Origin: Candidatus Adlerbacteria bacterium
GTDB taxonomy: Bacteria > Patescibacteriota > Minisyncoccia > Phycocordibacterales > SBAW01
Direction of reading: 5' to 3'
NCBI GenBank assembly: GCA_903851045.1
Contig: CAINNF010000020.1
Span: forward strand, 1 to 54,157
DNA length: 54,157 bases
Shown here: positions 1-54,157 of the stretch, one piece after another
How positions within the stretch are numbered: the first letter of the stretch is position 1
Layout of the letters: each line of letters starts with the position of its first letter
Notes under the pieces: model-generated
Database searches by the model: none
What the model was told of the DNA's origin: nothing
What the model saw: only the letters and a program-made list of their open reading frames with translations
Position numbers and translations under genes: made by a program

Positions 1-1
1 C

Positions 2-1153
2 CTTACCGCTGGTTCGAGCGCCAACATTCTTCTGGGGGACGGTGCCTCATCCGGTGGCCCCACCACCGCAAAAGACACCATCGAGATTGGTAACCAGCTC
101 ACCGTACTCCCCCAAACCGCCTACGCCCAGCTCGACATCGGCAACCTGCTCTTTGGCACCGGTCTTGCCTCCACCTCGGTCATCTCAAGCGGCAGTATTG
201 GGATTGGTACCACCACACCCTACAGCCGCCTCACTGTCTGGGGACTCGATACCGCCTCTACCTCCGCCTTCGCGGTCGTCAACAGTGCTTCCACCACCGT
301 CTTCGCTGTCTATGACAATGGCAATGCTACCTACTCGGGCTCTATCTTCCAGAGTTCTGACCAGAGACTCAAGACCAACGTACTCTCCCTGGATGCCTCA
401 TCCTCGCTCGCCGCTATCGAAGGGCTCAATCCAGTCTCCTACAACCGTATCGACCAAGACACGGGCACCAACCTCGGCTTCATCGCGCAACAGGTGCAGC
501 AGCTCTTCCCATCGCTGGTCTCCACAACGTCTGCCACCGCCCTGACGCCTGATGGTACGCTCACGCTCAACTACGTGGGACTCATTGCTCCCATGGTGAA
601 GGTGATACAGACGCTGGCACAGGAGGTGACCAGTCTACACGACAGGGTTGCTTCGCTTGAGGCTGTGATGGCAGGTTTTGCGAATTCCTTTAGCTCACAC
701 ATTATACGGGGTGATACGGTCGAGGCGAATAGTCTTTGTGTCAAAAGGTCGGACGGTACTTCAGTGTGTATCACCGGTGATCAACTTTCGGCGGTGCTGT
801 CTGGCAACGCCCAACACCCCGTCGCTCAAAACCAAGACGCGACGACCATAGCATCCACCACCGAGGGGATACCCACACTCTCCATCAATGGAGACAATCC
901 AGCGGTCATCCATATCGGCGACACGTACAGCGACCTGGGTGCGGTGATTACGGGTCCGACTCCAGCAGACACGCATCTTGGTATCCATACTTTGGTGAAC
1001 GGCGCACCGACTGACCAGATATCGCTTGACACGAGCACGTCTACCACTTATTACATTACTTATGTGGCGACCAACTCGACCGGTACCGCTTCATCCACAC
1101 GGACGGTGACGGTCGAGAGTGTTGCTAGCATGATCGCAACCTCCACTCAATAA
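2..1153 (+). CDS. Tail-fibre-like surface protein, C-terminal part (5' end cut by the window edge). It has a peptidase S74 intramolecular-chaperone domain followed by an Ig-like (DUF5011-type) domain.
   Basis: Frame 2 is open from nt 2 (hand-translated, no stops) and joins listed ORF 494..1153. The translation contains SIFQSSDQRLKTNVLSLDASSSLAAIEGLNPVSYNR...GFIAQQVQQLFPSLV...LNYVGLIAPMVKVIQTLAQEV. This is the SDxRxK / GFIAQ signature of tail-spike S74 chaperone domains. The C-terminus PTLSINGDNPAVIHIGDTYSDLGAVI...YYITYVATNSTGTASSTRTVTV looks like a DUF5011 Ig-like domain. Confidence 0.8.
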   Translation, partial: LTAGSSANILLGDGASSGGPTTAKDTIEIGNQLTVLPQTAYAQLDIGNLLFGTGLASTSVISSGSIGIGTTTPYSRLTVWGLDTASTSAFAVVNSASTTVFAVYDNGNATYSGSIFQSSDQRLKTNVLSLDASSSLAAIEGLNPVSYNRIDQDTGTNLGFIAQQVQQLFPSLVSTTSATALTPDGTLTLNYVGLIAPMVKVIQTLAQEVTSLHDRVASLEAVMAGFANSFSSHIIRGDTVEANSLCVKRSDGTSVCITGDQLSAVLSGNAQHPVAQNQDATTIASTTEGIPTLSINGDNPAVIHIGDTYSDLGAVITGPTPADTHLGIHTLVNGAPTDQISLDTSTSTTYYITYVATNSTGTASSTRTVTVESVASMIATSTQ

Positions 1154-1157
1154 ACAT

Positions 1158-1631
1158 ATGACACATCCCTTGAAGAACGCACTACCATTTGTCCGACGCA
1201 ACATTCGCTGGATTATCCTTGTGTGTGTCGTTCTGCTGCTTGGTATCACTTTCGAGCTTGGTCGCTTGAGCGTCTATCGTGTGCACCCGGAGATAGCAAG
1301 CAATGAACAGGCGCAGGCGATTCTCGACCGTGTGGGAAAGTTAATCCAATTACCCACCAATGAGATACCCACGATGGCGACTATCCAGGATGCGACAAGC
1401 GCGAAGCAGGGTCAGCCGTTTCTCGCAAAGGCACAACACGGTGATGTCCTCATAGTCTACTCGAACGCAGCCGAGGCGATCCTATACCGTCCATCCACCA
1501 ACCTGCTCGTGAATGTGGGACCGGTAAGTACAAACAAATCCACAAACATGGCCGTCTCCACCGCTACGACGCCACCACCGGTAGCACCAGCCAACACCAC
1601 GAATGCAACCACGACTAAGAAGAAAAAATAG
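1158..1631 (+). CDS. Membrane-anchored hypothetical protein
   Basis: ATG lies 5 nt after the upstream stop. There is one N-terminal TM helix (IRWIILVCVVLLLGITF) and a Thr/Pro-rich tail ending in KKKK. No recognisable catalytic motif. Confidence 0.6.
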   Translation: MTHPLKNALPFVRRNIRWIILVCVVLLLGITFELGRLSVYRVHPEIASNEQAQAILDRVGKLIQLPTNEIPTMATIQDATSAKQGQPFLAKAQHGDVLIVYSNAAEAILYRPSTNLLVNVGPVSTNKSTNMAVSTATTPPPVAPANTTNATTTKKKK

Positions 1632-2490
1632 TATCCATGCGCGAGTGTTGGTCATGTTGGCGCTGTTTACGGTAGCTTCGAGCACCCAGGCCGCATCAAT
1701 TTCCTCGACCCACAACTTTGCCTGGGGCAATGTTGGTGGTTGGATCAACCTCGCACCAAGCAACGGAGGAGTGTCGGTCACGGACACGGCACTGTCAGGC
1801 TATGCATGGAGCGCTAACGACGGATGGATAAACCTCTCACCATCAACTGGAGGTGTCAAGAACGATGGTGCGGGCACTCTCTCCGGCTTTGCCTGGGACA
1901 GCAGTGTTGGGTGGGTCGCCTTTTCCGGTGTGACTATCGATGCTTCCGGTCGCTTCCACGGTCAAGCGTCAGGTGCGAATGGCTATGTCATCAACTTCGA
2001 CTGCGCCCAGTGTGATGTGGAGACCGCCTGGCGCCCAACGGCAATCCCCACTCCGACCCCAGCCTTGGCTTCAAGTGGCGGTGGGGGGACGGTGTCTGGG
2101 TCGCTGGCGGTGGGGTATGTGAACAACGATGTGACCTCGTCTGTCGCAGCAGTAGCTGTGGCTACGCCGTCAGCGTCTGAGGTTGTGCCAGTTGAGTCGC
2201 CACATACGACATCAGTACCGGCGTCTGGAGCATATCCGATGTCCAATACGCAGCCGCAATCACTGCGGGAAATGGGAGGAACACAGGTGATTGCCTCCAC
2301 ATCTGTTGGCAACTCGCATCTGGGGATATCCGGCGCACCGCGTGCAATCACACATATCCCATCGAGTCAGCCGATGAGTACCCATACTGGTTTTATACAG
2401 AAACACTTCGATGCGGTGTACATGCTCGTGTCGAGCATTATCGCGTTCATTTCGAATATAGCTTCTTTGTTTAAGTGGCCGTGGAGATAG
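1603..2490 (+). CDS. Secreted repeat protein with GWINL-type repeats and a C-terminal hydrophobic anchor
   Basis: Signal peptide MQPRLRRKNSIHARVLVMLALFTVASSTQA-AS. Repeated units GGWINLAPSNGGVSVTD / DGWINLSPSTGGVKND / VGWVAFSGVTID. C-terminal VYMLVSSIIAFISNIASLF. The start overlaps the upstream gene by 29 nt. Alternative starts are GTG 1645 and ATG 1654. Confidence 0.65.
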   Translation: MQPRLRRKNSIHARVLVMLALFTVASSTQAASISSTHNFAWGNVGGWINLAPSNGGVSVTDTALSGYAWSANDGWINLSPSTGGVKNDGAGTLSGFAWDSSVGWVAFSGVTIDASGRFHGQASGANGYVINFDCAQCDVETAWRPTAIPTPTPALASSGGGGTVSGSLAVGYVNNDVTSSVAAVAVATPSASEVVPVESPHTTSVPASGAYPMSNTQPQSLREMGGTQVIASTSVGNSHLGISGAPRAITHIPSSQPMSTHTGFIQKHFDAVYMLVSSIIAFISNIASLFKWPWR

Positions 2491-2566
2491 GGCATCTCTA
2501 CCAATATTGGGAATCTGTGTCATCGTGGGTTGTTTTACAAACCGTTTTCTGCTACTGTACCTTCTA

Positions 2567-3886
2567 ATGTTCGCATTGCGATACAGCGCTGTTTTAGTTT
2601 TGGTGACCGCCATCCTGGTGGGCGCTTTTGTATACTTCACCAACCATGGCCGCTTTGCCTTTAAGCTCGGTCTCGATCTCTCGGGGGGTACTCATCTTGT
2701 CTACGATGCCGACACTGCTAAGGTCCCGGTAGGGCAGGTGCCAGACGCTATGAACGCGCTCCAGGCGGTCATCGAGCGTCGCGTGAACGCCTTCGGTGTC
2801 GGCGAGCCAGTGGTACAGACCGAGCAGGGCGGAGCGCTCGGCAACAATGGTGCCTACCGACTCATCGTCGAACTTCCCGGCGTCACCGATGTCAACCAGG
2901 CGGTCGCTATGATCGGCTCGACCCCGACGCTGGAATTCAAATTGGTGAAGCAGGGCTTCGAGGCATCGACTACGCTCGCGAACGGCGACCCGAACCCGGC
3001 TGCGTTCGATGATACTGGACTGACCGGCAAGTACCTCACCTCTGCGGCGCTCCAGTTCGGCAACGGTTCCGCGCTGCAGACGAACCCAGTCGTGTTGGTG
3101 AATTTCAATAGCGAGGGCACCAAGCTCTTCTCCGACATCACGGGTCAGAATGTCGGCCGCGAACTCGGCATCTTCCTCGACGGTAAGCTCCTTTCCGCGC
3201 CGGTCATCCAGGTCCATATCGAGAACGGTAGTGCGATCATCTCCGGTAACTTTACCGCGCAGGGGGCAAAGACGCTTGCGACCAACCTTAACCTCGGTGC
3301 GCTCCCGGTACCTATCACGCTCGCCTCGACCGAATCTATCGGCGCGACGCTCGGTGACCAAGCGACGCATGCGGGTGTGCTGGCAGGACTCGTCGGCTTT
3401 ATCGCGCTCGCGCTCTTCATGATCTTTTGGTACCGACTCCCAGGACTCGTCTCGGTGGTGTCGCTCTTCATCTACTGTGTGCTCATGCTTGCGCTCTTCA
3501 AGCTGATCCCGGTCGTTCTCACTGCGGCGGGTCTTGCCGGCTTCATCCTCTCGGTCGGTCTCGCGGTCGACGCGAACATCCTCATCGCTGAGCGTATGAA
3601 AGAAGAACTGCACGACGGGAAGGCGACCCAGCCAGCTATCCGTGACGGATTCAACCGCGCCTGGAACGCGATCCGCGACTCCAACATCGCGCACATCATC
3701 GCTGCGGTCATCCTCTTTTGGTTCGGCACGTCGCTCATCAAAGGCTTCGCGCTCGTCTTCGGGCTGGGCGTCATCGTATCACTCCTTTCGGCCATCACCA
3801 TATCGCGCACCTTCCTCTTGGCGCTCGGCATGGACGCGACCTCAGGTGTCGGGAAGTTCCTGATGCGCTCGGGGCTCAATAAATAA
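2567..3886 (+). CDS. secD: Protein translocase subunit SecD
   Basis: GLDLSGGTHLVYDAD, IERRVNAFGVGEPVVQTE, LGIFLDGKLLSAPVIQ and the C-terminal multi-TM block ...GFILSVGLAVDANILIAERMKEE. The ORF is open from TTG 2507. I prefer ATG 2567 (MFALRYSAVLVLV...). Confidence 0.9.
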   Translation: MFALRYSAVLVLVTAILVGAFVYFTNHGRFAFKLGLDLSGGTHLVYDADTAKVPVGQVPDAMNALQAVIERRVNAFGVGEPVVQTEQGGALGNNGAYRLIVELPGVTDVNQAVAMIGSTPTLEFKLVKQGFEASTTLANGDPNPAAFDDTGLTGKYLTSAALQFGNGSALQTNPVVLVNFNSEGTKLFSDITGQNVGRELGIFLDGKLLSAPVIQVHIENGSAIISGNFTAQGAKTLATNLNLGALPVPITLASTESIGATLGDQATHAGVLAGLVGFIALALFMIFWYRLPGLVSVVSLFIYCVLMLALFKLIPVVLTAAGLAGFILSVGLAVDANILIAERMKEELHDGKATQPAIRDGFNRAWNAIRDSNIAHIIAAVILFWFGTSLIKGFALVFGLGVIVSLLSAITISRTFLLALGMDATSGVGKFLMRSGLNK

Positions 3887-3915
3887 TTACTTGTGGTGAG
3901 CGAAGTCGAATCCAT

Positions 3916-4824
3916 ATGAACATCAAGCGAAATCTCAAATACTTCTTCCTTCTCCCGGCGACACTATCGCTCCTCGCGCTCTTCGCTATCGTGGTTTGGG
4001 GACTGAAGCCGGGTATCGATCTGGCAGGCGGCTCCCTTCTACAGGTGTCCTATCCTGGTGGTCGCCCACCCGTCGAGCAGGTCAACGCGCTTACCGCACA
4101 GCTCGGCCTCGGTGAGGTGCGTGTGCAGCCGATCGGCACCAATGGGTACGTGCTGCGTCAACGTGATCTCTCACCGACCGAGAAGACGCAGCTTGAGACG
4201 GTGCTCGGTGGTCTCGGTACCATCCATGAAGACCAATTCACCTCTGTCGGTCCGATACTCGGGCATGAGCTGATGCAGAAGGCATGGATAGCGCTGACGC
4301 TCGTGACGCTTGCGATCATTCTTTTCATCGCCTTTGCGTTCCGCCATGTCTCTAAGCCAGTGGAGTCGTGGAAGTATGGCGTCGTGGCGATCGTCACGCT
4401 CGTACACGACGTACTCATCCCGACCGGCCTCTTCGCGTTCCTCGGATACGTGACTGGCGCCGAAGTCGGTACGCTGTTCATCGTTGCACTACTAACGATC
4501 CTCGGTATCTCGATCAACGACACCATCGTCGTCTTCGACCGTATTCGCGAGAATCTCGCGATCAATGCTGACCGCAACCGTAAAGAGGAGTTCGACTCGG
4601 TCGTCGGCCGCTCCATCATGCAGACGCTCGCTCGCTCCATCAACACCTCGCTCACGGTCGTCATCGTACTCCTGGCGCTCTTCTTCGTTGGTCCTGCGAC
4701 GACCAAAGACTTCGCACTGACCCTGATCGTCGGTATGATAGCGGGTACCTACTCTTCGATATTCCTTGCTTCGCCGCTACTCGTGGCATGGGAGCACTGG
4801 TCACGCACACTCGCGAAAAAATAA
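3916..4824 (+). CDS. secF: Protein translocase subunit SecF
   Basis: GIDLAGGSLLQVSY near the N-terminus and a TM block with ILGISINDTIVVFDRIRENL. Lies directly downstream of secD. Confidence 0.9.
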   Translation: MNIKRNLKYFFLLPATLSLLALFAIVVWGLKPGIDLAGGSLLQVSYPGGRPPVEQVNALTAQLGLGEVRVQPIGTNGYVLRQRDLSPTEKTQLETVLGGLGTIHEDQFTSVGPILGHELMQKAWIALTLVTLAIILFIAFAFRHVSKPVESWKYGVVAIVTLVHDVLIPTGLFAFLGYVTGAEVGTLFIVALLTILGISINDTIVVFDRIRENLAINADRNRKEEFDSVVGRSIMQTLARSINTSLTVVIVLLALFFVGPATTKDFALTLIVGMIAGTYSSIFLASPLLVAWEHWSRTLAKK

Positions 4825-4827
4825 GCG

Positions 4828-5559
4828 ATGCGGTCGGTCGGCATTATCGGGTACGGCAGTTTTGGGGCACTGATCGAGACGCTGATACGACGATTCTCTC
4901 CTGAAACGGAGGTACGGATCTTCTCGTCACGACGCGTACCGGATGGAGAGACTTTTTTCTCGTTCGAGAACGCAGCCGCCAGTGATGTGGTCATCCCCGC
5001 AGTACCTATCCATGCATTCGAAGAGACACTGAAGCGCCTCCTCCCCCGCATGCGACCCGAGGGGGTCATCGTCGATGTGGCGACGGTCAAGGTACATACT
5101 GTAGAGGTTTTGCGTCGACTCGCGACCGACCGACCCTATGTGGCGACGCATCCGATGTTCGGCCCCGAGAGCTACGTGAAGCGGGGGAACGACGTCGCTG
5201 GTCTTCGTATCGTCATAACGGAAAGCACGCTTCCTAAGGCAGATCACCTGAAGTTGGTTGGATTTTTACGCGCGTGTGGATTCTCTGTAGTGGAGATGTC
5301 ACCGGAGGCGCACGACAAGCATCTCGCCGAGACACTGTTTCTCACTCACTTAGTGGGACAGATCATCGTGCGTGGCGAGTTTGGTCGCACCGAGATAGAC
5401 ACCGTCTCCTTCGGCTACCTCATGGACGCGGTCGAGAGCGTGAAGCATGACACCGCACTGTTCCAGGACGTCTTCAGGTATAATCCATACTGTCGGCAAG
5501 TGCTCGAGCGATTCGGCATCGCCGAACAGTCGGTGCAGGCATTACTCGAGACGAACTAA
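4828..5559 (+). CDS. Prephenate/arogenate dehydrogenase family protein
   Basis: N-terminal Rossmann GIIGYGSFG, then VDVATVKV...ATHPMFGPES...SPEAHDKHLAETLFLTHL, as in TyrA-family dehydrogenases. Starts 4 nt after secF. Confidence 0.7.
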   Translation: MRSVGIIGYGSFGALIETLIRRFSPETEVRIFSSRRVPDGETFFSFENAAASDVVIPAVPIHAFEETLKRLLPRMRPEGVIVDVATVKVHTVEVLRRLATDRPYVATHPMFGPESYVKRGNDVAGLRIVITESTLPKADHLKLVGFLRACGFSVVEMSPEAHDKHLAETLFLTHLVGQIIVRGEFGRTEIDTVSFGYLMDAVESVKHDTALFQDVFRYNPYCRQVLERFGIAEQSVQALLETN

Positions 5560-5571
5560 GTCATCATCTGT

Positions 5572-6135
5572 ATGATCATCGGTATCACGGGAACGTTGGG
5601 TGCAGGGAAGGGGACGGTCACCAATTTTCTTGTTGCACACAAAGGATTTCTGCATGTTGCGGTGTCGGGGTCAGGTTTCTTACGGGATGAAGCGCGGCGA
5701 CGAGGTTTGCCGCTGGAGCGACCGATCTATCAGCAGATTGCCAACGAGTATCGAGCGAAAGGTGCGACGGGGTTGATGGAGGCGGTGTACGAGAGCGCGA
5801 AAGATGACATCATCAGTGGCGCAAACATTGTGCTCGAACCTCAGCACACTGCTGCCGAGGTTGCGTTCATAAGATCAAAAGGCGGTATCGAGCTTTCTGT
5901 CGATGCCGATCTACCCATTCGGTACGAGCGTATTCATGCGCGTGGCAGTGAGAAAGACCATGTTACCTTCGAAGAGTTTTTGGCGATTCAAACACAAGAG
6001 CTTCATTCTGACGATCCGAACAAAAATAACCTTGGTGCGGCCATTGCTTTGGCGGACTATCACCTCACCAACAACGGCACTCCGGAGGAGCTTTTTCGGC
6101 AGGTCGAAGAGGTGCTCAAAAAAGCCTTATTTTAG
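5572..6135 (+). CDS. P-loop nucleotide kinase (dephospho-CoA-kinase / NMP-kinase-like); specificity not assignable
   Basis: Walker A GITGTLGAGKGT at residues 4-15. About 187 aa, with small-kinase layout. Confidence 0.6.
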   Translation: MIIGITGTLGAGKGTVTNFLVAHKGFLHVAVSGSGFLRDEARRRGLPLERPIYQQIANEYRAKGATGLMEAVYESAKDDIISGANIVLEPQHTAAEVAFIRSKGGIELSVDADLPIRYERIHARGSEKDHVTFEEFLAIQTQELHSDDPNKNNLGAAIALADYHLTNNGTPEELFRQVEEVLKKALF

Positions 6136-6160
6136 GCTATATTTTTGCACACCCAAAAGC

Positions 6161-6188
6161 TTGACTTCTGAGTGTGGGCGGCTATACT
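6161..6188 (+). promoter_or_regulatory. Sigma-70-like promoter (TTGACT - 16 nt - TATACT)
   Basis: ttgact 6161-6166, 16-nt spacer, tatact 6183-6188. The predicted TSS at ~6195 coincides with an ATG at 6196. Confidence 0.6.
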
Positions 6189-6194
6189 GTGCCC

Positions 6195-6263
6195 TATGAC
6201 TGCTTAACGGTAGACACCCCAAAAGAGTTCGAGGGTGTCCCGCCGTAGGCGGGCTTGTTTTTT
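6195..6263 (+). ncRNA. Candidate ~70-nt promoter-to-terminator transcript (small RNA, or terminated leader of the 16S gene)
   Basis: Bounded by the 6161-6188 promoter and the 6239-6263 terminator. Contains hairpin GACACCC(6213-6219)/GGGTGTC(6233-6239). The only ORF is ATG ACT GCT TAA (3 codons). Confidence 0.3.
6239..6263 (+). terminator. Intrinsic terminator
   Basis: cccgcc-gta-ggcggg hairpin followed by cttgtttttt. Confidence 0.65.
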
Positions 6264-6303
6264 GAAAACTGAATACAGAAATTGTAACAAGATTACATCG
6301 CGT

Positions 6304-6333
6304 CCCGCGAAGCTCGAATAGAGCGACGTGGGG
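6304..6333 (+). repeat. GC-rich hairpin repeat, copy A (CGAAGCTC..GAGCGA core)
   Basis: cccgcgaagctcgaatagagcgacgtgggg. Outer CCCGCG/CGTGGG and inner GCTC/GAGC pairings. Shares its core with copies at 8238, 9086 and, reverse-complemented, 6339 and 16331. Confidence 0.55.
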
Positions 6334-6338
6334 CAAGC

Positions 6339-6368
6339 CCGCCGTCGCTCAAGCTATGGCGGGCAAGC
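6339..6368 (-). repeat. GC-rich hairpin repeat, copy B (opposite orientation)
   Basis: ccgccgtcgctcaagctatggcgggcaagc, with a CCGCC/GGCGG stem. It is 27/30 identical to 16331-16360 inside msrB. GCAAGC occurs on both flanks (6333-6338 and 6363-6368). Confidence 0.6.
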
Positions 6369-6462
6369 AAGACACCTAAAAAATCCTTCCGATTTTCCAC
6401 CGGGAGGCTCTCCACTACTCCACGAAGAGTGAGTGGGAGAAACAGTAAAAACGAATGAATAC

Positions 6463-6492
6463 GAGAAGCGAAATTTCTCTTGTTCCGTTTTA
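6463..6492 (+). other. 5' strand of the pre-16S processing stem (RNase III-type)
   Basis: gagaagcgaaatttctcttgttccgtttta pairs over ~28 bp with 8202-8233 (one mismatch, one bulge, one G-U; paired by hand). Confidence 0.7.
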
Positions 6493-6550
6493 CCCCGAGG
6501 GTCGCGCAAGCGACATCGAGGGGTTCATCTATTGGACCTGGTAACAGGTC

Positions 6551-8010
6551 TTTAATCAGAGTTTGATCCTAGCTCAGGATGAATGCTGGCGGCGTGGATG
6601 AGTCATGCAAGTCGAACGCCCCGCAAGGGGAGTGGCAGACGAGGTAGTAATACGCAGGTACGCACCGAAGAGTCGGGCATAGCTAGCCGAAAGGCTAGGT
6701 AATTCCCGATGGTCCCTCCGGGGTAAAGTTTTTTCGCTCTTTGAGCGGCCTGCGCGGTATCAGTTAGTTGGTGAGGTAATGGCTCACCAAGACGATGACA
6801 CCTAGGGGAGCTGAGAGGCTGACCCCCACCGATAGCACTGAGACACGGGCTATACATCTACGGATGGCTGCAGACGAGAATATTCCGCAATGGGCGAAAG
6901 CCTGACGGAGCGACGCCGCGTGGTTGATGAAGTCCTTCGGGACGTAAAAACCTTTTATGGAGGAGGAAATTTTGACGTTACTCCATGAATAAGGGGCTCC
7001 TAACTCTGTGCCAGCAGGAGCGGTAATACAGAGGCCCCAAGCATTATCCGGAATCACTGGGCGTAAAGGGTGTGTAGGCGGTCGTGTTAGTCTTTCGTAA
7101 AAGCTTTTCGGCTTAACCGAGAAACTGCGGAGGAAACGGCACGACTGAGAGGTTGCGAGAGGTAAAGGGAACTCATAGTGTAGGGGTGAAATCCGTTGAT
7201 ATTATGGGGAACACCAAATGCGAAGGCACTTTACTGGCGCACACCTGACGCTGAGACACGAAAGCGTGGGAATCGAACGGGATTAGATACCCCGGTAGTC
7301 CACGCCCTAAACGATCCGAACTAGCTTTACGGAGTATCGACCCTCTGTGAGGCGTAGCTAACGCGTTAAGTTCGGCGCCTGGGTAGTACGATCGCAAGAT
7401 TAAAACTCAAAGGAATAGACGGGGACTTGCACAAGCGGTGGATCATGCGGCTCAATTCGATGGCAAACGAAAAACCTCACCAGGGCTAGACATCCAGACG
7501 AAAATCCTCAGAAACGAGGACCTTCGCAAGACGGCTGGACAGGTGATGCATGGTCGTCGTCAGTTCGTGGCTTGAGTTGTTCCCTTCAGTGGGGTAACGA
7601 ACGCAACCCTCGTTGCCTGTTTTATTAGTCAGGCGAGACTGCCCCCTCACGGGGGAGGAAGGTGAGGATGACGCCAGATCAGCATGTCCCTCTGATGCCC
7701 TGGGCTGCACGCATGATACAATGGTCAAGACAACGGGTCGCGACGGGGTAACCCTGAGCTAATCCTTATAAACTTGGCCCCAGTTCGGATTGAGGTCTGC
7801 AACTCGACCTCATGAAGCCGGAATCGCTAGTAATCGCTGGTCAGCTATACAGCGGTGAATACGTTCTCAAGTCTTGTACTCACCGCCCGTCAACTCAAGG
7901 GAGTCGGGAGTACCCGAAGCCCGCCTTACGGCGGTCCACGGTAAACTCGATGACAGGGAGTAAGTCGTAACAAGGCACGGGTAGCGGAAGCTGCTCGTGG
8001 AATAATTCAA
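6551..8010 (+). rRNA. rrs: 16S ribosomal RNA, short and divergent; the 3' end is uncertain
   Basis: Landmarks: agagtttgatcctagctcag from 6558, gtgccagcaggagcggtaatac from 7008, attagataccccggtagtcc from 7282, aaactcaaaggaatagacgggg from 7403, tgtactcaccgcccgtca from 7875, aagtcgtaacaagg 7962-7975. Helix 45 is cacgggtagc-GGAA-gctgctcgtg at 7976-7999. Confidence 0.93.
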
Positions 8011-8201
8011 ATTGACTACGTTTTGTGCCTCAATTGAGCACAAAACTAATTGGCGATCTCATCACTTCGCAAGAAGAGATGTTAGGGATGATACTACTAA
8101 TCCTATATTGTAGTCGCTGTTCGAAAGGACGTACCTTCCATACGCGTCAGGAAGGAGATGACCTCTGTAGTATCTCTCTAAAATAGGGAGAGAACAGGAG
8201 G

Positions 8202-8233
8202 TAAAGAACGGAACAAGAGAAAGTTCGTTTCTC
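8202..8233 (+). other. 3' strand of the pre-16S processing stem
   Basis: taaagaacggaacaagagaaagttcgtttctc is complementary to 6463-6492. It lies ~200 nt past helix 45. Confidence 0.7.
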
Positions 8234-8237
8234 TTTT

Positions 8238-8270
8238 AGTCGACCGAAGCTCAAAGGAGCGAAGGCGACT
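8238..8270 (+). repeat. GC-rich hairpin repeat, copy C
   Basis: agtcgaccgaagctcaaaggagcgaaggcgact. Near-palindrome with the same CGAAGCTC..GAGCGAAGGCG core. Confidence 0.55.
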
Positions 8271-8371
8271 AGGTTGGCCCTACTTCGCATACAGCTACGT
8301 AGGGTACGGTGTGATCTCGTTACAAAAACCAGTAAAACCCCTGACGGGGATTTTCGGCGTTACTGTGTGTA

Positions 8372-8400
8372 TAAGAAAAAGACCGCCCTTTCGAGCGGCC
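8372..8400 (-). terminator. Probable intrinsic terminator of the minus-strand speD-like gene
   Basis: On the minus strand: gccgc-tcgaaag-ggcggt hairpin followed by ctttttcttat. Lies 30 nt downstream of the stop at 8430. Confidence 0.45.
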
Positions 8401-8429
8401 TTTCGTCACGCAGCGTCAGGCGCTGGAGA

Positions 8430-8918
8430 CTATTTGCGCAGGACACAGACGAACGAGTAGTCAGTGGCACCGAAGAACGCCCGCGCGAACTCCGCGACCA
8501 CCCACGGGTTGTAGTACTTGCAGGAGAAGATGTCGGGATACGCTGCGCCGGTTTGGTCGGCGAAGTGACCGGTGATACAAGATGTCTCGATAAGTTGGAC
8601 CAGCGAAAGTCCCGAGACCCTTGGGTCTTCGCCGAAGTTCACGACCACACAGTCACCGAAACGGTTCATGCCGATGAGCTCACAGAGCTCGATGGTGAAG
8701 CGCTCGACGGCGGCAGGGTCGCTGATCGTGCGAGGGTCGCAGTGATGGAGGTCGATGGAGGTCGACAATCCCCACGCGTCTTCTGCTTCGTACGCTGTTC
8801 GTATCGCAGTGTCGTCACGACTGGTGGCCAAGGGGTCGTCACTGTCGTATGCACCAAGCACTCGTGTCATCAATCCATCCTTCGTATCTTGGAGAAAAAG
8901 AACAGGTACCAGTACCAA
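8430..8918 (-). CDS. S-adenosylmethionine decarboxylase-like pyruvoyl enzyme (SpeD/SpeH family); substrate uncertain
   Basis: WGLSTSIDLHHCDP...LCELIGMNRFGDCVVVNFGEDPRVSGLSLVQLIETSCITGHF...AYPDIFSC aligns by eye with small bacterial/archaeal AdoMetDC proenzymes (..VISESHLTIHTWPE..). The start may be the internal ATG at 8870 (MTRVLGAYD...). Confidence 0.65.
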   Translation of the reverse strand: MVLVPVLFLQDTKDGLMTRVLGAYDSDDPLATSRDDTAIRTAYEAEDAWGLSTSIDLHHCDPRTISDPAAVERFTIELCELIGMNRFGDCVVVNFGEDPRVSGLSLVQLIETSCITGHFADQTGAAYPDIFSCKYYNPWVVAEFARAFFGATDYSFVCVLRK

Positions 8919-9037
8919 CTGGCGGTTTGTTTGCCGCTGGTAACCTGCGGTTCCAATACGGACGAAAATCAGTTTGCACCATATATACGATTAACGCAAG
9001 TTTTTTCACCGGGGGGCTGTGCATAAATGCTATTTTC

Positions 9038-9046
9038 TGCTACTAT
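9038..9046 (+). promoter_or_regulatory. Extended -10 box (TGcTACTAT) upstream of tRNA-Ile
   Basis: tgctactat lies ~67 nt upstream of the tRNA 5' end. Same box type as the other promoters in the window. Confidence 0.45.
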
Positions 9047-9085
9047 GGCGAGCGAAACTCACTAGTGTGGGCTTCTGCGGGTTTA

Positions 9086-9118
9086 CCCGCCGAAGCTCGC
9101 GTAGCGAGCGAAGGCGGG
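9086..9118 (+). repeat. GC-rich hairpin repeat, copy D (its 3' arm overlaps the tRNA-Ile acceptor stem)
   Basis: cccgccgaagctcgcgtagcgagcgaaggcggg, with outer CCCGCC/GGCGGG and inner GCTCGC/GCGAGC pairings. Confidence 0.55.
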
Positions 9119-9186
9119 CATAGCTCAGCTGGTAGAGCATTCGACTGATACTCGAAAGGTCCTAGGTTCGATCCCTAGTGCCCGCA
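9114..9186 (+). tRNA. tRNA-Ile (anticodon GAU); CCA not encoded
   Basis: Hand-folded cloverleaf. Acceptor GCGGGCA/UGCCCGC. D arm GCUC-AGCUGGUA-GAGC. Anticodon arm UUCGA-CUGAUAC-UCGAA. Variable loop AGGUC. T arm CUAGG-UUCGAUC-CCUAG. Discriminator A. Confidence 0.95.
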
Positions 9187-9202
9187 CAGAAACATACAGA
9201 TT

Positions 9203-9808
9203 GTGGCCCAAATCACAGAACAAAGCATAAAAGCCTCAAAGGATGCTTGTAACGAAATTCTTGGTAGGTTGAAGCTTATTGAAGACGCAATAATGCTTTT
9301 TCACTTTTTAGGTCATGAGCTTGATAGGAAGATAAGAGAGGCTCATAAACATGATCTACCTTTACAGGAAGAGAGATTGAGATATATTGTGACCTCGTAT
9401 GCATTTATTCAAACAGCGGCAATTTTGGATTGTAATGGAATGTTCTCTTTGCATGTTCGAAAAGACAAGGGTGAATATTGTCTCTCTAAATCAAATTTTT
9501 CAAAACTATTTCCGGTCTTGGACGAGGAAACAAAAAATGAAGTCTTAGAGAAGACGAACTTAGTACTTCAGAAGCATAAAAGGACTATCGAGACAGTCTT
9601 TAAGACAAGACACGAGAAGATAGCTCATATTGGCAGGATTACTTACAAACTAGGCAAAACAGAAGATTATTCGTGGTATATACCGAGTAGTTTAATTCCA
9701 ACTTCCTTTAGATATAAGAGGTTGCTGGAACTAAGTCGCGATCTGGATGATGCTTTATGTTGGCCGATAGGCTCTTACCTTGATCGATTTTTTGGTAATA
9801 TAGTATGA
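9203..9808 (+). CDS. Hypothetical all-alpha protein with a HEPN-like R-x5-H motif (AbiU2/AbiV-like abortive-infection candidate)
   Basis: GTG start 17 nt after the tRNA. KTRHEKIAHIG fits the HEPN Rx4-6H motif in the C-terminal third of a ~200-aa protein. Lies in the low-GC islet. The family call is tentative. Confidence 0.4.
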   Translation: MAQITEQSIKASKDACNEILGRLKLIEDAIMLFHFLGHELDRKIREAHKHDLPLQEERLRYIVTSYAFIQTAAILDCNGMFSLHVRKDKGEYCLSKSNFSKLFPVLDEETKNEVLEKTNLVLQKHKRTIETVFKTRHEKIAHIGRITYKLGKTEDYSWYIPSSLIPTSFRYKRLLELSRDLDDALCWPIGSYLDRFFGNIV

Positions 9809-9820
9809 CATACCGAATGG

Positions 9821-9845
9821 GAAAAAGGTGTCAGGAACCTTTTTC
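9821..9845 (+). terminator. Hairpin terminator after the HEPN-like gene
   Basis: gaaaaaggt-gtcagga-acctttttc, a 9-bp stem with a T-run in the 3' arm. The A-run that follows could let it work bidirectionally. Confidence 0.45.
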
Positions 9846-9903
9846 TAAAAAAAACAGTCGAGGCACAAAAAAACGCTAGCAGACATCTATCGAGAAAAAG
9901 AGA

Positions 9904-10101
9904 ATGTACTATAATGCGGACATGGACGTCGGAGACCTAAAAAATGTCGTGTGGCGAGAGGGGGCGTACTTCGTCGCACAGTCATTAGACGTCGAAGTGT
10001 CGAGCTTTGGAAACACTCGTGCCGAGGCGCTCTCGAACCTCCGCGAAGCCCTTGAACTATATTTCGAGGACGCTCCGGGCGAGCTTGTTCTCAAGCTCTA
10101 A
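9904..10101 (+). CDS. HicB-like (UPF0150) antitoxin-fold protein, orphan
   Basis: VVWREGAYFVAQSLDVEVSSFGNTRAEALSNLREALELYFED matches the HicB N-terminal domain pattern (..GgyvA..pel.g..sqGeT.eEAl.n..EAlelyle). No adjacent hicA. Confidence 0.55.
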   Translation: MYYNADMDVGDLKNVVWREGAYFVAQSLDVEVSSFGNTRAEALSNLREALELYFEDAPGELVLKL

Positions 10102-10147
10102 CTCTGTCGTTAGATAAAGTGGATTGGTTGGTTTCATTCCAACATTC

Positions 10148-10252
10148 TCAAGAATATGAGAATGAAAGATCTCGATAGAACCCCAAAGACCGCTCCAAAT
10201 CCGCCACCGTCAAATGCATATGCCCAATAGTCGTCTCCGGATGCGCTTTCAT
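10148..10252 (-). pseudogene. Remnant of a VOC/glyoxalase-family gene (N-terminal 34 codons only)
   Basis: The minus strand reads MKAHPETTIGHMHLTVADLERSLGFYRDLSFSYS*. HMHLTVADLERSLGFYRD is the typical first beta-alpha unit of VOC proteins. The ORF ends prematurely. Confidence 0.4.
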
Positions 10253-10332
10253 TTGTGCAGTATGGCAGATGGGGGTTACAAAAAGATTTACCGGAACCGT
10301 TACTCTTTATTCGATCAAACAGAGAGGCCCAT

Positions 10333-10824
10333 TTAGTTCTTGAGCTTTTCTATTTTTTTCTTTATCTCATAAGGCTCATCTACTGCCTCCAAAAGCATGT
10401 CGTGTTGGCGTAATAGACCAAAACCGCCAGCACCAGCAGTCTTAATGACTACATTCCCTGTTTGGGTGTGTTTGTGCATCATGAAGAACGATTCCGAAGC
10501 TGATAACTCAACAATGCTACTGTATGGAATACTGGTTGAAGTTGTGGATAGCCACCCAGTATGAATGAGAATGCGTTTGTTAGTGAGTGCGTAGGCACGC
10601 GATCGAGGTAAGTAAACGCGGTAGAAGAAATATATCAACCCACTAATCAGGGCTAGAAATGGGATACCAAAAAAAGGAAAGAACAGAGTCCAAGAAAACA
10701 GCAGAACCAAGACAATAAGTTGCCACTTAAAGCAGAATTTGCAATACCTTTCACTTATCGAAAACTCAAACTTTATATCTTCTCCCTCATTTAGGGTGCG
10801 TTTCCATATTTCTTCGTATTTCAT
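10333..10824 (-). CDS. Membrane protein with a bacterial PH domain (bPH_2 / YdbT-like)
   Basis: Two TM helices (LIVLVLLFSWTLFFPFFGIPFLALISGLIYFF) followed by YALTNKRILIHTGWLSTTSTSIPYSSI. Confidence 0.7.
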   Translation of the reverse strand: MKYEEIWKRTLNEGEDIKFEFSISERYCKFCFKWQLIVLVLLFSWTLFFPFFGIPFLALISGLIYFFYRVYLPRSRAYALTNKRILIHTGWLSTTSTSIPYSSIVELSASESFFMMHKHTQTGNVVIKTAGAGGFGLLRQHDMLLEAVDEPYEIKKKIEKLKN

Positions 10825-10944
10825 AAAAAATCTGAGGGGATTATTAAGTTTCCTTTAATGAATAGAGTTTACTGTCTGAACATGGTTTCGTCTATATAAA
10901 AAGGTATACCAGTTTTCCTTCTCTCCGCTTTTTATGACAAGTAG

Positions 10945-11472
10945 ATGACCTCGGTTAGAATACTACTGATGCTACACACTAGACAGGTAATGGTATATTT
11001 TGTGCGCCGCATTGACGCTAATGAACAAAGCGCCGAATTTTGGCATGGGTTGATGCAACGATTTGATTTAGAACATATAATACTTTTTGACACATATTTC
11101 AGGCAAGATTTCAGAGAGACGTTGTGGAGTATTCTTTATCGTCTCACTGGGTGGCAACTAACAGGAGAAAAACGGCAAGCGATTTGCAGTAAACGAAATA
11201 CTAAACGCTGGAGAGAAGTACAATATCTTATAGACAAGTGTATAGAGCATGGGTATTTAACAGTTGCACTTAAAGACGTGCAACCTTATCGCTCAAAACT
11301 ACAATGCACCAATAAAGGGCGTTCTATCCTGAGCTGGATAAATTTTGCAAACGAGCTTCTAAAGGAATATAACCCTCTTGTCACGTTCCTCCTGGGTGTT
11401 ATCGGTTGTGCAATTTTTATCCAGCTCATTGAACTTCTGTCTAACAAAGTGTTACAGTGGCTGCATATTTGA
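10945..11472 (+). CDS. Hypothetical protein with a possible winged-helix region and a C-terminal TM helix
   Basis: ORF in the low-GC islet. EVQYLIDKCIEHGYLTV...KLQCTNKGRSIL looks wHTH-like. C-terminal LVTFLLGVIGCAIFIQLIELL. The start is uncertain (internal ATG gives MVYFVRR...). Confidence 0.45.
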   Translation: MTSVRILLMLHTRQVMVYFVRRIDANEQSAEFWHGLMQRFDLEHIILFDTYFRQDFRETLWSILYRLTGWQLTGEKRQAICSKRNTKRWREVQYLIDKCIEHGYLTVALKDVQPYRSKLQCTNKGRSILSWINFANELLKEYNPLVTFLLGVIGCAIFIQLIELLSNKVLQWLHI

Positions 11473-11604
11473 GTGGTTAGATGTCAGACAATGTTGTGTA
11501 GGAATTAGATGTCAGGAACCTTTTATCAAGCTCACTTTTTCTGAGTTGAAAACTTTTTTGGTGGTGGTAGGCTGGCAGCCAATTACCAGACAAGCCATAG
11601 GCAT

Positions 11605-12042
11605 ATGGAAAAGGATTTTGATGCGTGGAATAAGGAAAAGAAGGTGGTGGACCAGAGGATTACGAATCGGGACCTATTTTTCTATGCTCGGGAAGTGTGG
11701 TGGTGTAGCGCGAGGCTAAACGTTGGCGTTGAGGCGGACGGCAAGCATGATAACTTCGAGCGTCCCATGCTCATAGTGAAAAAGTTCAATGCCGATATGA
11801 TATGGGTGTTGCCGCTCACTTCGACCGAAAAACACAATAAGTACTATTTTAAGTTAACGCACGAGTCCCTGCAGGCATGGGTGGTCCTATCTCAGATAAA
11901 GACCATAAGCACCAAAAGACTGTTGCGAAAAATGGTGACCGTATCAGAGTCCGATTTCGCGGAGATTATACAGCGGGTGAGAGATGCCCTAAAAATCGAA
12001 AGTCCCCGCTCGGGGGACTTTCTCGGAGGCCGAAGCCACTAA
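11605..12042 (+). CDS. PemK/MazF-family toxin-like protein
   Basis: REVWWCSARLNVGVEADGKHDNFERPMLIVKKF...IWVLPLTSTEK...WVVLSQIKTISTKRL follows the MazF/PemK SH3-like barrel pattern. No obvious cognate antitoxin immediately upstream. Confidence 0.65.
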   Translation: MEKDFDAWNKEKKVVDQRITNRDLFFYAREVWWCSARLNVGVEADGKHDNFERPMLIVKKFNADMIWVLPLTSTEKHNKYYFKLTHESLQAWVVLSQIKTISTKRLLRKMVTVSESDFAEIIQRVRDALKIESPRSGDFLGGRSH

Positions 12043-12110
12043 TATGCAAAGTGTAGTAGAGCGGGGAAATGAAGTCAAGTTGAGGGCTATCTATCGCAAA
12101 ATAGGGAATG

Positions 12111-12119
12111 TGGTATACT
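12111..12119 (+). promoter_or_regulatory. Extended -10 box TGgTATACT, 7 nt before ATG 12127 (leaderless)
   Basis: tggtatact 12111-12119; ATG at 12127. Confidence 0.55.
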
Positions 12120-12126
12120 GCTTTAC

Positions 12127-12486
12127 ATGAATAAGACCCAGGACATAGCGGGTTTTAGGGAGAAGTTGCCAGCCCGGGTGGTTATCAATGTCGAGAATAC
12201 CGACGATGGTTTGTGGGCGAAGGTGTCGACACCTGATGGCACACTCTCGAATTGTTATGCGCAGGCGGCGAATGCGGTCGAGTTAGTGACCATGGTGAAC
12301 GACGCGATTTTCACCCATTTTGAAGTGCCCGAAGATGTGCGCAGCTGCATCGGCTACTATGTACCGTTGTCGGACGCGCATGTCCAGTGGGAAGAGATGT
12401 TTAACAAGCTGGTGTCTATGGAGAAGCAACTTGACCTCCAAGGTGATAGTGAGACAACTTTAACTTTAAAGAAAACTGTCTGCTAA
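12127..12486 (+). CDS. Putative antitoxin (HicB/DUF1902-like fold) paired with the downstream HicA-like gene
   Basis: VVINVENTDDGLWAKVSTPDGTLSNCYAQAANAVELVTMVNDAI resembles the HicB N-domain pattern. The gene ends 12 nt before the HicA-like ORF. Confidence 0.4.
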   Translation: MNKTQDIAGFREKLPARVVINVENTDDGLWAKVSTPDGTLSNCYAQAANAVELVTMVNDAIFTHFEVPEDVRSCIGYYVPLSDAHVQWEEMFNKLVSMEKQLDLQGDSETTLTLKKTVC

Positions 12487-12498
12487 CACTGCGTATCC

Positions 12499-12765
12499 AT
12501 GGCAAAACCGAAAGGAGGAAAGCCAAAACTCGCTGCTTGTACTCCAGACGACGTGTTCGGTGCGCTTCGCAAGTTGGGCGGATTCTCTACAACGTTTGAG
12601 AGTGCGAAACACACTAAGGTCACTCACATGGCTACGGGTCATGCGGCCACCATTCCTCGCCACTCTCCGGTCAACAGAGGACTTCTAAAAGATTTTGTTG
12701 AAGATTATTTGGTCGGCAAGTGCGGTCTCAGTGAGAGTGAAATTTACAAACACCTTTGGTGTTAA
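12499..12765 (+). CDS. hicA: HicA-family (YcfA-like) mRNA-interferase toxin-like protein
   Basis: DDVFGALRKLGGFSTTFESAKHTKVTHMATGHAATIPRHSPVNRGLLKDFV fits the HicA pattern (..l.k.GF......GSHh...h......tvP.H....l..g.l..i). Confidence 0.55.
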   Translation: MAKPKGGKPKLAACTPDDVFGALRKLGGFSTTFESAKHTKVTHMATGHAATIPRHSPVNRGLLKDFVEDYLVGKCGLSESEIYKHLWC

Positions 12766-12771
12766 TCAGTT

Positions 12772-13230
12772 ATGTCCGAACAAGCTCTCTTTGGCACGAA
12801 GCAGGGTGGGGTCGAGTATATCGAGCGGCATGGGGCGTATGGGGTCGCTATACGAGGAGATACCGTGTTGATCGAGATGGCGCGGCTCGGCTACTTTCTA
12901 CCTGGTGGGGGAGTTGATGCGGATGAGACGATCGAACATGCGTTGCATCGGGAATTTGCAGAAGAGACCGGATACGAGATCGGTTCTACGCAGGAGATCG
13001 GTATGGCGGTTGAGTATCAGAATGATCTGTATAAAGGCGAGCCTATGTATGTAAAGAGGATCGGGCATTTTTATCTCGTGGAGCTGGGTGACAAGAACGA
13101 GCCGACCTACGCGGACGGGCACATGTACCCGGTCGAGTGGGTGTCCGTGTCGGGGGTGGAAGAAAAAATGTATCTACGGTCGCAGTGGTGGGCGATCGAG
13201 GAGGCGATACGTATGTCGCGTATTGGTTAG
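12772..13230 (+). CDS. NUDIX hydrolase
   Basis: GGGVDADETIEHALHREFAEETGY matches the Nudix box GX5EX7REUXEEXGU. Confidence 0.85.
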   Translation: MSEQALFGTKQGGVEYIERHGAYGVAIRGDTVLIEMARLGYFLPGGGVDADETIEHALHREFAEETGYEIGSTQEIGMAVEYQNDLYKGEPMYVKRIGHFYLVELGDKNEPTYADGHMYPVEWVSVSGVEEKMYLRSQWWAIEEAIRMSRIG

Positions 13231-13248
13231 TTTTGTTAGGATACGTGT

Positions 13249-13344
13249 ATGGAAGAACACTTTATCGGCAAGATTGCGCAAAAGGCGATCATTGAGCGAG
13301 ACGGGAAGGTGCTCATTACGCGAGACGCTCGTGATAGTGATTAG
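13249..13344 (+). pseudogene. Truncated second NUDIX gene (N-terminal 31 codons, then stop)
   Basis: MEEHFIGKIAQKAIIERDGKVLITRDARDSD* followed in frame by WESPGVV*. The pattern ..RDGKVLITRD....W.(L)PGG is a Nudix N-terminus interrupted by TAG at 13342. Confidence 0.5.
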
Positions 13345-13400
13345 TGGGAATCGCCTGGGGTCGTCTGAACAGTGTAGTGAGTCGCGCTGACACTTCACCA

Positions 13401-13429
13401 TTGCGTTTTTTTGGGTGCCTTGGTATAGT
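13401..13429 (+). promoter_or_regulatory. Sigma-70-like promoter (TTGCGT - 17 nt - TGgTATAGT)
   Basis: ttgcgt 13401-13406, 17-nt spacer, tatagt 13424-13429 with TG at 13421-13422. ATG 13436 lies 6 nt after the -10 box. Confidence 0.6.
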
Positions 13430-13435
13430 CCACGT

Positions 13436-13516
13436 ATGGACGCAACCCGCGCACATCACCACGGCATGATGGCACTTCTCCTTCGAACGAGGAGCGGGTT
13501 TTTTGTGTCCGTGTAA
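13436..13516 (+). CDS. Candidate leaderless 26-codon leader peptide (MDATRAHHHGMMALLLRTRSGFFVSV)
   Basis: ATG at the predicted TSS. The ORF runs through segment 1 of the alternative-pairing set (13489-13502) and stops 14 nt beyond it. It contains a CAT CAC CAC run. Confidence 0.35.
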   Translation: MDATRAHHHGMMALLLRTRSGFFVSV

Positions 13517-13540
13517 ACCACATCCACGAACACAAGCGCG

Positions 13541-13585
13541 AAAACCCGCTCCTCGTCTGAGGAGCGGGTTTTCTCTTTATTTCGA
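13541..13585 (+). terminator. Strong intrinsic terminator; the terminator arm of a candidate attenuator
   Basis: aaaacccgctcctc (13541-13554) - gtct - gaggagcgggtttt (13559-13572) is a perfect 14-bp stem followed by ctctttatttcg. Segment 13489-13502 is an exact second copy of the 3' arm. Confidence 0.7.
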
Positions 13586-13600
13586 TTCCCGACAGCATCT

Positions 13601-14023
13601 ATGAACATCATCTTCGACTTCAACAGGACCATATACGACCCGGATACGAGCACGTTGGTGCCGGGAGTGTTGGATGTGCTTACGACATTCATCGCTCGTG
13701 GTGCGGTACTCCATCTTGTCTCTCGACGTGAGCCTGGTCGCGAGGTCCTGCTCGACGATCTCGGTATCACCCAGTTCTTTCGCAGTACGTCCTTTGCGAA
13801 CGAAAAGGAGGTTGCGATACGGCAGATAATCGAGGCGAGCGAGGGGGTGGTGTATGTCGTCGGTGACCATCTCCACGACGAGATACGCATCGGCAATCGG
13901 CAGGGTGCCCGCACCGTGTGGTTCAAGAGAGGGAAGTTCGCGGGGTTGGTGCCGGAAGGGTCAGTGGATATACCGTGGCGCACGATAGAACGGATGGAGG
14001 ACCTTGTGGAACATATCGCTTGA
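13601..14023 (+). CDS. Small HAD-superfamily hydrolase-like protein
   Basis: Motif I is FDFNRT (D-x-N-x-T, second Asp replaced by Asn). Motif IV is VVGDHLHDEI. 140 aa, no cap domain. Confidence 0.65.
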   Translation: MNIIFDFNRTIYDPDTSTLVPGVLDVLTTFIARGAVLHLVSRREPGREVLLDDLGITQFFRSTSFANEKEVAIRQIIEASEGVVYVVGDHLHDEIRIGNRQGARTVWFKRGKFAGLVPEGSVDIPWRTIERMEDLVEHIA

Positions 14024-14115
14024 TCGTTGCCTTGCTGGCGGAGTCTAGAAACCGCCAGCAAGGCGTCTGTCAGGACGCCGAAGTTCTTTCCACAACACCT
14101 TCGAGGGGGTAACCA

Positions 14116-15360
14116 ATGGACACCTTGAGTGCGGTATCTGCACAAGTGGTCGACCTGGGGTTCGACCGCGCACATCTCGAGTTCTACCTCGCGCGGTGCG
14201 GCTACTGGGGCGATGCGTCGCGTCGGAAGCGTCATGACTACGTGTTGTCGCCGTCCGTGTACGTACTGTCGGCACAGCAAGAGGCACAGGTCGAGCGTCT
14301 CGCCAAGGCGACGTATGCTGCGGTGCGTACGCTCAACCAAAAGCTGTGTGCATCGGCACGCAAGCCGTACCCTTCGTCGCACGAAGAGGCACTGCTGCTT
14401 CGTTTTGCGAACAGTGCCTCGCGTGGGCTGCTGCGCCCGCATGACGGGGAGGCCGACATCCCGCCGGTGTTCAAGGTCGACCTGGTGCAGGATGCGCTCG
14501 GTCGATTCTTCATCGTCGAGGCGGATGTCTATAATCCGCGCGGCTATGGATACGCTGCGATGCTCGAAGAGAGTATCAGCAAAGTATCGTATGCTCGGCG
14601 GTTCCCAGGTATCGAAGGACTGCGGCAGCTCTTGTACTCCAGCGGTGTGCGGGATCAACCGCTCTACGTGCTCGTGTCCGAGTACGAGCGCTACTATGAG
14701 ACCATGTTCGGTATCCTCTGCGAGGCTCTGTCGCGGCGGGGTATGGACGCGCGATTGATCCGTGACCGAGACCTGGTGGGTCGTTCGATCGATCTGGACG
14801 GTTCGTTGTTCGCGCTGCCGGATACGCTCGACAAGTTCCCAGAGGTCCGTGGGGCTTTGCTGGGGCAGTACCGGCGGGGCGCATTGCGGACGGTATATCC
14901 GGTGGTTTCGTACCTGGGGTCGAAAGCGTTCTTGCCGTTCTTGCGCGAGCAGGATGGTATGGACGAGTTCATCCCACCGACCACGCTGGTGTCGAAAAAG
15001 CACAACGGTTGGATACCGATGTGCGGGTCTGGTCGCCCACTCGTACTCAAGGCACATGTGTCCGCTGGCATGAAGGGGGTGCTCTTCTCCGATCTTGACC
15101 CGCAGGCGTTCGATGACCGTCTTGCACAAGCTCGGTCGGTCAGGGACCCTTCGTGGATCTTGCAGGAGCAAGTACCGCAGGTCGCGACTCCAGTCGTCGT
15201 ATTCGACGAGCAAGGTAACCGTCGGATCGACGACTACTACCTGCGGCTCGTCGCGTTCGTGACCGCAGACGGGGTGCTCGACATCGAGGTGACCGGTCGG
15301 CCCGACCGCAAGGTGCACGGTGCGCCGGACTGCATACAACTGCCCGTCGTCCTTTCTTGA
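14116..15360 (+). CDS. ATP-grasp-superfamily ligase (glutathionylspermidine-synthase-like / circularly permuted ATP-grasp type)
   Basis: VFKVDLVQDALGRFFIVEADVYNPRGYGYAAMLEE resembles the ..Df..d.dG..kvlE.N.dtP.G.. core. LVLKAHVSAGMKGVLF and YYLRLVAFVTADGVLDIEVTGRPDRKVHGAPDCIQLPVV resemble the C-terminal strands. The family call is by eye only. Confidence 0.5.
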   Translation: MDTLSAVSAQVVDLGFDRAHLEFYLARCGYWGDASRRKRHDYVLSPSVYVLSAQQEAQVERLAKATYAAVRTLNQKLCASARKPYPSSHEEALLLRFANSASRGLLRPHDGEADIPPVFKVDLVQDALGRFFIVEADVYNPRGYGYAAMLEESISKVSYARRFPGIEGLRQLLYSSGVRDQPLYVLVSEYERYYETMFGILCEALSRRGMDARLIRDRDLVGRSIDLDGSLFALPDTLDKFPEVRGALLGQYRRGALRTVYPVVSYLGSKAFLPFLREQDGMDEFIPPTTLVSKKHNGWIPMCGSGRPLVLKAHVSAGMKGVLFSDLDPQAFDDRLAQARSVRDPSWILQEQVPQVATPVVVFDEQGNRRIDDYYLRLVAFVTADGVLDIEVTGRPDRKVHGAPDCIQLPVVLS

Positions 15361-15373
15361 ACAGTACGGCAAC

Positions 15374-15408
15374 ACCCTCGAACAGCGATGTTCGAGGGTT
15401 TCTTTTTT
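15374..15408 (+). terminator. Intrinsic terminator after the ATP-grasp gene
   Basis: accctcgaac-agcgat-gttcgagggt (10-bp stem) followed by ttctttttt. Confidence 0.8.
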
Positions 15409-15445
15409 ATATGTATACTTTGATGAGGGACATCCATCTTCCATC

Positions 15446-16054
15446 ATGAAACCGATCCTTTTTATCGACTTCGACGGCACTATTTGTTTCGACCGATTTT
15501 GGAGGAGCCTCGGGCCGGTCGAGTATGACAAACTTCAGTCAGCGCTCTTCCAACAGAACAAGGAAATGGCGGACGGGTGGATGCGGGGCGTGTACACGTC
15601 CGAACAGATCAACCTCTTTTTGGCGGACATATTGGACATACCCTACGACCTCCTGTGGCAGGTGTTCGTCGAAGATGCGCAAACCATGTCCGTCTCTGGT
15701 GAGTTGTTGGTGCAGATCGATTCGTTTCGCGATCGGTACCACACGGTGCTGACGACGGTCAACATGGACAGTCTCGACCGCTTCACGGTTCCCGCGCTCG
15801 ATCTCGGTCGGTACTTCGACCGCATCGTCAATTCGTACGATGACGGCCGTTTCAAATCCGATCATGGCGGCACGTTGTTTTTGGACATCGCGAGCGAACT
15901 TGAGGCGCCGATTCAAGCGTCGTATCTGTTCGATGATTCGCAGACGAACTGCGAGGTCTTCACGAAGCTTGGTGGGACTGCGTGTCGGGTCGACAAAGAT
16001 AATCCTGTTGCAGCATACCTACAGTCGCTCGTTCGTACTCCCGAGACCTGCTAG
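15446..16054 (+). CDS. HAD-superfamily hydrolase
   Basis: MKPILFIDFDGTICF carries canonical motif I (DxDGT). The ORF is open from 15320, but ATG 15446 follows the terminator and a tatact box (15414-15419). Confidence 0.7.
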   Translation: MKPILFIDFDGTICFDRFWRSLGPVEYDKLQSALFQQNKEMADGWMRGVYTSEQINLFLADILDIPYDLLWQVFVEDAQTMSVSGELLVQIDSFRDRYHTVLTTVNMDSLDRFTVPALDLGRYFDRIVNSYDDGRFKSDHGGTLFLDIASELEAPIQASYLFDDSQTNCEVFTKLGGTACRVDKDNPVAAYLQSLVRTPETC

Positions 16055-16063
16055 TGGTACACT
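16055..16063 (+). promoter_or_regulatory. Extended -10 box TGgTACACT, 6 nt before ATG 16070 (leaderless msrB)
   Basis: tggtacact 16055-16063; ATG 16070. Confidence 0.5.
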
Positions 16064-16069
16064 ACTCTT

Positions 16070-16477
16070 ATGGACGACATGCCGACAACTGAAGAAGGGT
16101 GGAAGGAGAAGTTGACGCCCGAGCAGTATGCTATTTTGCGCGAGAAGGGGACGGAGGCACCCTTCTCAGGCAAGCTGGGTGCGCCGGGGCCGGATGGTCG
16201 GTACACTTGTGCTGCATGTGGCAACCCGCTCTTTGCGGCTGATGCGAAGTTCGAGTCCGGTACCGGCTGGCCAAGCTTTGACCAGGCGCTCCCGGGCGCG
16301 GTGAAGCTCATTCCCGACACCTCTCATGGCCAGCCGTCGCTGAAGCTATGGCCGGCAAGCATGTCTCGCACCGAGGTCGTCTGCTCTCGCTGCGGCTCGC
16401 ACCTCGGCCACGTCTTCGACGATGGTCCGACCGACACCGGCAAACGATACTGTCTCAACTCGATGTGTTTGTCGTAA
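16070..16477 (+). CDS. msrB: Peptide-methionine (R)-S-oxide reductase MsrB with a 10-aa insertion
   Basis: LTPEQYAILREKGTEAPFSG, CAACGNPLF, GWPSF, CSRCGSHLGHVFDDGP..GKRYCLNS. The canonical DTSHGMxRTEV is split as DTSHG-QPSLKLWPAS-MSRTEV. Confidence 0.9.
   Translation: MDDMPTTEEGWKEKLTPEQYAILREKGTEAPFSGKLGAPGPDGRYTCAACGNPLFAADAKFESGTGWPSFDQALPGAVKLIPDTSHGQPSLKLWPASMSRTEVVCSRCGSHLGHVFDDGPTDTGKRYCLNSMCLS
16331..16360 (-). repeat. GC-rich hairpin repeat, copy E, inserted in frame in msrB
   Basis: cagccgtcgctgaagctatggccggcaagc is 27/30 identical to 6339-6368. It encodes exactly the extra QPSLKLWPAS. Confidence 0.65.
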
Positions 16478-16491
16478 GAGCCGTACGAGAC

Positions 16492-16497
16492 TACAAT
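16492..16497 (+). promoter_or_regulatory. -10 box TACAAT, 7 nt before ATG 16505 (leaderless)
   Basis: tacaat 16492-16497; ATG 16505. Confidence 0.45.
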
Positions 16498-16504
16498 ATG
16501 CTAC

Positions 16505-16804
16505 ATGAGACTGCCCGTACTCGGGTGTTATGTCCTTGCCTATAGTGCTGCAGTTTTCGACGTTGTTTGTATCTCCCTTTTTCTCGCGTATGCCATCCGT
16601 CCATTCCCTTTCGCGCACTATTACGCCCTCGCAGGCGTCGTGGCGTCTGGTATTCTATATACCCGGTACATTATTTTTTTGAGTTGGCGCGGTCCGCAGT
16701 CAGGTGATATGCACAGAAGAGTAGTTTCTATTGAATATTTGGCGTTATGCGTATGCTGTGGGTTGGGGTATCTATTCGTGCTCGCGTACACCTATCAGTC
16801 CTGA
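16505..16804 (+). CDS. Small integral membrane protein (about 3 TM helices), function unknown
   Basis: Hydrophobic segments VLGCYVLAYSAAVFDVVCISLFLAY, YYALAGVVASGILYTRYIIFL and YLALCVCCGLGYLFVLAY. Confidence 0.5.
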   Translation: MRLPVLGCYVLAYSAAVFDVVCISLFLAYAIRPFPFAHYYALAGVVASGILYTRYIIFLSWRGPQSGDMHRRVVSIEYLALCVCCGLGYLFVLAYTYQS

Positions 16805-16813
16805 TGCTATACT
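16805..16813 (+). promoter_or_regulatory. Extended -10 box TGcTATACT, 6 nt before ATG 16820 (leaderless)
   Basis: tgctatact 16805-16813; ATG 16820. Confidence 0.5.
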
Positions 16814-16819
16814 ACGGCC

Positions 16820-17947
16820 ATGAAAACGACTGGACTTTCGGGAAATGAGATTTATTGTTTACACAAGGCGGGGTATCGGTTCGGGGACATCGCAGTGGGG
16901 AATAGTGTGCACTCGCTTGGTGTGATGCGCTCAATAGGGTCAGGTTTGCGTGCCATCGCTGGTGGTGAGATAGCGTCGTATACGCAGCTCATCGAGGAAG
17001 GTCGTGCGACGGCGCTGTCGCGGATGGAGAAGGAGTCGCGTGATCGCGGCGCGGTCGGCATTTCGGGCGTCACGAGCGAGTTGGTGCTCCATGGGAGCAA
17101 TATCGAATTTCTCTCGCTCGGCTCGATGCTCCACACTGCAGGGGGTGATGGTGCTCCCGAGCAGCTTTCGTTTAGTACATCGGCCGATGGACAGGATCTC
17201 TACGCACAAGTGGACGCGCATTATACGCCCAAGCAGTTCGTGTTCGGTAACGTCGCCTACTCGATTGGCATCACCGGCGGCATCATAGGGACGCTCAAGA
17301 CGCTCGCGCGTGGTGAGGTGCGGGAGTTCTCTGACATCTTCAATACGACGCGACATCTCGCGCTCGAGCGCATCACAGCAGAGGCGGCCAAGGCGGATGC
17401 GAACGCGGTCGTTGGGATAGAGACGACCATTTTGCCGCTCTTTGGGACGGGGCTTCAAGAGATGCTCATGATCGGTACCGCTTCGCACAATCCGTCGCTG
17501 CCGGAGGGTGGTGTTGTCACCAGCGATCTGACGCCACAGGAGATGTGGAATCTCAACAAGATGGGATACGCGCCGCTGAAGTTACTCTTGGGCACCTCAG
17601 TCTACTCGCTTGGGCTCGTGGGCGGGGTTACGTCCTTTATGAAGTCGTTCGTGAAGGGCGAGATTCCCGAACTCTCACAGCTCATCTATGAGGCGCGTGA
17701 GAATGCGCTCGCTATTTTGAACAAAGAGGCGGACGCTATCGGTGCCGACGAAGTGGTCGGTGTGAAGATGTACGTCTACCAGCTCGGTGGTGGCCTGATC
17801 GAGTTTCTCGCGGTCGGTACCGCGGTCAAGAAGGTTCCCGGGCTCTCCAGCGAGAGCGCGGAGTTGGTACCTCAAGCCTTCACACCGGATTGGGATACGT
17901 TCATTAATGTTGCTGAGTTGCAGATTGGTGTAGATCTCAACAAATAA
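16820..17947 (+). CDS. Protein made of three tandem YbjQ/UPF0145 (DUF74) domains
   Basis: Three copies of the pattern ..G..v.s.g......k.l.GGE/GEi..y..l....R..A..r...eA...GA.aVvG.......g...E....GTA. Examples: IAGGEIASYTQLIEEGRATALSRM..., LARGEVREFSDIFNTTRHLALERITAEAAKADANAVVGIE..., FVKGEIPELSQLIYEARENALAILNKEADAIGADEVVGVK...AVGTAV. Confidence 0.7.
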   Translation: MKTTGLSGNEIYCLHKAGYRFGDIAVGNSVHSLGVMRSIGSGLRAIAGGEIASYTQLIEEGRATALSRMEKESRDRGAVGISGVTSELVLHGSNIEFLSLGSMLHTAGGDGAPEQLSFSTSADGQDLYAQVDAHYTPKQFVFGNVAYSIGITGGIIGTLKTLARGEVREFSDIFNTTRHLALERITAEAAKADANAVVGIETTILPLFGTGLQEMLMIGTASHNPSLPEGGVVTSDLTPQEMWNLNKMGYAPLKLLLGTSVYSLGLVGGVTSFMKSFVKGEIPELSQLIYEARENALAILNKEADAIGADEVVGVKMYVYQLGGGLIEFLAVGTAVKKVPGLSSESAELVPQAFTPDWDTFINVAELQIGVDLNK

Positions 17948-17955
17948 CCGCAATT

Positions 17956-19065
17956 CTAGAACGTGGTTGTGATTGGCGAACCCAAGCCTGTTACGTAGTC
18001 GTAGTGCGCTCGGGCGCTGCAGTAGTAGCTGCAGTCGCCATTGGTGCCGCTCGTGATGTCGCGGAAGTATGCGCTCACGTTGGTGCCAGCTTTGTCGGCA
18101 TAGAGTTGTGCGACGGTGACGCCGCTGCCGAGTGCGGCGAGTGCTGCCCACTGTGGTGCCCCTGCCGATGTGCCACCCACTACGTACCACTTGCCACCGC
18201 GGACGATGGAGAATCCAGAGGCGAGGTCTGCGTTGTATGACACATCGGGGATCGCGCGCATGCCGTTCGCTTTTGGTATCGAATACTTTTTTTGATACGC
18301 TGGTTCTTTTTCATACGCCGATACACCACCGCCACTGCCGCTCCACGCGGTCTCGCGCGCGAACGCGCCCGTAGTGTCGAAGGTGAGCGTGGTACCACCT
18401 ACGCCAATAACGTTGGGCGAGCTCGCGGGCCATGATGCTCCCACACCATCGTCACCCGATGAGGCGAAGAAGGGTGCACCGCTCTTGCTCACGAAGTGTG
18501 AGTCGAGCGTCGTCTCCTCAGAGAACTCCGCGCCGCCCCAGCTCATTGAGATAGCGGCCGCGTCGGCGCGCGATGCGGCATAATCGACCGACTTGAGTAA
18601 GTTCGCTCCCGACGGCGTGGTGGCTTCTACCAGAAGGATCTTCGCGTTCGGTGCGATAGCGTGCGCCCACTCCACGTCGAGTGTGGTCTCCAGCGCCCAG
18701 TTGCTGTTGGTATGCATCGTGGCGCTCATTTTGTGTTTTTCGAAACATCCGTTCGTTGTCGTGCAAGGCGCGAGTCCAAACTGTTTGTCGAACATCGCGA
18801 GGTCGGCCTCGATCGTCGCGTCGTCATACACCCCAACGATTACGATGGTGCCACGTCCACCACTCTGAGGTAGGTGATAAGTGCTTTTGATCTGTGCGGG
18901 TGAGAGTCCGGTCGGGGTCTTGGTAGCAGTGCCGTAGATATGGATCGGCGGCTTGCCTTTGTAATTCGAAAAATGATATGCGGCGTCGGTCCGAGCCACG
19001 AACGCAAAACCCGAGTACACCAATACACATACTAAAAAGAAAAGTGACCAAACAAATTTCCTCAT
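17956..19065 (-). CDS. Secreted S53 (sedolisin/kumamolisin-like) serine peptidase without a long propeptide
   Basis: Signal peptide MRKFVWSLFFLVCVLVYSGFAFVA. ALETTLDVEWAHAIAP supplies the Glu/Asp of the triad region. ISMSWGG is present. GGTSAGAPQWAAL is the catalytic Ser motif. Confidence 0.75.
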   Translation of the reverse strand: MRKFVWSLFFLVCVLVYSGFAFVARTDAAYHFSNYKGKPPIHIYGTATKTPTGLSPAQIKSTYHLPQSGGRGTIVIVGVYDDATIEADLAMFDKQFGLAPCTTTNGCFEKHKMSATMHTNSNWALETTLDVEWAHAIAPNAKILLVEATTPSGANLLKSVDYAASRADAAAISMSWGGAEFSEETTLDSHFVSKSGAPFFASSGDDGVGASWPASSPNVIGVGGTTLTFDTTGAFARETAWSGSGGGVSAYEKEPAYQKKYSIPKANGMRAIPDVSYNADLASGFSIVRGGKWYVVGGTSAGAPQWAALAALGSGVTVAQLYADKAGTNVSAYFRDITSGTNGDCSYYCSARAHYDYVTGLGSPITTTF

Positions 19066-19171
19066 AGGCCGCTATCCTAGCACTAATTTTTGCCAGCGCA
19101 AGAACTGGCCTACCGTCCGACAAGTTGTTATATTTGCAGTGCGGTACCACGGTACATGCGACATATTCTAT

Positions 19172-19765
19172 ATGCCTGAGTATGATACAAAAGTAAAAAA
19201 ACTACGTCGGTTGTCGATACTACTCGACGTCGTAAAGATCGTATTCGTGTCGACCATCCTGGTGGTGTGTGTGCGGTCGTTCGTTGCACAGCCGTTCGTA
19301 GTGTCGGGCGACTCGATGGTGCCCACGTTCTACCCGAACGACTATGTGGTCATCGACGAGCTCACGTACGAACTTCACAAGCCGCAGCGAGGCGACATCG
19401 TCATCTTTCAGTATCCGCTCGATCCTTCGATCTTTTTTATCAAACGCCTCATCGGCCTGCCGGGCGATACGGTCGTAGTGAACAACGGGAGTGTGTACGT
19501 ACAAACCGGGAAGCTCACGCAGCGTTTGCTCACCGAGCCGTACCTACGGGCGGGAGCGCCGAAGATCGAATCCGGCACCACCACGCTTGGTACCGACGAA
19601 TATTACGTGTTAGGCGATAATCGCAATTCAAGTTTTGATTCTCGTGTCTGGGGACCGGTGCCGGCTCGCTATATCGTCGGGCGGGTTCTTGTCCGCCTGT
19701 TTCCCTTTACGCACGCGACCGTGTACGCCCGTCCCACGGGTGCGACATCCACCGCGGTGAAATAA
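19172..19765 (+). CDS. lepB: Signal peptidase I
   Basis: VSGDSMVPTF (Ser box), RGDIVIF, FIKRLIGLPGD (Lys box), YYVLGDNRNSSFDSRVWG. The ORF is open from 19139. ATG 19172 (MPEYDTKVKK...) precedes the TM helix. Confidence 0.88.
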   Translation: MPEYDTKVKKLRRLSILLDVVKIVFVSTILVVCVRSFVAQPFVVSGDSMVPTFYPNDYVVIDELTYELHKPQRGDIVIFQYPLDPSIFFIKRLIGLPGDTVVVNNGSVYVQTGKLTQRLLTEPYLRAGAPKIESGTTTLGTDEYYVLGDNRNSSFDSRVWGPVPARYIVGRVLVRLFPFTHATVYARPTGATSTAVK

Positions 19766-19827
19766 CCCATGCTATCCACAGGTCTTGCATCGGTGCCACC
19801 CTGGGTACCGTATACTTCCTAGTACGT

Positions 19828-20316
19828 ATGTCCTCGTTTCTCAATAGGCTCAAAGACAAGAAGGTTATCCCGACCACTCCTGAGGATGATAAGAAGGAGA
19901 AGTTGCAAGCGCAGGCAAAAACTGCCGCTGACGCCTCTTCGTCCCCAGCCGAACAACTGAAGGTTGATATCTTGCAGACGACGAACGCAATTATCGTGTA
20001 CGCACAGATAGCCGGTGCGGGTGTGGAGGACTACGGTGTTACGATCGACGGCGAAGGGGACACTATCACGATCAAAGGACAACGAACACGACCAGGTGGA
20101 GAACACTTCCAACACCCCGACCTTGAAACGGCGGAAAAAGAACACGTGCTCGAAGAATGTTCCTGGGGCAGTTTCTACCGACAGATCATCCTTCCTGCCG
20201 AAGTCGATGCCGAAAAGACCGAAGCGAAGATGCGTGAAGGAGTGTTGATGCTCCTCTTACCTTTGAAGGGCACCGAAAGCAAGGGGGTACGTATACCTAT
20301 CACCGAGGTGAAGTAA
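19828..20316 (+). CDS. Hsp20/alpha-crystallin small heat-shock protein
   Basis: LKVDILQTTNAIIVYAQIAGAGVEDYGVTIDGEGDTITIKGQR...GSFYRQIILPAEVDAEKTEAKMREGVLMLLLP forms an alpha-crystallin domain. Confidence 0.8.
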   Translation: MSSFLNRLKDKKVIPTTPEDDKKEKLQAQAKTAADASSSPAEQLKVDILQTTNAIIVYAQIAGAGVEDYGVTIDGEGDTITIKGQRTRPGGEHFQHPDLETAEKEHVLEECSWGSFYRQIILPAEVDAEKTEAKMREGVLMLLLPLKGTESKGVRIPITEVK

Positions 20317-20369
20317 GAATTTTTTACGAGTTGTTCCACCTCTACGTATTTCAAAAAACAGTAGAAGTC

Positions 20370-20375
20370 TATACT
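20370..20375 (+). promoter_or_regulatory. -10 box TATACT, 8 nt before ATG 20384 (leaderless)
   Basis: tatact 20370-20375; ATG 20384. Confidence 0.45.
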
Positions 20376-20383
20376 ATTGAGCT

Positions 20384-21910
20384 ATGTTCGTTCGATGTCG
20401 GTGGCGCCGTGCGTTCGCACTTCTCGTACTCCTTTTCGGGGCTTCGTCCTTCGTAGTGCCGAACGATGTGTTTGCTGCAGACTTCTCGCTCACTCCGTCT
20501 ACAGGGTCGGTGGCGGTCGGTTCGAAGTTGTCGGTCAAGGTCACGATAGATGCCGGAAGCGATAGTGTGAACGCTGCGGACGGTACGCTCTCGTTCGACC
20601 CGACACTGCTCTCGGTCGACAGCATCTCGAAGGATGGTTCATCGTTCTCTCTGTGGACCGCAGACCCTTCGTTCTCGAACACTGACGGCACGGTATCGTT
20701 TAGCGGTGGTACGCCGACCGCTTTTTCCAATTCGGGAAAGGTGTTGACCATCGTGTTCAAAGGAAAGGCGATCGGCTCCGCGGATGTGACCTTCAGTAAA
20801 GGTTCTATTCTGGCTGCCGATGGTAAGGGTACTGATGTGTACAAGAACGGCAACAAGGGAACGTTCAGCGTGACCGCCGCGAGCGCAGCACCTCCACCGG
20901 TCACAACTCCGGTAGCTGACACACAGGTGTCCGCAAGCGACTCCACCGGAGATGGCGCCACTCCCATAGAGCCGATCGTTACGTCTCCCACGTATCCGAA
21001 ACCCGATACGTGGTATGGCACGAGCACGGCAGTATTCACCTGGCAATTGACCTCTGATGTGACCGCAGTGCGTACGTTGCTTTCGGACAAGGATAACGAC
21101 ACTCCCAAAGTGACGCTGGCTGGTGGAGCGACCACGACACAAACCGTGACGGGCATCAAGGATGGGATTTCCTATTATTATGTGCAAGCGAAGAACGATT
21201 ATGGGTGGGGAGATATCGGCAAGATAAAGGTCCAGGTCGATACGACGCCGCCGCTCACGTTCGATATCGCGTACCAGGAACCCGGCAGTGATGGGGGACC
21301 ACCGAAACTTGCGTTCAAAACGGACGATGCGCTTTCGGGTATGGACCACTACGTGCTGGCGGTCGGCACGTCGACACCCATCACTATCAACGTGAAGGAT
21401 ATCCCCGACGGCACGTATCCGGTACCACCGCAGGGCGGGGGACAGCAACATGTGGTCGTGCGGGCGTACGACAAGGCGGGGAACATGACCGAGGTCGCGA
21501 AAGACCTCACACTACCGTTCGTCGCGAAGCCAAAGCCGGCCACCGCGACGGACCAGACCACGGTCGCCCCTACGTCGTCGGGGTTCGGTGTCGAGGAGTA
21601 TCTGCTCGTGCTGTTCGCGCTCCTCCTGGGAGGACTCATCGCATGGGGAAGGTATACCCGCAAAACGGCGGCCAGAGAGAAGGAGAAGTTGTTGCAAGCG
21701 GTCCTTGAGGTGCGAGATAAGAACGACCGTATATTCTCCGCGATGCGAGAGGAGTTCGAGCAATTGGTACAGGATTTCGACGAAAAACCACAACTCACGC
21801 CGCAGGAACGCGCCTTACTTGAAAGTATCAAGGAGGTCTTGGATATATCCGAAGAATTGGTGGATACCGGGCTTGAGGATCTAAAAAAGATGGTCCGGAA
21901 TCAACCGTAG
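20384..21910 (+). CDS. Membrane-anchored cohesin-domain protein (cohesin + Ig-like module + TM + cytoplasmic coiled coil)
   Basis: Signal peptide, then FSLTPSTGSVAVGSKLSVKVTIDAGSDSVNAADGTLSFDPTLLSVDSISKDGS...GKVLTIVFKGKAIGSADVTF (cohesin pattern). VDTTPP...SGMDHYVLAV...VVVRAYDKAGN module. TM helix YLLVLFALLLGGLIAWG. Charged helical tail. Confidence 0.75.
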   Translation: MFVRCRWRRAFALLVLLFGASSFVVPNDVFAADFSLTPSTGSVAVGSKLSVKVTIDAGSDSVNAADGTLSFDPTLLSVDSISKDGSSFSLWTADPSFSNTDGTVSFSGGTPTAFSNSGKVLTIVFKGKAIGSADVTFSKGSILAADGKGTDVYKNGNKGTFSVTAASAAPPPVTTPVADTQVSASDSTGDGATPIEPIVTSPTYPKPDTWYGTSTAVFTWQLTSDVTAVRTLLSDKDNDTPKVTLAGGATTTQTVTGIKDGISYYYVQAKNDYGWGDIGKIKVQVDTTPPLTFDIAYQEPGSDGGPPKLAFKTDDALSGMDHYVLAVGTSTPITINVKDIPDGTYPVPPQGGGQQHVVVRAYDKAGNMTEVAKDLTLPFVAKPKPATATDQTTVAPTSSGFGVEEYLLVLFALLLGGLIAWGRYTRKTAAREKEKLLQAVLEVRDKNDRIFSAMREEFEQLVQDFDEKPQLTPQERALLESIKEVLDISEELVDTGLEDLKKMVRNQP

Positions 21911-22040
21911 CCCTACCTCAATGTTTTCAGCATTTTTTCTTTTATTTGCAAGCTACAATGTTCCCAGATACTAACAGTTTTTAGCCGTCGGTGGTGCTAG
22001 AATAAAGGAGTGGACGACGCGTATGCGTTCGGCATATTAG

Positions 22041-25000
22041 TTGCGCCCACCATGCATGCAAGCACCGATTACTATGTGGCGCACTAAAAGATGGAAACAG
22101 GTCGTCATGACGGTCGTGGCTCTTTGCGGTGTTGCCTACGTGCTGTGGCTCACGAGCGGTTTCGTATTGGCGTTTCGGCAAGTGAAGCGTGCTCATGTGT
22201 TCCCGACCAACGTTAACGCTATCGGTTGGAATAATGGCCAAGGCGCTCTGACGCAAGAGTTGCCGCCGCAGGCACCGTACGCGAGTTTTTTACAAAAAAA
22301 TTCCGCATATCTGTTCGTCGCGTCCTCTTCGTCAGCGATTATCGTACCGACCTCAGGCGGAGGAGGGGGAAGTGTTATCGATACGAGTCAACGTTCGGAT
22401 GGGACAACGAATGATGCATTAAGTGCGACCGCTACGCAAGCGACTACCACACAAGCGACTACCACACAAGCGGCCCCGACATCCCAGACATTTTCCGATG
22501 CCTCGACGACGCCCGCACAAGTGCCGGCTCCCGTCAGCGACACACCCGCTTCAGCCCCACTACCGACCTCATCAGACACGTCCTCACAGGTATTCTTGCC
22601 GATACCTCCCATCATCTCGCCTACGTCCACCCCCTCCACGCCCCCACCTCCGAGCGCTCCGGCACCGAGTAGTCAGGAGAGCACGACCACGAGCCTGCGT
22701 TCGGACCCCGCTTCGGACATGGCATTGCGGCTGGAACGAGTCGTTGCTGCGGTTTTCTCTGCTATCATCCCCCAAGCGTTTGCGACGTCGACCAGCGATA
22801 GCACCACGACACCAGTGGTCAGTACATCCACGCAAGATACGGACACGATTTCTGCGGCTCCCTCCGTGGACACTTCTGCGACTGCGGTCGCTACCTGTAC
22901 CGTGCTTGGAGACACGTGCCATATGTTGGAGTTCAGTGGTTTTTCGGTCGGAGGTTCTTTAACGAACAAAGAGTTTCAAAAAGCGGAGCTCAAGTTCTCG
23001 TTCGCACAGATGGCGAGCGAGTCGGACATGCGGGATGGGAAACTGTCGGTCCGCTACTTCCATAATGGACGGTGGCATAGTGCGGGGGAGATATATCTCA
23101 ACCAGGAACTGTCGAACGCGACGAACGGAGGCTATTTCACGCAGACGCTCGATGATGTCTCTGCGTGGGACGATCTAAGCGATATGCGAGTCGTGTTCGA
23201 GTATGAGCCGGGTGACGGTGCCAGTCCCGTGCAGCTCTACCTTGACGCAGTGTGGATCGACGCGGTCTATGTCGACCAGGTGCAGGACGTGCTCTCCGGC
23301 AATGTCAGTGACCCGACCGATGCTCCACAAAACATCTCGTTTGATGTTGCTTCGAACGTACAAGACTCGAACACGCTCATGTTGGACGATGGCAGCACGG
23401 TGTCGTTCCCGTTCCTGGATGCGCTCGATGATTCTTTGAGCGTACGTGTCGATCGGTCAACTTACCAAGGGTCGGCAACATCGACGGTCGTGTTCGCCAG
23501 CGTGACCAACACCGGGTCGAGCAAGGATACGTTCACCCTGTTCGCCTCGTTCCCTGGTGCGGTCGGGTCGGTGGCCGATGTGGCACAGTATCTGCGAAAT
23601 GTTCCGAACGAAGCGACCACGACCCAGACGAGCGACGTGACCTACTACTGCGATGTGGGATGGCAGCTCGCGTCGTCGATCGGACAGTACACCTGTGCTT
23701 CGACCAACGAAACGTATGTGTGTTCGACGGTGAGCGATACGAAAGCGAATTGTTTGGTGTCGAACGTGCCGGTCGGGGTCTCGACCAGTACGACCTATGG
23801 CAGTCAGTGGGTGTCGATGGGTATACATACAACGTCAGGCGTAGATGCGAAGGTCTCATCAGGATTACCCAAGGGGTATCAGATCGCCTATACGAGCGAC
23901 CGGTCGTTCGATGTCTTACCGGGACAGACGGTATATTTTCGCGTGACGCTCTCGACCCCCGACACGGGCAAGGTACGTTTCGTGTTATCGGCGAAAGGGG
24001 ATAACTACTTCGGCGATGTCGACTCCATGCGTCTGCAAAGCGGGACCTACCTTAAAGCGCAATCGAAGATCAAACAACAGACCAAGACGAAGCATGACTA
24101 TCTCAACGACCAGCTTTCGGAACAGTCGGACTTTAATGTCGACGAGTTGCCACAGTTCCACTTCAAGTTCAAGACACAGCGTGACTTCTTCACACGAGTG
24201 AAGGATTTCTTGTTCGGCAGGACCGTGCCCTATGCCGTACGGAGCGCACACCTGCGTCACGCGAGCGGCGAGATCGAGCATTTGCCGGTCGATATCGAGT
24301 ACGGAGCAAATGATGAGTGGACGCTCAAGCTCGAGAAACAGCAACGAGCCTTTCGTCCCGGCAAATATTCGATAGATCTCTCGATGCAAGAGGGTGGCAC
24401 TTCTTATGTCGATACGGTCGACTTCTACTGGGGTGTGCTCGCGATGAACCCCGATAAGTCGTCCTATGCGCCGGGCGAGACGGCCCACTTCGACATCGGT
24501 GCGCTCGATGATAAAGGTGACACGATGTGCGATGCGCAACTACTGCTGTCGGTCACCGACCCATCGGGCAACACGAGCGATGTGCCTGTGGTGAGCGGTG
24601 GTGGCTGCGGGAAGAATAACGTCACCTCGTTGCCCGACTTCGTCGCAGACTACACCACGAAGGACGAAGGGACGTACTCGCTCACATTGTCTCGACTCGA
24701 CGATGCGGGCAATATCGTGACCAGTGTGAGCAACGCGCTGACGGTCGTTAAGAGTGCACCGTACACGATCACCCGCACGGGGCCGACACGCATCTACCCG
24801 AAGTCGGCTTACCTGATGCAGATGCATATCGATGCGCCGCAAGGGTTCACCGGCAGCGTGGTCGAGACGCTGCCGGAAGGGTTCACGGTCACCGCGACGG
24901 ACGGTGCGGTGCTGTCGCGTGTGAATGGGGCCATCGATCTCACCTGGAACGTCTCTATAACGAACGGCGGTGGGAAGGACCTTTCGTACACCTTCAAAGC

Positions 25001-28000
25001 TCCCGAAGTGAGTCCGTACATGTACGCGCTCGGGCCACTGCAGCTGAACGACACCACCGGTACCGTCTTTACCGAAGGTCGGGCATGGCAGATCGCATCG
25101 GACGCCACCGCGATAGCGACGGGAGTAGCCTGGCTCGCGGGGAACGCGACCACCTTCGGCTCGAACCTGAGCAGCACCACCGCGTCTGCGCTGACGTGGA
25201 ATCTTTCGGCAGATTATGATTCAGCCTACTATGCATACTCGAGTAGCTCGCCTTCGCAGTTGGTCATCAATAAACCCGGAGATTACTTAGTGGCTTTGAC
25301 GCTGCCGATGGAGTCTACTGCAGCAGGAAGTTTCCGCACCGCTATCGAAGCCGACATACGCGTCAACGGCAACAAAGTGAACGCGGGAGTGTCGCGCGGG
25401 TATATTAGGACAAACAGCACTATGTTCGAGGTCTCAGATCACTTGTACCTGTTGCTACATAATCTGAACACCGGAGACTATATCGAGAGTTATGTGCACA
25501 ATCTGAGCACCAACAACGACACTATTAACATCGGTACTCAGGCAAGTCTGTACGCCGAGTATATCGACAACAGTCAAAATGTGTACTTTGGCGTCGGCAC
25601 CACAACTTCAAATGGTACCAATCTTAACCCCACAGCAAGTTCGACGGTGGTGTGGTACGATGACCCGACGCTTGGTAGAAAAGATTCGAATTATACGCAC
25701 ACGAATACTGACAACGCAGCTTCGAGCACGATCACACTTGCTGCCGCGGGGTCGTACTTGGTGTTGGTGAACGTTCCTCTGGATGGCGCAGTCACGAGTG
25801 CGAGTCCACGAGCCGATGTGCTGCTCAACAACATAAACGCGAGCGGCGCCGAATTTAAACAAGGATATATCGCCAATAGTACTGGTGTCACCGACTCGTC
25901 CTTGCAGTTTAGTGGTGTGGTAACGGCGACCACGACCAATGAGAGACTCCAGGTGAACCTCATCGTAGCTGGTGCAACAGGGGCGCTCACCGCGCTGAAC
26001 GATCAAGCATCGATCTATATCCAGCAACTACCCGCTTCAGGGATATATGTCGCGTCAGCGACGTCGACCTCCAACAACCTCACCACCAGTAATAACTGGA
26101 ACATTACTCCCGCGACAACCACACTGTGGACCACCGATCTTATCAAAGACGCGACCATATATGCCCACTCTACTTCGACACGATCGCAGCAGATCACCGT
26201 CGGCGCACCGGGCGACTACCTCTTGGCGCTCAACGACTCGCACACGGTCAACACCACGGTGACGAACCAGATAACGCAGGTGTTAGTGAACGGCACTCCT
26301 GTTGTTGGGGCGCAGACGAAATCGCATGACATCTACGCTAACACGCAAACGTCGGGTTCGTTGGTGTATCTCTTGCGCAACTTGGCTGCAAGTAGCACGG
26401 TAACGGTCACTACGGTATTAGACTCTGCAACGGGTATAGCGGTTGAAGACAAACCAGCGCTGCTCATGTTGTGGCACAAATCGGCGCAGAGTTCCTTCAT
26501 ACAAGATACGGAACGATGGTATACGAACGTCAACGCCGAACCACCCACCGACCCATGGCCGTCGGGCGGTATCGACCTGAACGAAGGCGACCCCATCACC
26601 ACGGGTGTTGCGGTGAAGTCGGGAGATGTCCTGCGCCTTCGTATGGCGCTCACGGCAAACGTGAACACGATCGCGGGTGCGGACTCGTTCAAACTCCAAT
26701 ATGCGCCGGGGACGACGTGCTCGCTCGCGCTCGCATGGACGGACGTCGGTGCTATCGGCAGCGGCTCCATCTGGCGCGGGTACCACAACGCAGCGCTCTC
26801 GGCGGGGCAAACGCTCTCGACGACCACGCTCTCGGTATCGTCCACGACCGAGACGTACGAAGAGCAGAACCCTTCTGCGGTCACGCCGCACTCGGTCGTT
26901 GTTGGGACGGACGCCGAGTGGGATTGGGTGTTGCAGGATAATGGCGCGTCGGTCGGGACCAACTACTGCTTCCGTATGGTGCAGTCCAGCGGACAGGTGC
27001 TCAAGGACTACAACGATTATCCGCAGCTCATCACGAACAACACGCCCGATGTGCCGACGCTTGATGCACCGTTCGATAACGAGAAGACCGCGAGCACGAG
27101 TCCATGGTTCACGTTCACGACGTCGGACGACAATGGTGATGATATCCATTACGAGGTCCAAGTGAGTACGGACCCTGCGTTCGGTTCCACGGTCATCGAC
27201 GAGGATTCCGCGACCTATTACACTAAATTTACGAATACGACGAACTCGGCGGACAAAGCTCCGTTCGGTGGTGGCCAGATCATCCAGTACACTCCGACGA
27301 TCTCACTTTCCAGTGGTACGACCTATTGGTGGCGGGTGCGCGCGAAGGACCCGAACGGGACGAACACCTGGAGCAGTTATTCGTCGGCGCAAAGTGTGAC
27401 GATCGATTCGTCGGTTACGGTGTCGACCTGGTTCCAAACGACACAAGGGCAGTTCGCGAACGACACGCTTTCGAACGTGAGCGCAACGGGTTCAAACGAT
27501 GTGCAGCTGTCGGGAGCGAACACGAGCGGTACCATCTATTCGCCGCCGATTGACTATACGGTGCACACCTCGGGCAACTCGTGGGGCACCGTGTCGTGGA
27601 CGAACACGCAAAGCGCGGGTAATACCATCACGTACCATGTCGAATATTTTACATCGACGAGTACATGGGCGGTCATTCCCAATAGCGATCTGCCGGGCAA
27701 CTCGACCGGGACGACGACGGGACCCATTATTCTGACGCAACTGGATCCAAGCGTGTACAATCTTATCCGTGTTCGAGGCGATTTTGTGAAGACCACGACG
27801 ACCCCGATACTCAGCGATTGGACCGTCTCGTGGGCACTTTCCGTCGCTCAGCCGTCGCTCATAACCTTGTTCGATAACGAAAAGACGGCGACAACGACGC
27901 CGACGTTCACGTTCACGACGACCGACCCGCAAGGGGATGATCTGCAGTATCAGCTCGAATGGTCGACCGATGCGACGTTCGCGACCGGTGTGACGATACG

Positions 28001-31000
28001 CACTTCGGGTACCGACCCTGGCTTTCTGAACACCGCATCATCTACCGATACATCACCGTTCGTATCGGGCAACACCGTTAGTTTTACGGTACAATCCGCT
28101 GATCGGCTCGCGAGCAGTACGACCTATTGGTGGCGCGTGCGCGCCGAGGATCCCAACGGAGGAAAAGCCTACTCGCTGTGGTCATCACCGCAGAGCTTTA
28201 CAACCGACACAACCGTACAGTCTTCGACCTGGTTCCAAACGACGAACGATCAATTTGGCGAAGACTTTCTCACACGCACCGGTACTTCGGGTGGTGGCGT
28301 GACCGCGACCTCGACGACCGGCAATATCGCCATCTATCGTGCGAACGCCGGGAACGACCCGATCACCACCGCTACGTTCAACAACTATTGGGATACGACG
28401 GTGCGCCAAGACAGTATCTTCTCGCTTCCCAGCACGACGACCATCCAACTACTTGCAACGGGTCACTACGCGGTCATGTACGGGTTGCGGTTCCGTTCAT
28501 CCAGCGGCACGAACCGTTCTGAGATCCAATCATATCTCAACCTCGCTGGTAACAGTCTCCCGATCGGTTGGTCACAGGCGTTCATCCGGCGCAATGGTGC
28601 TGCCACCCAAGGCTTCTCCTCGGGAGGGGGTATCATCAATGTGACGAGTTACAACGCACCGCTCATCGTACAATCCTTCAGGACCGATACGAACACGACG
28701 GCGGGTGTGATGCGAGAGGCGACGTCGTCCGGCGTATCGATCATCAAGTTGGATGATGCGTGGAGTTATGCGCGTTTGAGCAAAGCGACCAAGCAGACAG
28801 GGCCGATCTCGACGTCATGGATGCCCGTGACCTGGGACCACGAGGATGAGATTGACACGACCGCCTACGCCCACGCAAGTGGTGCCAGTGGCCTGACGCT
28901 CAAGAACCCTGGGCACTATCTGGTGTTCGCGAACACGTACGGATCGCTCAGAACCAACGTTTCCTCTATGGTCGACCAGAAGCTGAAGCTCGACAATGCC
29001 GATATCGACGGCAGCTTTACGACGGTGTTCATGAACGGTAACGCGAACTCCGACGGTGACTACCAAGGTGCCGCATCGGTCGGCACCATCATCCAGTCGA
29101 CGACCACGAACCAGGTGTTGACCGTCCAGGTGGCGCGCAGTCTCGGTACGGCGGCGTGGACGATCGACGGGACGTTCAGTGGTGCGTACGTCAACCGCTC
29201 GGGACTCACGGTGGTGAAGCTTCCTGATGCGGATTTTATTCGTCTGCAAAATTCGACGAGCACGAACATGGACCCGACCGCACTCACACCACTCACGTGG
29301 AATACCGAAGCCGAGAAGGATGCCTCGTTCACACACAGTACGACCACTACCACGAACAAAATCACCGTGAACACTGCGGGTGATTACCTGTTCCTTACGG
29401 CCAACTACGCGGCACCCGGTACGACCGCGAACGCACAGCCGATGCAGGGGTGGCGCAAGAACGCCGGTACGCTCGAGTTGTACGGGCAATCCGGGAGCTT
29501 CAATAGCACCGCGGTCACCGACACCGGCTCGTTCGGTGGTATCGTGTACCCCGGCGTTGCGGCCACTGACTACTTCGAATCCATCGCCCAGGCGCGCGGC
29601 ACCACGGGCACCGTGGGCGAGACGAAAAAAGGTATACAGGGGCTGCGTATCGGGTCACTCGCTGAAGCGGATACGAATCCAAAGACGGTCGAGTCTCCCG
29701 ACATCGTATTTAGTAGTGGTACCGGACCGAAATGGTCGACATTCTCGTGGAACGACTCGCGACCCGCATCGACGAATATCGTCTACCAGGTACTGTACCT
29801 CACCGCCTCCAGTACCTATGCGCTCGTGCCGGACGCGGTACTCCCTGGCAACTTCAACGGCTTCTCTACGACGTCGTCATCGGTGAATATCAGCAACCTG
29901 AACCGCACGACCTATGGGACACTGCGTACACTCGCCACCTTCACCTGTGCCGCAGGTAATTGTCCGACGCTCAACGACTGGACGGTCAGCTGGGCGCAGG
30001 GCATCAACGTGTCGGGTATCGCAAAGACGTTCGATCAGTCGACCAATGCCACCTACGGCACGGTCGGGGTCGCGGTCAATGGCGTCCTGCAAGCAGGGAA
30101 GACCGGTACCATCTCCTCCAGCGGTACCTGGACGATACCGAACGTGACGGCGTTCACAGGTGACGTCATCACTGTGTTCGTGAGTACGACCACGAGCGCG
30201 ACCCGTGCGGTCGCGGTCACCAAATATACTAGTACGAACGACATCACCGGCATGAAGCTCTACCAGATGCACCTTACGCTCGGCTCCGACGATAACCCGA
30301 CGCTCACGAACACCGACATCTCCCAGTACGACAATTCGGTCTCGGGTAACAGCGCCATCTTCGATGATGTGTCTGGCGGGACTCTCAATGTGTGCGCAGG
30401 CACCGCGTGTGCGAACGCGCGGCTTCTTGTCTCGTCCGGCACTGTGTATGAGCCGGGGGCCTCGGGTGGTAACGTGACGACACCGAATATACAAATCGAT
30501 GGGACACTCATTGCTGATGCGAATACGATTACCGTCACTCGCTCGTGGAAGAATAATGCCACGTTCAACAAAGGTTCATCCACGGTCATCTTCGCTGCAA
30601 CCAGTACGAACGAAAGTATTGATTCGACCAACGCGACGTCGAGTGCGGCGTTCAACAATGTGACGTTCGGCCAGACCTCAAGCACTGCGACATGGACCCT
30701 ACTGAGTCCGCTCTACGCGAGCAGTACGCTTGCAATCAATTATGGGACACTGCAAAACGGCGCGAATCCGATGGTACTCTCGGGCGACTTAACCATAGGG
30801 GCGAGTGGTTACTTCAGTCATGGTACCGGCACGACCACGTTCATGGGGACGGGGACTAATGTATGGACCGACAATAATTCGACCACCCAAGATATGGGCA
30901 CGGTCGTCATCGATGGTACGACGAAGACGGTGCAACTTGGTTCTGCCGTCAAGGCGACGAACATAACCATCGGCGCTGATGATACGCTCAATGCGAGCAG

Positions 31001-34000
31001 TGGCAACTACGGTATTACCGTCACTGGTAATTGGACGAACAACAATGTGTTTACTGCGCAGAACGGCACCGTGACCTTCGTCGCGACGACGACGGGCAAG
31101 ACCATCACGCCAGGCACATCAAGTTTTTATAACCTTACCTTCAATGGTGCTGGAGGCAACTGGGCGTTCGCGGGCGGTACGGTGACGGTTGGGAACAACT
31201 TCACCGTAGCGACCGGTACGGTCACGCTCCCGACCGGCACCACGACCGTGGCAGGATCCTTTGACGCATCAGGTGGTATTTTTGTGCACAACAACGGTGC
31301 CGTGTTGTTCACGTCGGGGCTATCGCAGACCATCAACCCAGGCGTGTCGAGCTTCTACGACCTCGCGTTCAACGGGTCGGGTGCATGGACCTTTACCGGT
31401 ACCAACGCGACCAGTTCGCGCAACACCACCATAACGTCCGGCAGTGTGACATTGCCGTCCGGCATCTTTGCTGTCGGCGGATCGTTCATAAAGAATGGCG
31501 GCTCGTTCTCGCACAACAACGGCACGATCAAGTTCACCGCCTCGACCGCACAAACGATCAACCTTAACGCGTCGAGCGCCTACAACCTGCTGTTCACGGG
31601 GAGTGGCGCCTGGGCATTCCTCGATACGAACGCGACGATTGGTGGTTCGGTCACGTTCCAAGGTGGTACGACAACACTTCCTTCAGGTACGCTCACCATA
31701 GGCGGATCCTTGGTCAGTGCTGGTGGTGCCTTTGCACATAACAACGGTACGGTCAGCTTTACCGCGGCATCGACCGGGTTTGCGGTGACCCCCGGCTCCT
31801 CATCGTTCTACAACCTCATATTCAACTCATCGTCCGGTGGTTGGACCATCACGGGTAATGCGACCTCGACGAACAACACGACGATCAACAGTGCTTCGAG
31901 TTGGACGTTGAACCCTGGTACGACGCTCGCGGTCGGCGGAACGTTCGCTAACAATGTCGGCGGCTCGACGACGACCTTCACCAATTCGACGCTCTACCTC
32001 AATTCAGGCACGAGTTATTCTCTGGATACGAAAACCGCGGGCGGGGATGTGTACGGCACGCTCCTCGTCGGTGCGAACACGAACGTCCGCATGTGGAACT
32101 CCTCGGCTGCGACCACGACGGTCAACTCGACCGGCTCGCTCTACTCGCAGAACCATGCGGGCGTATCTGGAGCGCTCTATATATATGGAGCATTCACGAG
32201 TTCGAGCAACGAATACTGGAGCTACTCGAATGACTTCGATGGGACGGCGCTCACGGGCGGCAGTCAGCGCCAGGTGCAAGTACGTATCGCGAGCAGCTCG
32301 AGCGTCACCTTCTCGGGAGGGACGCTCAAGATGGTCGGAACCACCACCGCCACGACCACGATCAGCAACCAGGGTATCGGCACCTATTCGTTCAGTGTCA
32401 CGGGGGGTACGCTCAATGCGCAGTATTACCAGATAAGTAGTACGACGGCGGCAGGACTCTCCCTGTCGGGTACGACGAACATCACATCGCTCAGTAATGG
32501 CGACTTCACGTTGTCGCTTCCGACCGGGGGCACCTCGATGACCATCAACTCGACCGTGATCGACCAGAATCCACTCCTCCAGATCCAACAGGTTCGATTC
32601 GCGACCTCGACCGGTGTCACGAGCGGATACAACGTGACCGAAGTCGGTACGCCAGCCTCGTACTGGTGGTTCAGGAATCACTACGGCAACTTCGCGGGAG
32701 AGGCGTACGATAATGATCCAGGTGGTAACCCCGGCTACATCCGATGGGACGACTCTGGGTACAACATCACCGTATCGGGTCACGTCTATGCGGACCACGG
32801 GTCGACGCTGATTGGTAATCCGCCGTGCGATGGCTCGACGGCTGTCGTGACGCTCGTGGTCGGAACGACCACTTACTCTGGTTCGTGCGGTCTGCTCACT
32901 GGTGCGTACAGTATCTCGAACGTGCAGTTCACTGGTGATGTCGACCTCGTCGCCTATCTGAACACCAACGGTGGTAAGCGCGCGGTCACGGTGACCAAGA
33001 CGCCGACCGCGAGCATCTCCGACCTCGATCTCTATCAGAATTCCCTTATCGTCCGACACGAAGGAGTGACGCCTATCACGATCACCGATCTCGCAGGGTT
33101 CGATTCCACGCGCGACTCGGACGTGTTCTTCGCCGCCGCGACCAGCACCATGACGCTCGTCACGCAACCGAACACCGAACTGTATGTGTGGCAGGGCAAG
33201 ACGTTCGCGCCAGGTGGAAATGTGACGCTCCAGTCAGGAGGGTCGGGGAGCGCGCTCGATGGCCGTCTCTATCTTGCGACGAACGCGACCTTCACAGCGG
33301 TCGGTACGCAGTCGCACTCGATCGGCGGAGGTCTAACGATCGGTTCGGGCGCGACCTTCACGGCGGCGAACTCGACGGTGACCTTCACGGCGACCACGAC
33401 GGGCAAGTCCATCACTGCTTCGTCGCCACTCACGCTGTATAACCTTGTGTTCAACGGTACGGGCGGTCAGTGGTCGCTCGATAGCAGTGCGCTCACGACC
33501 GTGACCCATGCGCTCACGATGACCGCCGGCACATTGGTTGGGACGGGAGACATGACCGTCCAGTCAGGCGATGTGACCGGTAGTGGCACCATAGCAATGA
33601 CCAATGGTACGTTCACGATCAGTAGTACCGGCAACTTCGGGTCGAGTAATACGTGGCAATTCAAGAACCTAACCTTCGGGGATGGTGTGTCTACCAACAC
33701 GACGACGAAGACCGGTGCAGGTACGACGACGGTGACCGGCGCATTGACCATCGCCACGAACCAGACGCTCAATGCAAGTTCCTCCGCTTGGTTGCTCACG
33801 GGTGGCGGAACGCCGTTCGTTATCGGTGGCACGCTCAATCCGCAAAGTGCTCCGTTCACCTATGCGGCCACCACCGCCACCACTATCGCGAACGCCAATT
33901 ACGCCGCGCTCATATTGGCACCCTCGGGTGCTGGAAGTCCGACCTACACGCTCAGTGGTGGCACGCCGACCATCGGGATTCTTACCGTGGGCGACGGAGC

Positions 34001-37000
34001 GAACCCGGTCACGGTAACGGCTGATACGAACGATCCATCGATCGCACTTTCGGGCACCATGCGCATCAGTGCGGGCGCGACCTATGTCGCATCGAATGTC
34101 GGTGCGTTCACGGTCGGTGGGAGCTGGATCAATGCGGGGACCTTTACCAACTCCGGCGCGGCAGTGCTCTTTACTGCGACGGCGACCGGTAACACTATCC
34201 AGCCCGGCACCTCGCCGTTCTATGATGCGACCTTCAACTCGTCTTCGGGTGGGTGGACCATTGCGAGCAATGCGACCACGACGCATGACCTGACGCTCAC
34301 GAGCGCGACGAACTTCACCGTGAATCCGAACACGACCCTTGCGGTCGGAGGAACCTTCACGAACAATGTGAGCGGCTCGGCGACCGCGTTCGCGTCCTCG
34401 ACGCTCTACCTCTACTCGGGAACCAGTTACAGTATCAACACGAAATCAGCGAGCACCGAGACCTACGGCACGCTTCTCATCGATGCGAACACCAACATAC
34501 GTATGTGGAACTCATCGGCCGCGACCACGACGGTCAACTCCTCAGGCTCGCTCTACTCTATGAACCATGGGGGCGTGAATGGTGCGCTCGATATCTGGGG
34601 TACGTATACACGAAGTACTGGCAGCGACTATTGGAGCTACTCGACGGACTTTGATGGGACGGATATCTCGGGTGCGCCGCGCAAGGTCAACGTATCTATC
34701 GCGTCGAGTTCGTCGCTCACGTTCTCGGGAGGAGTACTTGATATCATCGGTGGGCCGACCGCATCGACGACCGTCACCAACCAGGGTGCGGGTACGTACT
34801 CGCTCAGCGTGAGCGGCGGCACGTTGTATGCGAACTATTATGAGTTCAGGAACCTCGGCGCGAGCGGTCTCAATCTTTCTGGAACTCCCACCATCACGTC
34901 GCTCAGTTACGGTGACTTCCTGCTTGGTATCGCCGGAGGAACGGCGATGACGGTTACGGGTTCTGTTATCGACGCGAACCCACTTAAGGTCATCAAGTAT
35001 GTAAAGTTCGCGACGACGACGAGTATCGGCGGCTACAACGTGACCGAGATCGGGACCCCGAGCAGTTCGTGGAAGTTCAACCTGCACTACGGCAATCTGG
35101 CGGGCGAAGCGTTCGACAACGATCCAGGCGGAAACCCCGGGTATGTACGTTGGGACGACAGTGCGTCGCAGATCACCATATCGGGGCACGTGTATTCGGA
35201 CGAAGGCACGACGGTAAGTACGGTGTGCGACAACTCGACCCAGAACGTGAAGCTCGTGGTCGAAGGCTCAACGAGCTTCACCTCGTCCTGCAATAGCTCC
35301 ACGGGTGCATACAGTATCCCGGGAGTGTCGTTCAACCCGGGTGACACGTTGACGTTGTATCTCGACACCAATGGCGGAAAGCGCGCCGCGGACGTGTCGG
35401 TCGACCCCATCTCGAACATTACCGGCATGGACCTCTACGAGAATCGCGTTATCGTCCGTCACGAGGACACGGTGCCGATCACCATCGCCGATATGTCGCA
35501 GTACACGTCCGCCAACGATAGCGACATACCGTTCTCGACGGTCATCAGCAGTACCAATACGCTGACGCTGCCGCCGAACACCAAACTTATCGTGTGGACG
35601 GGCAAAACGTTCGCACCTGCGGGTAATGTGACCATCCAGTCCGGCGGTGGTGCGAACACGTATGACGGCACGCTCGAGGTGCAAGCGGGCGGATCGTTCT
35701 CCGCGGCCAGCACACAGACACACACCATCGGGGGCAGTCTCATCTTCGATTCGGGTGCGACGTTGACGAGCGCGAACTCGACCTTTACCTTTACAGCGAC
35801 CACGACGGGCAAGACCATTACACCTCCCGCGAGTTCATCGTTCTACAACATGACCTTTAACGGTGCTGGCGGCAACTGGGCGTTCTCTTCGAGCGCCACG
35901 ACGACCAACGACTTTACGGTGACCGCGGGTACCGTGACGCTCCCAACCGGCACGCTGTCGGTCGGTGGGTCACTACAGAACAACGGTGGTACGTTGGTGC
36001 ATAACAACGGCTCTGTCCTGCTCACGGCAACCGCAAGCGGCAAGACCATCAAGGTCGGGACCTCGACGCTGTACAACCTGACCTTCAACGGGGTGAGTGG
36101 CGGGTGGACGTTCTCGGACGCCAATGCGACCACATCGAACACGCTCACGATCTCGAACGGCGCAGTGACGCTTCCGTCCGGTACGCTCTCGATAGGGAAC
36201 TCGTTCCTCAATACGGGCGGCACGTTCACGCACAACGGTGGTACGGTGAAGTTCACGGCGACCGCGACGGGTAAACAGATACAGGCGAACAGCTCGAGCT
36301 TCAATACGCTCTTGTTCAACGGTATCGGTGGTAGTTGGACCATGCTCGACACGAATCTCACGGCGCTCGGTGATGTGACTGTCGCGACCGGCACCGTCGT
36401 GTTCCCGCCGGGCGTGTTCACGGTCAGTGGGTCCCTCATCGCTTCCACCGGAGCGTTCAGTAATAATAGCGGTACGGTGACGTTTGCTGCGACCGCGACT
36501 GGAAAGAGTGTGACTCCGGGTACTTCTTCCTTCTATAATCTTATCTTTGACTCTACCTCCGGTGGTTGGACCGTTACCGGCAACGCCACCTCAACGAACA
36601 ATACGACGATCAATAACGCCTCGAGCTTTATCGTGAGTCCGGGAGTGACGCTCGCGGTCGGCGGCACCTTCACCAACAACGGGAACATTTCGAACACGAC
36701 GTTTGCCACCTCGACGCTCTACCTCTACTCGGGTACCAGTTATTCGATTAACACGAAATCAGCGAGCACAGAGACCTACGGCACGCTCTTGATCGGTGCG
36801 AACACGAACATCCGCATGTGGAACTCCTCCGCAGCGACGACCACGGTTAACTCAACCGGCTCGCTCTATTCTATGGATCATGGAGGTGTGAACGGAGCGC
36901 TGAACATCTGGGGTACGTACACGCGAAGTGCGGGGAGCGACTACTGGGACTACGCGACCGACTTCGACGGCACGGCGCTCGGCGGCGGTAGTCGACCAGT

Positions 37001-39767
37001 GAACGTCTCTATCGCCACGAGTTCGACCGTGACCTATTCGGGAGGACTGTTGGATATCGTCGGTGGTCCGACGGCGACGACCACGATCCAGAACCCAGGT
37101 ACTGGCACCTACGCGTTCTCGGTGTCCGGCGGTACCTTGAACGCGCTCTACTATCAATTCCGCAATCTCGATACGAATGGTCTCAACCTCTCTGGATCTC
37201 CCAGCGTGACGTCGCTCAACTATGGTGACTTTTTGTTGGCGCAGTCCGGAGGAACGATGATGACCATCGCAGGAAGCGTCATCGATGCGAACGCCAGCGC
37301 CCATATCACTGGCGTGAAGTTCGCGACCTCTTCGGGTGTGTCGTCTGGATATAACGTTGTGCGCACCGGATCTCCAGTGAGCGCTTGGACCTTCGCACAA
37401 GGTTACGGCAATTATTCCGGAGAGGCGTTCGATAGTGACGGGTCCGATGCGTGCGGTAACATCCGTTGGGATGACAGCTCGTGCCTTTTCGTGAACCAAA
37501 CGCACTATCGTTGGCGCAACGACGACGGTGGTGAAGGAGCACTCGCAAGCCAATGGTACGATGCTTCCTGGTCGTATCGAAAGAAGGTCGCCATCACGAA
37601 CCCGAACACATCCTCATATACCAATTTCCCTGTGAAGATGACCGTGGTGTACGACGCAAACATGAAGAGCGACTTCAGTGATCTGCGTTTTACCGATTCG
37701 TCGGGCACCGTGGCGATCCCGTACTTTATCGAACGCGCCACTGCTTCGGTCTCTGCTGTGGTGTGGGTGAACGTGCCATCGCTACCGGGCTCGGGTAGCG
37801 CGACGGTGTATATGTACTACGGTAATGCGGCGGCGACCGATGCGTCCAGTGGTACTAACACGTTCCGGTTCTATGACAGTTTCGAAAGTGGCAGTCTCTC
37901 TGGTTACTCCGGCGATACCGGCACTAAGTTCAGTGTCGACGGGTCGTTCGCACACAATGGTTCCTACGGGTTGGATGCCGGTAGCCACGCTGGTGAAAAA
38001 ACGACAAATGGTATCTATCGTACCGGTTCTCAAACGGCGCAAGGAACGACGATACGATACTTCCAGTATGTGGACAGTACACAGCAGGATGAACCGTGTG
38101 CGCTCTTCGGCGTACAAAGCGCTGGCCATAACTATGCGGTCTGTTTGGAAGAGTATCCGACCCAACTGGTCGCGCTGGCGAAGGATGTCACGTCCAACGA
38201 CACGAGCGGTACCATCATGACATCGACCGGAGTGACCTACACGACGGGGTGGTACGAGGTTTCGATCGACTGGCTCGCGAGCACCACCATGAACGTGACC
38301 GTATATAACCCAGGCGGTTCGGTCTTTGCGACACTAAGTACGACGTCCAGCGCCTACTCCTCCGGCGGCATGGGCTTCACTTACTGGTTCCAGCACGGCG
38401 GATGGGACTACTATACCGCTCGCCCGTATGCGCCTTCCGCACCTACCGCTATCTTCGGCGCCCCACAAGGTGATAACGGTGCGACTTGGGCAGCTCCCGA
38501 AGATACGTCTTTGGCAGGACTTTTAGTTGGGTCGAACGTTCGCCTGCGCTTCTCGGTACAGAACACCGGATCGCCGCTCACCAATCAAAACTTCCGTTTG
38601 CAATGGGCGTCGAAAGGGGCAGCGCTCAACTGCGAATCGATAGCGTATGTGAACTATAGTGACGTGCCTGTCGCTGGTAGTTGTGGTTCGTCACCGGCGT
38701 GCATGGCCGCATCGAGCCAATTCACGAACTTGGCGAGCACATCGGGTTCGCTTACGTATCCAGCGAACATGAGCTTCGCGCCAGGTGAGATGATACAGAA
38801 CACTTCGAACCAGACGAACAACATAACCGTTGGAACGAACGCGGTGACCGAACTCGAATACAATTTCCAGATGACCAGTAATGCGACAGGGAACGCCTAC
38901 TGTTTCCGCAGTTCCAAGGGTGGACTCGATTTCGATAGTTACGACCATGTGGCGCAGGCGACCATCCTTCATGCGCCGACCATCAGCAATATCTCGCTGA
39001 ATGGCGCGTCCGATATCTCTCTGGTCGAAGGCACCACCACGAACGTGACGATGACCGCAACGGTCACCGACCTCAATGGGTATAGCGACTTGGTCTTCGG
39101 CACCTCGACGCTCTACCGTTCAGCCGTCGGTGCGTCGTGTACCGCGAACCAAAATAACTGCTACCAGATGGCGAGCACCTCCTGTGCGTACTCAAGTTGC
39201 GCGGGCAACGCATGCACACTCACCTGTACGGCGCCGATGCAATACTTCGCCGATCCGACCGATACTGGGGTGTATGCGGGACAGCATTGGCTCACGACCA
39301 TAGCGGCACAGGACTCGACCGGTTTGCGCGATACCCAGACGATCTCTGGAGTAGGGGTCAACGTGTCGACGCTGTGGGGGCTCGCGGTCAATACCGCGAA
39401 CATCATCTTCCCGCAGCTCCATCCAGGGGAGAATTCGACCTCCACGAACGTGACCACGACCGTACAGAACACCGGCAACGCCGTCATCAATATCAAGCTC
39501 CTTGGCTCGAACCTCACGAACGTGGCAAGTACCACGTATATCCCGGTCGGCTCGCAAGAATATTCGACCACGACCTTCGCCTATGGTTCGTGCGCCGCCT
39601 GTCAATACCTCAGTGGTTCCGCGACGAACGTGACTATCGATATCCCGAAGCCGTCATCCACGACGACGCCGTCGGTCGGTAACGTGTATTGGGGTATCAG
39701 TATCCCGACCGGCGTCGGCGCCGATTCGTACTCAGGTTCTAACACGTTCATCGCGACCGGCGGATAG
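22041..39767 (+). CDS. Giant (about 5,900 aa) membrane-anchored multi-repeat surface protein with Fn3-like, beta-helix-like, DUF2341 and LamG-like modules
   Basis: Single uninterrupted ORF of 17.7 kb. It opens at TTG 22041; in-frame ATGs at 22056 and 22074 (MWRTKRWKQVVMTVVALCGVAYVLWL..., basic + TM) are likelier starts. Motifs include WSYRKKVAITNP...FPVKMTVVYD...DLRFTD..G..IPYFIE...VWVNVPSLPG...VYMYYGN (DUF2341), two ..FDNEKTA...F.FTT.D..GDD..Y......D..F......TTYWWRVRA.DPNG modules, and dozens of FYNLTFNG..G.W...-type ~70-aa repeats. Confidence 0.9.
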   Translation: MRPPCMQAPITMWRTKRWKQVVMTVVALCGVAYVLWLTSGFVLAFRQVKRAHVFPTNVNAIGWNNGQGALTQELPPQAPYASFLQKNSAYLFVASSSSAIIVPTSGGGGGSVIDTSQRSDGTTNDALSATATQATTTQATTTQAAPTSQTFSDASTTPAQVPAPVSDTPASAPLPTSSDTSSQVFLPIPPIISPTSTPSTPPPPSAPAPSSQESTTTSLRSDPASDMALRLERVVAAVFSAIIPQAFATSTSDSTTTPVVSTSTQDTDTISAAPSVDTSATAVATCTVLGDTCHMLEFSGFSVGGSLTNKEFQKAELKFSFAQMASESDMRDGKLSVRYFHNGRWHSAGEIYLNQELSNATNGGYFTQTLDDVSAWDDLSDMRVVFEYEPGDGASPVQLYLDAVWIDAVYVDQVQDVLSGNVSDPTDAPQNISFDVASNVQDSNTLMLDDGSTVSFPFLDALDDSLSVRVDRSTYQGSATSTVVFASVTNTGSSKDTFTLFASFPGAVGSVADVAQYLRNVPNEATTTQTSDVTYYCDVGWQLASSIGQYTCASTNETYVCSTVSDTKANCLVSNVPVGVSTSTTYGSQWVSMGIHTTSGVDAKVSSGLPKGYQIAYTSDRSFDVLPGQTVYFRVTLSTPDTGKVRFVLSAKGDNYFGDVDSMRLQSGTYLKAQSKIKQQTKTKHDYLNDQLSEQSDFNVDELPQFHFKFKTQRDFFTRVKDFLFGRTVPYAVRSAHLRHASGEIEHLPVDIEYGANDEWTLKLEKQQRAFRPGKYSIDLSMQEGGTSYVDTVDFYWGVLAMNPDKSSYAPGETAHFDIGALDDKGDTMCDAQLLLSVTDPSGNTSDVPVVSGGGCGKNNVTSLPDFVADYTTKDEGTYSLTLSRLDDAGNIVTSVSNALTVVKSAPYTITRTGPTRIYPKSAYLMQMHIDAPQGFTGSVVETLPEGFTVTATDGAVLSRVNGAIDLTWNVSITNGGGKDLSYTFKAPEVSPYMYALGPLQLNDTTGTVFTEGRAWQIASDATAIATGVAWLAGNATTFGSNLSSTTASALTWNLSADYDSAYYAYSSSSPSQLVINKPGDYLVALTLPMESTAAGSFRTAIEADIRVNGNKVNAGVSRGYIRTNSTMFEVSDHLYLLLHNLNTGDYIESYVHNLSTNNDTINIGTQASLYAEYIDNSQNVYFGVGTTTSNGTNLNPTASSTVVWYDDPTLGRKDSNYTHTNTDNAASSTITLAAAGSYLVLVNVPLDGAVTSASPRADVLLNNINASGAEFKQGYIANSTGVTDSSLQFSGVVTATTTNERLQVNLIVAGATGALTALNDQASIYIQQLPASGIYVASATSTSNNLTTSNNWNITPATTTLWTTDLIKDATIYAHSTSTRSQQITVGAPGDYLLALNDSHTVNTTVTNQITQVLVNGTPVVGAQTKSHDIYANTQTSGSLVYLLRNLAASSTVTVTTVLDSATGIAVEDKPALLMLWHKSAQSSFIQDTERWYTNVNAEPPTDPWPSGGIDLNEGDPITTGVAVKSGDVLRLRMALTANVNTIAGADSFKLQYAPGTTCSLALAWTDVGAIGSGSIWRGYHNAALSAGQTLSTTTLSVSSTTETYEEQNPSAVTPHSVVVGTDAEWDWVLQDNGASVGTNYCFRMVQSSGQVLKDYNDYPQLITNNTPDVPTLDAPFDNEKTASTSPWFTFTTSDDNGDDIHYEVQVSTDPAFGSTVIDEDSATYYTKFTNTTNSADKAPFGGGQIIQYTPTISLSSGTTYWWRVRAKDPNGTNTWSSYSSAQSVTIDSSVTVSTWFQTTQGQFANDTLSNVSATGSNDVQLSGANTSGTIYSPPIDYTVHTSGNSWGTVSWTNTQSAGNTITYHVEYFTSTSTWAVIPNSDLPGNSTGTTTGPIILTQLDPSVYNLIRVRGDFVKTTTTPILSDWTVSWALSVAQPSLITLFDNEKTATTTPTFTFTTTDPQGDDLQYQLEWSTDATFATGVTIRTSGTDPGFLNTASSTDTSPFVSGNTVSFTVQSADRLASSTTYWWRVRAEDPNGGKAYSLWSSPQSFTTDTTVQSSTWFQTTNDQFGEDFLTRTGTSGGGVTATSTTGNIAIYRANAGNDPITTATFNNYWDTTVRQDSIFSLPSTTTIQLLATGHYAVMYGLRFRSSSGTNRSEIQSYLNLAGNSLPIGWSQAFIRRNGAATQGFSSGGGIINVTSYNAPLIVQSFRTDTNTTAGVMREATSSGVSIIKLDDAWSYARLSKATKQTGPISTSWMPVTWDHEDEIDTTAYAHASGASGLTLKNPGHYLVFANTYGSLRTNVSSMVDQKLKLDNADIDGSFTTVFMNGNANSDGDYQGAASVGTIIQSTTTNQVLTVQVARSLGTAAWTIDGTFSGAYVNRSGLTVVKLPDADFIRLQNSTSTNMDPTALTPLTWNTEAEKDASFTHSTTTTTNKITVNTAGDYLFLTANYAAPGTTANAQPMQGWRKNAGTLELYGQSGSFNSTAVTDTGSFGGIVYPGVAATDYFESIAQARGTTGTVGETKKGIQGLRIGSLAEADTNPKTVESPDIVFSSGTGPKWSTFSWNDSRPASTNIVYQVLYLTASSTYALVPDAVLPGNFNGFSTTSSSVNISNLNRTTYGTLRTLATFTCAAGNCPTLNDWTVSWAQGINVSGIAKTFDQSTNATYGTVGVAVNGVLQAGKTGTISSSGTWTIPNVTAFTGDVITVFVSTTTSATRAVAVTKYTSTNDITGMKLYQMHLTLGSDDNPTLTNTDISQYDNSVSGNSAIFDDVSGGTLNVCAGTACANARLLVSSGTVYEPGASGGNVTTPNIQIDGTLIADANTITVTRSWKNNATFNKGSSTVIFAATSTNESIDSTNATSSAAFNNVTFGQTSSTATWTLLSPLYASSTLAINYGTLQNGANPMVLSGDLTIGASGYFSHGTGTTTFMGTGTNVWTDNNSTTQDMGTVVIDGTTKTVQLGSAVKATNITIGADDTLNASSGNYGITVTGNWTNNNVFTAQNGTVTFVATTTGKTITPGTSSFYNLTFNGAGGNWAFAGGTVTVGNNFTVATGTVTLPTGTTTVAGSFDASGGIFVHNNGAVLFTSGLSQTINPGVSSFYDLAFNGSGAWTFTGTNATSSRNTTITSGSVTLPSGIFAVGGSFIKNGGSFSHNNGTIKFTASTAQTINLNASSAYNLLFTGSGAWAFLDTNATIGGSVTFQGGTTTLPSGTLTIGGSLVSAGGAFAHNNGTVSFTAASTGFAVTPGSSSFYNLIFNSSSGGWTITGNATSTNNTTINSASSWTLNPGTTLAVGGTFANNVGGSTTTFTNSTLYLNSGTSYSLDTKTAGGDVYGTLLVGANTNVRMWNSSAATTTVNSTGSLYSQNHAGVSGALYIYGAFTSSSNEYWSYSNDFDGTALTGGSQRQVQVRIASSSSVTFSGGTLKMVGTTTATTTISNQGIGTYSFSVTGGTLNAQYYQISSTTAAGLSLSGTTNITSLSNGDFTLSLPTGGTSMTINSTVIDQNPLLQIQQVRFATSTGVTSGYNVTEVGTPASYWWFRNHYGNFAGEAYDNDPGGNPGYIRWDDSGYNITVSGHVYADHGSTLIGNPPCDGSTAVVTLVVGTTTYSGSCGLLTGAYSISNVQFTGDVDLVAYLNTNGGKRAVTVTKTPTASISDLDLYQNSLIVRHEGVTPITITDLAGFDSTRDSDVFFAAATSTMTLVTQPNTELYVWQGKTFAPGGNVTLQSGGSGSALDGRLYLATNATFTAVGTQSHSIGGGLTIGSGATFTAANSTVTFTATTTGKSITASSPLTLYNLVFNGTGGQWSLDSSALTTVTHALTMTAGTLVGTGDMTVQSGDVTGSGTIAMTNGTFTISSTGNFGSSNTWQFKNLTFGDGVSTNTTTKTGAGTTTVTGALTIATNQTLNASSSAWLLTGGGTPFVIGGTLNPQSAPFTYAATTATTIANANYAALILAPSGAGSPTYTLSGGTPTIGILTVGDGANPVTVTADTNDPSIALSGTMRISAGATYVASNVGAFTVGGSWINAGTFTNSGAAVLFTATATGNTIQPGTSPFYDATFNSSSGGWTIASNATTTHDLTLTSATNFTVNPNTTLAVGGTFTNNVSGSATAFASSTLYLYSGTSYSINTKSASTETYGTLLIDANTNIRMWNSSAATTTVNSSGSLYSMNHGGVNGALDIWGTYTRSTGSDYWSYSTDFDGTDISGAPRKVNVSIASSSSLTFSGGVLDIIGGPTASTTVTNQGAGTYSLSVSGGTLYANYYEFRNLGASGLNLSGTPTITSLSYGDFLLGIAGGTAMTVTGSVIDANPLKVIKYVKFATTTSIGGYNVTEIGTPSSSWKFNLHYGNLAGEAFDNDPGGNPGYVRWDDSASQITISGHVYSDEGTTVSTVCDNSTQNVKLVVEGSTSFTSSCNSSTGAYSIPGVSFNPGDTLTLYLDTNGGKRAADVSVDPISNITGMDLYENRVIVRHEDTVPITIADMSQYTSANDSDIPFSTVISSTNTLTLPPNTKLIVWTGKTFAPAGNVTIQSGGGANTYDGTLEVQAGGSFSAASTQTHTIGGSLIFDSGATLTSANSTFTFTATTTGKTITPPASSSFYNMTFNGAGGNWAFSSSATTTNDFTVTAGTVTLPTGTLSVGGSLQNNGGTLVHNNGSVLLTATASGKTIKVGTSTLYNLTFNGVSGGWTFSDANATTSNTLTISNGAVTLPSGTLSIGNSFLNTGGTFTHNGGTVKFTATATGKQIQANSSSFNTLLFNGIGGSWTMLDTNLTALGDVTVATGTVVFPPGVFTVSGSLIASTGAFSNNSGTVTFAATATGKSVTPGTSSFYNLIFDSTSGGWTVTGNATSTNNTTINNASSFIVSPGVTLAVGGTFTNNGNISNTTFATSTLYLYSGTSYSINTKSASTETYGTLLIGANTNIRMWNSSAATTTVNSTGSLYSMDHGGVNGALNIWGTYTRSAGSDYWDYATDFDGTALGGGSRPVNVSIATSSTVTYSGGLLDIVGGPTATTTIQNPGTGTYAFSVSGGTLNALYYQFRNLDTNGLNLSGSPSVTSLNYGDFLLAQSGGTMMTIAGSVIDANASAHITGVKFATSSGVSSGYNVVRTGSPVSAWTFAQGYGNYSGEAFDSDGSDACGNIRWDDSSCLFVNQTHYRWRNDDGGEGALASQWYDASWSYRKKVAITNPNTSSYTNFPVKMTVVYDANMKSDFSDLRFTDSSGTVAIPYFIERATASVSAVVWVNVPSLPGSGSATVYMYYGNAAATDASSGTNTFRFYDSFESGSLSGYSGDTGTKFSVDGSFAHNGSYGLDAGSHAGEKTTNGIYRTGSQTAQGTTIRYFQYVDSTQQDEPCALFGVQSAGHNYAVCLEEYPTQLVALAKDVTSNDTSGTIMTSTGVTYTTGWYEVSIDWLASTTMNVTVYNPGGSVFATLSTTSSAYSSGGMGFTYWFQHGGWDYYTARPYAPSAPTAIFGAPQGDNGATWAAPEDTSLAGLLVGSNVRLRFSVQNTGSPLTNQNFRLQWASKGAALNCESIAYVNYSDVPVAGSCGSSPACMAASSQFTNLASTSGSLTYPANMSFAPGEMIQNTSNQTNNITVGTNAVTELEYNFQMTSNATGNAYCFRSSKGGLDFDSYDHVAQATILHAPTISNISLNGASDISLVEGTTTNVTMTATVTDLNGYSDLVFGTSTLYRSAVGASCTANQNNCYQMASTSCAYSSCAGNACTLTCTAPMQYFADPTDTGVYAGQHWLTTIAAQDSTGLRDTQTISGVGVNVSTLWGLAVNTANIIFPQLHPGENSTSTNVTTTVQNTGNAVINIKLLGSNLTNVASTTYIPVGSQEYSTTTFAYGSCAACQYLSGSATNVTIDIPKPSSTTTPSVGNVYWGISIPTGVGADSYSGSNTFIATGG
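22437..22472 (+). repeat. 15-nt tandem repeat (caagcgactaccaca x 2.4) encoding (QATTT)n in the giant ORF linker
   Basis: Direct reading: copies at 22437-22451 and 22452-22466, plus a partial third copy. Confidence 0.85.
31924..34332 (+). repeat. Macro-repeat 1 (~2.4 kb) inside the giant ORF
   Basis: Starts TLAVGGTFANNVGGSTTTFTNSTLYLNSGTSYSLDTK... and runs through ...PGGNPGYIRWDDS, ISGHVY... and the ~70-aa repeats. Collinear with units 2 and 3. Confidence 0.8.
34333..36656 (+). repeat. Macro-repeat 2 (~2.3 kb) inside the giant ORF
   Basis: TLAVGGTFTNNVSGSATAFASSTLYLYSGTSYSINTKSASTETYGTLLIDANTNIRMWNSSAATTTVN... is collinear with unit 1 and very close to unit 3. Confidence 0.8.
36657..37480 (+). 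repeat. Macro-repeat 3 (partial, first ~0.8 kb of the unit) inside the giant ORF
   Basis: TLAVGGTFTNNGNISNTTFATSTLYLYSGTSYSINTKSASTETYGTLLIGANTNIRMWNSSAATTTVN...IRWDDS. Long stretches are nearly identical in nucleotides to unit 2 (compare 34398-34660 with 36718-36980). Confidence 0.8.
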
Positions 39768-39788
39768 TCGATCGTTAGTACGCGTTTT

Positions 39789-40499
39789 ATGCACACTTAT
39801 ATGAAAAAAACACTTACAAAGATACGATCACTTATTAGAAACCGTTGGTTCGTCATGGGCGTGGCGGCGTGCGTGGTGGTTGCCGGAGGAACGTGGTGGT
39901 TCAGCAAGAGCGCTGAAACACGATTCGCGCACGCATACACGAACTACCAGATCGCGGCTGCCGTGCAGCAGAACGCGACGTTCACTCCTGGGGCGAGCGC
40001 GAACCCGCTGCGTGAGTCGTTGAACCAAACACTTGCGCTCCTTTTGACGAAAGAGACGAAGGATACCGAACGTCTCACGCTCGCGACACAAGGCCTGCAA
40101 CTGATCGCTCAGATGAACAAAGAGGTAGATGCGATAGGGGACGCCGCACCAGCCGTCGCGAGTACGATAGACGCCATGCAAGCAGCCGCCCAGAGTCCTG
40201 GGAACCTGCTCCACCGACCCGCGATGGTACGGATGGTGGATCTCGCGCGCAAACAGATGTCGACCATCGAGGATATCCGAGGACTCTCGTACCGTGCGAA
40301 TTTCGAGATCACACAGATATGCGACCATATCATCGCTGACAAGGGTGCGTTGACCAACGAGTACACGATAGAGCTCAATGACGCTCTGCCTGCCATGGGA
40401 TCGGAGTTCGACAAGCGGGAGAATGCCTATACCGACCTGCAGACCAACATGTTCGACATCCAACAGTCTTTCGCTGGATTTTCGGGCAGCGTACTGTAG
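39789..40499 (+). CDS. Membrane-anchored helical hypothetical protein
   Basis: N-terminal basic region + TM helix (WFVMGVAACVVVAGGTWWF), the rest alpha-helical with low complexity. Alternative start ATG 39801 (MKKTLTK...). Confidence 0.6.
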   Translation: MHTYMKKTLTKIRSLIRNRWFVMGVAACVVVAGGTWWFSKSAETRFAHAYTNYQIAAAVQQNATFTPGASANPLRESLNQTLALLLTKETKDTERLTLATQGLQLIAQMNKEVDAIGDAAPAVASTIDAMQAAAQSPGNLLHRPAMVRMVDLARKQMSTIEDIRGLSYRANFEITQICDHIIADKGALTNEYTIELNDALPAMGSEFDKRENAYTDLQTNMFDIQQSFAGFSGSVL

Positions 40500-40573
40500 T
40501 GTCCACGCTGCGTACGCACGAGGTATTTCCACTGGGCGCTCGAGGTAGTAGAATACAAGCACATACTACTATT

Positions 40574-40924
40574 ATGACAGAACACACTATCCAGGAAGAG
40601 GTGGTCCGAAAGGGGGCGAAGCGGACGTTCGTACAGACGGTGTGGGTATCTGCCGAGTACCTCTCCGTACGTGTCCTTGAAGCGTTCGTAGCCAATGCCC
40701 GTATCATGCGAGAGGAGACCGATCTTTTTTTGGGAGCCGTGCTGTTCCTGCTCGGTGCGCTCAACTGGAGTAGTGCGAAATATTGCGATGGCAACAGCTC
40801 CGACTATCTCTCCTGCACCAGACCGGCGACCTACTACTACTATGGTGCGTTCGAAATACTCCTTATCGTCCTTGGCGTGGTCTTGGTCCTGCTCTGGTTC
40901 GTGAAGAGGCAGCGCACACGATAG
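40574..40924 (+). CDS. Small two-TM membrane protein
   Basis: Starts MTEHTIQEEV..., with TM helices LFLGAVLFLLGALNW and AFEILLIVLGVVLVLLWFV. The ORF is open from 40499, but that part overlaps the upstream gene end. Confidence 0.5.
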   Translation: MTEHTIQEEVVRKGAKRTFVQTVWVSAEYLSVRVLEAFVANARIMREETDLFLGAVLFLLGALNWSSAKYCDGNSSDYLSCTRPATYYYYGAFEILLIVLGVVLVLLWFVKRQRTR

Positions 40925-40983
40925 TTGGTATACGCGTGGTGCCGGAAGAATCGATGCTACACTGACAGTATCACGTCTTCAGC

Positions 40984-42402
40984 ATGAGAAAGAAGAAGAG
41001 TATGTATGTCGGTGTCGGTATGTTGGCGAGCCTCGTCGTGCTCGGTGCGCCTGTATACGCTGCGGAGATCTCCAACGTCACCGTTACCAACACGACCGCA
41101 AGCTCCACGACGATACATTGGACCACGGATGTGAATACCGATGCGACCGTCAACTATGGGCTCGACTCCTCCTATGGGTTGGTGCGAGATCCAACCATCG
41201 CAAGCAAGACGCACACGTTGACGATAACGAATCTCGATCCTGCGACGAACTACCACTTCCAGGTCGAGTCGTCGGACAGTCAGGGTAATAAAAGCGCCAC
41301 CGCAGGTTTCGTCTTCACGACCCCCGGATCACAAAGCCAAAAGATCAACTCGGAGATAAGTAAGGTGACCGACATACAGGAACTCGAGAAGATCGCCGCG
41401 CAAGTGAAGGCGACCGCCGGGGCGGTCATCAAACCGCCAGCTATCGTCGGGGCGCCGAAGGTCGTGCCGGATACGAGCGGAGCGACGATCAGTTGGAGCA
41501 CCGACCGAGAGTCCAATTCGATGGTCGCTCTGGTGCCTTCCGCGCAATACGACTCGGAAAGCGCTGACCCGTACACCATCAACCAAGGCGACCCGAACGA
41601 GTCGACCACGAAGCACACGGTGGTGGTCATAGGACTCAATCCCGCGACCGATTATCATTTCCAAGCCTCTTCGCAGGACACCGCAGGACTTTTGGGAAAG
41701 ACCGACGACGACACGTTCACGACGAAGGCTATCTTGCCGCAGATCAACGGTATCAAAATATCTCGTGTGCAGGAGACCTCCGCAACCATCAGCTGGTCGA
41801 CTGGCAACGTGCTCGCCCAAGGGTTGGTCGACTATACCGACCTCCATACCAAAAAGACCAAGTCCTTCGGTGACCCGGTGTTCACGACGAGCCACTCGGT
41901 ACAGTTGACCGGTCTCACGTTCGGTACGCACTATACGGTGATGGTGCGCGCAACGAATCAGGGTGGCGACGAAATAGATAGTAAACCGCTGGGCTTCGTG
42001 ACGGTGCGCGATGTGGTGCCCCCAATCATCTCGAAGGTGAACAATGAATCGACCTTGTTCCCGAGCGATGATGTGAAGATCCAGACCATTATCACCTGGG
42101 TCACCGACGAGCCAGCGTATTGTCAGTTATTCTATACACAGGGGTTGGTGCACGACGCTGCGAACGAAGGTTCGTCACTACCAGAAGAAGCCAACCCGCT
42201 GACGATGCACACACAGGTGGTCGTCGGGTTCGCGCCCGCGAGCGTGTATAAGTTCTGGATGCGATGTCGCGATGTCGCGAACAACCAGGCGCAGTCGGAC
42301 GACTATGTGCTGATCACGCCAACCAAGGAACAGAACATCGTCGACCTCATCCTCGCGAACTTCCAGGGTACGTTCGGGTGGGTCAACAAGATCGGCAAAT
42401 AA
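40984..42402 (+). CDS. Secreted protein with four fibronectin type III-like domains
   Basis: Signal peptide MRKKKSMYVGVGMLASLVVLGAPVYA. Four repeats: TTIHWTTDVNTDATVNYG...ATNYHFQVESSDSQGN; ATISWSTDRESNSMV...ATDYHFQASSQDTAG; ATISWSTGNVLAQGLVDY...GTHYTVMVRATNQGG; IITWVTDEPAYCQLFY...ASVYKFWMRCRDVANN. Confidence 0.8.
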   Translation: MRKKKSMYVGVGMLASLVVLGAPVYAAEISNVTVTNTTASSTTIHWTTDVNTDATVNYGLDSSYGLVRDPTIASKTHTLTITNLDPATNYHFQVESSDSQGNKSATAGFVFTTPGSQSQKINSEISKVTDIQELEKIAAQVKATAGAVIKPPAIVGAPKVVPDTSGATISWSTDRESNSMVALVPSAQYDSESADPYTINQGDPNESTTKHTVVVIGLNPATDYHFQASSQDTAGLLGKTDDDTFTTKAILPQINGIKISRVQETSATISWSTGNVLAQGLVDYTDLHTKKTKSFGDPVFTTSHSVQLTGLTFGTHYTVMVRATNQGGDEIDSKPLGFVTVRDVVPPIISKVNNESTLFPSDDVKIQTIITWVTDEPAYCQLFYTQGLVHDAANEGSSLPEEANPLTMHTQVVVGFAPASVYKFWMRCRDVANNQAQSDDYVLITPTKEQNIVDLILANFQGTFGWVNKIGK

Positions 42403-42407
42403 TACAT

Positions 42408-43754
42408 ATGGCAAAACCAGCGATACAGATCGATCATCTACAGATCACCTACAACCAAGGGCAGGTGAACGAGTTCAAGGCGCTCAACAACGTCGTGGCC
42501 GAAATATACCCGCGCGAATATATCATCCTCTTCGGACCGTCCGGGTGTGGGAAGTCGACCTTGCTGTACACCATCCTGGGGGGTATCCCGCCAGCGGACG
42601 GACACATGTACGTGAAAGGGGAGGACATCTATGCGTACACGCCAGCCGAGATGAATCGGTATCAGCAAGCGACGATCGGCATCGTGTACCAACAGTTCAA
42701 TCTCATTACGTCGCTGAAAGTGCTCGACAACGTCGCACTGCCGATGATATTCCTCGGTCAGTCCGTTCCAGACCGCAACCGGCGCGCGGCCGAACTCCTG
42801 CGCCGCTTCGGTATCCCGGAGCGCGTGGAGAATAAGTTGCCCACGATGATGTCGGGCGGTCAACAACAGCGCGTGGCGGTCGCTCGTGCGCTCGTGAACG
42901 ACCCGGAGATATTGCTCGCCGACGAGCCGGTCGGCAACCTCGACAGTATCTCGGCGGAACACGTCATGGATTCTTTCAAGGAGATCAACGAGAGAGATCG
43001 TAAGACGGTCATTCTCGTGACCCACGACGCGAAATATCTACCCTATGCGCACCGAGTCTTCTATATGCGTGACGGTGCGCTGCGCCGCATCGTGGTGAAC
43101 CCTGAGAAGGAGCAGATCAAACGCGTGAAGCCCGGCGAGACCATCGTCACGGAGATCGAACAGCTCGCGCGCTTGTACCCGTACGCGGAACCGATCGACC
43201 TGAAGGTGAAGAGTGTAGTCAACTTCGCGACGCAAACGCTCACGTTCTCTCAGCTCGAGATGCTCGAGCATGCGATACTGTCGGTATTGAAGGGTTCGAT
43301 GGACGATACGCTCTTTCAGGATTTTCTTATGAAAAGTTTCGCACAGGGTGGTGTGGGGTTATCGCTCGAACAGAGTCGGGATATCACGACCAAGGTCTTC
43401 TCCCTCATCCGCTACTCAAGGGACGTTGAGCGATATCGCGAGGCGCTCCATGAGGACAGTGCGTTCATGCATCAACGAAAGCTCATCGACCACTTGCTCC
43501 AGTATCTTTCGGAGGAGGTCGGGTTACAATCGAGCGAAGCACAGTTGACGGTGCTACGAGCCGCAGTGGCCGAACGAGTGGGCGGTATCATCACTGCCGA
43601 AGACTTCGCCCAGCGACTCATCTTGCCAGCTGACTTGGGCGGTGCCGCATACACCGAGAAGGATGCGTCGTATATCATGCGGCATCTCGAGAAACTGATC
43701 GCGCAAGGCGGGTATATCATCCAACCGAACGAACTTCTGGGCGCACACACCTAA
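42408..43754 (+). CDS. ABC transporter ATP-binding protein (MacB/LolD/FtsE class) with a ~215-aa C-terminal extension
   Basis: Walker A GPSGCGKST, signature MSGGQQQRVAVARAL, Walker B ILLADEPVGNLD, H-loop VTHD. Roughly residues 235-448 are helical with no motif I recognise. Start is ATG 42408 (MAKPAIQIDHL...); the listed ORF opens earlier inside the Fn3 gene. Confidence 0.88.
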   Translation: MAKPAIQIDHLQITYNQGQVNEFKALNNVVAEIYPREYIILFGPSGCGKSTLLYTILGGIPPADGHMYVKGEDIYAYTPAEMNRYQQATIGIVYQQFNLITSLKVLDNVALPMIFLGQSVPDRNRRAAELLRRFGIPERVENKLPTMMSGGQQQRVAVARALVNDPEILLADEPVGNLDSISAEHVMDSFKEINERDRKTVILVTHDAKYLPYAHRVFYMRDGALRRIVVNPEKEQIKRVKPGETIVTEIEQLARLYPYAEPIDLKVKSVVNFATQTLTFSQLEMLEHAILSVLKGSMDDTLFQDFLMKSFAQGGVGLSLEQSRDITTKVFSLIRYSRDVERYREALHEDSAFMHQRKLIDHLLQYLSEEVGLQSSEAQLTVLRAAVAERVGGIITAEDFAQRLILPADLGGAAYTEKDASYIMRHLEKLIAQGGYIIQPNELLGAHT

Positions 43755-43759
43755 CATCT

Positions 43760-44968
43760 ATGAGACTCCGCGACATCCTCATGCTATCGACACGCATGTT
43801 CAAGACGAACCCGTCGCGTACGTGGCTCACGATCCTTGGCATGGGTGTGGGTACGGGGGCGGTCGTGGCCCTGGTGGGTCTTGGATTCGGCCTCCAAGGC
43901 ATCATCCTCGAGCGTATCGTGCTGGGGGATACGCTCTTGTCGCTTAACGTGACGAACCCTCCGTCGCATGTCGTCACGCTCGACCAGCCGACACTCGACG
44001 AGTTTTCCGCCAACTCGTTCGTGAAAGACGTCTCACCTATGACGAGCTTCGCCGCGTCCATCACCTACAACGGACTGACGGGTAATGCGAACGTCGAAGG
44101 TATGAAACCATCGTACTTCCTCTATACCGGCACCAAGGCCGCTGCCGGGCAGTTGTTCAGCGAACAGACGGCGAACGAAGATAACGACTCGGTCATCATC
44201 ACGACCGCGATGCTTAAGTTGTTCGGGGTGCAGGACCCGGCCGATGCCATCGGTCAGACGCTCACGATGCACGTGTTCGTGCCGCAAGAGGGGAGCGACC
44301 AAACGAGCGAGGTGACGCTCGATAAGCAGTATCATATAAAAGGAGTCAGTAGCGACGACGGGACGCTTGCCGCGATCCTGACACTCGATGAGTTCAAGGC
44401 GCACTTCCAGATCCCATACTACGAGCGTGTACAGGTCCGCGTTGTCGACAGTAAGTCGCTTGGACCCATGCAGGACCTTATCATCGCGAAGGGGTTCTCG
44501 GTCACCGCACTGTCGAAGACGGTCGATCAAGCGAACAAGATCTTTCAGGGCATCCAAGCGGTGCTTGCCGTGTTCGGCGGCATCGCGCTCACGGTGTCAG
44601 CCATCGGTATGTTCAATACGATGACCGTGACGCTCCTGGAGCGTACTGCCGAGATTGGTGTCATGCGTACCATCGGTGCGTCGTCGCGTGACATCGTCAT
44701 ACTCTTCGTCGCGGAGGCGGTCATCGTGGGTCTCCTCGGTGGTGTCGTCGGTATCGGTATCGGGGGCGGGATAGGTGTCTTCTTTAATGAACTGTTGAGC
44801 CTTGCCGCTGGCAAGTTCGGCGGCGTATCAGTGTCACTCTTTCGATACCCACTGCCGTTCCTTGGCTTCATTATTCTGTTCTCCGGCGTGGTCGGTTTCA
44901 TCACCGGACTCTTTCCTGCGAGACGTGCCGCGAAGATCAACCCTCTTGACGCGATCCGATACAAATAA
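43760..44968 (+). CDS. ABC transporter permease, FtsX/MacB type
   Basis: N-terminal TM helix (LTILGMGVGTGAVVALVGLGF), a ~230-aa extracytoplasmic domain, and a C-terminal 3-TM FtsX block (..MRTIGASSRDIV..). Ends ARRAAKINPLDAIRYK. Starts 6 nt after the ATPase gene. Confidence 0.88.
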   Translation: MRLRDILMLSTRMFKTNPSRTWLTILGMGVGTGAVVALVGLGFGLQGIILERIVLGDTLLSLNVTNPPSHVVTLDQPTLDEFSANSFVKDVSPMTSFAASITYNGLTGNANVEGMKPSYFLYTGTKAAAGQLFSEQTANEDNDSVIITTAMLKLFGVQDPADAIGQTLTMHVFVPQEGSDQTSEVTLDKQYHIKGVSSDDGTLAAILTLDEFKAHFQIPYYERVQVRVVDSKSLGPMQDLIIAKGFSVTALSKTVDQANKIFQGIQAVLAVFGGIALTVSAIGMFNTMTVTLLERTAEIGVMRTIGASSRDIVILFVAEAVIVGLLGGVVGIGIGGGIGVFFNELLSLAAGKFGGVSVSLFRYPLPFLGFIILFSGVVGFITGLFPARRAAKINPLDAIRYK

Positions 44969-45138
44969 CGAAGGATCGACGAAGTTCAACCGTACTTATC
45001 CACACAAACGGGAGGTGCGTTTTGAGGTACCTACCACTTGGTGTTACCATTGAATTCATGGATATACAGAAGAGTTCCGGCAAGGTAGTCGGTCGTGTCC
45101 GGCTTTTGCGTATTCTTCCATTTTTGCGTCCTACAACT

Positions 45139-46959
45139 ATGTACGGTAAGGTCACGTTTCTGACTACGGTAGGGTGTGCTTTGCTTGGGGTCGGCATCGT
45201 TGTCGGATCTTTTTGGAACGTGAACGTGCCGAAAGTAAGCGCCGACAATGTCACTACCTCGGTGACCGTGCTCAACACACCGCCAAGCTGGACGGTCCAA
45301 GCACAGGAGTCAATCGCATCGGCTACAACCACACCAACCAACGCGGGTTCTATTATCACCTGGACCGCAACGGCTACCGACTCCAGTGCGGACAATTACT
45401 GGCTCATCATCTGTAAGACGAATGCTGCCCCGACCGCGAACGCGAGTTCGACACCAACATGTGGTGGTGGCGTAGCCAACCAGTGGGCCGCTTCGAACTA
45501 TACGCTCAGCGGCCAGGTCGCGAGCGCCGCCACGACCACCATAGAAAAGTTTCCGTTCAATAATGAAAAGAACGACTGGTTCGCATGGATCTGCGACGGT
45601 AGCGCTTCGCTCCCGCTTTGTAACGCTGCCTATTCGATAGGTTCGGGCGACACCGGTTCGCCGTTCATCATCAACCACCCTCCAGCATTTACCGCTATCG
45701 TGAACACGTCGCCTCAGGTCCCGGGTGCCACCATCACCTGGACCGCGACCGGTGCCGACTCGGACATGATCCGAGGTGGCGACTCGATCAAGCTCTATGT
45801 CTGTAAGACGGCGGTGTTCTCCGGTGGTGTGTGTGGTGGCGGATACTGGGCATCTTCGACGATCGCGAGCACTTCAGCAGTAGCGACGTACTCGATACCG
45901 ATACCGACACAAGACACGAGTTACGCTGCCTATGCGTACGTTACCGACAACTACGGTCTTGTTGCGACATCGACGAACCAAGGCGCGTCCACGGCTTACA
46001 GCGTCAGCAACGTTCCGCCGTCGGTGAGCGCCTCTTCTATCACGGTGGTCAACTACACTGGTTCCGGTAACCTCGCGCTCGCGACGCCTAACGGGAAGAC
46101 CGACAACTATACGGTTACGTTCCAGGCGACCGACAATAATAGCTGTCAAAACATATCGAGCGGCAACGAAATGAACGCGGCAACCGCTTCTATTAACGTC
46201 TTTCGTTCAGGTATAGGATCGACCTCATGTCTTACGTCGGGTCAATTCAACTCTAACAATTGTTACCCTCGCGCATCCGGGTATACCAACTTTAGTTGTA
46301 CGCAAGATGGGGGATCATGTTCAGGACCGACCGACTCGACCGCAACATTCACCTGTACGTTCTCGCTGTGGTATAACGCCGACCCGACAGATGCTGGTTC
46401 GCAACACTCAGGAGAGAAGTGGTCGGCAACCGTGCAGATAGCTGATGATAACCTCGCGTCCAGTACCTACGCGGAAGCGACCGTTGGCAGCACCACGATG
46501 ACCAGTTTCTTGGCGTTCGCAGTGACCGAGAGTGCGGTCGCCTTCGGAGCTCTCCAGCCGGGGCAGCAAAGCGACCCTTCGGCGACGACGACGCAGCTGA
46601 AGGCTCTCGGTAACGTTGGCGTCGATGAGGCGCTGTATGGTGACACGATGTGTACGAACTGGACAGGTTTCGACAAGTGCGATAATACCGGTTTTGATAA
46701 CACGAAAGATATCGCGATTGCGAACCAAAAGGTCGCGACATCGTCGGTGCTGTATACATCCCCCTACGCCTACGCCCTGGCTGGCTCCACGACACCGCTG
46801 TCGGTAGCATTGCACGTGCAGAAGACGACCTCGACCAGCTCACCACAAAGCAAGCTCACCTATTGGGCTATCAAGATCCCGGCAACGATAACATTCGCAG
46901 GAAATTATTCTGGCCAAGACGTGATAACTGCCGTTACCAGCGCTGCGGCCAATTGGTAA
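45139..46959 (+). CDS. Secreted Cys-containing surface protein whose C-terminal ~270 aa are homologous to the C-terminus of the giant protein
   Basis: MYGKVTFLTTVGCALLGVGIVVGSFW signal/anchor. Two ..ITWTATA(G)TD(A)S..Y.L..CKT..C.GG.WA.S modules. The C-terminal WYNADPTDAGSQHSGEKWSATVQIADD...KLTYWAIKIPATITFAGNYSGQDVITA parallels the giant protein's QYFADPTDTGVYAGQHWLTTIAAQDS...NVYWGISIPTGVGADSYSGSNTFIA. The ORF is open from 45022. Confidence 0.75.
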   Translation: MYGKVTFLTTVGCALLGVGIVVGSFWNVNVPKVSADNVTTSVTVLNTPPSWTVQAQESIASATTTPTNAGSIITWTATATDSSADNYWLIICKTNAAPTANASSTPTCGGGVANQWAASNYTLSGQVASAATTTIEKFPFNNEKNDWFAWICDGSASLPLCNAAYSIGSGDTGSPFIINHPPAFTAIVNTSPQVPGATITWTATGADSDMIRGGDSIKLYVCKTAVFSGGVCGGGYWASSTIASTSAVATYSIPIPTQDTSYAAYAYVTDNYGLVATSTNQGASTAYSVSNVPPSVSASSITVVNYTGSGNLALATPNGKTDNYTVTFQATDNNSCQNISSGNEMNAATASINVFRSGIGSTSCLTSGQFNSNNCYPRASGYTNFSCTQDGGSCSGPTDSTATFTCTFSLWYNADPTDAGSQHSGEKWSATVQIADDNLASSTYAEATVGSTTMTSFLAFAVTESAVAFGALQPGQQSDPSATTTQLKALGNVGVDEALYGDTMCTNWTGFDKCDNTGFDNTKDIAIANQKVATSSVLYTSPYAYALAGSTTPLSVALHVQKTTSTSSPQSKLTYWAIKIPATITFAGNYSGQDVITAVTSAAANW

Positions 46960-46960
46960 C

Positions 46961-47974
46961 ATGAAAACGAAAGACTCGTACCTCTGGCGACTCAGGCGCA
47001 CTCGTCGCTTCTTGCCGTTGCTGTTCGTGGTGTGTACGTTTCTGCTCAGCTTCTCGGTCGGTGTACATCCCGCAGCTGCCGGATTCGGCATCACCCCGCC
47101 GTACGTGCGTAGTGATCGTCTGACACGGGGTACCGAATATACACAACAAATAAACCTGGTCCGTTCCGACCCGGAAGAAGACCTGAAGGTCGACGTGACC
47201 ATCAACATCCCAGGTGTCGACGGATGGTTCTCTATCGATAAAGGGAACGAGTTCATCATTCCCAAAGGGGTCACCCAGATGCCTATCGTCGTGACCGTGC
47301 ATGTCCCGACGGGGGCTGACTATAACGACTACAAGGGCACGATCCGTATCAGAACGTCCGCAGCGAACGTGCAGTCAGGGAGCGGTGTGTCCATCGCACT
47401 CGGTGCCCAGATCGATGTCGACATCAAGGTGGTCGATAAGATCTTCGACTTTAACGTGCGTCAGATACGCGTCGCTGACCTTGAAGAGGGGATACTGAAG
47501 TGGGGATTATTCTTCCCCGGCAAGATCCGTTTCTTCATGATCATAGAGAACACGGGTAACACCACGTTCGGGCCAAGCAAGGTGCACTTCGATATCTATG
47601 ATAGTAATGGCGAGAATCTGCTCGAGTCCGTCGACAACACGAACCATATCGAGCAGATCGCACCCTTCGCGACGAAAGAGGTGTTGGCGGAGCTCCCGAC
47701 ACGGCTTCCCGCGGGGTCCTACACCGTCAAGTATACGATCTACAAGAACAGCGACGTCGCACAGCAAGGCCAGATCAGTCTTAGTATCGCCGCACTCGGT
47801 AGTGTCCCCGGGTACGAAGGGTACGGGTTCGATGGTCTCTCGCTCACCGACAAGTTGAAGGTTGCCGGGGTGCTCGGCGCTCCGATAGTTATTCTGCTGA
47901 TCTTTGTGACAGCCTTGGTAGTCCGACGCCGCAGACGAAGTAAGAAAAAAATGAATGGGTACTCATCGCGATGA
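46961..47974 (+). CDS. Membrane-anchored protein with two Ig-like (CARDB/DUF916-like) domains and a poly-basic tail
   Basis: Signal peptide ...FLLSFSVGVHPAAA. GFGITPPYVRSD...INLVRSDPEEDLKVDVTINIPGVDGWFSI. FFMIIENTGNTTFGPSKVHFDIYDSNGE...AGSYTVKYTIY. C-terminal TM helix VLGAPIVILLIFVTALVV followed by RRRRRSKKK. Confidence 0.7.
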   Translation: MKTKDSYLWRLRRTRRFLPLLFVVCTFLLSFSVGVHPAAAGFGITPPYVRSDRLTRGTEYTQQINLVRSDPEEDLKVDVTINIPGVDGWFSIDKGNEFIIPKGVTQMPIVVTVHVPTGADYNDYKGTIRIRTSAANVQSGSGVSIALGAQIDVDIKVVDKIFDFNVRQIRVADLEEGILKWGLFFPGKIRFFMIIENTGNTTFGPSKVHFDIYDSNGENLLESVDNTNHIEQIAPFATKEVLAELPTRLPAGSYTVKYTIYKNSDVAQQGQISLSIAALGSVPGYEGYGFDGLSLTDKLKVAGVLGAPIVILLIFVTALVVRRRRRSKKKMNGYSSR

Positions 47975-49136
47975 TACGAATGCTGGTAGGACGGTACCGT
48001 GGCGCTATATATACGCACTGTTGGGTATAGCGTGTGTCATTGGTGTCGTCGTGTACGTCGTACGGCAGCCGCCACAAGCGCTTGCCGACATACTGCAGAC
48101 GAGCATCACGATCTCTATTTGTGGCAACGGACAGGTCGATCCCGGTGAGGCGTGTGATGATGGAATCGGGAACAACGTCGGCTCGTACGGTTCCACGACC
48201 GCACAGCGGGTGTGCTTGCCTGACTGTTCGGGCTATGGGCCGTACTGCGGAGATGGGGTGCTGCAGGTTCGTTTTAACGAACAATGTGACGAAGGTACGG
48301 CGAACGGCCCGACCAGTCTCTGTAGTGCAACTTGCGTCTCGCAACCTGCGGTACCGGCCTCGTCGCCGCCGCAAGTGCTCGGCAATATCCCGTCCCGGTC
48401 GGACGTGAGTCCCGGCGTCATTTCAGCGGCAGCACAGACGCAGGTGGTCTTGCGTGGGAAGGCGTATCCGAATAGCGATGTACACATCCTTCTTGACGGC
48501 GTAGCCGCCAGTATCGTGCGGGCCGACTCGAACGCAGACTTTTTATATAGTACGACCGACGTCACCCCCGGCACCGCAACGTTCAGCTTTTGGGCCAATG
48601 ATTCGGGAGGGGCGACCTCTGTGACCACATCCGTGGTCTTCGACATCGTCCAAAGCGCCGTTACGAGCGTCAACAACATCTTCCTTCCTCCAACGCTCAG
48701 TGTGAGCGCTCGACAGATAGCCCCAGGCGGGTTGCTCACGGTCTCGGGACAATCGGTGCCATCCGCGACGGTCATCATCAATCTGGACAAGGATACATCC
48801 GATGCGCTCGCAGCCGCGGTCGACCACAGTGGCACCTGGGCACTGCAGCTTGATACCAGCTCTATAACGCAAGGGTTCCATAGCGCGAAAGCCTCGTTCG
48901 AGCTTGCGAGTTCGAGCAGAAGCGGTTTCGGTAAATCCGTGAACTTTTTCGTCGGTAACCAGCTGCCGAAGGGTGGACCGTCTCCCGACATGAACGGCGA
49001 CGGTAAGGTGAATCTGGTGGACTTCTCGATATTTCTTCTCAGCTGGGGGACGCATGATGTGCGGGCGGACTTTAACGAGGATGGCACGGTCAACTTGGCC
49101 GACTTCAGTATCATGCTCTTTAATTGGACAGGATAG
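47955..49136 (+). CDS. Dockerin-bearing surface protein (TM/signal anchor + Cys-rich CxxGxxxxGExCDDG repeats + Ig-like domains + type-I dockerin)
   Basis: CGNGQVDPGEACDDGIGNN and CGDGVLQVRFNEQCDEGTANG are Cys-rich repeats. The C-terminus DMNGDGKVNLVDFSIFLLSWG...DFNEDGTVNLADFSIMLFNWTG is a duplicated F-hand dockerin. Confidence 0.8.
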   Translation: MGTHRDDTNAGRTVPWRYIYALLGIACVIGVVVYVVRQPPQALADILQTSITISICGNGQVDPGEACDDGIGNNVGSYGSTTAQRVCLPDCSGYGPYCGDGVLQVRFNEQCDEGTANGPTSLCSATCVSQPAVPASSPPQVLGNIPSRSDVSPGVISAAAQTQVVLRGKAYPNSDVHILLDGVAASIVRADSNADFLYSTTDVTPGTATFSFWANDSGGATSVTTSVVFDIVQSAVTSVNNIFLPPTLSVSARQIAPGGLLTVSGQSVPSATVIINLDKDTSDALAAAVDHSGTWALQLDTSSITQGFHSAKASFELASSSRSGFGKSVNFFVGNQLPKGGPSPDMNGDGKVNLVDFSIFLLSWGTHDVRADFNEDGTVNLADFSIMLFNWTG

Positions 49137-49159
49137 CGGCGGCACTTTAAAAAAACAGC

Positions 49160-49165
49160 TATACT
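49160..49165 (+). promoter_or_regulatory. -10 box TATACT, 6 nt before ATG 49172 (leaderless)
   Basis: tatact 49160-49165; ATG 49172. Confidence 0.45.
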
Positions 49166-49171
49166 ATACGC

Positions 49172-50116
49172 ATGCCCCCTTATTTCCTACGTATCGCTTT
49201 GGGAGTGCTGTTTCTCACCCTGCTTCCCGGAGTCGCTTCTGCTGCATCACTGTCGCTTGATCCGGCGACCGGTACCTATGGTCCGGGAGACACTTTTATC
49301 GAAACGATCCGTATCGATAATGATGGTGATTGTATCAATGCGGCGAACGTCGCGCTCACGTATCCGAAAGATACGCTCCGTGCCGTCGACTTCAGTCGTG
49401 GCGACTCGATCTTGAGTTTGTGGGCGGTCGAGCCGCGCATAGACACCGCCCAAGGCACGGTGGTGTTCGCGGGAGGTATACCGGGCGGATACTGCGGCAG
49501 GATCGCCGGCGATGCAGCACTGAGCAACGTACTCGGGGAGGTCATCTTCACGGTGATCGGTGCGGCAGCGAAGACCGCTGCGATCCACTTCTCTCCCGCT
49601 TCCGCGGTGTATCTCAATGATGGGGCAGGTACGCTGGCAAAGCTGACCACCCACGATGACACCGTCGCTATCGCCCCGACGGCGCAACTCTCGAACAATC
49701 AATGGCTTTCCGACGTCGCAAACGACCACACCCCACCGCAGCCATTCGTTATCCAGGTCGAATCGACCAGCGGTGTGTTCGGGGGGCGATACTACATCGT
49801 GTTTTCGACGACCGACAAAGAGAGCGGGTTGGACCACTACGAGATATTCGAGAACGGAGCATGGAGGCATGTCGCGAGTCCGTATCTGCTAAAGAACCAA
49901 TCTTTACTTGGGGTGGGTGACATACAGGTCCGGGCGATAGATAAGGCGGGTAATATTCGGATGGGTACCTACTCGCCGGCATTGACACCGAAGCGTCAGT
50001 TGTCGTTCACCGATTTTATACCGTTCGTCATAGTCACACTTGTCTCACTCCTCATCGGTATCTCGTGGTATCTCGAACATCGAAAGTGGAAAGCCCGGCG
50101 TGAGGTCCAGGGGTAG
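49172..50116 (+). CDS. Membrane-anchored cohesin-domain protein (paralogue of 20384-21910)
   Basis: Signal peptide ...LTLLPGVASA. LSLDPATGTYGPGDTFIETIRIDNDGDCINAANVALTYPKDTLRAVDFSRGDS...VIFTVIGAAAKTAAIHF (cohesin pattern). DHTPP...SGLDHYEIF...IQVRAIDKAGN module. C-terminal TM helix FIPFVIVTLVSLLIGISWYL. Confidence 0.75.
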   Translation: MPPYFLRIALGVLFLTLLPGVASAASLSLDPATGTYGPGDTFIETIRIDNDGDCINAANVALTYPKDTLRAVDFSRGDSILSLWAVEPRIDTAQGTVVFAGGIPGGYCGRIAGDAALSNVLGEVIFTVIGAAAKTAAIHFSPASAVYLNDGAGTLAKLTTHDDTVAIAPTAQLSNNQWLSDVANDHTPPQPFVIQVESTSGVFGGRYYIVFSTTDKESGLDHYEIFENGAWRHVASPYLLKNQSLLGVGDIQVRAIDKAGNIRMGTYSPALTPKRQLSFTDFIPFVIVTLVSLLIGISWYLEHRKWKARREVQG

Positions 50117-50117
50117 T

Positions 50118-50855
50118 ATGAAACGTATCTATTACGGCATCTTCCTTCTCAGCGCCACGCTGTTCCCGCTCTGGAGCGCTTCTGCCGCAGCTCTGTCCGG
50201 TGGTGAGTTGTATATGACACCCGAGAGCGACCTACGTACCATCGGTGAACCGTTCGATGTGCGAGTGTATGCCAATACCAACGGTCAGGCCGTCAACGCC
50301 ATCGAAGGAGAGTTGGTCTATAACCCGAGCGATCTATCGGTAGAGGCGATCTCTATAGACCACTCCGTTCTTGCTTCATGGTCCACGGTGCCGTCCTACG
50401 ATAGTGCCGCTGGGATCGTTCGATTTTCCGGATGGGCGGCGCAACCGTTCATCGGTTCCGAAGGATTATTGATAACTATTACGTTCCGACCCCTTCGGGT
50501 GGGTCAAAGTAGTGTAGATTTCAACTCCGGTTCCATGCTCGCGTCGAACGAAAGGGGAAGCAATATCATAACCTCGATGAGATCGAGTGTGTTTCGTGTA
50601 CAGCCCATACAGACGCAGCCACCGGCACCAGTGGTGCCGCTAGTCGCTTCTACGACGATCCAGTCTACCACCACCGATACACAGACCCCGGCCACGCCAC
50701 CTCCTACACAAGTGCCCCCAGCCCCGGAGCGGTCGAACGCCGCAGCACTCGCGCTCAGTGGTGTAGAGTTGGCACCGTTCCTCATCCCTTTTCTAGCGAT
50801 CTTGGCGCTCATCGCGTTCGGTATCGCGTACGTACTGCATCGCTTCACACGGTGA
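50118..50855 (+). CDS. Membrane-anchored cohesin-domain protein with a Pro/Thr linker
   Basis: Start ATG 50118 (MKRIYYGIFLLSATLFPLWSASAAA), 1 nt after the upstream stop. ELYMTPESDLRTIGEPFDVRVYANTNGQAVNAIEGELVYNPSDLSVEAISIDHS...LLITITFRPLRVGQSSVDF. PT-rich linker. TM helix LAPFLIPFLAILALIAFGIAYVL. Confidence 0.75.
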   Translation: MKRIYYGIFLLSATLFPLWSASAAALSGGELYMTPESDLRTIGEPFDVRVYANTNGQAVNAIEGELVYNPSDLSVEAISIDHSVLASWSTVPSYDSAAGIVRFSGWAAQPFIGSEGLLITITFRPLRVGQSSVDFNSGSMLASNERGSNIITSMRSSVFRVQPIQTQPPAPVVPLVASTTIQSTTTDTQTPATPPPTQVPPAPERSNAAALALSGVELAPFLIPFLAILALIAFGIAYVLHRFTR

Positions 50856-51644
50856 TCACATCTTCGATAGCATGATCGAGAGATCGTCGAGCCCTACCGA
50901 ACCGTTCATATTGAAGTCATATCGCGGATCATAGGGACCCAGCATCTTGAAGATTAGGATGGATAGGTCCACCAGATTTATCTTCCCGTCACCGTTCAAA
51001 TCCAAGTTTGGTGGAGTGGCTGTCGGTGCTGAAGGTGCACCGGAAGAACCGCCCCCCGCGACCACCAAGGTGTCTGGAGTTTTGATGGTATATGTTATGG
51101 TGCGTGTGTCCGTGTCGATCGGTTTACCCGTATCATTGCTCGGAAAGACCTGTACGTTCTTAAATTGGAGCAGTGCGGAACCAGGTGTCTTGGTGCGTAC
51201 CGTCAGTGTTAACATGGTCCCGGTACCCATGAGACCTCCTTGCTTGGTCGTGCCACCGCTGAAGTGTATCTCACCTGAATCCTCGTCGATACTCGTGTCC
51301 TCGGTCCACAAGTCAAAAAACGACCTCTCCTTACTTATGCCGACGATCTCAAGAGTGTCTTTTGAAAAGGAGATGGTCGCACCAAGAGCGTTGATTGGTA
51401 CCCTCGTATTGATGTTGATGTCGATCGTGGTCGTTGTCCCAGGAGGTATCGTCTCGTCCCCATACGGGGTAAAGAACACGGTCGTGGTGGTTCCTCCGAT
51501 CGACGACAGGCTAGAGGCGAGGAGACCCAAGATCGCGTTTGGATGTATCGCCACGAGCGACGCAACCCCTAATGTGACACTCAAGAGTAGGGCGACGTTC
51601 AGTCGCGTCAGTCGTGCTCGAATGTGTCGGCGAAGCTGTCGCAT
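50856..51644 (-). CDS. Cohesin + dockerin adaptor-type protein
   Basis: Signal anchor LNVALLLSVTLGVASLVAI. TTIDININTRVPINALGATISFSKDTLEIVGISKERS...MLTLTVRTKTPGSALLQF (cohesin pattern). The C-terminus DLNGDGKINLVDLSILIFKML...DFNMNGSVGLDDLSIMLSKM is a dockerin. Confidence 0.8.
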   Translation of the reverse strand: MRQLRRHIRARLTRLNVALLLSVTLGVASLVAIHPNAILGLLASSLSSIGGTTTTVFFTPYGDETIPPGTTTTIDININTRVPINALGATISFSKDTLEIVGISKERSFFDLWTEDTSIDEDSGEIHFSGGTTKQGGLMGTGTMLTLTVRTKTPGSALLQFKNVQVFPSNDTGKPIDTDTRTITYTIKTPDTLVVAGGGSSGAPSAPTATPPNLDLNGDGKINLVDLSILIFKMLGPYDPRYDFNMNGSVGLDDLSIMLSKM

Positions 51645-51652
51645 ACCAGGTC

Positions 51653-51658
51653 ATTGTA
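51653..51658 (-). promoter_or_regulatory. -10 box TACAAT (minus strand), 8 nt before the ATG at 51644 (leaderless)
   Basis: Plus-strand attgta 51653-51658 reads TACAAT on the minus strand. The start codon occupies 51642-51644. Confidence 0.45.
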
Positions 51659-51660
51659 CC

Positions 51661-52458
51661 TCAGGAAGAGAGCGGTAGGGGAGCGTCGATCGGCAAGGGG
51701 GTATTTATATGCGATATGGTCGTTGTTGAGAAGTATGGGTCGCTGGTAAAGAGTAAGTACCGCACATCGAAACTGTGTGGGTCAATCCACACATCGACGG
51801 TGCCGTTCTTCCCGATACGACCGACAAGCGCATTGAGCGGGCCATCACTGATCCCGAACGCACTTTTTGAAAGCGTGAAGGTGTACCGTAGAAGCGGTTC
51901 GTTACCCCAGCGTTCGAGACCATGGTTTTTGAGCAGGGAAAGATAGGCGCCGTTTTGAGCAAGCAACGTCAGATTATCTTGGATAGGTCCTGCGATAGCG
52001 ATGCTCGTGTAGTTACCCGGTATGGTGGTGTCGGTAAAGTGTTTCCATTGCGGAGTTCGTTGTATGGATGCCTGCAAAACTGGGTCACGAGAGTCTACCT
52101 TTATATAGACGTCGTTTCCTATAGAGACATCCCAGTGAGTGAACGAGTGTCCGATCGTGTCTGCTCCTATAAAGAGGGTTGTGGTCGAGTATGACCCGAA
52201 ACGTTGCTGCGCATGGTCCACGTCGTAGGTGCCAACTATCTGGAGCGTTCGATCGCCGATCTTGGTCCGTGTCTCGACATACTGAGTGTACGAAGTGACG
52301 GAGGGTACCTTAGCGAACGCGTGTCGGATGGGTGCATCGAGTCCCGATTGAGAGGTGTGAGTCAGTTGGAACACGCACCATGCGCCCACGCTGACAGCGA
52401 CGAGGGCAAGGGCCGCGACGACAGAGATCTTCTTCCTTTTGGAGGTGTTTTTAAGCAC
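51661..52458 (-). CDS. Membrane-anchored hypothetical protein (extracytoplasmic beta-rich domain)
   Basis: The ORF is open to 52617, but that stretch overlaps the divergent gene and has no in-frame ATG. A GTG at 52458 gives (M)LKNTSKRKKISVVAALALVAVSVGAWCVF, a basic + TM N-terminus. No motif recognised. Confidence 0.55.
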   Translation of the reverse strand: MLKNTSKRKKISVVAALALVAVSVGAWCVFQLTHTSQSGLDAPIRHAFAKVPSVTSYTQYVETRTKIGDRTLQIVGTYDVDHAQQRFGSYSTTTLFIGADTIGHSFTHWDVSIGNDVYIKVDSRDPVLQASIQRTPQWKHFTDTTIPGNYTSIAIAGPIQDNLTLLAQNGAYLSLLKNHGLERWGNEPLLRYTFTLSKSAFGISDGPLNALVGRIGKNGTVDVWIDPHSFDVRYLLFTSDPYFSTTTISHINTPLPIDAPLPLSS

Positions 52459-52529
52459 CTCTTCATCATACGCTACTTGTCCACAGGTTATATATAAGTT
52501 GTCAACACGTAGGATACAATAAATCAAGG

Positions 52530-52569
52530 AATCTCGGCACTCGAGATTCGCATCTCGGCACCCGAGATT
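52530..52569 (+). promoter_or_regulatory. Two tandem near-identical palindromes (operator-like, or 5'-UTR hairpins) immediately upstream of the HTH gene
   Basis: aatctcg-gcact-cgagatt (52530-52548) and atctcgg-cac-ccgagat(t) (52552-52569). The ATG at 52575 lies 5 nt downstream. Confidence 0.5.
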
Positions 52570-52574
52570 GTTGT

Positions 52575-52949
52575 ATGGCAAAGGAAAAATACATTTCTCT
52601 GAAAGAAGCGGCCGCACAGTCTGGATATACTGCAGATTATGTGGGCCAACTCATACGTCGCGGTAAGCTCCCTGGTAAACAGGTTTTTTCGCATGTCGCG
52701 TGGATGACGACCGAAGAGGCGTTGCAAGAATATATAAAGAAGAATAAGAAAGATGTCGCACAACCTAATCCTGTAAGTTGGAAAGAGAAGCTCATCGATT
52801 CGTTCGACTTTTCGCTGATATCGAAGGTTATCTTAGGAGCGACAATCGCATTCGTTGCGATATTCATCCTCTTCCTTATATATATCTTCTCGGTCAGCAT
52901 TGATAGGAATATAAACAATACCTATCAGCAGAAACTCGAACGCGTATGA
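52575..52949 (+). CDS. Membrane-anchored helix-turn-helix protein (excisionase/MerR-type HTH + one TM helix)
   Basis: ISLKEAAAQSGYTADYVGQLIRRGKLPGKQV is an HTH. TM helix VILGATIAFVAIFILFLIYIF. Its stop overlaps the next ATG (ATGA at 52946-52949). Confidence 0.7.
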   Translation: MAKEKYISLKEAAAQSGYTADYVGQLIRRGKLPGKQVFSHVAWMTTEEALQEYIKKNKKDVAQPNPVSWKEKLIDSFDFSLISKVILGATIAFVAIFILFLIYIFSVSIDRNINNTYQQKLERV

Positions 52950-54157
52950 GAGTGACACAGAACACTCTTGTTGTGCTCCTTGTGTTGCTTGTGATCTGCC
53001 AAGGCCTGGAGGTGCCGACCGCCTTTGCCGCGACAGGAGCACCGAGGATTTTGAACTACCAGGGACGACTCATGGATGCGACCGGCAACCTCCTCGGTGG
53101 CTCGGGCACCAATTATTGTTTTCGCTTCTCGCTCTATGACAGTCCGATCGCGGGTACCGGCACGAAGGTGTGGCCAGCCGCCGCACCTTCGACCATGACC
53201 ATCCCGGTCAAGAACGGCGTGTTCAACGCGGGTATCGGGGACACGGGCGCCGGTGGCGATACGCTTGACTACAATTTTCAAGACAGTGACACGGTGTATC
53301 TGAACGTGGATGTCGCCACAATGGTCGGACCTACGTGTGCGCCGGGAGATGGGGCTGAGGTGTACGAGACGCTCTCTCCAAGACAACGACTCATGTCGTC
53401 CGCGTATGCTTTGAACTCGAACACGGTCGGGGGTTTTTCTCCCGCACAGAATGCGAGCGGCAGTCAGATACCCGTGCTCACGTCAGGCAATCTTATCCTT
53501 GGTGGCACGAATCCGATATTGAGCGCGACCACCACCAATGTGCTGACCATCCAAGGTAGCGGTACGGGCGACGTCCGTTTTTTTAATTCGAGCAATAAGA
53601 TCGACTCTCTCGGCAACATCACGCTCGCAGGTTCCCTGTTCATGGGTAATGGACTTGCGACCACGACACTCCAAAGCGGTCTGACCGGCACATCGACAAT
53701 CCAAGGATTTTTGAACGTGCTCGGTACTCATTCGACCTCGACCTTTTCAGGCGGGCTATCGGTACAAAGTCTCGCGGTCACTGGTGTAGCCACGTCGACG
53801 TTCGCCAACGGTATTAATCTTTCGGGGGGATGCTTCGCGGTCAACGGCGTGTGTATCGATTCGAACGATAGTTTTGCCACCACCTCCGCCGACTACTATG
53901 TCAACGCATCTTCTACGATCCCAAAGACATACACATCGAACTCGTTCACGGCTACGCAAACATTCGTGAACGCCTCCACCACCAACCTCTCGGCATCGTA
54001 CGCATCCTCAACGCAAGCGAACTTCGGCTCGGTCATCATCGGTGCGCTCGGCGGCATCGTGCACGCCACCGCCGGTGTCATCTCCGCCTCCGCGCTCAAT
54101 CTCGCCACCGAGGTCACGGGCTTCCTCGGTGTCACCAATGGCGGCACGGGTACGTCG
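52946..54157 (+). CDS. Tail-fibre-like secreted protein, N-terminal part (3' end cut by the window edge)
   Basis: Not in the ORF track because no stop is reached. Hand translation is open for 404 codons: MRVTQNTLVVLLVLLVICQGLEVPTAFA (signal peptide), then ILNYQGRLMDATGNLLGGSGTNYCFRFSLYD... and Gly/Thr/Ser-rich beta-fibre-like sequence up to ...LGVTNGGTGTS. Confidence 0.75.
   Translation, partial: MRVTQNTLVVLLVLLVICQGLEVPTAFAATGAPRILNYQGRLMDATGNLLGGSGTNYCFRFSLYDSPIAGTGTKVWPAAAPSTMTIPVKNGVFNAGIGDTGAGGDTLDYNFQDSDTVYLNVDVATMVGPTCAPGDGAEVYETLSPRQRLMSSAYALNSNTVGGFSPAQNASGSQIPVLTSGNLILGGTNPILSATTTNVLTIQGSGTGDVRFFNSSNKIDSLGNITLAGSLFMGNGLATTTLQSGLTGTSTIQGFLNVLGTHSTSTFSGGLSVQSLAVTGVATSTFANGINLSGGCFAVNGVCIDSNDSFATTSADYYVNASSTIPKTYTSNSFTATQTFVNASTTNLSASYASSTQANFGSVIIGALGGIVHATAGVISASALNLATEVTGFLGVTNGGTGTS

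Follow-up and report, generated by a model that had tools for sequence, protein, structure and literature searches.

The 16S rRNA 3' tail of an Adlerbacteria-type bacterium carries a mutated anti-Shine-Dalgarno core and is followed by a covarying, pseudoknotted trailer

Introduction

Loss of the anti-Shine-Dalgarno (anti-SD) sequence has been described in a subgroup of Parcubacteria that lacks ribosomal protein uL1 (Tsurumaki, Saito, Tomita, Kanai 2022, RNA 28:1041; PMC9297842). The 16S rRNA gene analyzed here lies in a 54,157-nucleotide stretch of Candidatus Adlerbacteria DNA (the window; assembly GCA_903851045.1, contig CAINNF010000020.1) and resembles that subgroup in its Parcubacteria lineage, in the absence of CCUCCU from the 16S 3' end and in that uL1 was not found; nothing essential differs, and this genome is one more member. 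The loss is real and already known: the first-pass annotation of this DNA had called it unusual, which is not so in the sense of new, since it has been published for this group, although the replacement tail, its intermediates, the trailer behind it and the leaderless promoters are not described there (PMC9297842). The reading favored here, with a probability of roughly 0.9, is that the gene is functional, present once and standing alone in the genome of an Adlerbacteria-type CPR bacterium (Parcubacteria/Paceibacteria), with an ordinary tail whose anti-SD core is mutated and, behind it, an ancestral folded spacer.

Bacteroidota genomes are SD-poor, with few upstream SD motifs and SD-free starts, and keep CCUCC in their 16S rRNA; the present genome shares the scarcity of SD motifs but has lost CCUCC itself. 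Leaderless mRNAs are abundant in Actinobacteria, Deinococcus and many archaea, and the likeness here is that many genes have a -10 hexamer ending ~6-7 nt ahead of the start codon. In E. coli, ~33 nt of 3' trailer are enclosed by the RNase III stem of pre-16S rRNA. Long complementarity between 5' leader and 3' trailer encloses the 16S here as well, and an RNase III gene is present; the differences are that ~187 nt of trailer, with conserved hairpins and a pseudoknot, lie inside the stem and that no 23S follows the 16S. Mitochondrial mRNAs are leaderless. The mammalian mitochondrial SSU rRNA likewise has no anti-SD after helix 45 (PMC10582724), but it belongs to an unrelated lineage and is a far more reduced rRNA, whereas the bacterial model is fully matched here.

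Results and Discussion

The tail after helix 45

The bacterial SSU model (RF00177) has a single match in the whole 1.25-Mb assembly, making the gene in the window the sole 16S copy (Table 1). Helix 45 was confirmed to be intact, with all positions paired around its GGAA loop (10/10). It is followed by GGAAUAAUUCAAAU and not by GGAUCACCUCCUUA, as had been read from the letters: in a residue-by-residue scan of positions 7780-8330 with RF00177, model positions 1521-1533 (GGAUCACCUCCUUu, 13 unpaired) were aligned at this place, the alignment ending at 8012, and no misplaced normal tail came to light. A script scan of 8000-8233, that is, through the processing-stem strand, found no CCTCC, and CCTC at 8028 and 8162 only. 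A search of the genome for a separate gene fragment with GGAUCACCUCCUUA yielded only scattered approximate matches, as expected by chance. On this alignment the tail is the ordinary post-helix-45 tail with its CCUCC core mutated to AUUCA, and we infer a mature 16S 3' end near 8012. With the core changed in this way, the ribosome would be unable to form a Shine-Dalgarno helix. RNA contigs from three metatranscriptome runs compared with positions 7300-8500 proved to be short stretches of conserved 16S from a mixture of organisms and are not attributable to this one, so that the end of their cover at ~8037 is uninformative.

Table 1. Features of the 16S rRNA unit, in window coordinates.
Feature	Coordinates	Strand	Basis
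Processing stem, 5' strand	6463..6494	+	Reverse complement of 8200-8233, 34 nt at 88% (blastn and script)
16S rRNA gene	6551..8012	+	RF00177, 1348.5 bits, model positions 1-1533 (full length)
Helix 45, GGAA loop	7976..7999	+	10/10 standard pairs; high posterior probability on the model's helix 45
3' tail GAAUAAUUCAAAUU	8000..8013	+	cmscan alignment; AUUCA (8005-8009) at the place of the CCUCC anti-SD core
Predicted hairpin P1, AAUU loop	8020..8046	+	MFE fold; RNAalifold compensatory changes, 10 congeners
GGCGAUC motif (8052-8058) and predicted hairpin P2 (8060-8081, GCAA loop)	8052..8081	+	GGCGAT invariant in alignment A1; fold
Predicted H-type pseudoknot	8085..8114	+	S1 8085-8089/8100-8104; S2 8093-8097/8110-8114
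Predicted hairpin P4, CCUUCC/GGAAGG, conserved AUACGCGUCA loop	8134..8155	+	Fold
Anti-SD look-alike AUGACCUCUGUA	8158..8169	+	9/12 match; paired in MFE fold
Predicted hairpin P5	8173..8193	+	Fold; RNAalifold compensatory changes
Processing stem, 3' strand	8200..8233	+	Core CGGAACAAGAGAAAG conserved across the order
GC hairpin between T runs (candidate terminator)	8334..8354	.	Consensus scan, pattern match only

Conservation of the variant tail

Among 30 related genomes, the 16S 3' end is present at 16 loci, which represent several families of the order, and all 16 carry the same tail, with the consensus GAAYAAUUCAAAU or a close variant directly after helix 45. An exact-pattern scan detected it in 33 further named species representatives, recorded as Ca. 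Adlerbacteria, Kaiserbacteria, Paceibacterota and Paceibacteria; some carriers have discordant record titles (Saccharibacteria, Nomurabacteria), apparently assigned loosely. The first of the two readings offered by the first-pass annotation, a 16S rRNA with no anti-SD, is therefore supported, and as a lineage-wide trait. One canonical tail was encountered within the order (G319), at a contig edge and next to a helix 45 unlike that of the other Paceibacteria sampled; it is probably a contaminant.

The same comparison bears on the suspicion, raised at the outset, that the region is an assembly artefact. The contig does come from a metagenome-assembled draft in 25 pieces, but a chimeric join, an assembly error or a decaying pseudogene has a negligible probability: the tail and the trailer architecture behind it recur in dozens of independent assemblies, the contig is identical over 7981-8500 in a DNA run from another study, the gene matches the full-length model at 1348 bits as the only 16S in the genome, and covariation in the trailer (see below) points to selection.

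How the variant arose can be followed within the class. In a sample of 401 genomes, helix 45 is followed by GGAUCACCUCC in 91 and by a GAWYNWUUC tail in 25; the rest matched neither pattern, many of these assemblies being without a 16S 3' end. Flanks from 20 class genomes form a graded series, from the canonical GGAUCACCUCCUUUCUAGGGAG through GGAACAUUUCCUUUUUAGGGAG, GGAUCAUUUCU... and GGAACAAUUCU... to the GGAAUAAUUCAAAU of the order itself. Intermediate tails in class relatives include GGAUCAUUUC and GGAACAUUUCC, and both GGAUCAUUUC and GGAACAUUUCCUUUUUAGGGAG can be aligned with GGAUCACCUCCUUUCUAGGGAG base for base. These intermediates identify the variant as the same tail in an unchanged position, its core C residues replaced.

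Conservation is stronger in the variant tail than in the trailer, so the tail has some function. Part of the constraint may come from the precursor. In other orders, the tail core and the bases next to it pair with the first part of the trailer in a small hairpin, the two strands of which change together (CUCCUU/AGGGAG, AUUUCU/AGAAAU, AUUCUU/AGGAAU, AUUUCCU/AGGGAAU). Such joint changes suggest two constraints on the tail, its ribosomal role and a structure in the pre-rRNA. The hairpin is convincing in those other orders only; single-sequence searches in the order studied here gave 3-5 bp, which is within chance.

The anti-SD look-alike is a chance match

The second reading in the first-pass annotation placed a structured insertion of ~150 nt between helix 45 and a degenerate CCUCU tail, which in the mature rRNA would still serve as a displaced anti-SD (ACCUCU, 8161-8166). 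What had suggested it is correct as far as it goes: ATGACCTCTGTA, at the look-alike position, is identical to the E. coli tail ATCACCTCCTTA at 9 of 12 positions by script, and this match to AUCACCUCCUUA lies ~33 nt before the stem strand. The weak enrichment of SD-like AGGAG upstream of ~6-9% of genes (see below) could also be cited in its favor. A match of 9/12 or better was, however, reached in 241 of 5000 shuffles of 8000-8201 (~5%), so that by itself it is within reach of chance; at the window-wide rate, 0.06 matches of this quality are expected per 202 nt. CCUC-like sequence is absent from the homologous place in all nine congeners aligned, and ACCUCU itself occurs in none of them. In the MFE fold it is paired with GGAGGU (8197-8202), and congeners have at the same place unrelated strands that are also able to pair (ACCGCC/GGCGGU, UCUCGC/GCGAGA, UACAUC/GAUGUA), each of them short and within chance when taken alone. 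Nor is any CCUCC conserved among the 16 trailers; CCUCC-like runs sit where relatives hold other, complementary sequences.

Two further observations weigh against a displaced anti-SD. The stretch immediately behind helix 45 is homologous, position for position, to the canonical tail, and sister families with canonical CCUCC in that position carry the same pseudoknotted trailer downstream, so that the trailer was not inserted into the tail. We regard use of the displaced sequence as extremely unlikely. The look-alike is a chance match and not a displaced anti-SD; it is likely to represent one strand of a spacer helix whose sequence varies among relatives.

A conserved, pseudoknotted trailer

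The RNA between the tail and the stem strand would fold into four hairpins with a compact pseudoknot in the middle, in the order tail, P1, GGCGAUC, P2, pseudoknot, P4, look-alike helix closing P5 and stem strand. Throughout the class, behind canonical tails too, a related GUCGAU motif precedes the pseudoknot in the trailer. The P4 stem varies in relatives (CCUCC/GGAGG, CCCC/GGGG, GGCCC/GGGCC) and its loop motif AUACNCGU is retained.

Single-sequence searches for pseudoknots do not discriminate between real and shuffled sequences, since chance alone produces stems of 4-6 bp; only covariation in ungapped alignments carries weight. In an ungapped 39-column alignment of 10 congeners (A2), all 100 of 100 cells of the pseudoknot pair, both sides have changed in 5 of the 10 pairs, and the resulting score was reached by none of 500 shuffles; in controls with the register slid, at most 43% of cells pair. 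A pseudoknot of the same topology was found in eight canonical-tail genomes. Families f27 and f91, which carry the canonical GGAUCACCUCCUUUCUA tail, have this topology at a distance of 83-163 nt downstream of helix 45, again with the A-rich third loop (for example GCCG-GG-UCCGA-CGGC-GAAA-UCGGA). The corresponding alignment (A3) pairs in 72 of 72 cells, with covariation in three of the four pairs of stem 1; as its segments were picked with a pattern fixing most of stem 2, only stem 1 and a single coupled change in stem 2 count. Pseudoknot loci include L070:153-182 and L129:197-226.

The covariation indicates selection, and the occurrence of the pseudoknotted trailer behind canonical tails makes it an ancestral feature that does not depend on whether the anti-SD is intact. 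Judged from these comparisons, the trailer of ~187-190 nt is an ancestral folded pre-rRNA spacer and not an insertion. It is single-copy: no extra or orphan copies of tail and trailer were found in this genome. No Rfam family matches it, a search of 7780-8330 at E values up to 10 returning only sub-threshold chance hits to snoRNA and miRNA families, and no description of the pseudoknot was found in Rfam or in the literature searched. The class-wide pseudoknotted trailer is apparently the only undescribed part of the present finding.

Maturation of the 16S precursor

The first-pass annotation had set the processing stem ~200 nt past helix 45, and it does lie far downstream, ~187 nt separating the tail from the stem strand. 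Complementarity between leader and trailer supports the stem, as does the RNase III gene (248 bits, above the cut-off); cleavage there is predicted. Most probably, RNase III would cut the stem and the spacer would then be removed during maturation. The genome has a YbeY gene and encodes a 373-aa protein in which three or more S1 domains were recognized; Era gave no hit above the cut-off, and bS21 was not found. Era is missing from most CPR bacteria (PMC10582724).

It seems unlikely that the trailer, or at least the tail hairpin and pseudoknot, is more than discarded spacer in the sense of a 3' extension kept on the small subunit at the SD-helix platform or of a docking element for 16S 3'-end enzymes. 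We give about even odds to the trailer being a cis-acting maturation element, a function much likelier than retention in the mature ribosome. For organisms without Era and several other assembly factors, the class-wide pseudoknotted spacer may be a way into the study of how the 16S 3' end matures.

Translation start signals

For 1061 long ORFs that do not overlap, the first ATG was taken as a crude gene start; these ORFs make up an incomplete gene list. On this set, the shortage of SD motifs in front of genes, noted earlier for the window, holds: SD 4-mers occur at -17 to -5 in 16% of genes versus 8% in a control window, and no purine-rich peak was found upstream of the 1061 starts. In the E. 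coli control (the same pipeline on 50 kb), SD motifs were found in 40% versus 7% and the -10 signal in 3%. The most enriched hexamers at -22 to -3 are TATACT (9-fold) and ATACTA, in company with TGGTA-type extended -10 contexts. TAnnnT peaks at -12, where it is present in 127 of 1061 genes as against ~20 per position elsewhere, and occupies -14 to -11 in 246 of the 1026 genes with a called upstream neighbor. TAnnnT at -12 has the geometry of leaderless transcripts, and by this sign about a fifth to a quarter of the genes look leaderless. Translation would most likely start on leaderless mRNAs, the -10 box ending ~6 nt before the ATG, and also by SD-independent initiation or by re-initiation inside operons. 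A pyrimidine immediately precedes the ATG in 73% of genes (T 43%, C 30%), a preference shared by four relatives.

Two relatives with the variant tail (G018 and G242) behave like this genome with respect to SD motifs and the -10 signal. In CCUCC-bearing relatives of the class, SD motifs occur in 12% versus 8% (G381) and 11% versus 5% (G214), and the -10 signal in 13-14% in both. Since these relatives are already SD-poor, low SD use predates the loss of the anti-SD. With leaderless-type promoters also in place in them, the loss looks like decay under relaxed constraint and not like a switch.

The near-invariance of the tail across the order could instead mean that it has become a new anti-SD, pairing with a new AU-rich ribosome-binding motif (the complement UUGAAUUAUU); GAATT and TGAAT are indeed about two-fold commoner at -20 to -3 than further upstream. 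The counts behind this figure are small (15-22 genes), however, and intergenic DNA is AT-richer than coding DNA. The predicted duplex energy of the tail with -22 to -3 is no better than with -60 to -41 (-2.61 vs -2.82 kcal/mol), 3.3% reach -6 kcal/mol or lower in both regions, and the predicted pairing is weaker than for shuffled tails. A new anti-SD is accordingly very improbable, and the mutated core is best read as a lost one.

A weak, clearly positioned SD-like signal is nevertheless present, AGGA occurring at -14 to -11 in 77 cases versus ~14 expected. Some of the SD-like sites match the canonical anti-SD over 8-9 nt (for example, CTAAGGAGGTGG) and have no partner in this ribosome. Genes with SD-like AGGAG (~6-9%) are mildly clustered, with 70 pairs within five genes versus 49 expected (p = 0.0025); of the clusters (G000 C17:24585-28182 and C19:2951-7300; L126, L127), one comprises four genes without a Pfam family and another an ABC transporter and TelA. 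The retained sites could stem from recent gene acquisition from SD-using donors or from old SDs that are slowly decaying.

uL1 and the loss of the anti-SD

No match to uL1 (PF00687) was found in this genome, which is 95.85% complete, nor in the variant-tail genomes G018 and G242. Of three canonical-tail relatives tested, two (G381 and G279) have uL1. The third, the complete, single-contig genome G214 of family f27, is without uL1 and keeps the canonical anti-SD, which indicates that the two losses are not strictly coupled. The present gene represents a further confirmed free-living-type bacterial ribosome unable to form the Shine-Dalgarno helix and bears on ideas about translation start without SD pairing. 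For gene calling in CPR genomes, it means that start prediction should not depend on ribosome-binding sites.

Setting of the gene and other observations

The 23S rRNA gene lies on a separate contig, so that the 16S forms a unit of its own. The 23S match (G000 C9:10253-13744) spans 3492 nt against a model of 2925 positions, an excess that makes one or more insertions probable. A tRNA-Ile(GAU) gene, the classical 16S-23S spacer tRNA, is located at 9114-9187, 1.1 kb downstream of the unlinked 16S on the same strand; it is possibly a relic of an old rRNA operon. Between the two lies a convergent AdoMet-decarboxylase gene (8430-8918), and the GC hairpin in front of it (Table 1) is likely, by its pattern, to act as a two-way terminator separating this gene from the 16S unit. 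Ahead of the 16S leader lies a strong candidate promoter-like site (TTGACT-16-TATACT, 6161-6188), followed at 6239-6253 by a GC hairpin with a T run.

The 530-loop region (7008-7026) reads GTGCCAGCAGGAGCGGTAA in place of ...CAGCAGCCGCGG...; this GA variant, or a CA variant, is common to the 25 related 16S genes checked, at a position within the common 515F primer site. The genomes of the relatives measure 0.5-0.9 Mb. Elsewhere in the window, a single ORF of ~5900 codons occupies positions 22056-39767 on the + strand.

What the first reader, a model, noticed from the sequence alone, without database searches (positions are those of the whole stretch)
16331..16360. A 30-nt hairpin repeat is inserted in frame in msrB and belongs to a small repeat family around the rRNA and tRNA genes
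Seen:
- cagccgtcgctgaagctatggccggcaagc (16331-16360) is 27/30 identical to ccgccgtcgctcaagctatggcgggcaagc (6339-6368), upstream of the 16S.
- In msrB it encodes exactly the extra residues QPSLKLWPAS. These split the otherwise canonical DTSHG|MxRTEV motif; compare B. subtilis ..LDTSHGMIRTEV...
- The reverse complement shares the core AGCT..GAGCGA(A/C)GGCGGG with three further hairpins: 6304-6333, 8238-8270 and 9086-9118. The last of these overlaps the tRNA-Ile 5' end.

Established: Rickettsia palindromic elements are a precedent for selfish palindromic repeats inserted in frame in protein genes.

Inference: this is a comparable miniature element family, tolerated as a surface loop in MsrB.
Basis: partly seen in the sequence, partly recalled or inferred. 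Interest (0 to 1): 0.7.

Follow-up and report, generated by a model that had tools for sequence, protein, structure and literature searches.

The report
Tiny hairpin element inside msrB
A 30-base hairpin-forming DNA repeat sits in frame in the msrB repair-enzyme gene of a pond bacterium and adds a floppy 10-residue loop. It belongs to an apparently undescribed 31-base element whose core sequence is the same in more than twenty bacterial phyla, and related copies occupy the same codon of msrB in other lineages.

Summary
Bases 16331-16360 match 6339-6368 at 27/30, and they add QPSLKLWPAS between SHG and MSRTEV of MsrB. The insert is identical in at least four independent assemblies. A syntenic relative with 85% nucleotide identity has a clean empty site.

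The family is not small or lineage-specific. A degenerate pattern of the repeat hit at least 119 genomes (scan truncated; about 4 hits expected by chance) in more than 20 phyla. The unit is a sharply bounded 31-nt sequence, YCCKC-CTTCGCT-R-AAGCT-WCG-GMGGR-CAAGC, with an invariant core and a covarying outer stem.

In candidate-phyla-radiation genomes it lies in frame in alanine racemase, TsaD, TGT, GltX, UvrC and other genes. Four of its six reading frames are open.

Several more distant MsrB orthologues carry related but different variants (30-nt and 33-nt types) at exactly the same codon, with insert-free near relatives. One allele is a recombination mosaic. This is therefore not a simple ancestral loop.

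The insert maps to a low-confidence β-hairpin loop that is also longer in mammalian MsrB2. No mobilising enzyme, target duplication, Rfam family or publication was found.

Verdict: a REP/RPE-like selfish nano-element, a new variant of a known kind.

The parts
16331..16360 (+). In-frame copy of the hairpin element in msrB. It encodes QPSLKLWPAS, and its stem is weakened by an A·C mismatch.
   Evidence: 27/30 to 6339-6368. Covariance-model hit 16329-16362, 44.7 bits, E 7.5e-13. Exact 30-nt gap in relatives L005 and L006. Fold z about 0.
16070..16477 (+). msrB (peptide-methionine (R)-S-oxide reductase, SelR domain), the host gene.
   Evidence: ORF. PF01641. PDB MsrB matches down to E 2e-34. AlphaFold2 model with the insert in a pLDDT<50 loop, residues 86-97.
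6337..6370 (+). Canonical intergenic copy upstream of the 16S gene. It belongs to the same rare 'CGTCGCT...ATG' sub-variant as the msrB copy.
   Evidence: Model hit 47.5 bits, E 8e-14. Stable hairpin, -10.8 kcal/mol, z -2.9.
6302..6333 (-). Degenerate copy in the opposite orientation. With 6337-6370 it forms an inverted doublet.
   Evidence: Model hit 14.5 bits, E 0.008. The doublet folds at -20.7 kcal/mol, z -3.3.
8244..8265 (-).
   Evidence: Model hit 8.9 bits, E 0.59, core only. Hairpin.
8278..8304 (+). It is the inverted partner of 8244-8265.
   Evidence: Model hit 15.6 bits, E 0.0035.
9079..9119 (-). Variant copy with an enlarged apical stem, directly abutting tRNA-Ile. On the tRNA strand its 3' arm is tRNA bases 1-5.
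   Evidence: Model hit 22.6 bits, E 1.6e-5. tRNA-Ile at 9114-9187. Fold -14.7 kcal/mol, z -4.1. The same layout occurs at a tRNA-Gly in L100.
51802..51831 (+). Possible decayed relic with a truncated core, inside a 318-aa ORF on the minus strand.
   Evidence: Model hit 17.8 bits, E 6.5e-4. ORF 51661-52617 (-). Uncertain.

Best explanation
The 30 nt in msrB are a copy of a very small, non-coding, hairpin-forming repeat element of the REP/RPE kind.

What is shown:
- The family unit is a sharply bounded 31-nt sequence: a 5-6-bp variable, covarying outer stem, an invariant 16-nt core (CTTCGCT-R-AAGCT-WCG) and a CAAGC tail.
- A copy of the genome's own sub-variant occupies the Gly|Met junction of a β-hairpin turn of MsrB. 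A near-twin lies 10 kb away, upstream of the 16S gene.
- The net gain is exactly 30 nt.
- The element is open in four of its six frames, so the gene stays intact.
- The extra ten residues are modelled as a disordered surface loop. The enzyme presumably still works.

What is inferred:
- The copy entered msrB after the split from the nearest sampled relative.
- The element spreads as a folded single strand, moved in trans by an enzyme that was not identified here.
- Once present, the filled allele also moves between related lineages by homologous recombination.
- Copies decay in place. The msrB copy has already lost stem stability.
For: The event is discrete.
- Relatives L005 and L006 are syntenic, with 85% nucleotide identity. 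They lack exactly these 30 nt and show no other disturbance.
- A second clean pair exists in another lineage. L007 is filled. L153 and L154 are identical around the site but empty.

The family is real.
- The pattern scan gave at least 119 loci, against about 4 expected by chance (my estimate from 19 base-equivalents over 596 Gb).
- The logo has zero information outside positions -5 to +25.
- In the outer stem, 92% of cells are paired against 80.5% in shuffles. Double-sided changes occur in 87 cells against 33.

The msrB copy matches the genome's own variant.
- It is 27/30 identical to the local intergenic copy. Both carry the G(+1)/T(+14) pair, seen in 12 of 123 family members.
- A further 30/31-identical copy lies in another sequence context in the same ponds.

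In-frame copies are common in other genes. They occur in Ala racemase, TsaD, a class II aaRS, TGT, GltX (twice), a Pyr_redox enzyme, PfkB and UvrC.

Four of six frames are open in at least 90% of copies.

The site tolerates an insert.
- Residues 86-97 have pLDDT<50 and lie between strands 78-83 and 100-105.
- Mouse MsrB2 has a naturally longer loop at the same place.

Both orientations occur inside genes. That argues against an mRNA-level function.
Against: - No mobilising enzyme was found. Crude motif scans of 935 kb around the copies found no RAYT/IS200-type HUH motif and no DUF559-like gene. They found only one distant small GIY-YIG gene. No gene family recurs beside the copies.
- There is no target-site duplication and no flank consensus.
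The copy number in this genome is therefore unknown.
- Related variants sit at exactly the same nucleotide position of msrB in several lineages. Random insertion plus selection does not easily explain that.
- Three msrB lineages share a 30/30-identical insert while their flanks are only 78-82% identical. This hints at constraint or a homing-like process, not neutral junk.
Confidence: 0.65

Rival explanations
1. One ancient insertion: a hairpin element entered msrB once in an ancestor of this Patescibacteria-like MsrB clade. Today's patchy pattern would come from many precise losses plus homologous recombination between alleles. Gene conversion from other genomic copies would have reshaped the insert.
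For: - All inserts are at the identical nucleotide position after GGC.
- L007, L132 and L149 share the same imperfect stem, 30/30 nt, which suggests one origin for those three.
- L007 is a demonstrable recombination mosaic, so the msrB gene tree overstates the number of events.
- The element ends in GC and follows GGC, giving a 2-bp direct repeat that could support precise slippage loss.
Against: - Seven insert-bearers among 109 sequences need 7 changes on the tree, at least 5 of them forced by well-supported branches. Dozens of precise losses would be needed.
- At least three distinct element types occupy the site: the 30-nt 'CTTCGCT' type, the window's 'CGTCGCT...ATG' sub-variant, and the 33-nt 'CTTCGCC-AAAA-GGCTTCG' type. 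Each also exists as dispersed copies elsewhere.
- The window's copy matches its own genome's intergenic copy better (27/30) than it matches the L007 msrB insert (about 21/30, counted by eye from the sequences).
Confidence: 0.2
2. Host function: the hairpin or the ten-residue loop is kept in msrB because it does something. It could be a regulatory or stabilising mRNA structure, a translational pause, or a functional protein loop.
For: - The insert is 30/30 identical, synonymous sites included, in three lineages whose flanks differ by about 20%.
- There is a compensatory stem change between the L007 and L011 inserts: T-A to C-G at positions -2/+17.
- Eukaryotic MsrB2 and MsrB3 also have a longer loop here.
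Against: - Only 7 distinct proteins among the 120 closest MsrB homologues carry an insert. The nearest relatives of each filled allele lack it.
- The window's own copy has lost hairpin stability.
- The same element occurs in either orientation and in four frames in unrelated genes and between genes.
- The loop is modelled as disordered.
Confidence: 0.08
3. Assembly or chimera artefact: the 30 nt were introduced by mis-assembly across a repeat.
For: The repeat has near-identical copies elsewhere in the same metagenomes.
Against: - The sequence is identical in independent assemblies from different samples and two studies, on contigs up to 44.8 kb at depth 50, with no alternative joint.
- It is in frame.
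- Homologous inserts occur in other lineages.
Confidence: 0.01

Closest known systems
Rickettsia palindromic elements (RPE; Ogata et al. 2000, recalled from general knowledge and as summarised in PMC3733652)
   Same: Palindromic repeats found both between genes and in frame inside intact housekeeping genes. They add surface peptide segments without destroying the protein. No transposase of their own is known.
   Different: - RPE-1 is about 100-150 bp and confined to Rickettsia.
- This unit is 30-31 nt, and its core is conserved across more than 20 phyla.
- No sequence relation to RPEs was tested or seen.
REP / REPIN elements mobilised by RAYT transposases, including intragenic GTAG and CGTC REPs (Di Nocera et al. 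2013, PMC3733652)
   Same: - It is a 20-40-bp GC-rich imperfect palindrome.
- It often occurs as inverted doublets (6302-6370 and 8244-8304 here).
- It is dispersed, mostly between genes and sometimes inside genes. That paper reports REPs inside genes of several species, many in replication and repair genes.
   Different: - There is no GTAG tag.
- It does not fit the CGTC families, which have a terminal CGTC, an 8-9-bp stem starting with AT and a CCA tail.
- No RAYT gene lies beside any of 124 copies.
- REP families are species- or genus-specific, whereas this core is the same across phyla.
- In some Verrucomicrobiota it sits inside or between GTAG-type REP hairpins as a separate module.
Small dispersed repeats of Nostocaceae ('very small mobile repeated elements', Elhai et al. 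2008; recalled from memory and named in an earlier scan note, not read here)
   Same: Units of a few tens of bases with sharp ends and no coding capacity. They are found nested in other repeats and hairpins, and their mobilising mechanism is unknown.
   Different: Those are cyanobacterial, 21-27 nt, and have other sequences. No comparison was run here.
MITEs such as the Correia/NEMIS elements of Neisseria
   Same: Non-autonomous, hairpin-forming, and sometimes co-transcribed or translated.
   Different: MITEs have terminal inverted repeats matched to an IS transposase and make target-site duplications. Neither is seen here.

Membership tests
MsrB / SelR (PF01641), the host gene | SelR domain with two CxxC zinc motifs and the catalytic RYCxNS cysteine. 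| tested here: met
   PF01641 on the gene. PDB MsrB hits down to E 2e-34. C47/C50, C105/C108 and C128 are invariant in the alignment.
Rickettsia palindromic elements | Palindromic repeat present in frame in intact protein genes and also between genes. | tested here: met
   msrB. Alr, TsaD, TGT, GltX, UvrC and others. Intergenic copies.
Rickettsia palindromic elements | Length of about 100-150 bp (RPE-1) and sequence relation to the Rickettsia families. | tested here: not met
   The unit is 30-31 nt. The length criterion comes from general knowledge. Sequence relation was not tested.
REP / REPIN-RAYT | Short GC-rich imperfect palindrome, dispersed, often in inverted doublets. | tested here: met
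   (doublets at 6302-6370 and 8244-8304).
REP / REPIN-RAYT | Conserved GTAG tetranucleotide at one end of the hairpin. | tested here: not met
   GTAG/CTAC within 40 nt of the element occurs in 10-14 of 119 copies, about the chance level (my estimate). The flank logo carries no information.
REP / REPIN-RAYT | A RAYT (IS200-like Y1) gene flanked by copies of the same repeat somewhere in the genome. | tested here: inconclusive
   A regex scan found no HUH-type motif in 935 kb around 124 copies or in the window. The window's whole genome could not be searched. Earlier scan notes report RAYT loci with other REP types in this genome; this was not checked here.
CGTC-tagged REPs (PMC3733652) | Terminal unpaired CGTC, an 8-9-bp stem beginning with A/T pairs, a 4-5-nt loop and a CCA tail. 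| tested here: not met
   Here the stem is YCCKC (5-6 bp), CGTC is internal and found only in a minority variant, and the tail is CAAGC.
MITE | Terminal inverted repeats of an IS element plus a target-site duplication. | tested here: not met
   Two filled/empty pairs show no duplication beyond a 1-2-nt ambiguity. No IS is nearby.
Any Rfam family | Match to a curated covariance model. | tested here: not met
   The window at gathering score gave only the 16S and the tRNA. Seven loci carrying canonical copies, searched at E<=1, gave nothing on the element.
Hairpin-plus-nuclease cassettes (DUF559 or small GIY-YIG), proposed in earlier scan notes | A small nuclease gene bracketed by, or next to, the hairpins. 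| tested here: inconclusive
   Crude motif scans found no DUF559-like ORF. They found one 95-aa GIY-YIG ORF, 4.4 kb from the element in L081. No profile search was run.

The most novel reading that the evidence does not exclude
The 31-nt hairpin may be a pan-bacterial 'nano-element' propagated by a conserved, still unidentified machinery that recognises the invariant core and tail.

On this reading it inserts in a structure- or site-directed way. That would explain several observations:
- Different variants repeatedly land on the very same nucleotide of msrB, and on the same loop of TsaD.
- In one filled/empty pair, the 31-nt unit appears to replace one target base (GGT to GGC plus 30 nt). If that is general, the net gain would always be 30 nt.
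- Some copies sit at the apex of pre-existing hairpins.

This would be a homing-like behaviour without an encoded endonuclease.
Probability: 0.25. Interest if true: 0.85.

Novelty: new variant of a known kind. Interest (0 to 1): 0.6.

Why it matters
- In-frame palindromic repeats are usually treated as a curiosity of Rickettsia and a few REP-rich species. Here the same phenomenon involves a unit of only 30-31 nt. Its core is the same from Patescibacteria to Verrucomicrobiota, Planctomycetota, Bacteroidota and Pseudomonadota.
- That breadth points to a conserved but unknown propagation mechanism, or to very wide horizontal spread.
- Practically, it explains recurrent peptides in proteins from metagenome-assembled genomes, such as PPSLKLRRAS, AFAKATADK, LARRSFSEGG and SYGGQA.
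- It warns that such inserts distort alignments and gene trees.
- It marks which protein loops tolerate insertions.
- If the same-site recurrence reflects targeting, it would be a new way for minimal DNA to home.

Tried and rejected
No genome-wide count could be made in the window's own assembly.

SECIS element: MsrB can be a selenoprotein, but the insert lies 30 codons upstream of the catalytic Cys and there is no UGA. Rejected by inspection.

Rfam: no family matched.

Literature searched by element DNA and peptide strings: nothing relevant. Keyword searches gave only the general REP and RPE literature.

Other sequence collections:
- BLAST of the consensus against plasmids and phages gave no hit.
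- Only 13 IMG/VR viral contigs matched the pattern.

Mobiliser and insertion signature:
- RAYT, DUF559 and GIY-YIG neighbours were not found by motif scans.
- All-against-all clustering of neighbouring ORFs gave no recurrent partner. An apparent ABC-F cluster was mostly coincidence.
- No target-site duplication or target consensus was found.

tRNA and rRNA association:
- 12 of 124 copies lie within 250 nt of a tRNA gene.
- That is roughly what a preference for non-coding DNA predicts, so I do not treat it as specific.
- Two cases where the tRNA 5' end forms the hairpin's 3' arm are noted but unexplained.

Orientation against GC skew: 53 to 40, Wilcoxon p 0.03. Too weak to use.

Other ideas tested:
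- The idea that the outer stem is copied from the target does not fit the msrB empty sites.
- Resemblances to boxA or to tmRNA tags were judged coincidental, from memory only.
- No RNA run holds this organism, so transcript-level tests were impossible.
- The metagenome scan for type-I inserts at the msrB junction gave only 4 loci, 3 of them already known.

Full report
**Observation.** Window bases 16331-16360 (CAGCCGTCGCTGAAGCTATGGCCGGCAAGC) match 6339-6368 at 27 of 30 positions. No such match occurred in 100 dinucleotide-preserving shuffles. The stretch lies in a 135-codon ORF, 16070-16477 on the plus strand, which is a typical MsrB (PF01641). Its best solved relatives are MsrB structures at E values down to 2e-34. 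The 30 nt encode QPSLKLWPAS between SHG and MSRTEV.

The 16S gene is at 6551-8012 and tRNA-Ile at 9114-9187.

**Not an artefact.** The exact protein is called on 16 contigs. Loci from four assemblies carry the identical gene. Contigs of four pond-metagenome runs cover 16150-16550 with no difference, one at depth 50 on a 44.8-kb contig.

**Empty site.** The closest homologue (P0003, 125 aa) comes from syntenic contigs L005 and L006, where msrB is followed by the signal peptidase, HSP20 and 508-aa genes. The gene is 85% identical at the DNA level. It lacks exactly these 30 nt: TCTCACG|GCATGTCT against TCTCATG[30 nt]GCATGTCT. The junction is ambiguous by two bases (GC), and there is no duplication.

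**What the repeat is.** A pattern covering the two window copies and the inserts of two other msrB genes was CKKCGCTNAAGCTNNGNNSGRCAAGC, which I count as about 19 base-equivalents. I estimate about 4 chance hits for it in 596 Gb.

By record title the hits come from:
- Pseudomonadota (18)
- Verrucomicrobiota (16)
- Bacteroidota (16)
- Planctomycetota (12)
- Acidobacteriota (6)
- about 25 candidate-phyla-radiation lineages
- a dozen further phyla

Some hits are on megabase contigs and some in isolates. One hit, in Streptomyces, lacks the stem and is probably a chance match.

Aligned in register, the copies show a unit with sharp ends. Information content is essentially zero outside positions -5 to +25, apart from a weak C preference at +26. 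Inside it reads YCCKC-CTTCGCT-R-AAGCT-WCG-GMGGR-CAAGC.

The outer five pairs covary:
- Position -5/+20 is C-G in 63 copies and T-A in 38.
- Position -2/+17 is G-C in 50, T-A in 38 and C-G in 13.
- Overall, 92% of cells pair against 80.5% in shuffles.
- Double-sided changes occur in 87 cells against 33.
- Slid registers fall to 29-46% paired.

On the opposite strand the hairpin reads stem-C-G(W)A-GC-UUYA-GC-GAA-G-stem. That is a symmetric 3x3 purine-rich internal loop under a tetraloop.

No Rfam family matches. No paper in the library contains the element's DNA or peptide strings. The consensus finds nothing among plasmids or phages. Only 13 IMG/VR contigs hold the pattern.

**Copies in the window.** A covariance model built from 98 copies gave these hits in the window:

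| Coordinates | Strand | Bits | E-value |
|---|---|---|---|
| 6337-6370 | + | 47.5 | 8.3e-14 |
| 16329-16362 | + | 44.7 | 7.5e-13 |
| 9079-9119 | - | 22.6 | 1.6e-5 |
| 51802-51831 | + | 17.8 | 6.5e-4 |
| 8278-8304 | + | 15.6 | 0.0035 |
| 6302-6333 | - | 14.5 | 0.008 |
| 8244-8265 | - | 8.9 | 0.59 |

The rRNA region therefore holds two inverted doublets, 6302-6370 and 8244-8304. They lie just outside the 27-nt, 93%-complementary stem that brackets the 16S gene (6463-6489 with 8207-8233). There is also a variant whose 3' arm is the first five bases of tRNA-Ile. The same layout occurs at a tRNA-Gly in an alphaproteobacterial MAG (L100).

Twelve of 124 copies lie within 250 nt of a tRNA gene. I estimate that this is about what a preference for non-coding DNA would give, so I do not read it as a specific link.

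**In-frame copies are common.** Among the pattern hits, the element lies inside:
- alanine racemase
- TsaD
- a class II aminoacyl-tRNA synthetase
- TGT
- GltX (two copies in one protein)
- a pyridine-nucleotide disulphide oxidoreductase
- a PfkB kinase
- UvrC

These were confirmed by Pfam. Both orientations occur. Four of the six frames are open in at least 90% of copies. They give PPSLKLRRAS, (P/S)xFAKAxxxK, LARRSFSEGG and LPAVALAKA.

**The msrB site in other lineages.** Of the 120 closest MsrB homologues, 8 carry an insert (7 distinct proteins), always between G and M/S of the same turn:
- PTSLKLRRAS (P0004, P0005)
- PTALKLRGTS (P0008)
- PPALGFGEAS (P0010)
- PPSPKGFGGAS (P0014)
- PPSPEGFGRAS (P0066)

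At the DNA level all lie directly after GGC. They are members of the same superfamily but of different types:
- the consensus 30-nt type
- the window's G(+1)/T(+14) sub-variant, seen in 12 of 123 copies
- a 33-nt type with a GCC/GGC inner stem, which is itself dispersed in other genomes

With the insert columns removed, the seven insert-bearers need seven changes on a 109-sequence tree, and at least five are forced by well-supported branches.

That count is inflated by recombination. L007 (filled) is 100% identical to L133 (empty) over the first 221 and the last roughly 85 alignment columns. Between them it carries a patch identical to L153 and L154 (empty), except for one substitution, GGT to GGC at the junction, and the 30 nt. 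This gives a second clean filled/empty pair. It also shows that alleles are shuffled among close relatives.

L007, L132 and L149 share a 30/30-identical insert, although their flanks are only 78-82% identical. Part of that is explained by the family-wide constraint on the core, but it remains notable.

A junction-specific scan of the metagenome collection found only four loci with the 30-nt type in msrB, so filled alleles are rare.

A second gene behaves the same way. In TsaD, PSFAKASEGK-type inserts occur in 4 of 120 homologues at one position of a hypervariable loop, and the nearest relatives again lack them.

**Structure.** An AlphaFold2 model (mean pLDDT 70.9) places residues 88-97 within a pLDDT<50 segment, 86-97. 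This segment lies between strands 78-83 and 100-105. Mouse MsrB2 (2l1u) has a naturally longer loop at the same place.

The msrB copy has two substitutions in one stem pair and no longer folds better than shuffles (z +0.3 and -0.4 on the two strands). The intergenic twin folds well (-10.8 kcal/mol, z -2.9).

**Mechanism.** The following are shown:
- discrete gain of 30 nt
- family membership
- tolerance in a disordered loop
- decay of the stem
- recombination between alleles

Mobility as a folded single strand, moved in trans, is inferred. I could not name the enzyme:
- No RAYT-type HUH motif and no DUF559-like ORF were found in 935 kb of flanks. Only one distant small GIY-YIG ORF was found.
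- No gene recurs beside the copies.
- There is no GTAG tag.
- The CGTC-REP definition is not met.

Flank-to-flank pairing of 7 bp or more is about twice the shuffled expectation (17 against about 8). Some copies therefore sit at the apex of older hairpins, including GTAG-type REPs in Verrucomicrobiota. The bias of orientation against GC skew is weak.

**Rivals.** I give a single ancient insertion with many precise losses about 0.2. It explains the shared site and the identical inserts of one subclade, but not the different element types or the window copy's likeness to its own genome's variant. A host function gets 0.08 and an artefact 0.01.

The most novel reading still open is a homing-like, structure- or site-directed nano-element with a conserved unknown machinery (0.25).

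**Comparison with earlier scan notes.** These are leads only. Notes on this genome report other in-frame hairpin families and RAYT loci. A note on another genome describes a 30-base hairpin in about a hundred candidate-phyla-radiation genomes, probably this element. Others propose DUF559 or GIY-YIG partners for other hairpin families, which my crude scans did not find here.

**Limits.**
- The genome-collection scan was truncated.
- No RNA data exist for this organism.
- The organism's placement in the Patescibacteria rests on homologue names and earlier notes.

Noticed in passing
window 6463-6489 and 8207-8233: 27-nt arms, 93% complementary, bracket the 16S gene (6551-8012). They probably form the RNase III-type processing stem. 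The hairpin doublets lie just outside it on both sides.
   Followed up: partly
window 8012-9114: 1.1 kb separates the 16S gene from tRNA-Ile. This stretch holds a reverse-strand ORF (about 8400-8880) annotated as AdoMet decarboxylase-like. No 23S gene is in the window, so the rRNA operon seems split.
   Followed up: no
window about 22100-39800 (L001 16038 onward): A giant gene (product 5886 residues on record) has internal repeats of about 2.3-2.4 kb (31758-37292) and many short threonine/glycine-rich repeat families.
   Followed up: no
L007 4342-4773 compared with L133, L153 and L154: The msrB of one groundwater lineage is a recombination mosaic. Its ends are identical to one allele, and a central patch of about 70-100 nt is identical to another. 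Only the mosaic carries the hairpin insert.
   Followed up: yes
Pond metagenome contigs (runs X1 and X3) matching window 16330-16360 only: A short contig at about one seventh of the organism's depth carries a 30/31-identical copy of the element between unrelated flanks (…ATCGTCGCT | element | CTGCCTTCAGC…). This is a near-twin copy in another context or organism.
   Followed up: no
L125 (Saccharibacteria GltX): One glutamyl-tRNA synthetase carries two in-frame copies of the element (KPSFAKASEGKP and WPAFAKVSAGKK).
   Followed up: partly
TsaD homologues P0123-P0242, loop between GHLYSFLL and FPAIxLVVSGGHT: This loop is hypervariable. Besides the hairpin element (4 of 120), many homologues carry low-complexity inserts such as SNFKFQISK or IRNSKIDSKFKIQNSK. 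These look like translated AT-rich repeats.
   Followed up: no
L014 and L047; L039 and L098 (Verrucomicrobiota, Opitutaceae): The 31-nt element sits in the apex of, or between, longer GTAG-tagged REP-like hairpins. In these genomes it behaves as a separate module nested in another repeat family.
   Followed up: partly
L046 1940-2180; L093 4800-4863: Head-to-tail tandem arrays of two or three 30-nt units of the element.
   Followed up: no
L100 6409-6442 and window 9079-9119: In two unrelated genomes the conserved core abuts base +1 of a tRNA gene (Gly, Ile). The tRNA's first five bases serve as the hairpin's 3' arm. This is unexplained.
   Followed up: partly

Follow-up and report, generated by a model that had tools for sequence, protein, structure and literature searches.

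The question raised by this locus is whether the cohesin-like and dockerin-like modules of a bacterium with no evident cellulolytic machinery are genuine, and if so what they might assemble. The window, meaning the whole 54,157-nt stretch of DNA that was analyzed (Candidatus Adlerbacteria bacterium, GCA_903851045.1 CAINNF010000020.1:1-54157), had been described in an initial annotation as encoding a non-cellulosomal cohesin-dockerin network built around a giant gene. The five ORFs named for this network (CohTM508, Doc393, CohTM314, CohTM245 and CohDoc262) are all present, as described and where they had been placed, and they lie among the following genes.

19828..20316, + strand: Hsp20 small heat-shock protein (Pfam HSP20, E 2e-11), the conserved first gene of the cluster
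20384..21910, + strand: CohTM508, with signal peptide, cohesin (aa ~30-164, nt 20471-20875, local HMM placement), Ig-like region, TM helix (aa ~401-424, TM scan) and a charged cytoplasmic tail of ~85 aa
22041..39767, + strand: giant surface protein of 5,908 aa, with N-terminal hydrophobic anchor, Ig-like domains and DUF2341
39789..40499, + strand: p236, with N-terminal TM helix (TM scan) and a domain that appears helical by eye; no Pfam match
40499..40924, + strand: p141, a small protein with C-terminal TM helix (TM scan); position conserved
40984..42402, + strand: FN3_472, secreted, with fibronectin-III / purple-acid-phosphatase-N-like domains (Pfam fn3 E 4.9e-21, Pur_ac_phosph_N E 1.2e-22)
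42408..43754, + strand: ABC transporter ATPase, 448 aa (Pfam ABC_tran, E 7e-31; gene call in L001)
43760..44968, + strand: MacB/FtsX-type ABC permease (Pfam MacB_PCD E 4e-18, FtsX E 5e-17)
45139..46959, + strand: p645 (606 aa as called), a secreted string of Ig-like β-sandwich domains with conserved cysteines
46961..47974, + strand: p337, with signal peptide, two CARDB/E-set-like β-sandwich domains, C-terminal TM helix and basic tail
47955..49136, + strand: Doc393, with N-terminal hydrophobic segment, Cys-rich DUF4215 repeats, Ig-like region and C-terminal dockerin (aa 342-389, nt 48978-49121)
49172..50116, + strand: CohTM314, with signal peptide, cohesin (aa 22-168, nt 49235-49675; conserved Cys pair and GGIPGGYCG insert), second β domain and C-terminal TM helix (TM scan)
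50118..50855, + strand: CohTM245, with signal peptide, cohesin (aa 27-163, nt 50196-50606, local HMM placement), Pro/Thr-rich linker and C-terminal TM helix (TM scan)
50856..51644, - strand: CohDoc262 adaptor, with N-terminal hydrophobic segment, cohesin (aa 52-188, nt 51081-51491), linker and dockerin (aa 211-262, nt 50859-51014)
51661..52458, - strand: p265, with N-terminal TM helix and an uncharacterized extracytoplasmic domain; no Pfam match
52575..52949, + strand: p124, a small, divergently transcribed protein with C-terminal TM helix (TM scan)

The modules of this cluster are genuine cohesins and dockerins. A window-wide HMM scan detected exactly four cohesins and two dockerins, and the four N-terminal cohesin modules are paralogous with 27-31% mutual identity. 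The Pfam scan of the full-length proteins missed Cohesin (PF00963, cut-off 24.1 bits). When the modules were scanned in isolation, CohTM508 gave 42 bits (E 1.3e-10) and CohTM245 gave 24.8 bits, and the window's CohTM314 and CohDoc262 modules stayed below the threshold. Matches to the same family were found in 9 of 20 CohTM314 orthologues, in 12 of the 27 members of an alignment dominated by CohDoc262 orthologues, and in 20 of 30 family members. When a profile of the CohTM314 orthogroup was compared with the PDB it matched only cohesins, the best being 5g5d_A, a type II cohesin complex entry (E 2e-4). The fold evidence comes from the CohDoc262 model and so represents one of the four cohesin modules. 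This AF2 model had a pLDDT of 86 overall and above 90 in the cohesin module, which was all-β, and its top 35 Foldseek matches in the PDB were all cohesins (best E 6.8e-9, TM 0.70-0.76), with 4dh2 OlpC, 6kgc CaCohA2 and 4ums ScaB among the best. The initial annotation had staked its reading on HMM matches to Cohesin and Dockerin_1 and on a cohesin jelly-roll; the matches were found and the fold of the CohDoc262 model is that of a cohesin. Its four cohesin-like modules therefore stand, on the isolated-module Pfam scans, the orthologue profiles and the AF2 fold.

The two C-terminal dockerins are above the Pfam Dockerin_1 cut-off (PF00404, 22.9 bits) both in the full-length proteins and in isolation (25.9 and 33.5 bits for Doc393, 26.1 and 24.3 bits for CohDoc262), and Doc393 also matches NCBIfam dockerin_GC (30.5 bits vs a cut-off of 29). 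The dockerin profile matched the solved dockerins 2jnk, 2ccl_B and 1ohz_B, and its best sequence match was the C. perfringens dockerin 2jnk/2ozn (E 2.6e-4). Both proteins carry the two tandem F-hand Ca2+ loops that had been recognized earlier, and the Ca-coordinating D/N positions, whose conservation had been proposed as a check, are kept in homologues: across 82 homologous tails, D1, N3, D5, D12 and S14 of either loop show 94-100% conservation. In the CohDoc262 model the dockerin has helices at 224-234 and 252-261 with pLDDT >90. The adaptor architecture read from the minus strand, a cohesin together with a dockerin, also stands, since both modules are fused in 29 ORFs of the fetched loci, and CohDoc262 orthologues with 42-66% identity were found in 23 genomes.

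The surrounding cluster is conserved as well. It is kept across 23 reference genomes (GTDB species), all of which are Patescibacteria/CPR, the closest being Ca. Adlerbacteria, and a metagenome scan anchored on FN3_472 recovered it in about 80 further loci. About 15 genes form the fixed cluster, tightly packed, and their order is retained across these genomes and loci at protein identities as low as 35-40%. It starts with the Hsp20 gene and a cohesin-TM gene, followed by the giant gene, two genes for small membrane proteins and the FN3 gene. Next come the ABC ATPase and the MacB permease, the Ig-rich protein, the β-sandwich protein with its membrane anchor, the dockerin protein and two cohesin-TM proteins, and finally the cohesin-dockerin adaptor on the opposite strand. 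The Hsp20 gene immediately precedes the cohesin-TM gene both in the window and in loci L057-59, L070, L091, L097 and L107, the last of which also repeats the order S26 signal peptidase, Hsp20, cohesin. The CohTM508 gene lies upstream of the giant-protein homologue in the relatives' loci, the position of p236 after the giant gene is conserved in many loci, p265 is the conserved partner downstream of the adaptor gene, and p124 is a conserved neighbour in nearly all loci of the first scan. The dockerin gene (Doc393) is immediately upstream of a cohesin-TM gene (CohTM314) in every locus that contains downstream DNA. The conserved neighbourhood, giant ORF included, that had been suggested as a check was thus recovered in relatives.

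One caveat is that the modules could be homologous to cohesins and dockerins and yet be unpaired here, their co-location reflecting only a shared surface function. The cohesin-like β-sandwiches would then bind some other ligand, such as a glycan or protein of a host or of the cell's own envelope, and the F-hand pairs would be Ca2+-dependent stabilizing or ligand-binding tails. Matches of the window modules to Pfam Cohesin are indeed weak, and two of the four modules have none, and the fold resembles other β-sandwich binding modules, such as the CLIPPER adhesin domain 9ifr, which also matches the CohDoc262 model (TM 0.74). The family is huge (12,901 clusters at 50% identity), which makes diverse functions likely, cohesins outnumber dockerins two to one in the cluster (4 vs 2), and mirror-tree analysis of 22 loci found no specific co-variation, the dockerin-cohesin values being no higher than dockerin-control values. 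However, the 35 best fold matches are true cohesins and not CBMs, dockerin and cohesin genes adjoin wherever the downstream DNA is available, and the two modules are fused repeatedly in the style of adaptor scaffoldins. Additionally, the dockerin of Doc393 is more constrained than its carrier (mean p-distance 0.26, vs 0.25 for MacB and 0.48 for the rest of Doc393). Because the dockerin is conserved like MacB and the carrier far less so, this suggests selection on the Doc393 dockerin itself. Modules that never pair are considered rather unlikely in light of these data.

The arrangement of the proteins at the membrane bears on how pairing might be used. CohTM508, CohTM314 and CohTM245 are single-cohesin proteins that have signal peptides with ASA/VFA sites, and a TM helix at or near the C-terminal end holds each of them in the cytoplasmic membrane (TM scan). 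It had been proposed that three cohesin proteins end in a TM helix; all three do have the helix, but in CohTM508 it is followed by the charged tail. The cohesin directly follows the signal peptide in the three cohesin-TM proteins, as had been claimed, but CohDoc262 begins with a hydrophobic segment that may not be a signal peptide. Every cohesin protein of the window has one cohesin module. Elsewhere in the cohesin family there are multi-cohesin relatives, with up to nine modules. Both dockerin proteins (Doc393 and CohDoc262) are exported and carry a compact two-F-hand dockerin at the C-terminus. Their N-terminal hydrophobic segment has no obvious AXA cleavage site and, judging from sequence, may not be a signal peptide but an anchor that stays uncleaved, in which case tethering by the dockerin would be redundant. 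Scans for SLH domains or LPXTG gave no match, and TM helices are used instead.

Taken together, it is reasonably probable that this cluster works as an operon for assembly at the cell surface, conserved in Parcubacteria-group CPR, in which dockerins plug into membrane cohesins. The cohesin and dockerin genes are embedded among genes for Ig/FN3-rich proteins (giant, p645, FN3_472, p337) and a MacB-type transporter, and the cluster probably serves surface-protein assembly rather than cellulose digestion. The non-cellulosomal context claimed at the outset agrees with the absence of cellulolytic genes from the scanned large ORFs. Dockerins would plug into the membrane-anchored cohesins in a Ca2+-dependent manner, so that Doc393 could be held at the surface either directly or via the CohDoc262 adaptor, and the TM-anchored cohesins would do the anchoring that in cellulosome producers falls to SLH domains or sortase. 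The displayed proteins would be non-enzymatic binding or structural modules, with a likely role in a fibrous attachment or envelope structure and not in polysaccharide degradation. It may be speculated that the MacB-type transporter releases or handles N-terminally anchored components.

The place of the giant protein in such an assembly is less direct than the initial annotation suggested. It is tied to the network by conserved gene position only: where a locus reaches far enough upstream, a homologue nearly always precedes the FN3 gene. An HMM scan of the giant protein found neither cohesin nor dockerin. Since the giant protein, p645 and FN3_472 are all without a dockerin, it is not evident that the largest surface components plug into the cohesins. 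The Pfam matches of the giant protein are Ig_Rha78A_N and DUF2341, and its C-terminal ~300 aa are 29% identical to the C-terminus of p645 (E 2e-20). In one subgroup of related loci the homologue is only ~860 aa long, so gigantism is not essential to the cluster. The p645 model (AF2, pLDDT 80) is all-β with generic Ig/MG-type Foldseek matches only, and p645 has at least 465 homologues, all unnamed. Among 31 orthologues of p337 the Pfam matches were weak and mostly below cut-offs (GH123_N_2 in 15, CopC in 9, CARDB in 4 and WxLIP_HBD in 3). The WxL/Csc cell-surface cluster of Firmicutes was considered for p645, p337 and the giant C-terminus and was rejected: p645 and the giant C-terminus had no WxL match even at E up to 1, and the three WxLIP_HBD matches were sub-threshold (E 0.05-0.09).

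The ATPase of the transporter is 69-85% and the permease 73-84% identical in relatives of the first scan. A permease with both MacB_PCD and FtsX matches and a separate ABC ATPase place it in the MacB-type (type VII) group, and the hydropathy of the permease, with one N-terminal and four C-terminal hydrophobic windows, is roughly as for FtsX-type proteins. No cluster protein matched the HlyD or TolC families, and a tripartite efflux pump was rejected as neither a MacA/HlyD-type adaptor nor an outer-membrane exit duct was found among the cluster proteins.

A more specific structure can be imagined in which CohDoc262 polymerizes head to tail into a non-covalent fibre, with a membrane cohesin as the base and the Cys-rich Doc393 at the tip. 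This would follow the base-shaft-tip logic of sortase pili, using cohesin-dockerin contacts. Cohesin-TM, cohesin-dockerin and dockerin-only proteins, the last with a distal Cys-rich domain, are indeed conserved together, and the dockerin and cohesin of CohDoc262 evolve equally fast (p-distance 0.49 each). However, the partial correlation between the CohDoc262 dockerin and its own cohesin (0.36) was not above that of controls (0.37-0.45), and the N-terminal hydrophobic segment of CohDoc262 may persist as an anchor. Self-binding cohesin-dockerin polymers are also, to our knowledge, not an established mechanism, and a fibre of this kind seems quite improbable. A broader proposal, which is unlikely, is a surface organelle of purely non-covalent cohesin-dockerin contacts, with a membrane cohesin as base, a cohesin-dockerin protein as extendable adaptor or shaft, a Cys-rich dockerin protein as tip and a MacB-type mechanotransducer that would pull the N-terminally anchored giant and Ig-rich proteins out of the membrane. 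If this were true, it would be a new mode of envelope anchoring and assembly replacing sortase or SLH systems, and the organelle could be the attachment device of these episymbionts.

The contacts could also be made in trans between cells, with complementary modules or other receptors on host or sister cells. CPR bacteria are often episymbiotic, which would suit such contacts. The epibiont Southlakia epibionticum has a dockerin-domain protein that is essential (PMC10633639), and an adhesin role has been proposed for non-cellulosomal dockerins on giant ORFs. However, this organism has no known host, the window contains no pointer to a host receptor, and all genomes examined encode both partners as neighbours within one operon, which favors pairing within one cell. 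Contacts in trans are considered very unlikely.

No description of this cluster was found in the searchable literature, in agreement with the statement in the initial annotation that it is not a described system, though its building principles do have precedents. Cohesin-dockerin pairs outside cellulosomes are already known, as are single cohesins anchored in the membrane. The cluster shares PF00963 and PF00404 with the cellulosomes of Acetivibrio/Clostridium thermocellum (CipA-OlpB-SdbA) and Acetivibrio cellulolyticus (ScaA/ScaB), as well as the cohesin fold, the duplicated F-hand dockerin with D/N Ca ligands, an adaptor with a cohesin and a C-terminal dockerin, and anchoring proteins with a single cohesin. 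Unlike cellulosomes, it has no dockerin-bearing enzyme, CBM or multi-cohesin scaffoldin, it anchors by TM helices and not by SLH domains or sortase, and it belongs to a tiny, probably symbiotic CPR bacterium with a reduced genome. Its dockerins are also compact, with ~28 residues between loop starts vs ~35 in the C. thermocellum Xyn dockerin. A cellulosome was rejected on these grounds: no dockerin-bearing CAZyme occurs, both window dockerins sit on non-enzymatic proteins, and Pfam scans of all large ORFs of the window found no GH or CBM, as had been noted before.

Non-cellulosomal modules were surveyed by Peer et al. 2009, as cited in PMC10066038. Examples include the C. perfringens glycosidase/toxin complexes (2jh2, 2vo8, 2ozn) and the Archaeoglobus fulgidus cohesin 2xdh, and the Ruminococcus bromii amylosome (PMC4611034) is a further use of these modules outside cellulose degradation. 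The best fold matches here include the cohesins of A. fulgidus and C. perfringens (TM 0.75-0.76). However, in those systems the modules are on enzymes, or are isolated occurrences without a conserved operon, whereas here they are carried by non-enzymatic membrane or surface proteins whose genes form a fixed cluster together with those for a giant protein and a MacB-type transporter. Single cohesins followed by a C-terminal TM helix were proposed to tether dockerin proteins to the membrane, some of them in non-cellulolytic bacteria (PMC11557425), and the CohTM proteins resemble these TM-anchored "non-SLH anchoring scaffoldins" of "scaffoldin-containing microbes". Those proteins were described from Firmicutes and PVC bacteria that have many dockerin proteins; a conserved gene association with an ABC transporter or a giant surface protein is not reported for them, and CPR genomes go unmentioned in that paper (no occurrence of Patescibacteria or Candidatus).

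Among host-associated bacteria, the cultivated Saccharibacteria member Southlakia epibionticum has an essential dockerin-domain envelope protein, SEML1_0315, that is important for epibiont growth (PMC10633639). Like the cluster proteins it is a CPR dockerin envelope protein, though no cohesin partner or operon is described for it there. Giant ORFs with dockerin modules and a proposed attachment role have been reported from Omnitrophota (bioRxiv 10.1101/2023.11.21.568195; PMC10066038), which are likewise ultra-small, probably host-dependent bacteria with giant surface ORFs. In Omnitrophota, however, the dockerin repeats are inside the giant protein, whereas in this cluster the giant protein has none, and the dockerins and cohesins are on separate small proteins of the same operon.

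The initial annotation had read this region as a non-cellulosomal cohesin-dockerin network built around a giant gene, and a six-frame search of the whole window, using HMMs made from family members, bears out the modular part of that reading. The ORFs it named exist, and its four cohesin-like modules and two dockerins were recovered where it had placed them, with minor corrections. Exactly four cohesin-type modules and exactly two dockerin-type tails were found, nothing further in the window matched better than E about 1, and the 5,908-aa giant ORF contained no match to either module. The genes and domains concerned are as follows.

19828-20316, plus strand: Hsp20
20384-21910, plus strand: CohTM508, cohesin module and TM helix
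22041-39767, plus strand: giant protein, 5,908 aa
38900-39764, plus strand: C-terminal domain (~300 aa) of the giant protein, shared with p645
40984-42402, plus strand: FN3_472
45139-46959, plus strand: p645
46000-46956, plus strand: C-terminal domain (~300 aa) of p645, shared with the giant protein
46961-47974, plus strand: p337
47955-49136, plus strand: Doc393, C-terminal dockerin
49172-50116, plus strand: CohTM314, cohesin module and TM helix
50118-50855, plus strand: CohTM245, cohesin module and TM helix
50856-51644, minus strand: CohDoc262, adaptor with cohesin and dockerin

The four N-terminal modules can be aligned with each other over ~140 residues at 27-31% identity and have the signature P..G...NA...S..W..G..F.G...G in common. 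When full-length proteins were scanned, Dockerin_1 of Pfam was above its cut-off in both tails (25.9 and 26.1 bits vs 22.9), and Cohesin was reported by neither Pfam nor NCBIfam. The missing Cohesin match is an artefact of the filter or method because isolated modules do match: with the cut-off at 24.1 bits, the 135-aa module of CohTM508 scored 42 bits (E 1.3e-10) and that of CohTM245 24.8 bits. The modules of CohTM314 and CohDoc262 gave no Pfam Cohesin match even when scanned alone. The Pfam model was matched by 9 of 20 orthologues of CohTM314 (best E 1.9e-6), by 12 of 27 relatives in an alignment consisting mostly of CohDoc262 orthologues, and by 20 of 30 members of the wider module family. 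Among PDB sequences, the CohTM314 orthogroup profile matched cohesins only (best 5g5d_A, E 2e-4). A 30-sequence profile was needed to reach the Ruminococcus flavefaciens cohesins 5m2o and 5aoz (E 2e-4), as searches with one or four sequences returned cohesins below threshold only. It was also seen that full-length hmmscan can hide real domains in low-complexity surface proteins, CohTM508 being such a case.

The AlphaFold2 model of CohDoc262, made from a 27-sequence alignment, had a mean pLDDT of 86, an all-β region at residues 54-187 and two C-terminal helices (224-234 and 252-261). All of its top 35 PDB matches in Foldseek were cohesins, including OlpC (4dh2, E 6.8e-9), the non-cellulosomal Archaeoglobus cohesin 2xdh (TM 0.75) and the Clostridium perfringens cohesins 2jh2 and 2vo8, and the dockerin part of the profile matched the solved dockerins 2jnk/2ozn, 2ccl_B and 1ohz_B. 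In 82 homologous C-terminal tails the first Ca-loop was conserved as D (100%), N (98%), D (98%), D (100%) and S (100%), and the second as D (96%), N/D (98%), D/N (94%), D (100%) and S (97%). Chance similarity or over-annotation was considered and rejected, as the modules and their key residues are kept in more than 80 loci. The outcomes that the initial annotation had named as fatal to its reading, namely no HMM hit, a wrong fold or unconserved Ca ligands, were thus not observed, and the modules are members of the cohesin and dockerin families.

The wider cohesin-like family comprises 12,901 clusters at 50% identity (E <= 1e-3), with up to 9 modules per protein. Metagenome proteins with 2-9 tandem modules, for example P0052 (2,276 aa), indicate that scaffoldin-like multi-cohesin proteins exist in this family. 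The CohTM314-type cohesin has invariant C54 and C108 and an invariant GGIPGGYCG insertion without counterpart in the other three cohesins, and for its orthologue alignment (A9) the best-matching PDB sequences belong to type II cohesins. The CohDoc262 homologues P0010, P0012, P0016 and P0020 carry a precomputed annotation, Pfam PF27334.1, which may be a recent model of the cohesin-dockerin adaptor family or its linker and would bear on novelty.

Topology was assigned with a simple hydropathy scan and not a trained predictor. CohTM508, CohTM314 and CohTM245 have predicted signal peptides with VFA/ASA sites and one further TM helix each (residues ~401-424, 279-297 and 222-240, respectively). The earlier description of these proteins as ending in a TM helix holds for CohTM314 and CohTM245, where only a short basic tail follows, but is only approximate for CohTM508, which continues into a charged tail of ~85 aa. 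In the same scan, the only hydrophobic segment of Doc393, CohDoc262 and the giant protein is N-terminal and has no clear AXA site; it may be a cleaved signal peptide or an uncleaved anchor.

Gene order around these modules is conserved. A reference scan of one genome per GTDB species, queried with an alignment of the adaptor protein (A3, alignment A2 being too diverse), found 23 loci, all from Patescibacteria/CPR MAGs. The nearest relatives are Ca. Adlerbacteria, and other labels are Paceibacterota, Parcubacteria, Minisyncoccia and several "uncultured Ca. Saccharibacteria". Every reference locus that is long enough has the order FN3, ABC ATPase, MacB permease, p645, p337, Doc393, CohTM314 and a second cohesin-TM protein, followed by CohDoc262 and its neighbour p265 on the opposite strand and then the divergent p124. 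A metagenome scan with the FN3 protein as its anchor gave 80 loci, and almost all with enough upstream DNA have a giant-protein homologue before the small membrane proteins p236 and p141 and FN3. Most of these homologues are 46-64% identical and extend beyond the 10-kb flank, which takes in 2,000-3,300 of their residues. A divergent subgroup (L057, L058, L070, L089, L091, L093 and L097) has a homologue of only ~860 aa (686 aa in L059), the counterpart of residues ~5167-5904 in the giant protein; gigantism is therefore a lineage-specific enlargement of a smaller core protein. In six of these loci with enough upstream DNA (L057-59, L070, L091 and L097), the genes directly upstream encode Hsp20 and a CohTM508 orthologue, exactly as in the window, and a closer relative (L107) has signal peptidase, Hsp20 and cohesin before its contig ends. 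Taken together, the reference and metagenome gene orders indicate that the set from Hsp20 to p265 is one conserved cluster. Spacing within it is tight, with many gaps of 0-36 nt, two overlapping gene pairs and largest gaps of 130-170 nt; consensus scans for promoters and terminators gave nothing above shuffled expectation. Six divergent-subgroup loci also have an extra, longer dockerin-type protein before Hsp20 (560-663 aa in four).

The giant protein has Ig-like and DUF2341 domains only, and shares homology with the p645 C-terminus over its final ~300 residues (29% identity, E 2e-20). This common domain ends at the very C-terminus in a conserved YW-x-I-x-IP ... Y-x-G motif, has no Pfam or PDB sequence match, and may be a sorting or assembly signal. 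At least 465 homologues (clusters) of p645 are of uniform length and none is named; it is modelled as a string of Ig-like sandwiches, for which a fold search gave generic Ig-like matches and no functional clue. p337 consists of two CARDB/E-set-like sandwiches and a TM helix. The hypothesis that p645, p337 and the C-terminus of the giant protein form a WxL/Csc-type cluster was tested and rejected, a relationship of p337 to WxL-interacting proteins being unsupported. The transporter pairs a MacB_PCD/FtsX permease with an ATPase on its own polypeptide, and no MacA or TolC partners were found for it. Homologues have no database names or only "hypothetical protein". In agreement with the initial annotation, the scans of large ORFs turned up neither a glycoside hydrolase nor a CBM.

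The system would be one of cohesin-dockerin surface tethering, with its TM-anchored cohesins encoded in a conserved CPR operon. In this reading, Doc393 and CohDoc262 would plug by their dockerins into the membrane-anchored cohesins, and Doc393 may have a further socket in the cohesin of the adaptor. Non-enzymatic surface proteins would then be held non-covalently at the cell membrane, and SLH or sortase signals appear to be absent from this locus. In favour of this, the dockerin gene invariably adjoins a cohesin gene wherever downstream DNA is present, and cohesin and dockerin are fused in 29 ORFs. The Doc393 dockerin is also much better conserved than its carrier, with a mean p-distance of 0.26, about the level of MacB, vs 0.48 for the rest of Doc393. 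A mirror-tree/partial-correlation test of dockerin-cohesin partners across 22 loci gave no signal above controls. The earlier interpretation is supported in its modules and conserved linkage but not in its placing of the giant protein at the center: a dockerin is absent from the giant protein, p645 and FN3_472, the giant protein has no cohesin either, and all three are linked to the cohesin-dockerin set by genomic context only. A role in host attachment, and any role of the ABC transporter, are offered as hypotheses.

The rest of the window includes a bacterial 16S rRNA gene and tRNA-Ile, together with secretion genes; NCBI assembly GCA_903951275.1 contains this contig.

2507-4824 and 19139-19765: SecD, SecF and type I signal peptidase (S26)
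6551-8012: 16S rRNA gene
8274-9026: unannotated 250-aa ORF
9114-9187: tRNA-Ile

No 23S or 5S rRNA was found anywhere in the window. The stretch at ~9200-13400 has a GC content of 0.42-0.47 vs about 0.56 and small ORFs only, and 6551-13400 is possibly an unlinked rRNA operon carrying inserted or mobile DNA. A 375-aa YbjQ-like protein at 16820-17947 has three YbjQ_1 (putative heavy-metal-binding) stretches in an unusual tandem arrangement.

To our knowledge, host attachment and interaction in CPR/Patescibacteria are largely unexplained outside the type IV pili of Saccharibacteria. Large CPR surface proteins are mostly without annotation, and the surface biology of the lineage is obscure. The cluster is spread over many Parcubacteria-group genomes: it occurs in 23 reference species and in about 80 metagenome loci, and p645 forms at least 465 clusters. 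Cohesin-dockerin binding is well understood, of high affinity and experimentally tractable, and a 2 x 4 binding matrix could be measured with small recombinant domains from these uncultivated organisms to determine which surface proteins are tethered and how. With this cluster, cohesin-dockerin biology reaches a new lineage and gains a new mode of anchoring; the cluster may also provide orthogonal, compact pairs for protein engineering.

All three domains of life have cohesin and dockerin modules outside cellulosomes (Peer et al. 2009, as cited in PMC10066038), and TM-anchored single cohesins as well as non-cellulolytic "scaffoldin-containing" bacteria have already been noted (PMC11557425). 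Dockerin repeats occur within giant proteins of Omnitrophota (bioRxiv 10.1101/2023.11.21.568195; PMC10066038), and the cultivated Saccharibacterium Southlakia epibionticum has an essential protein with a dockerin domain (PMC10633639). A description of this cluster was not found in the searchable literature on cohesin or dockerin in CPR, Patescibacteria or Parcubacteria. Cellulosomes have dockerin-bearing enzymes, a multi-cohesin scaffoldin, and anchoring by SLH domains or sortase, whereas the CPR cluster has none of the three and is therefore not a cellulosome. The module types themselves are unsurprising. The system they form is conserved and lends itself to direct testing, and the searchable literature has no account of it.
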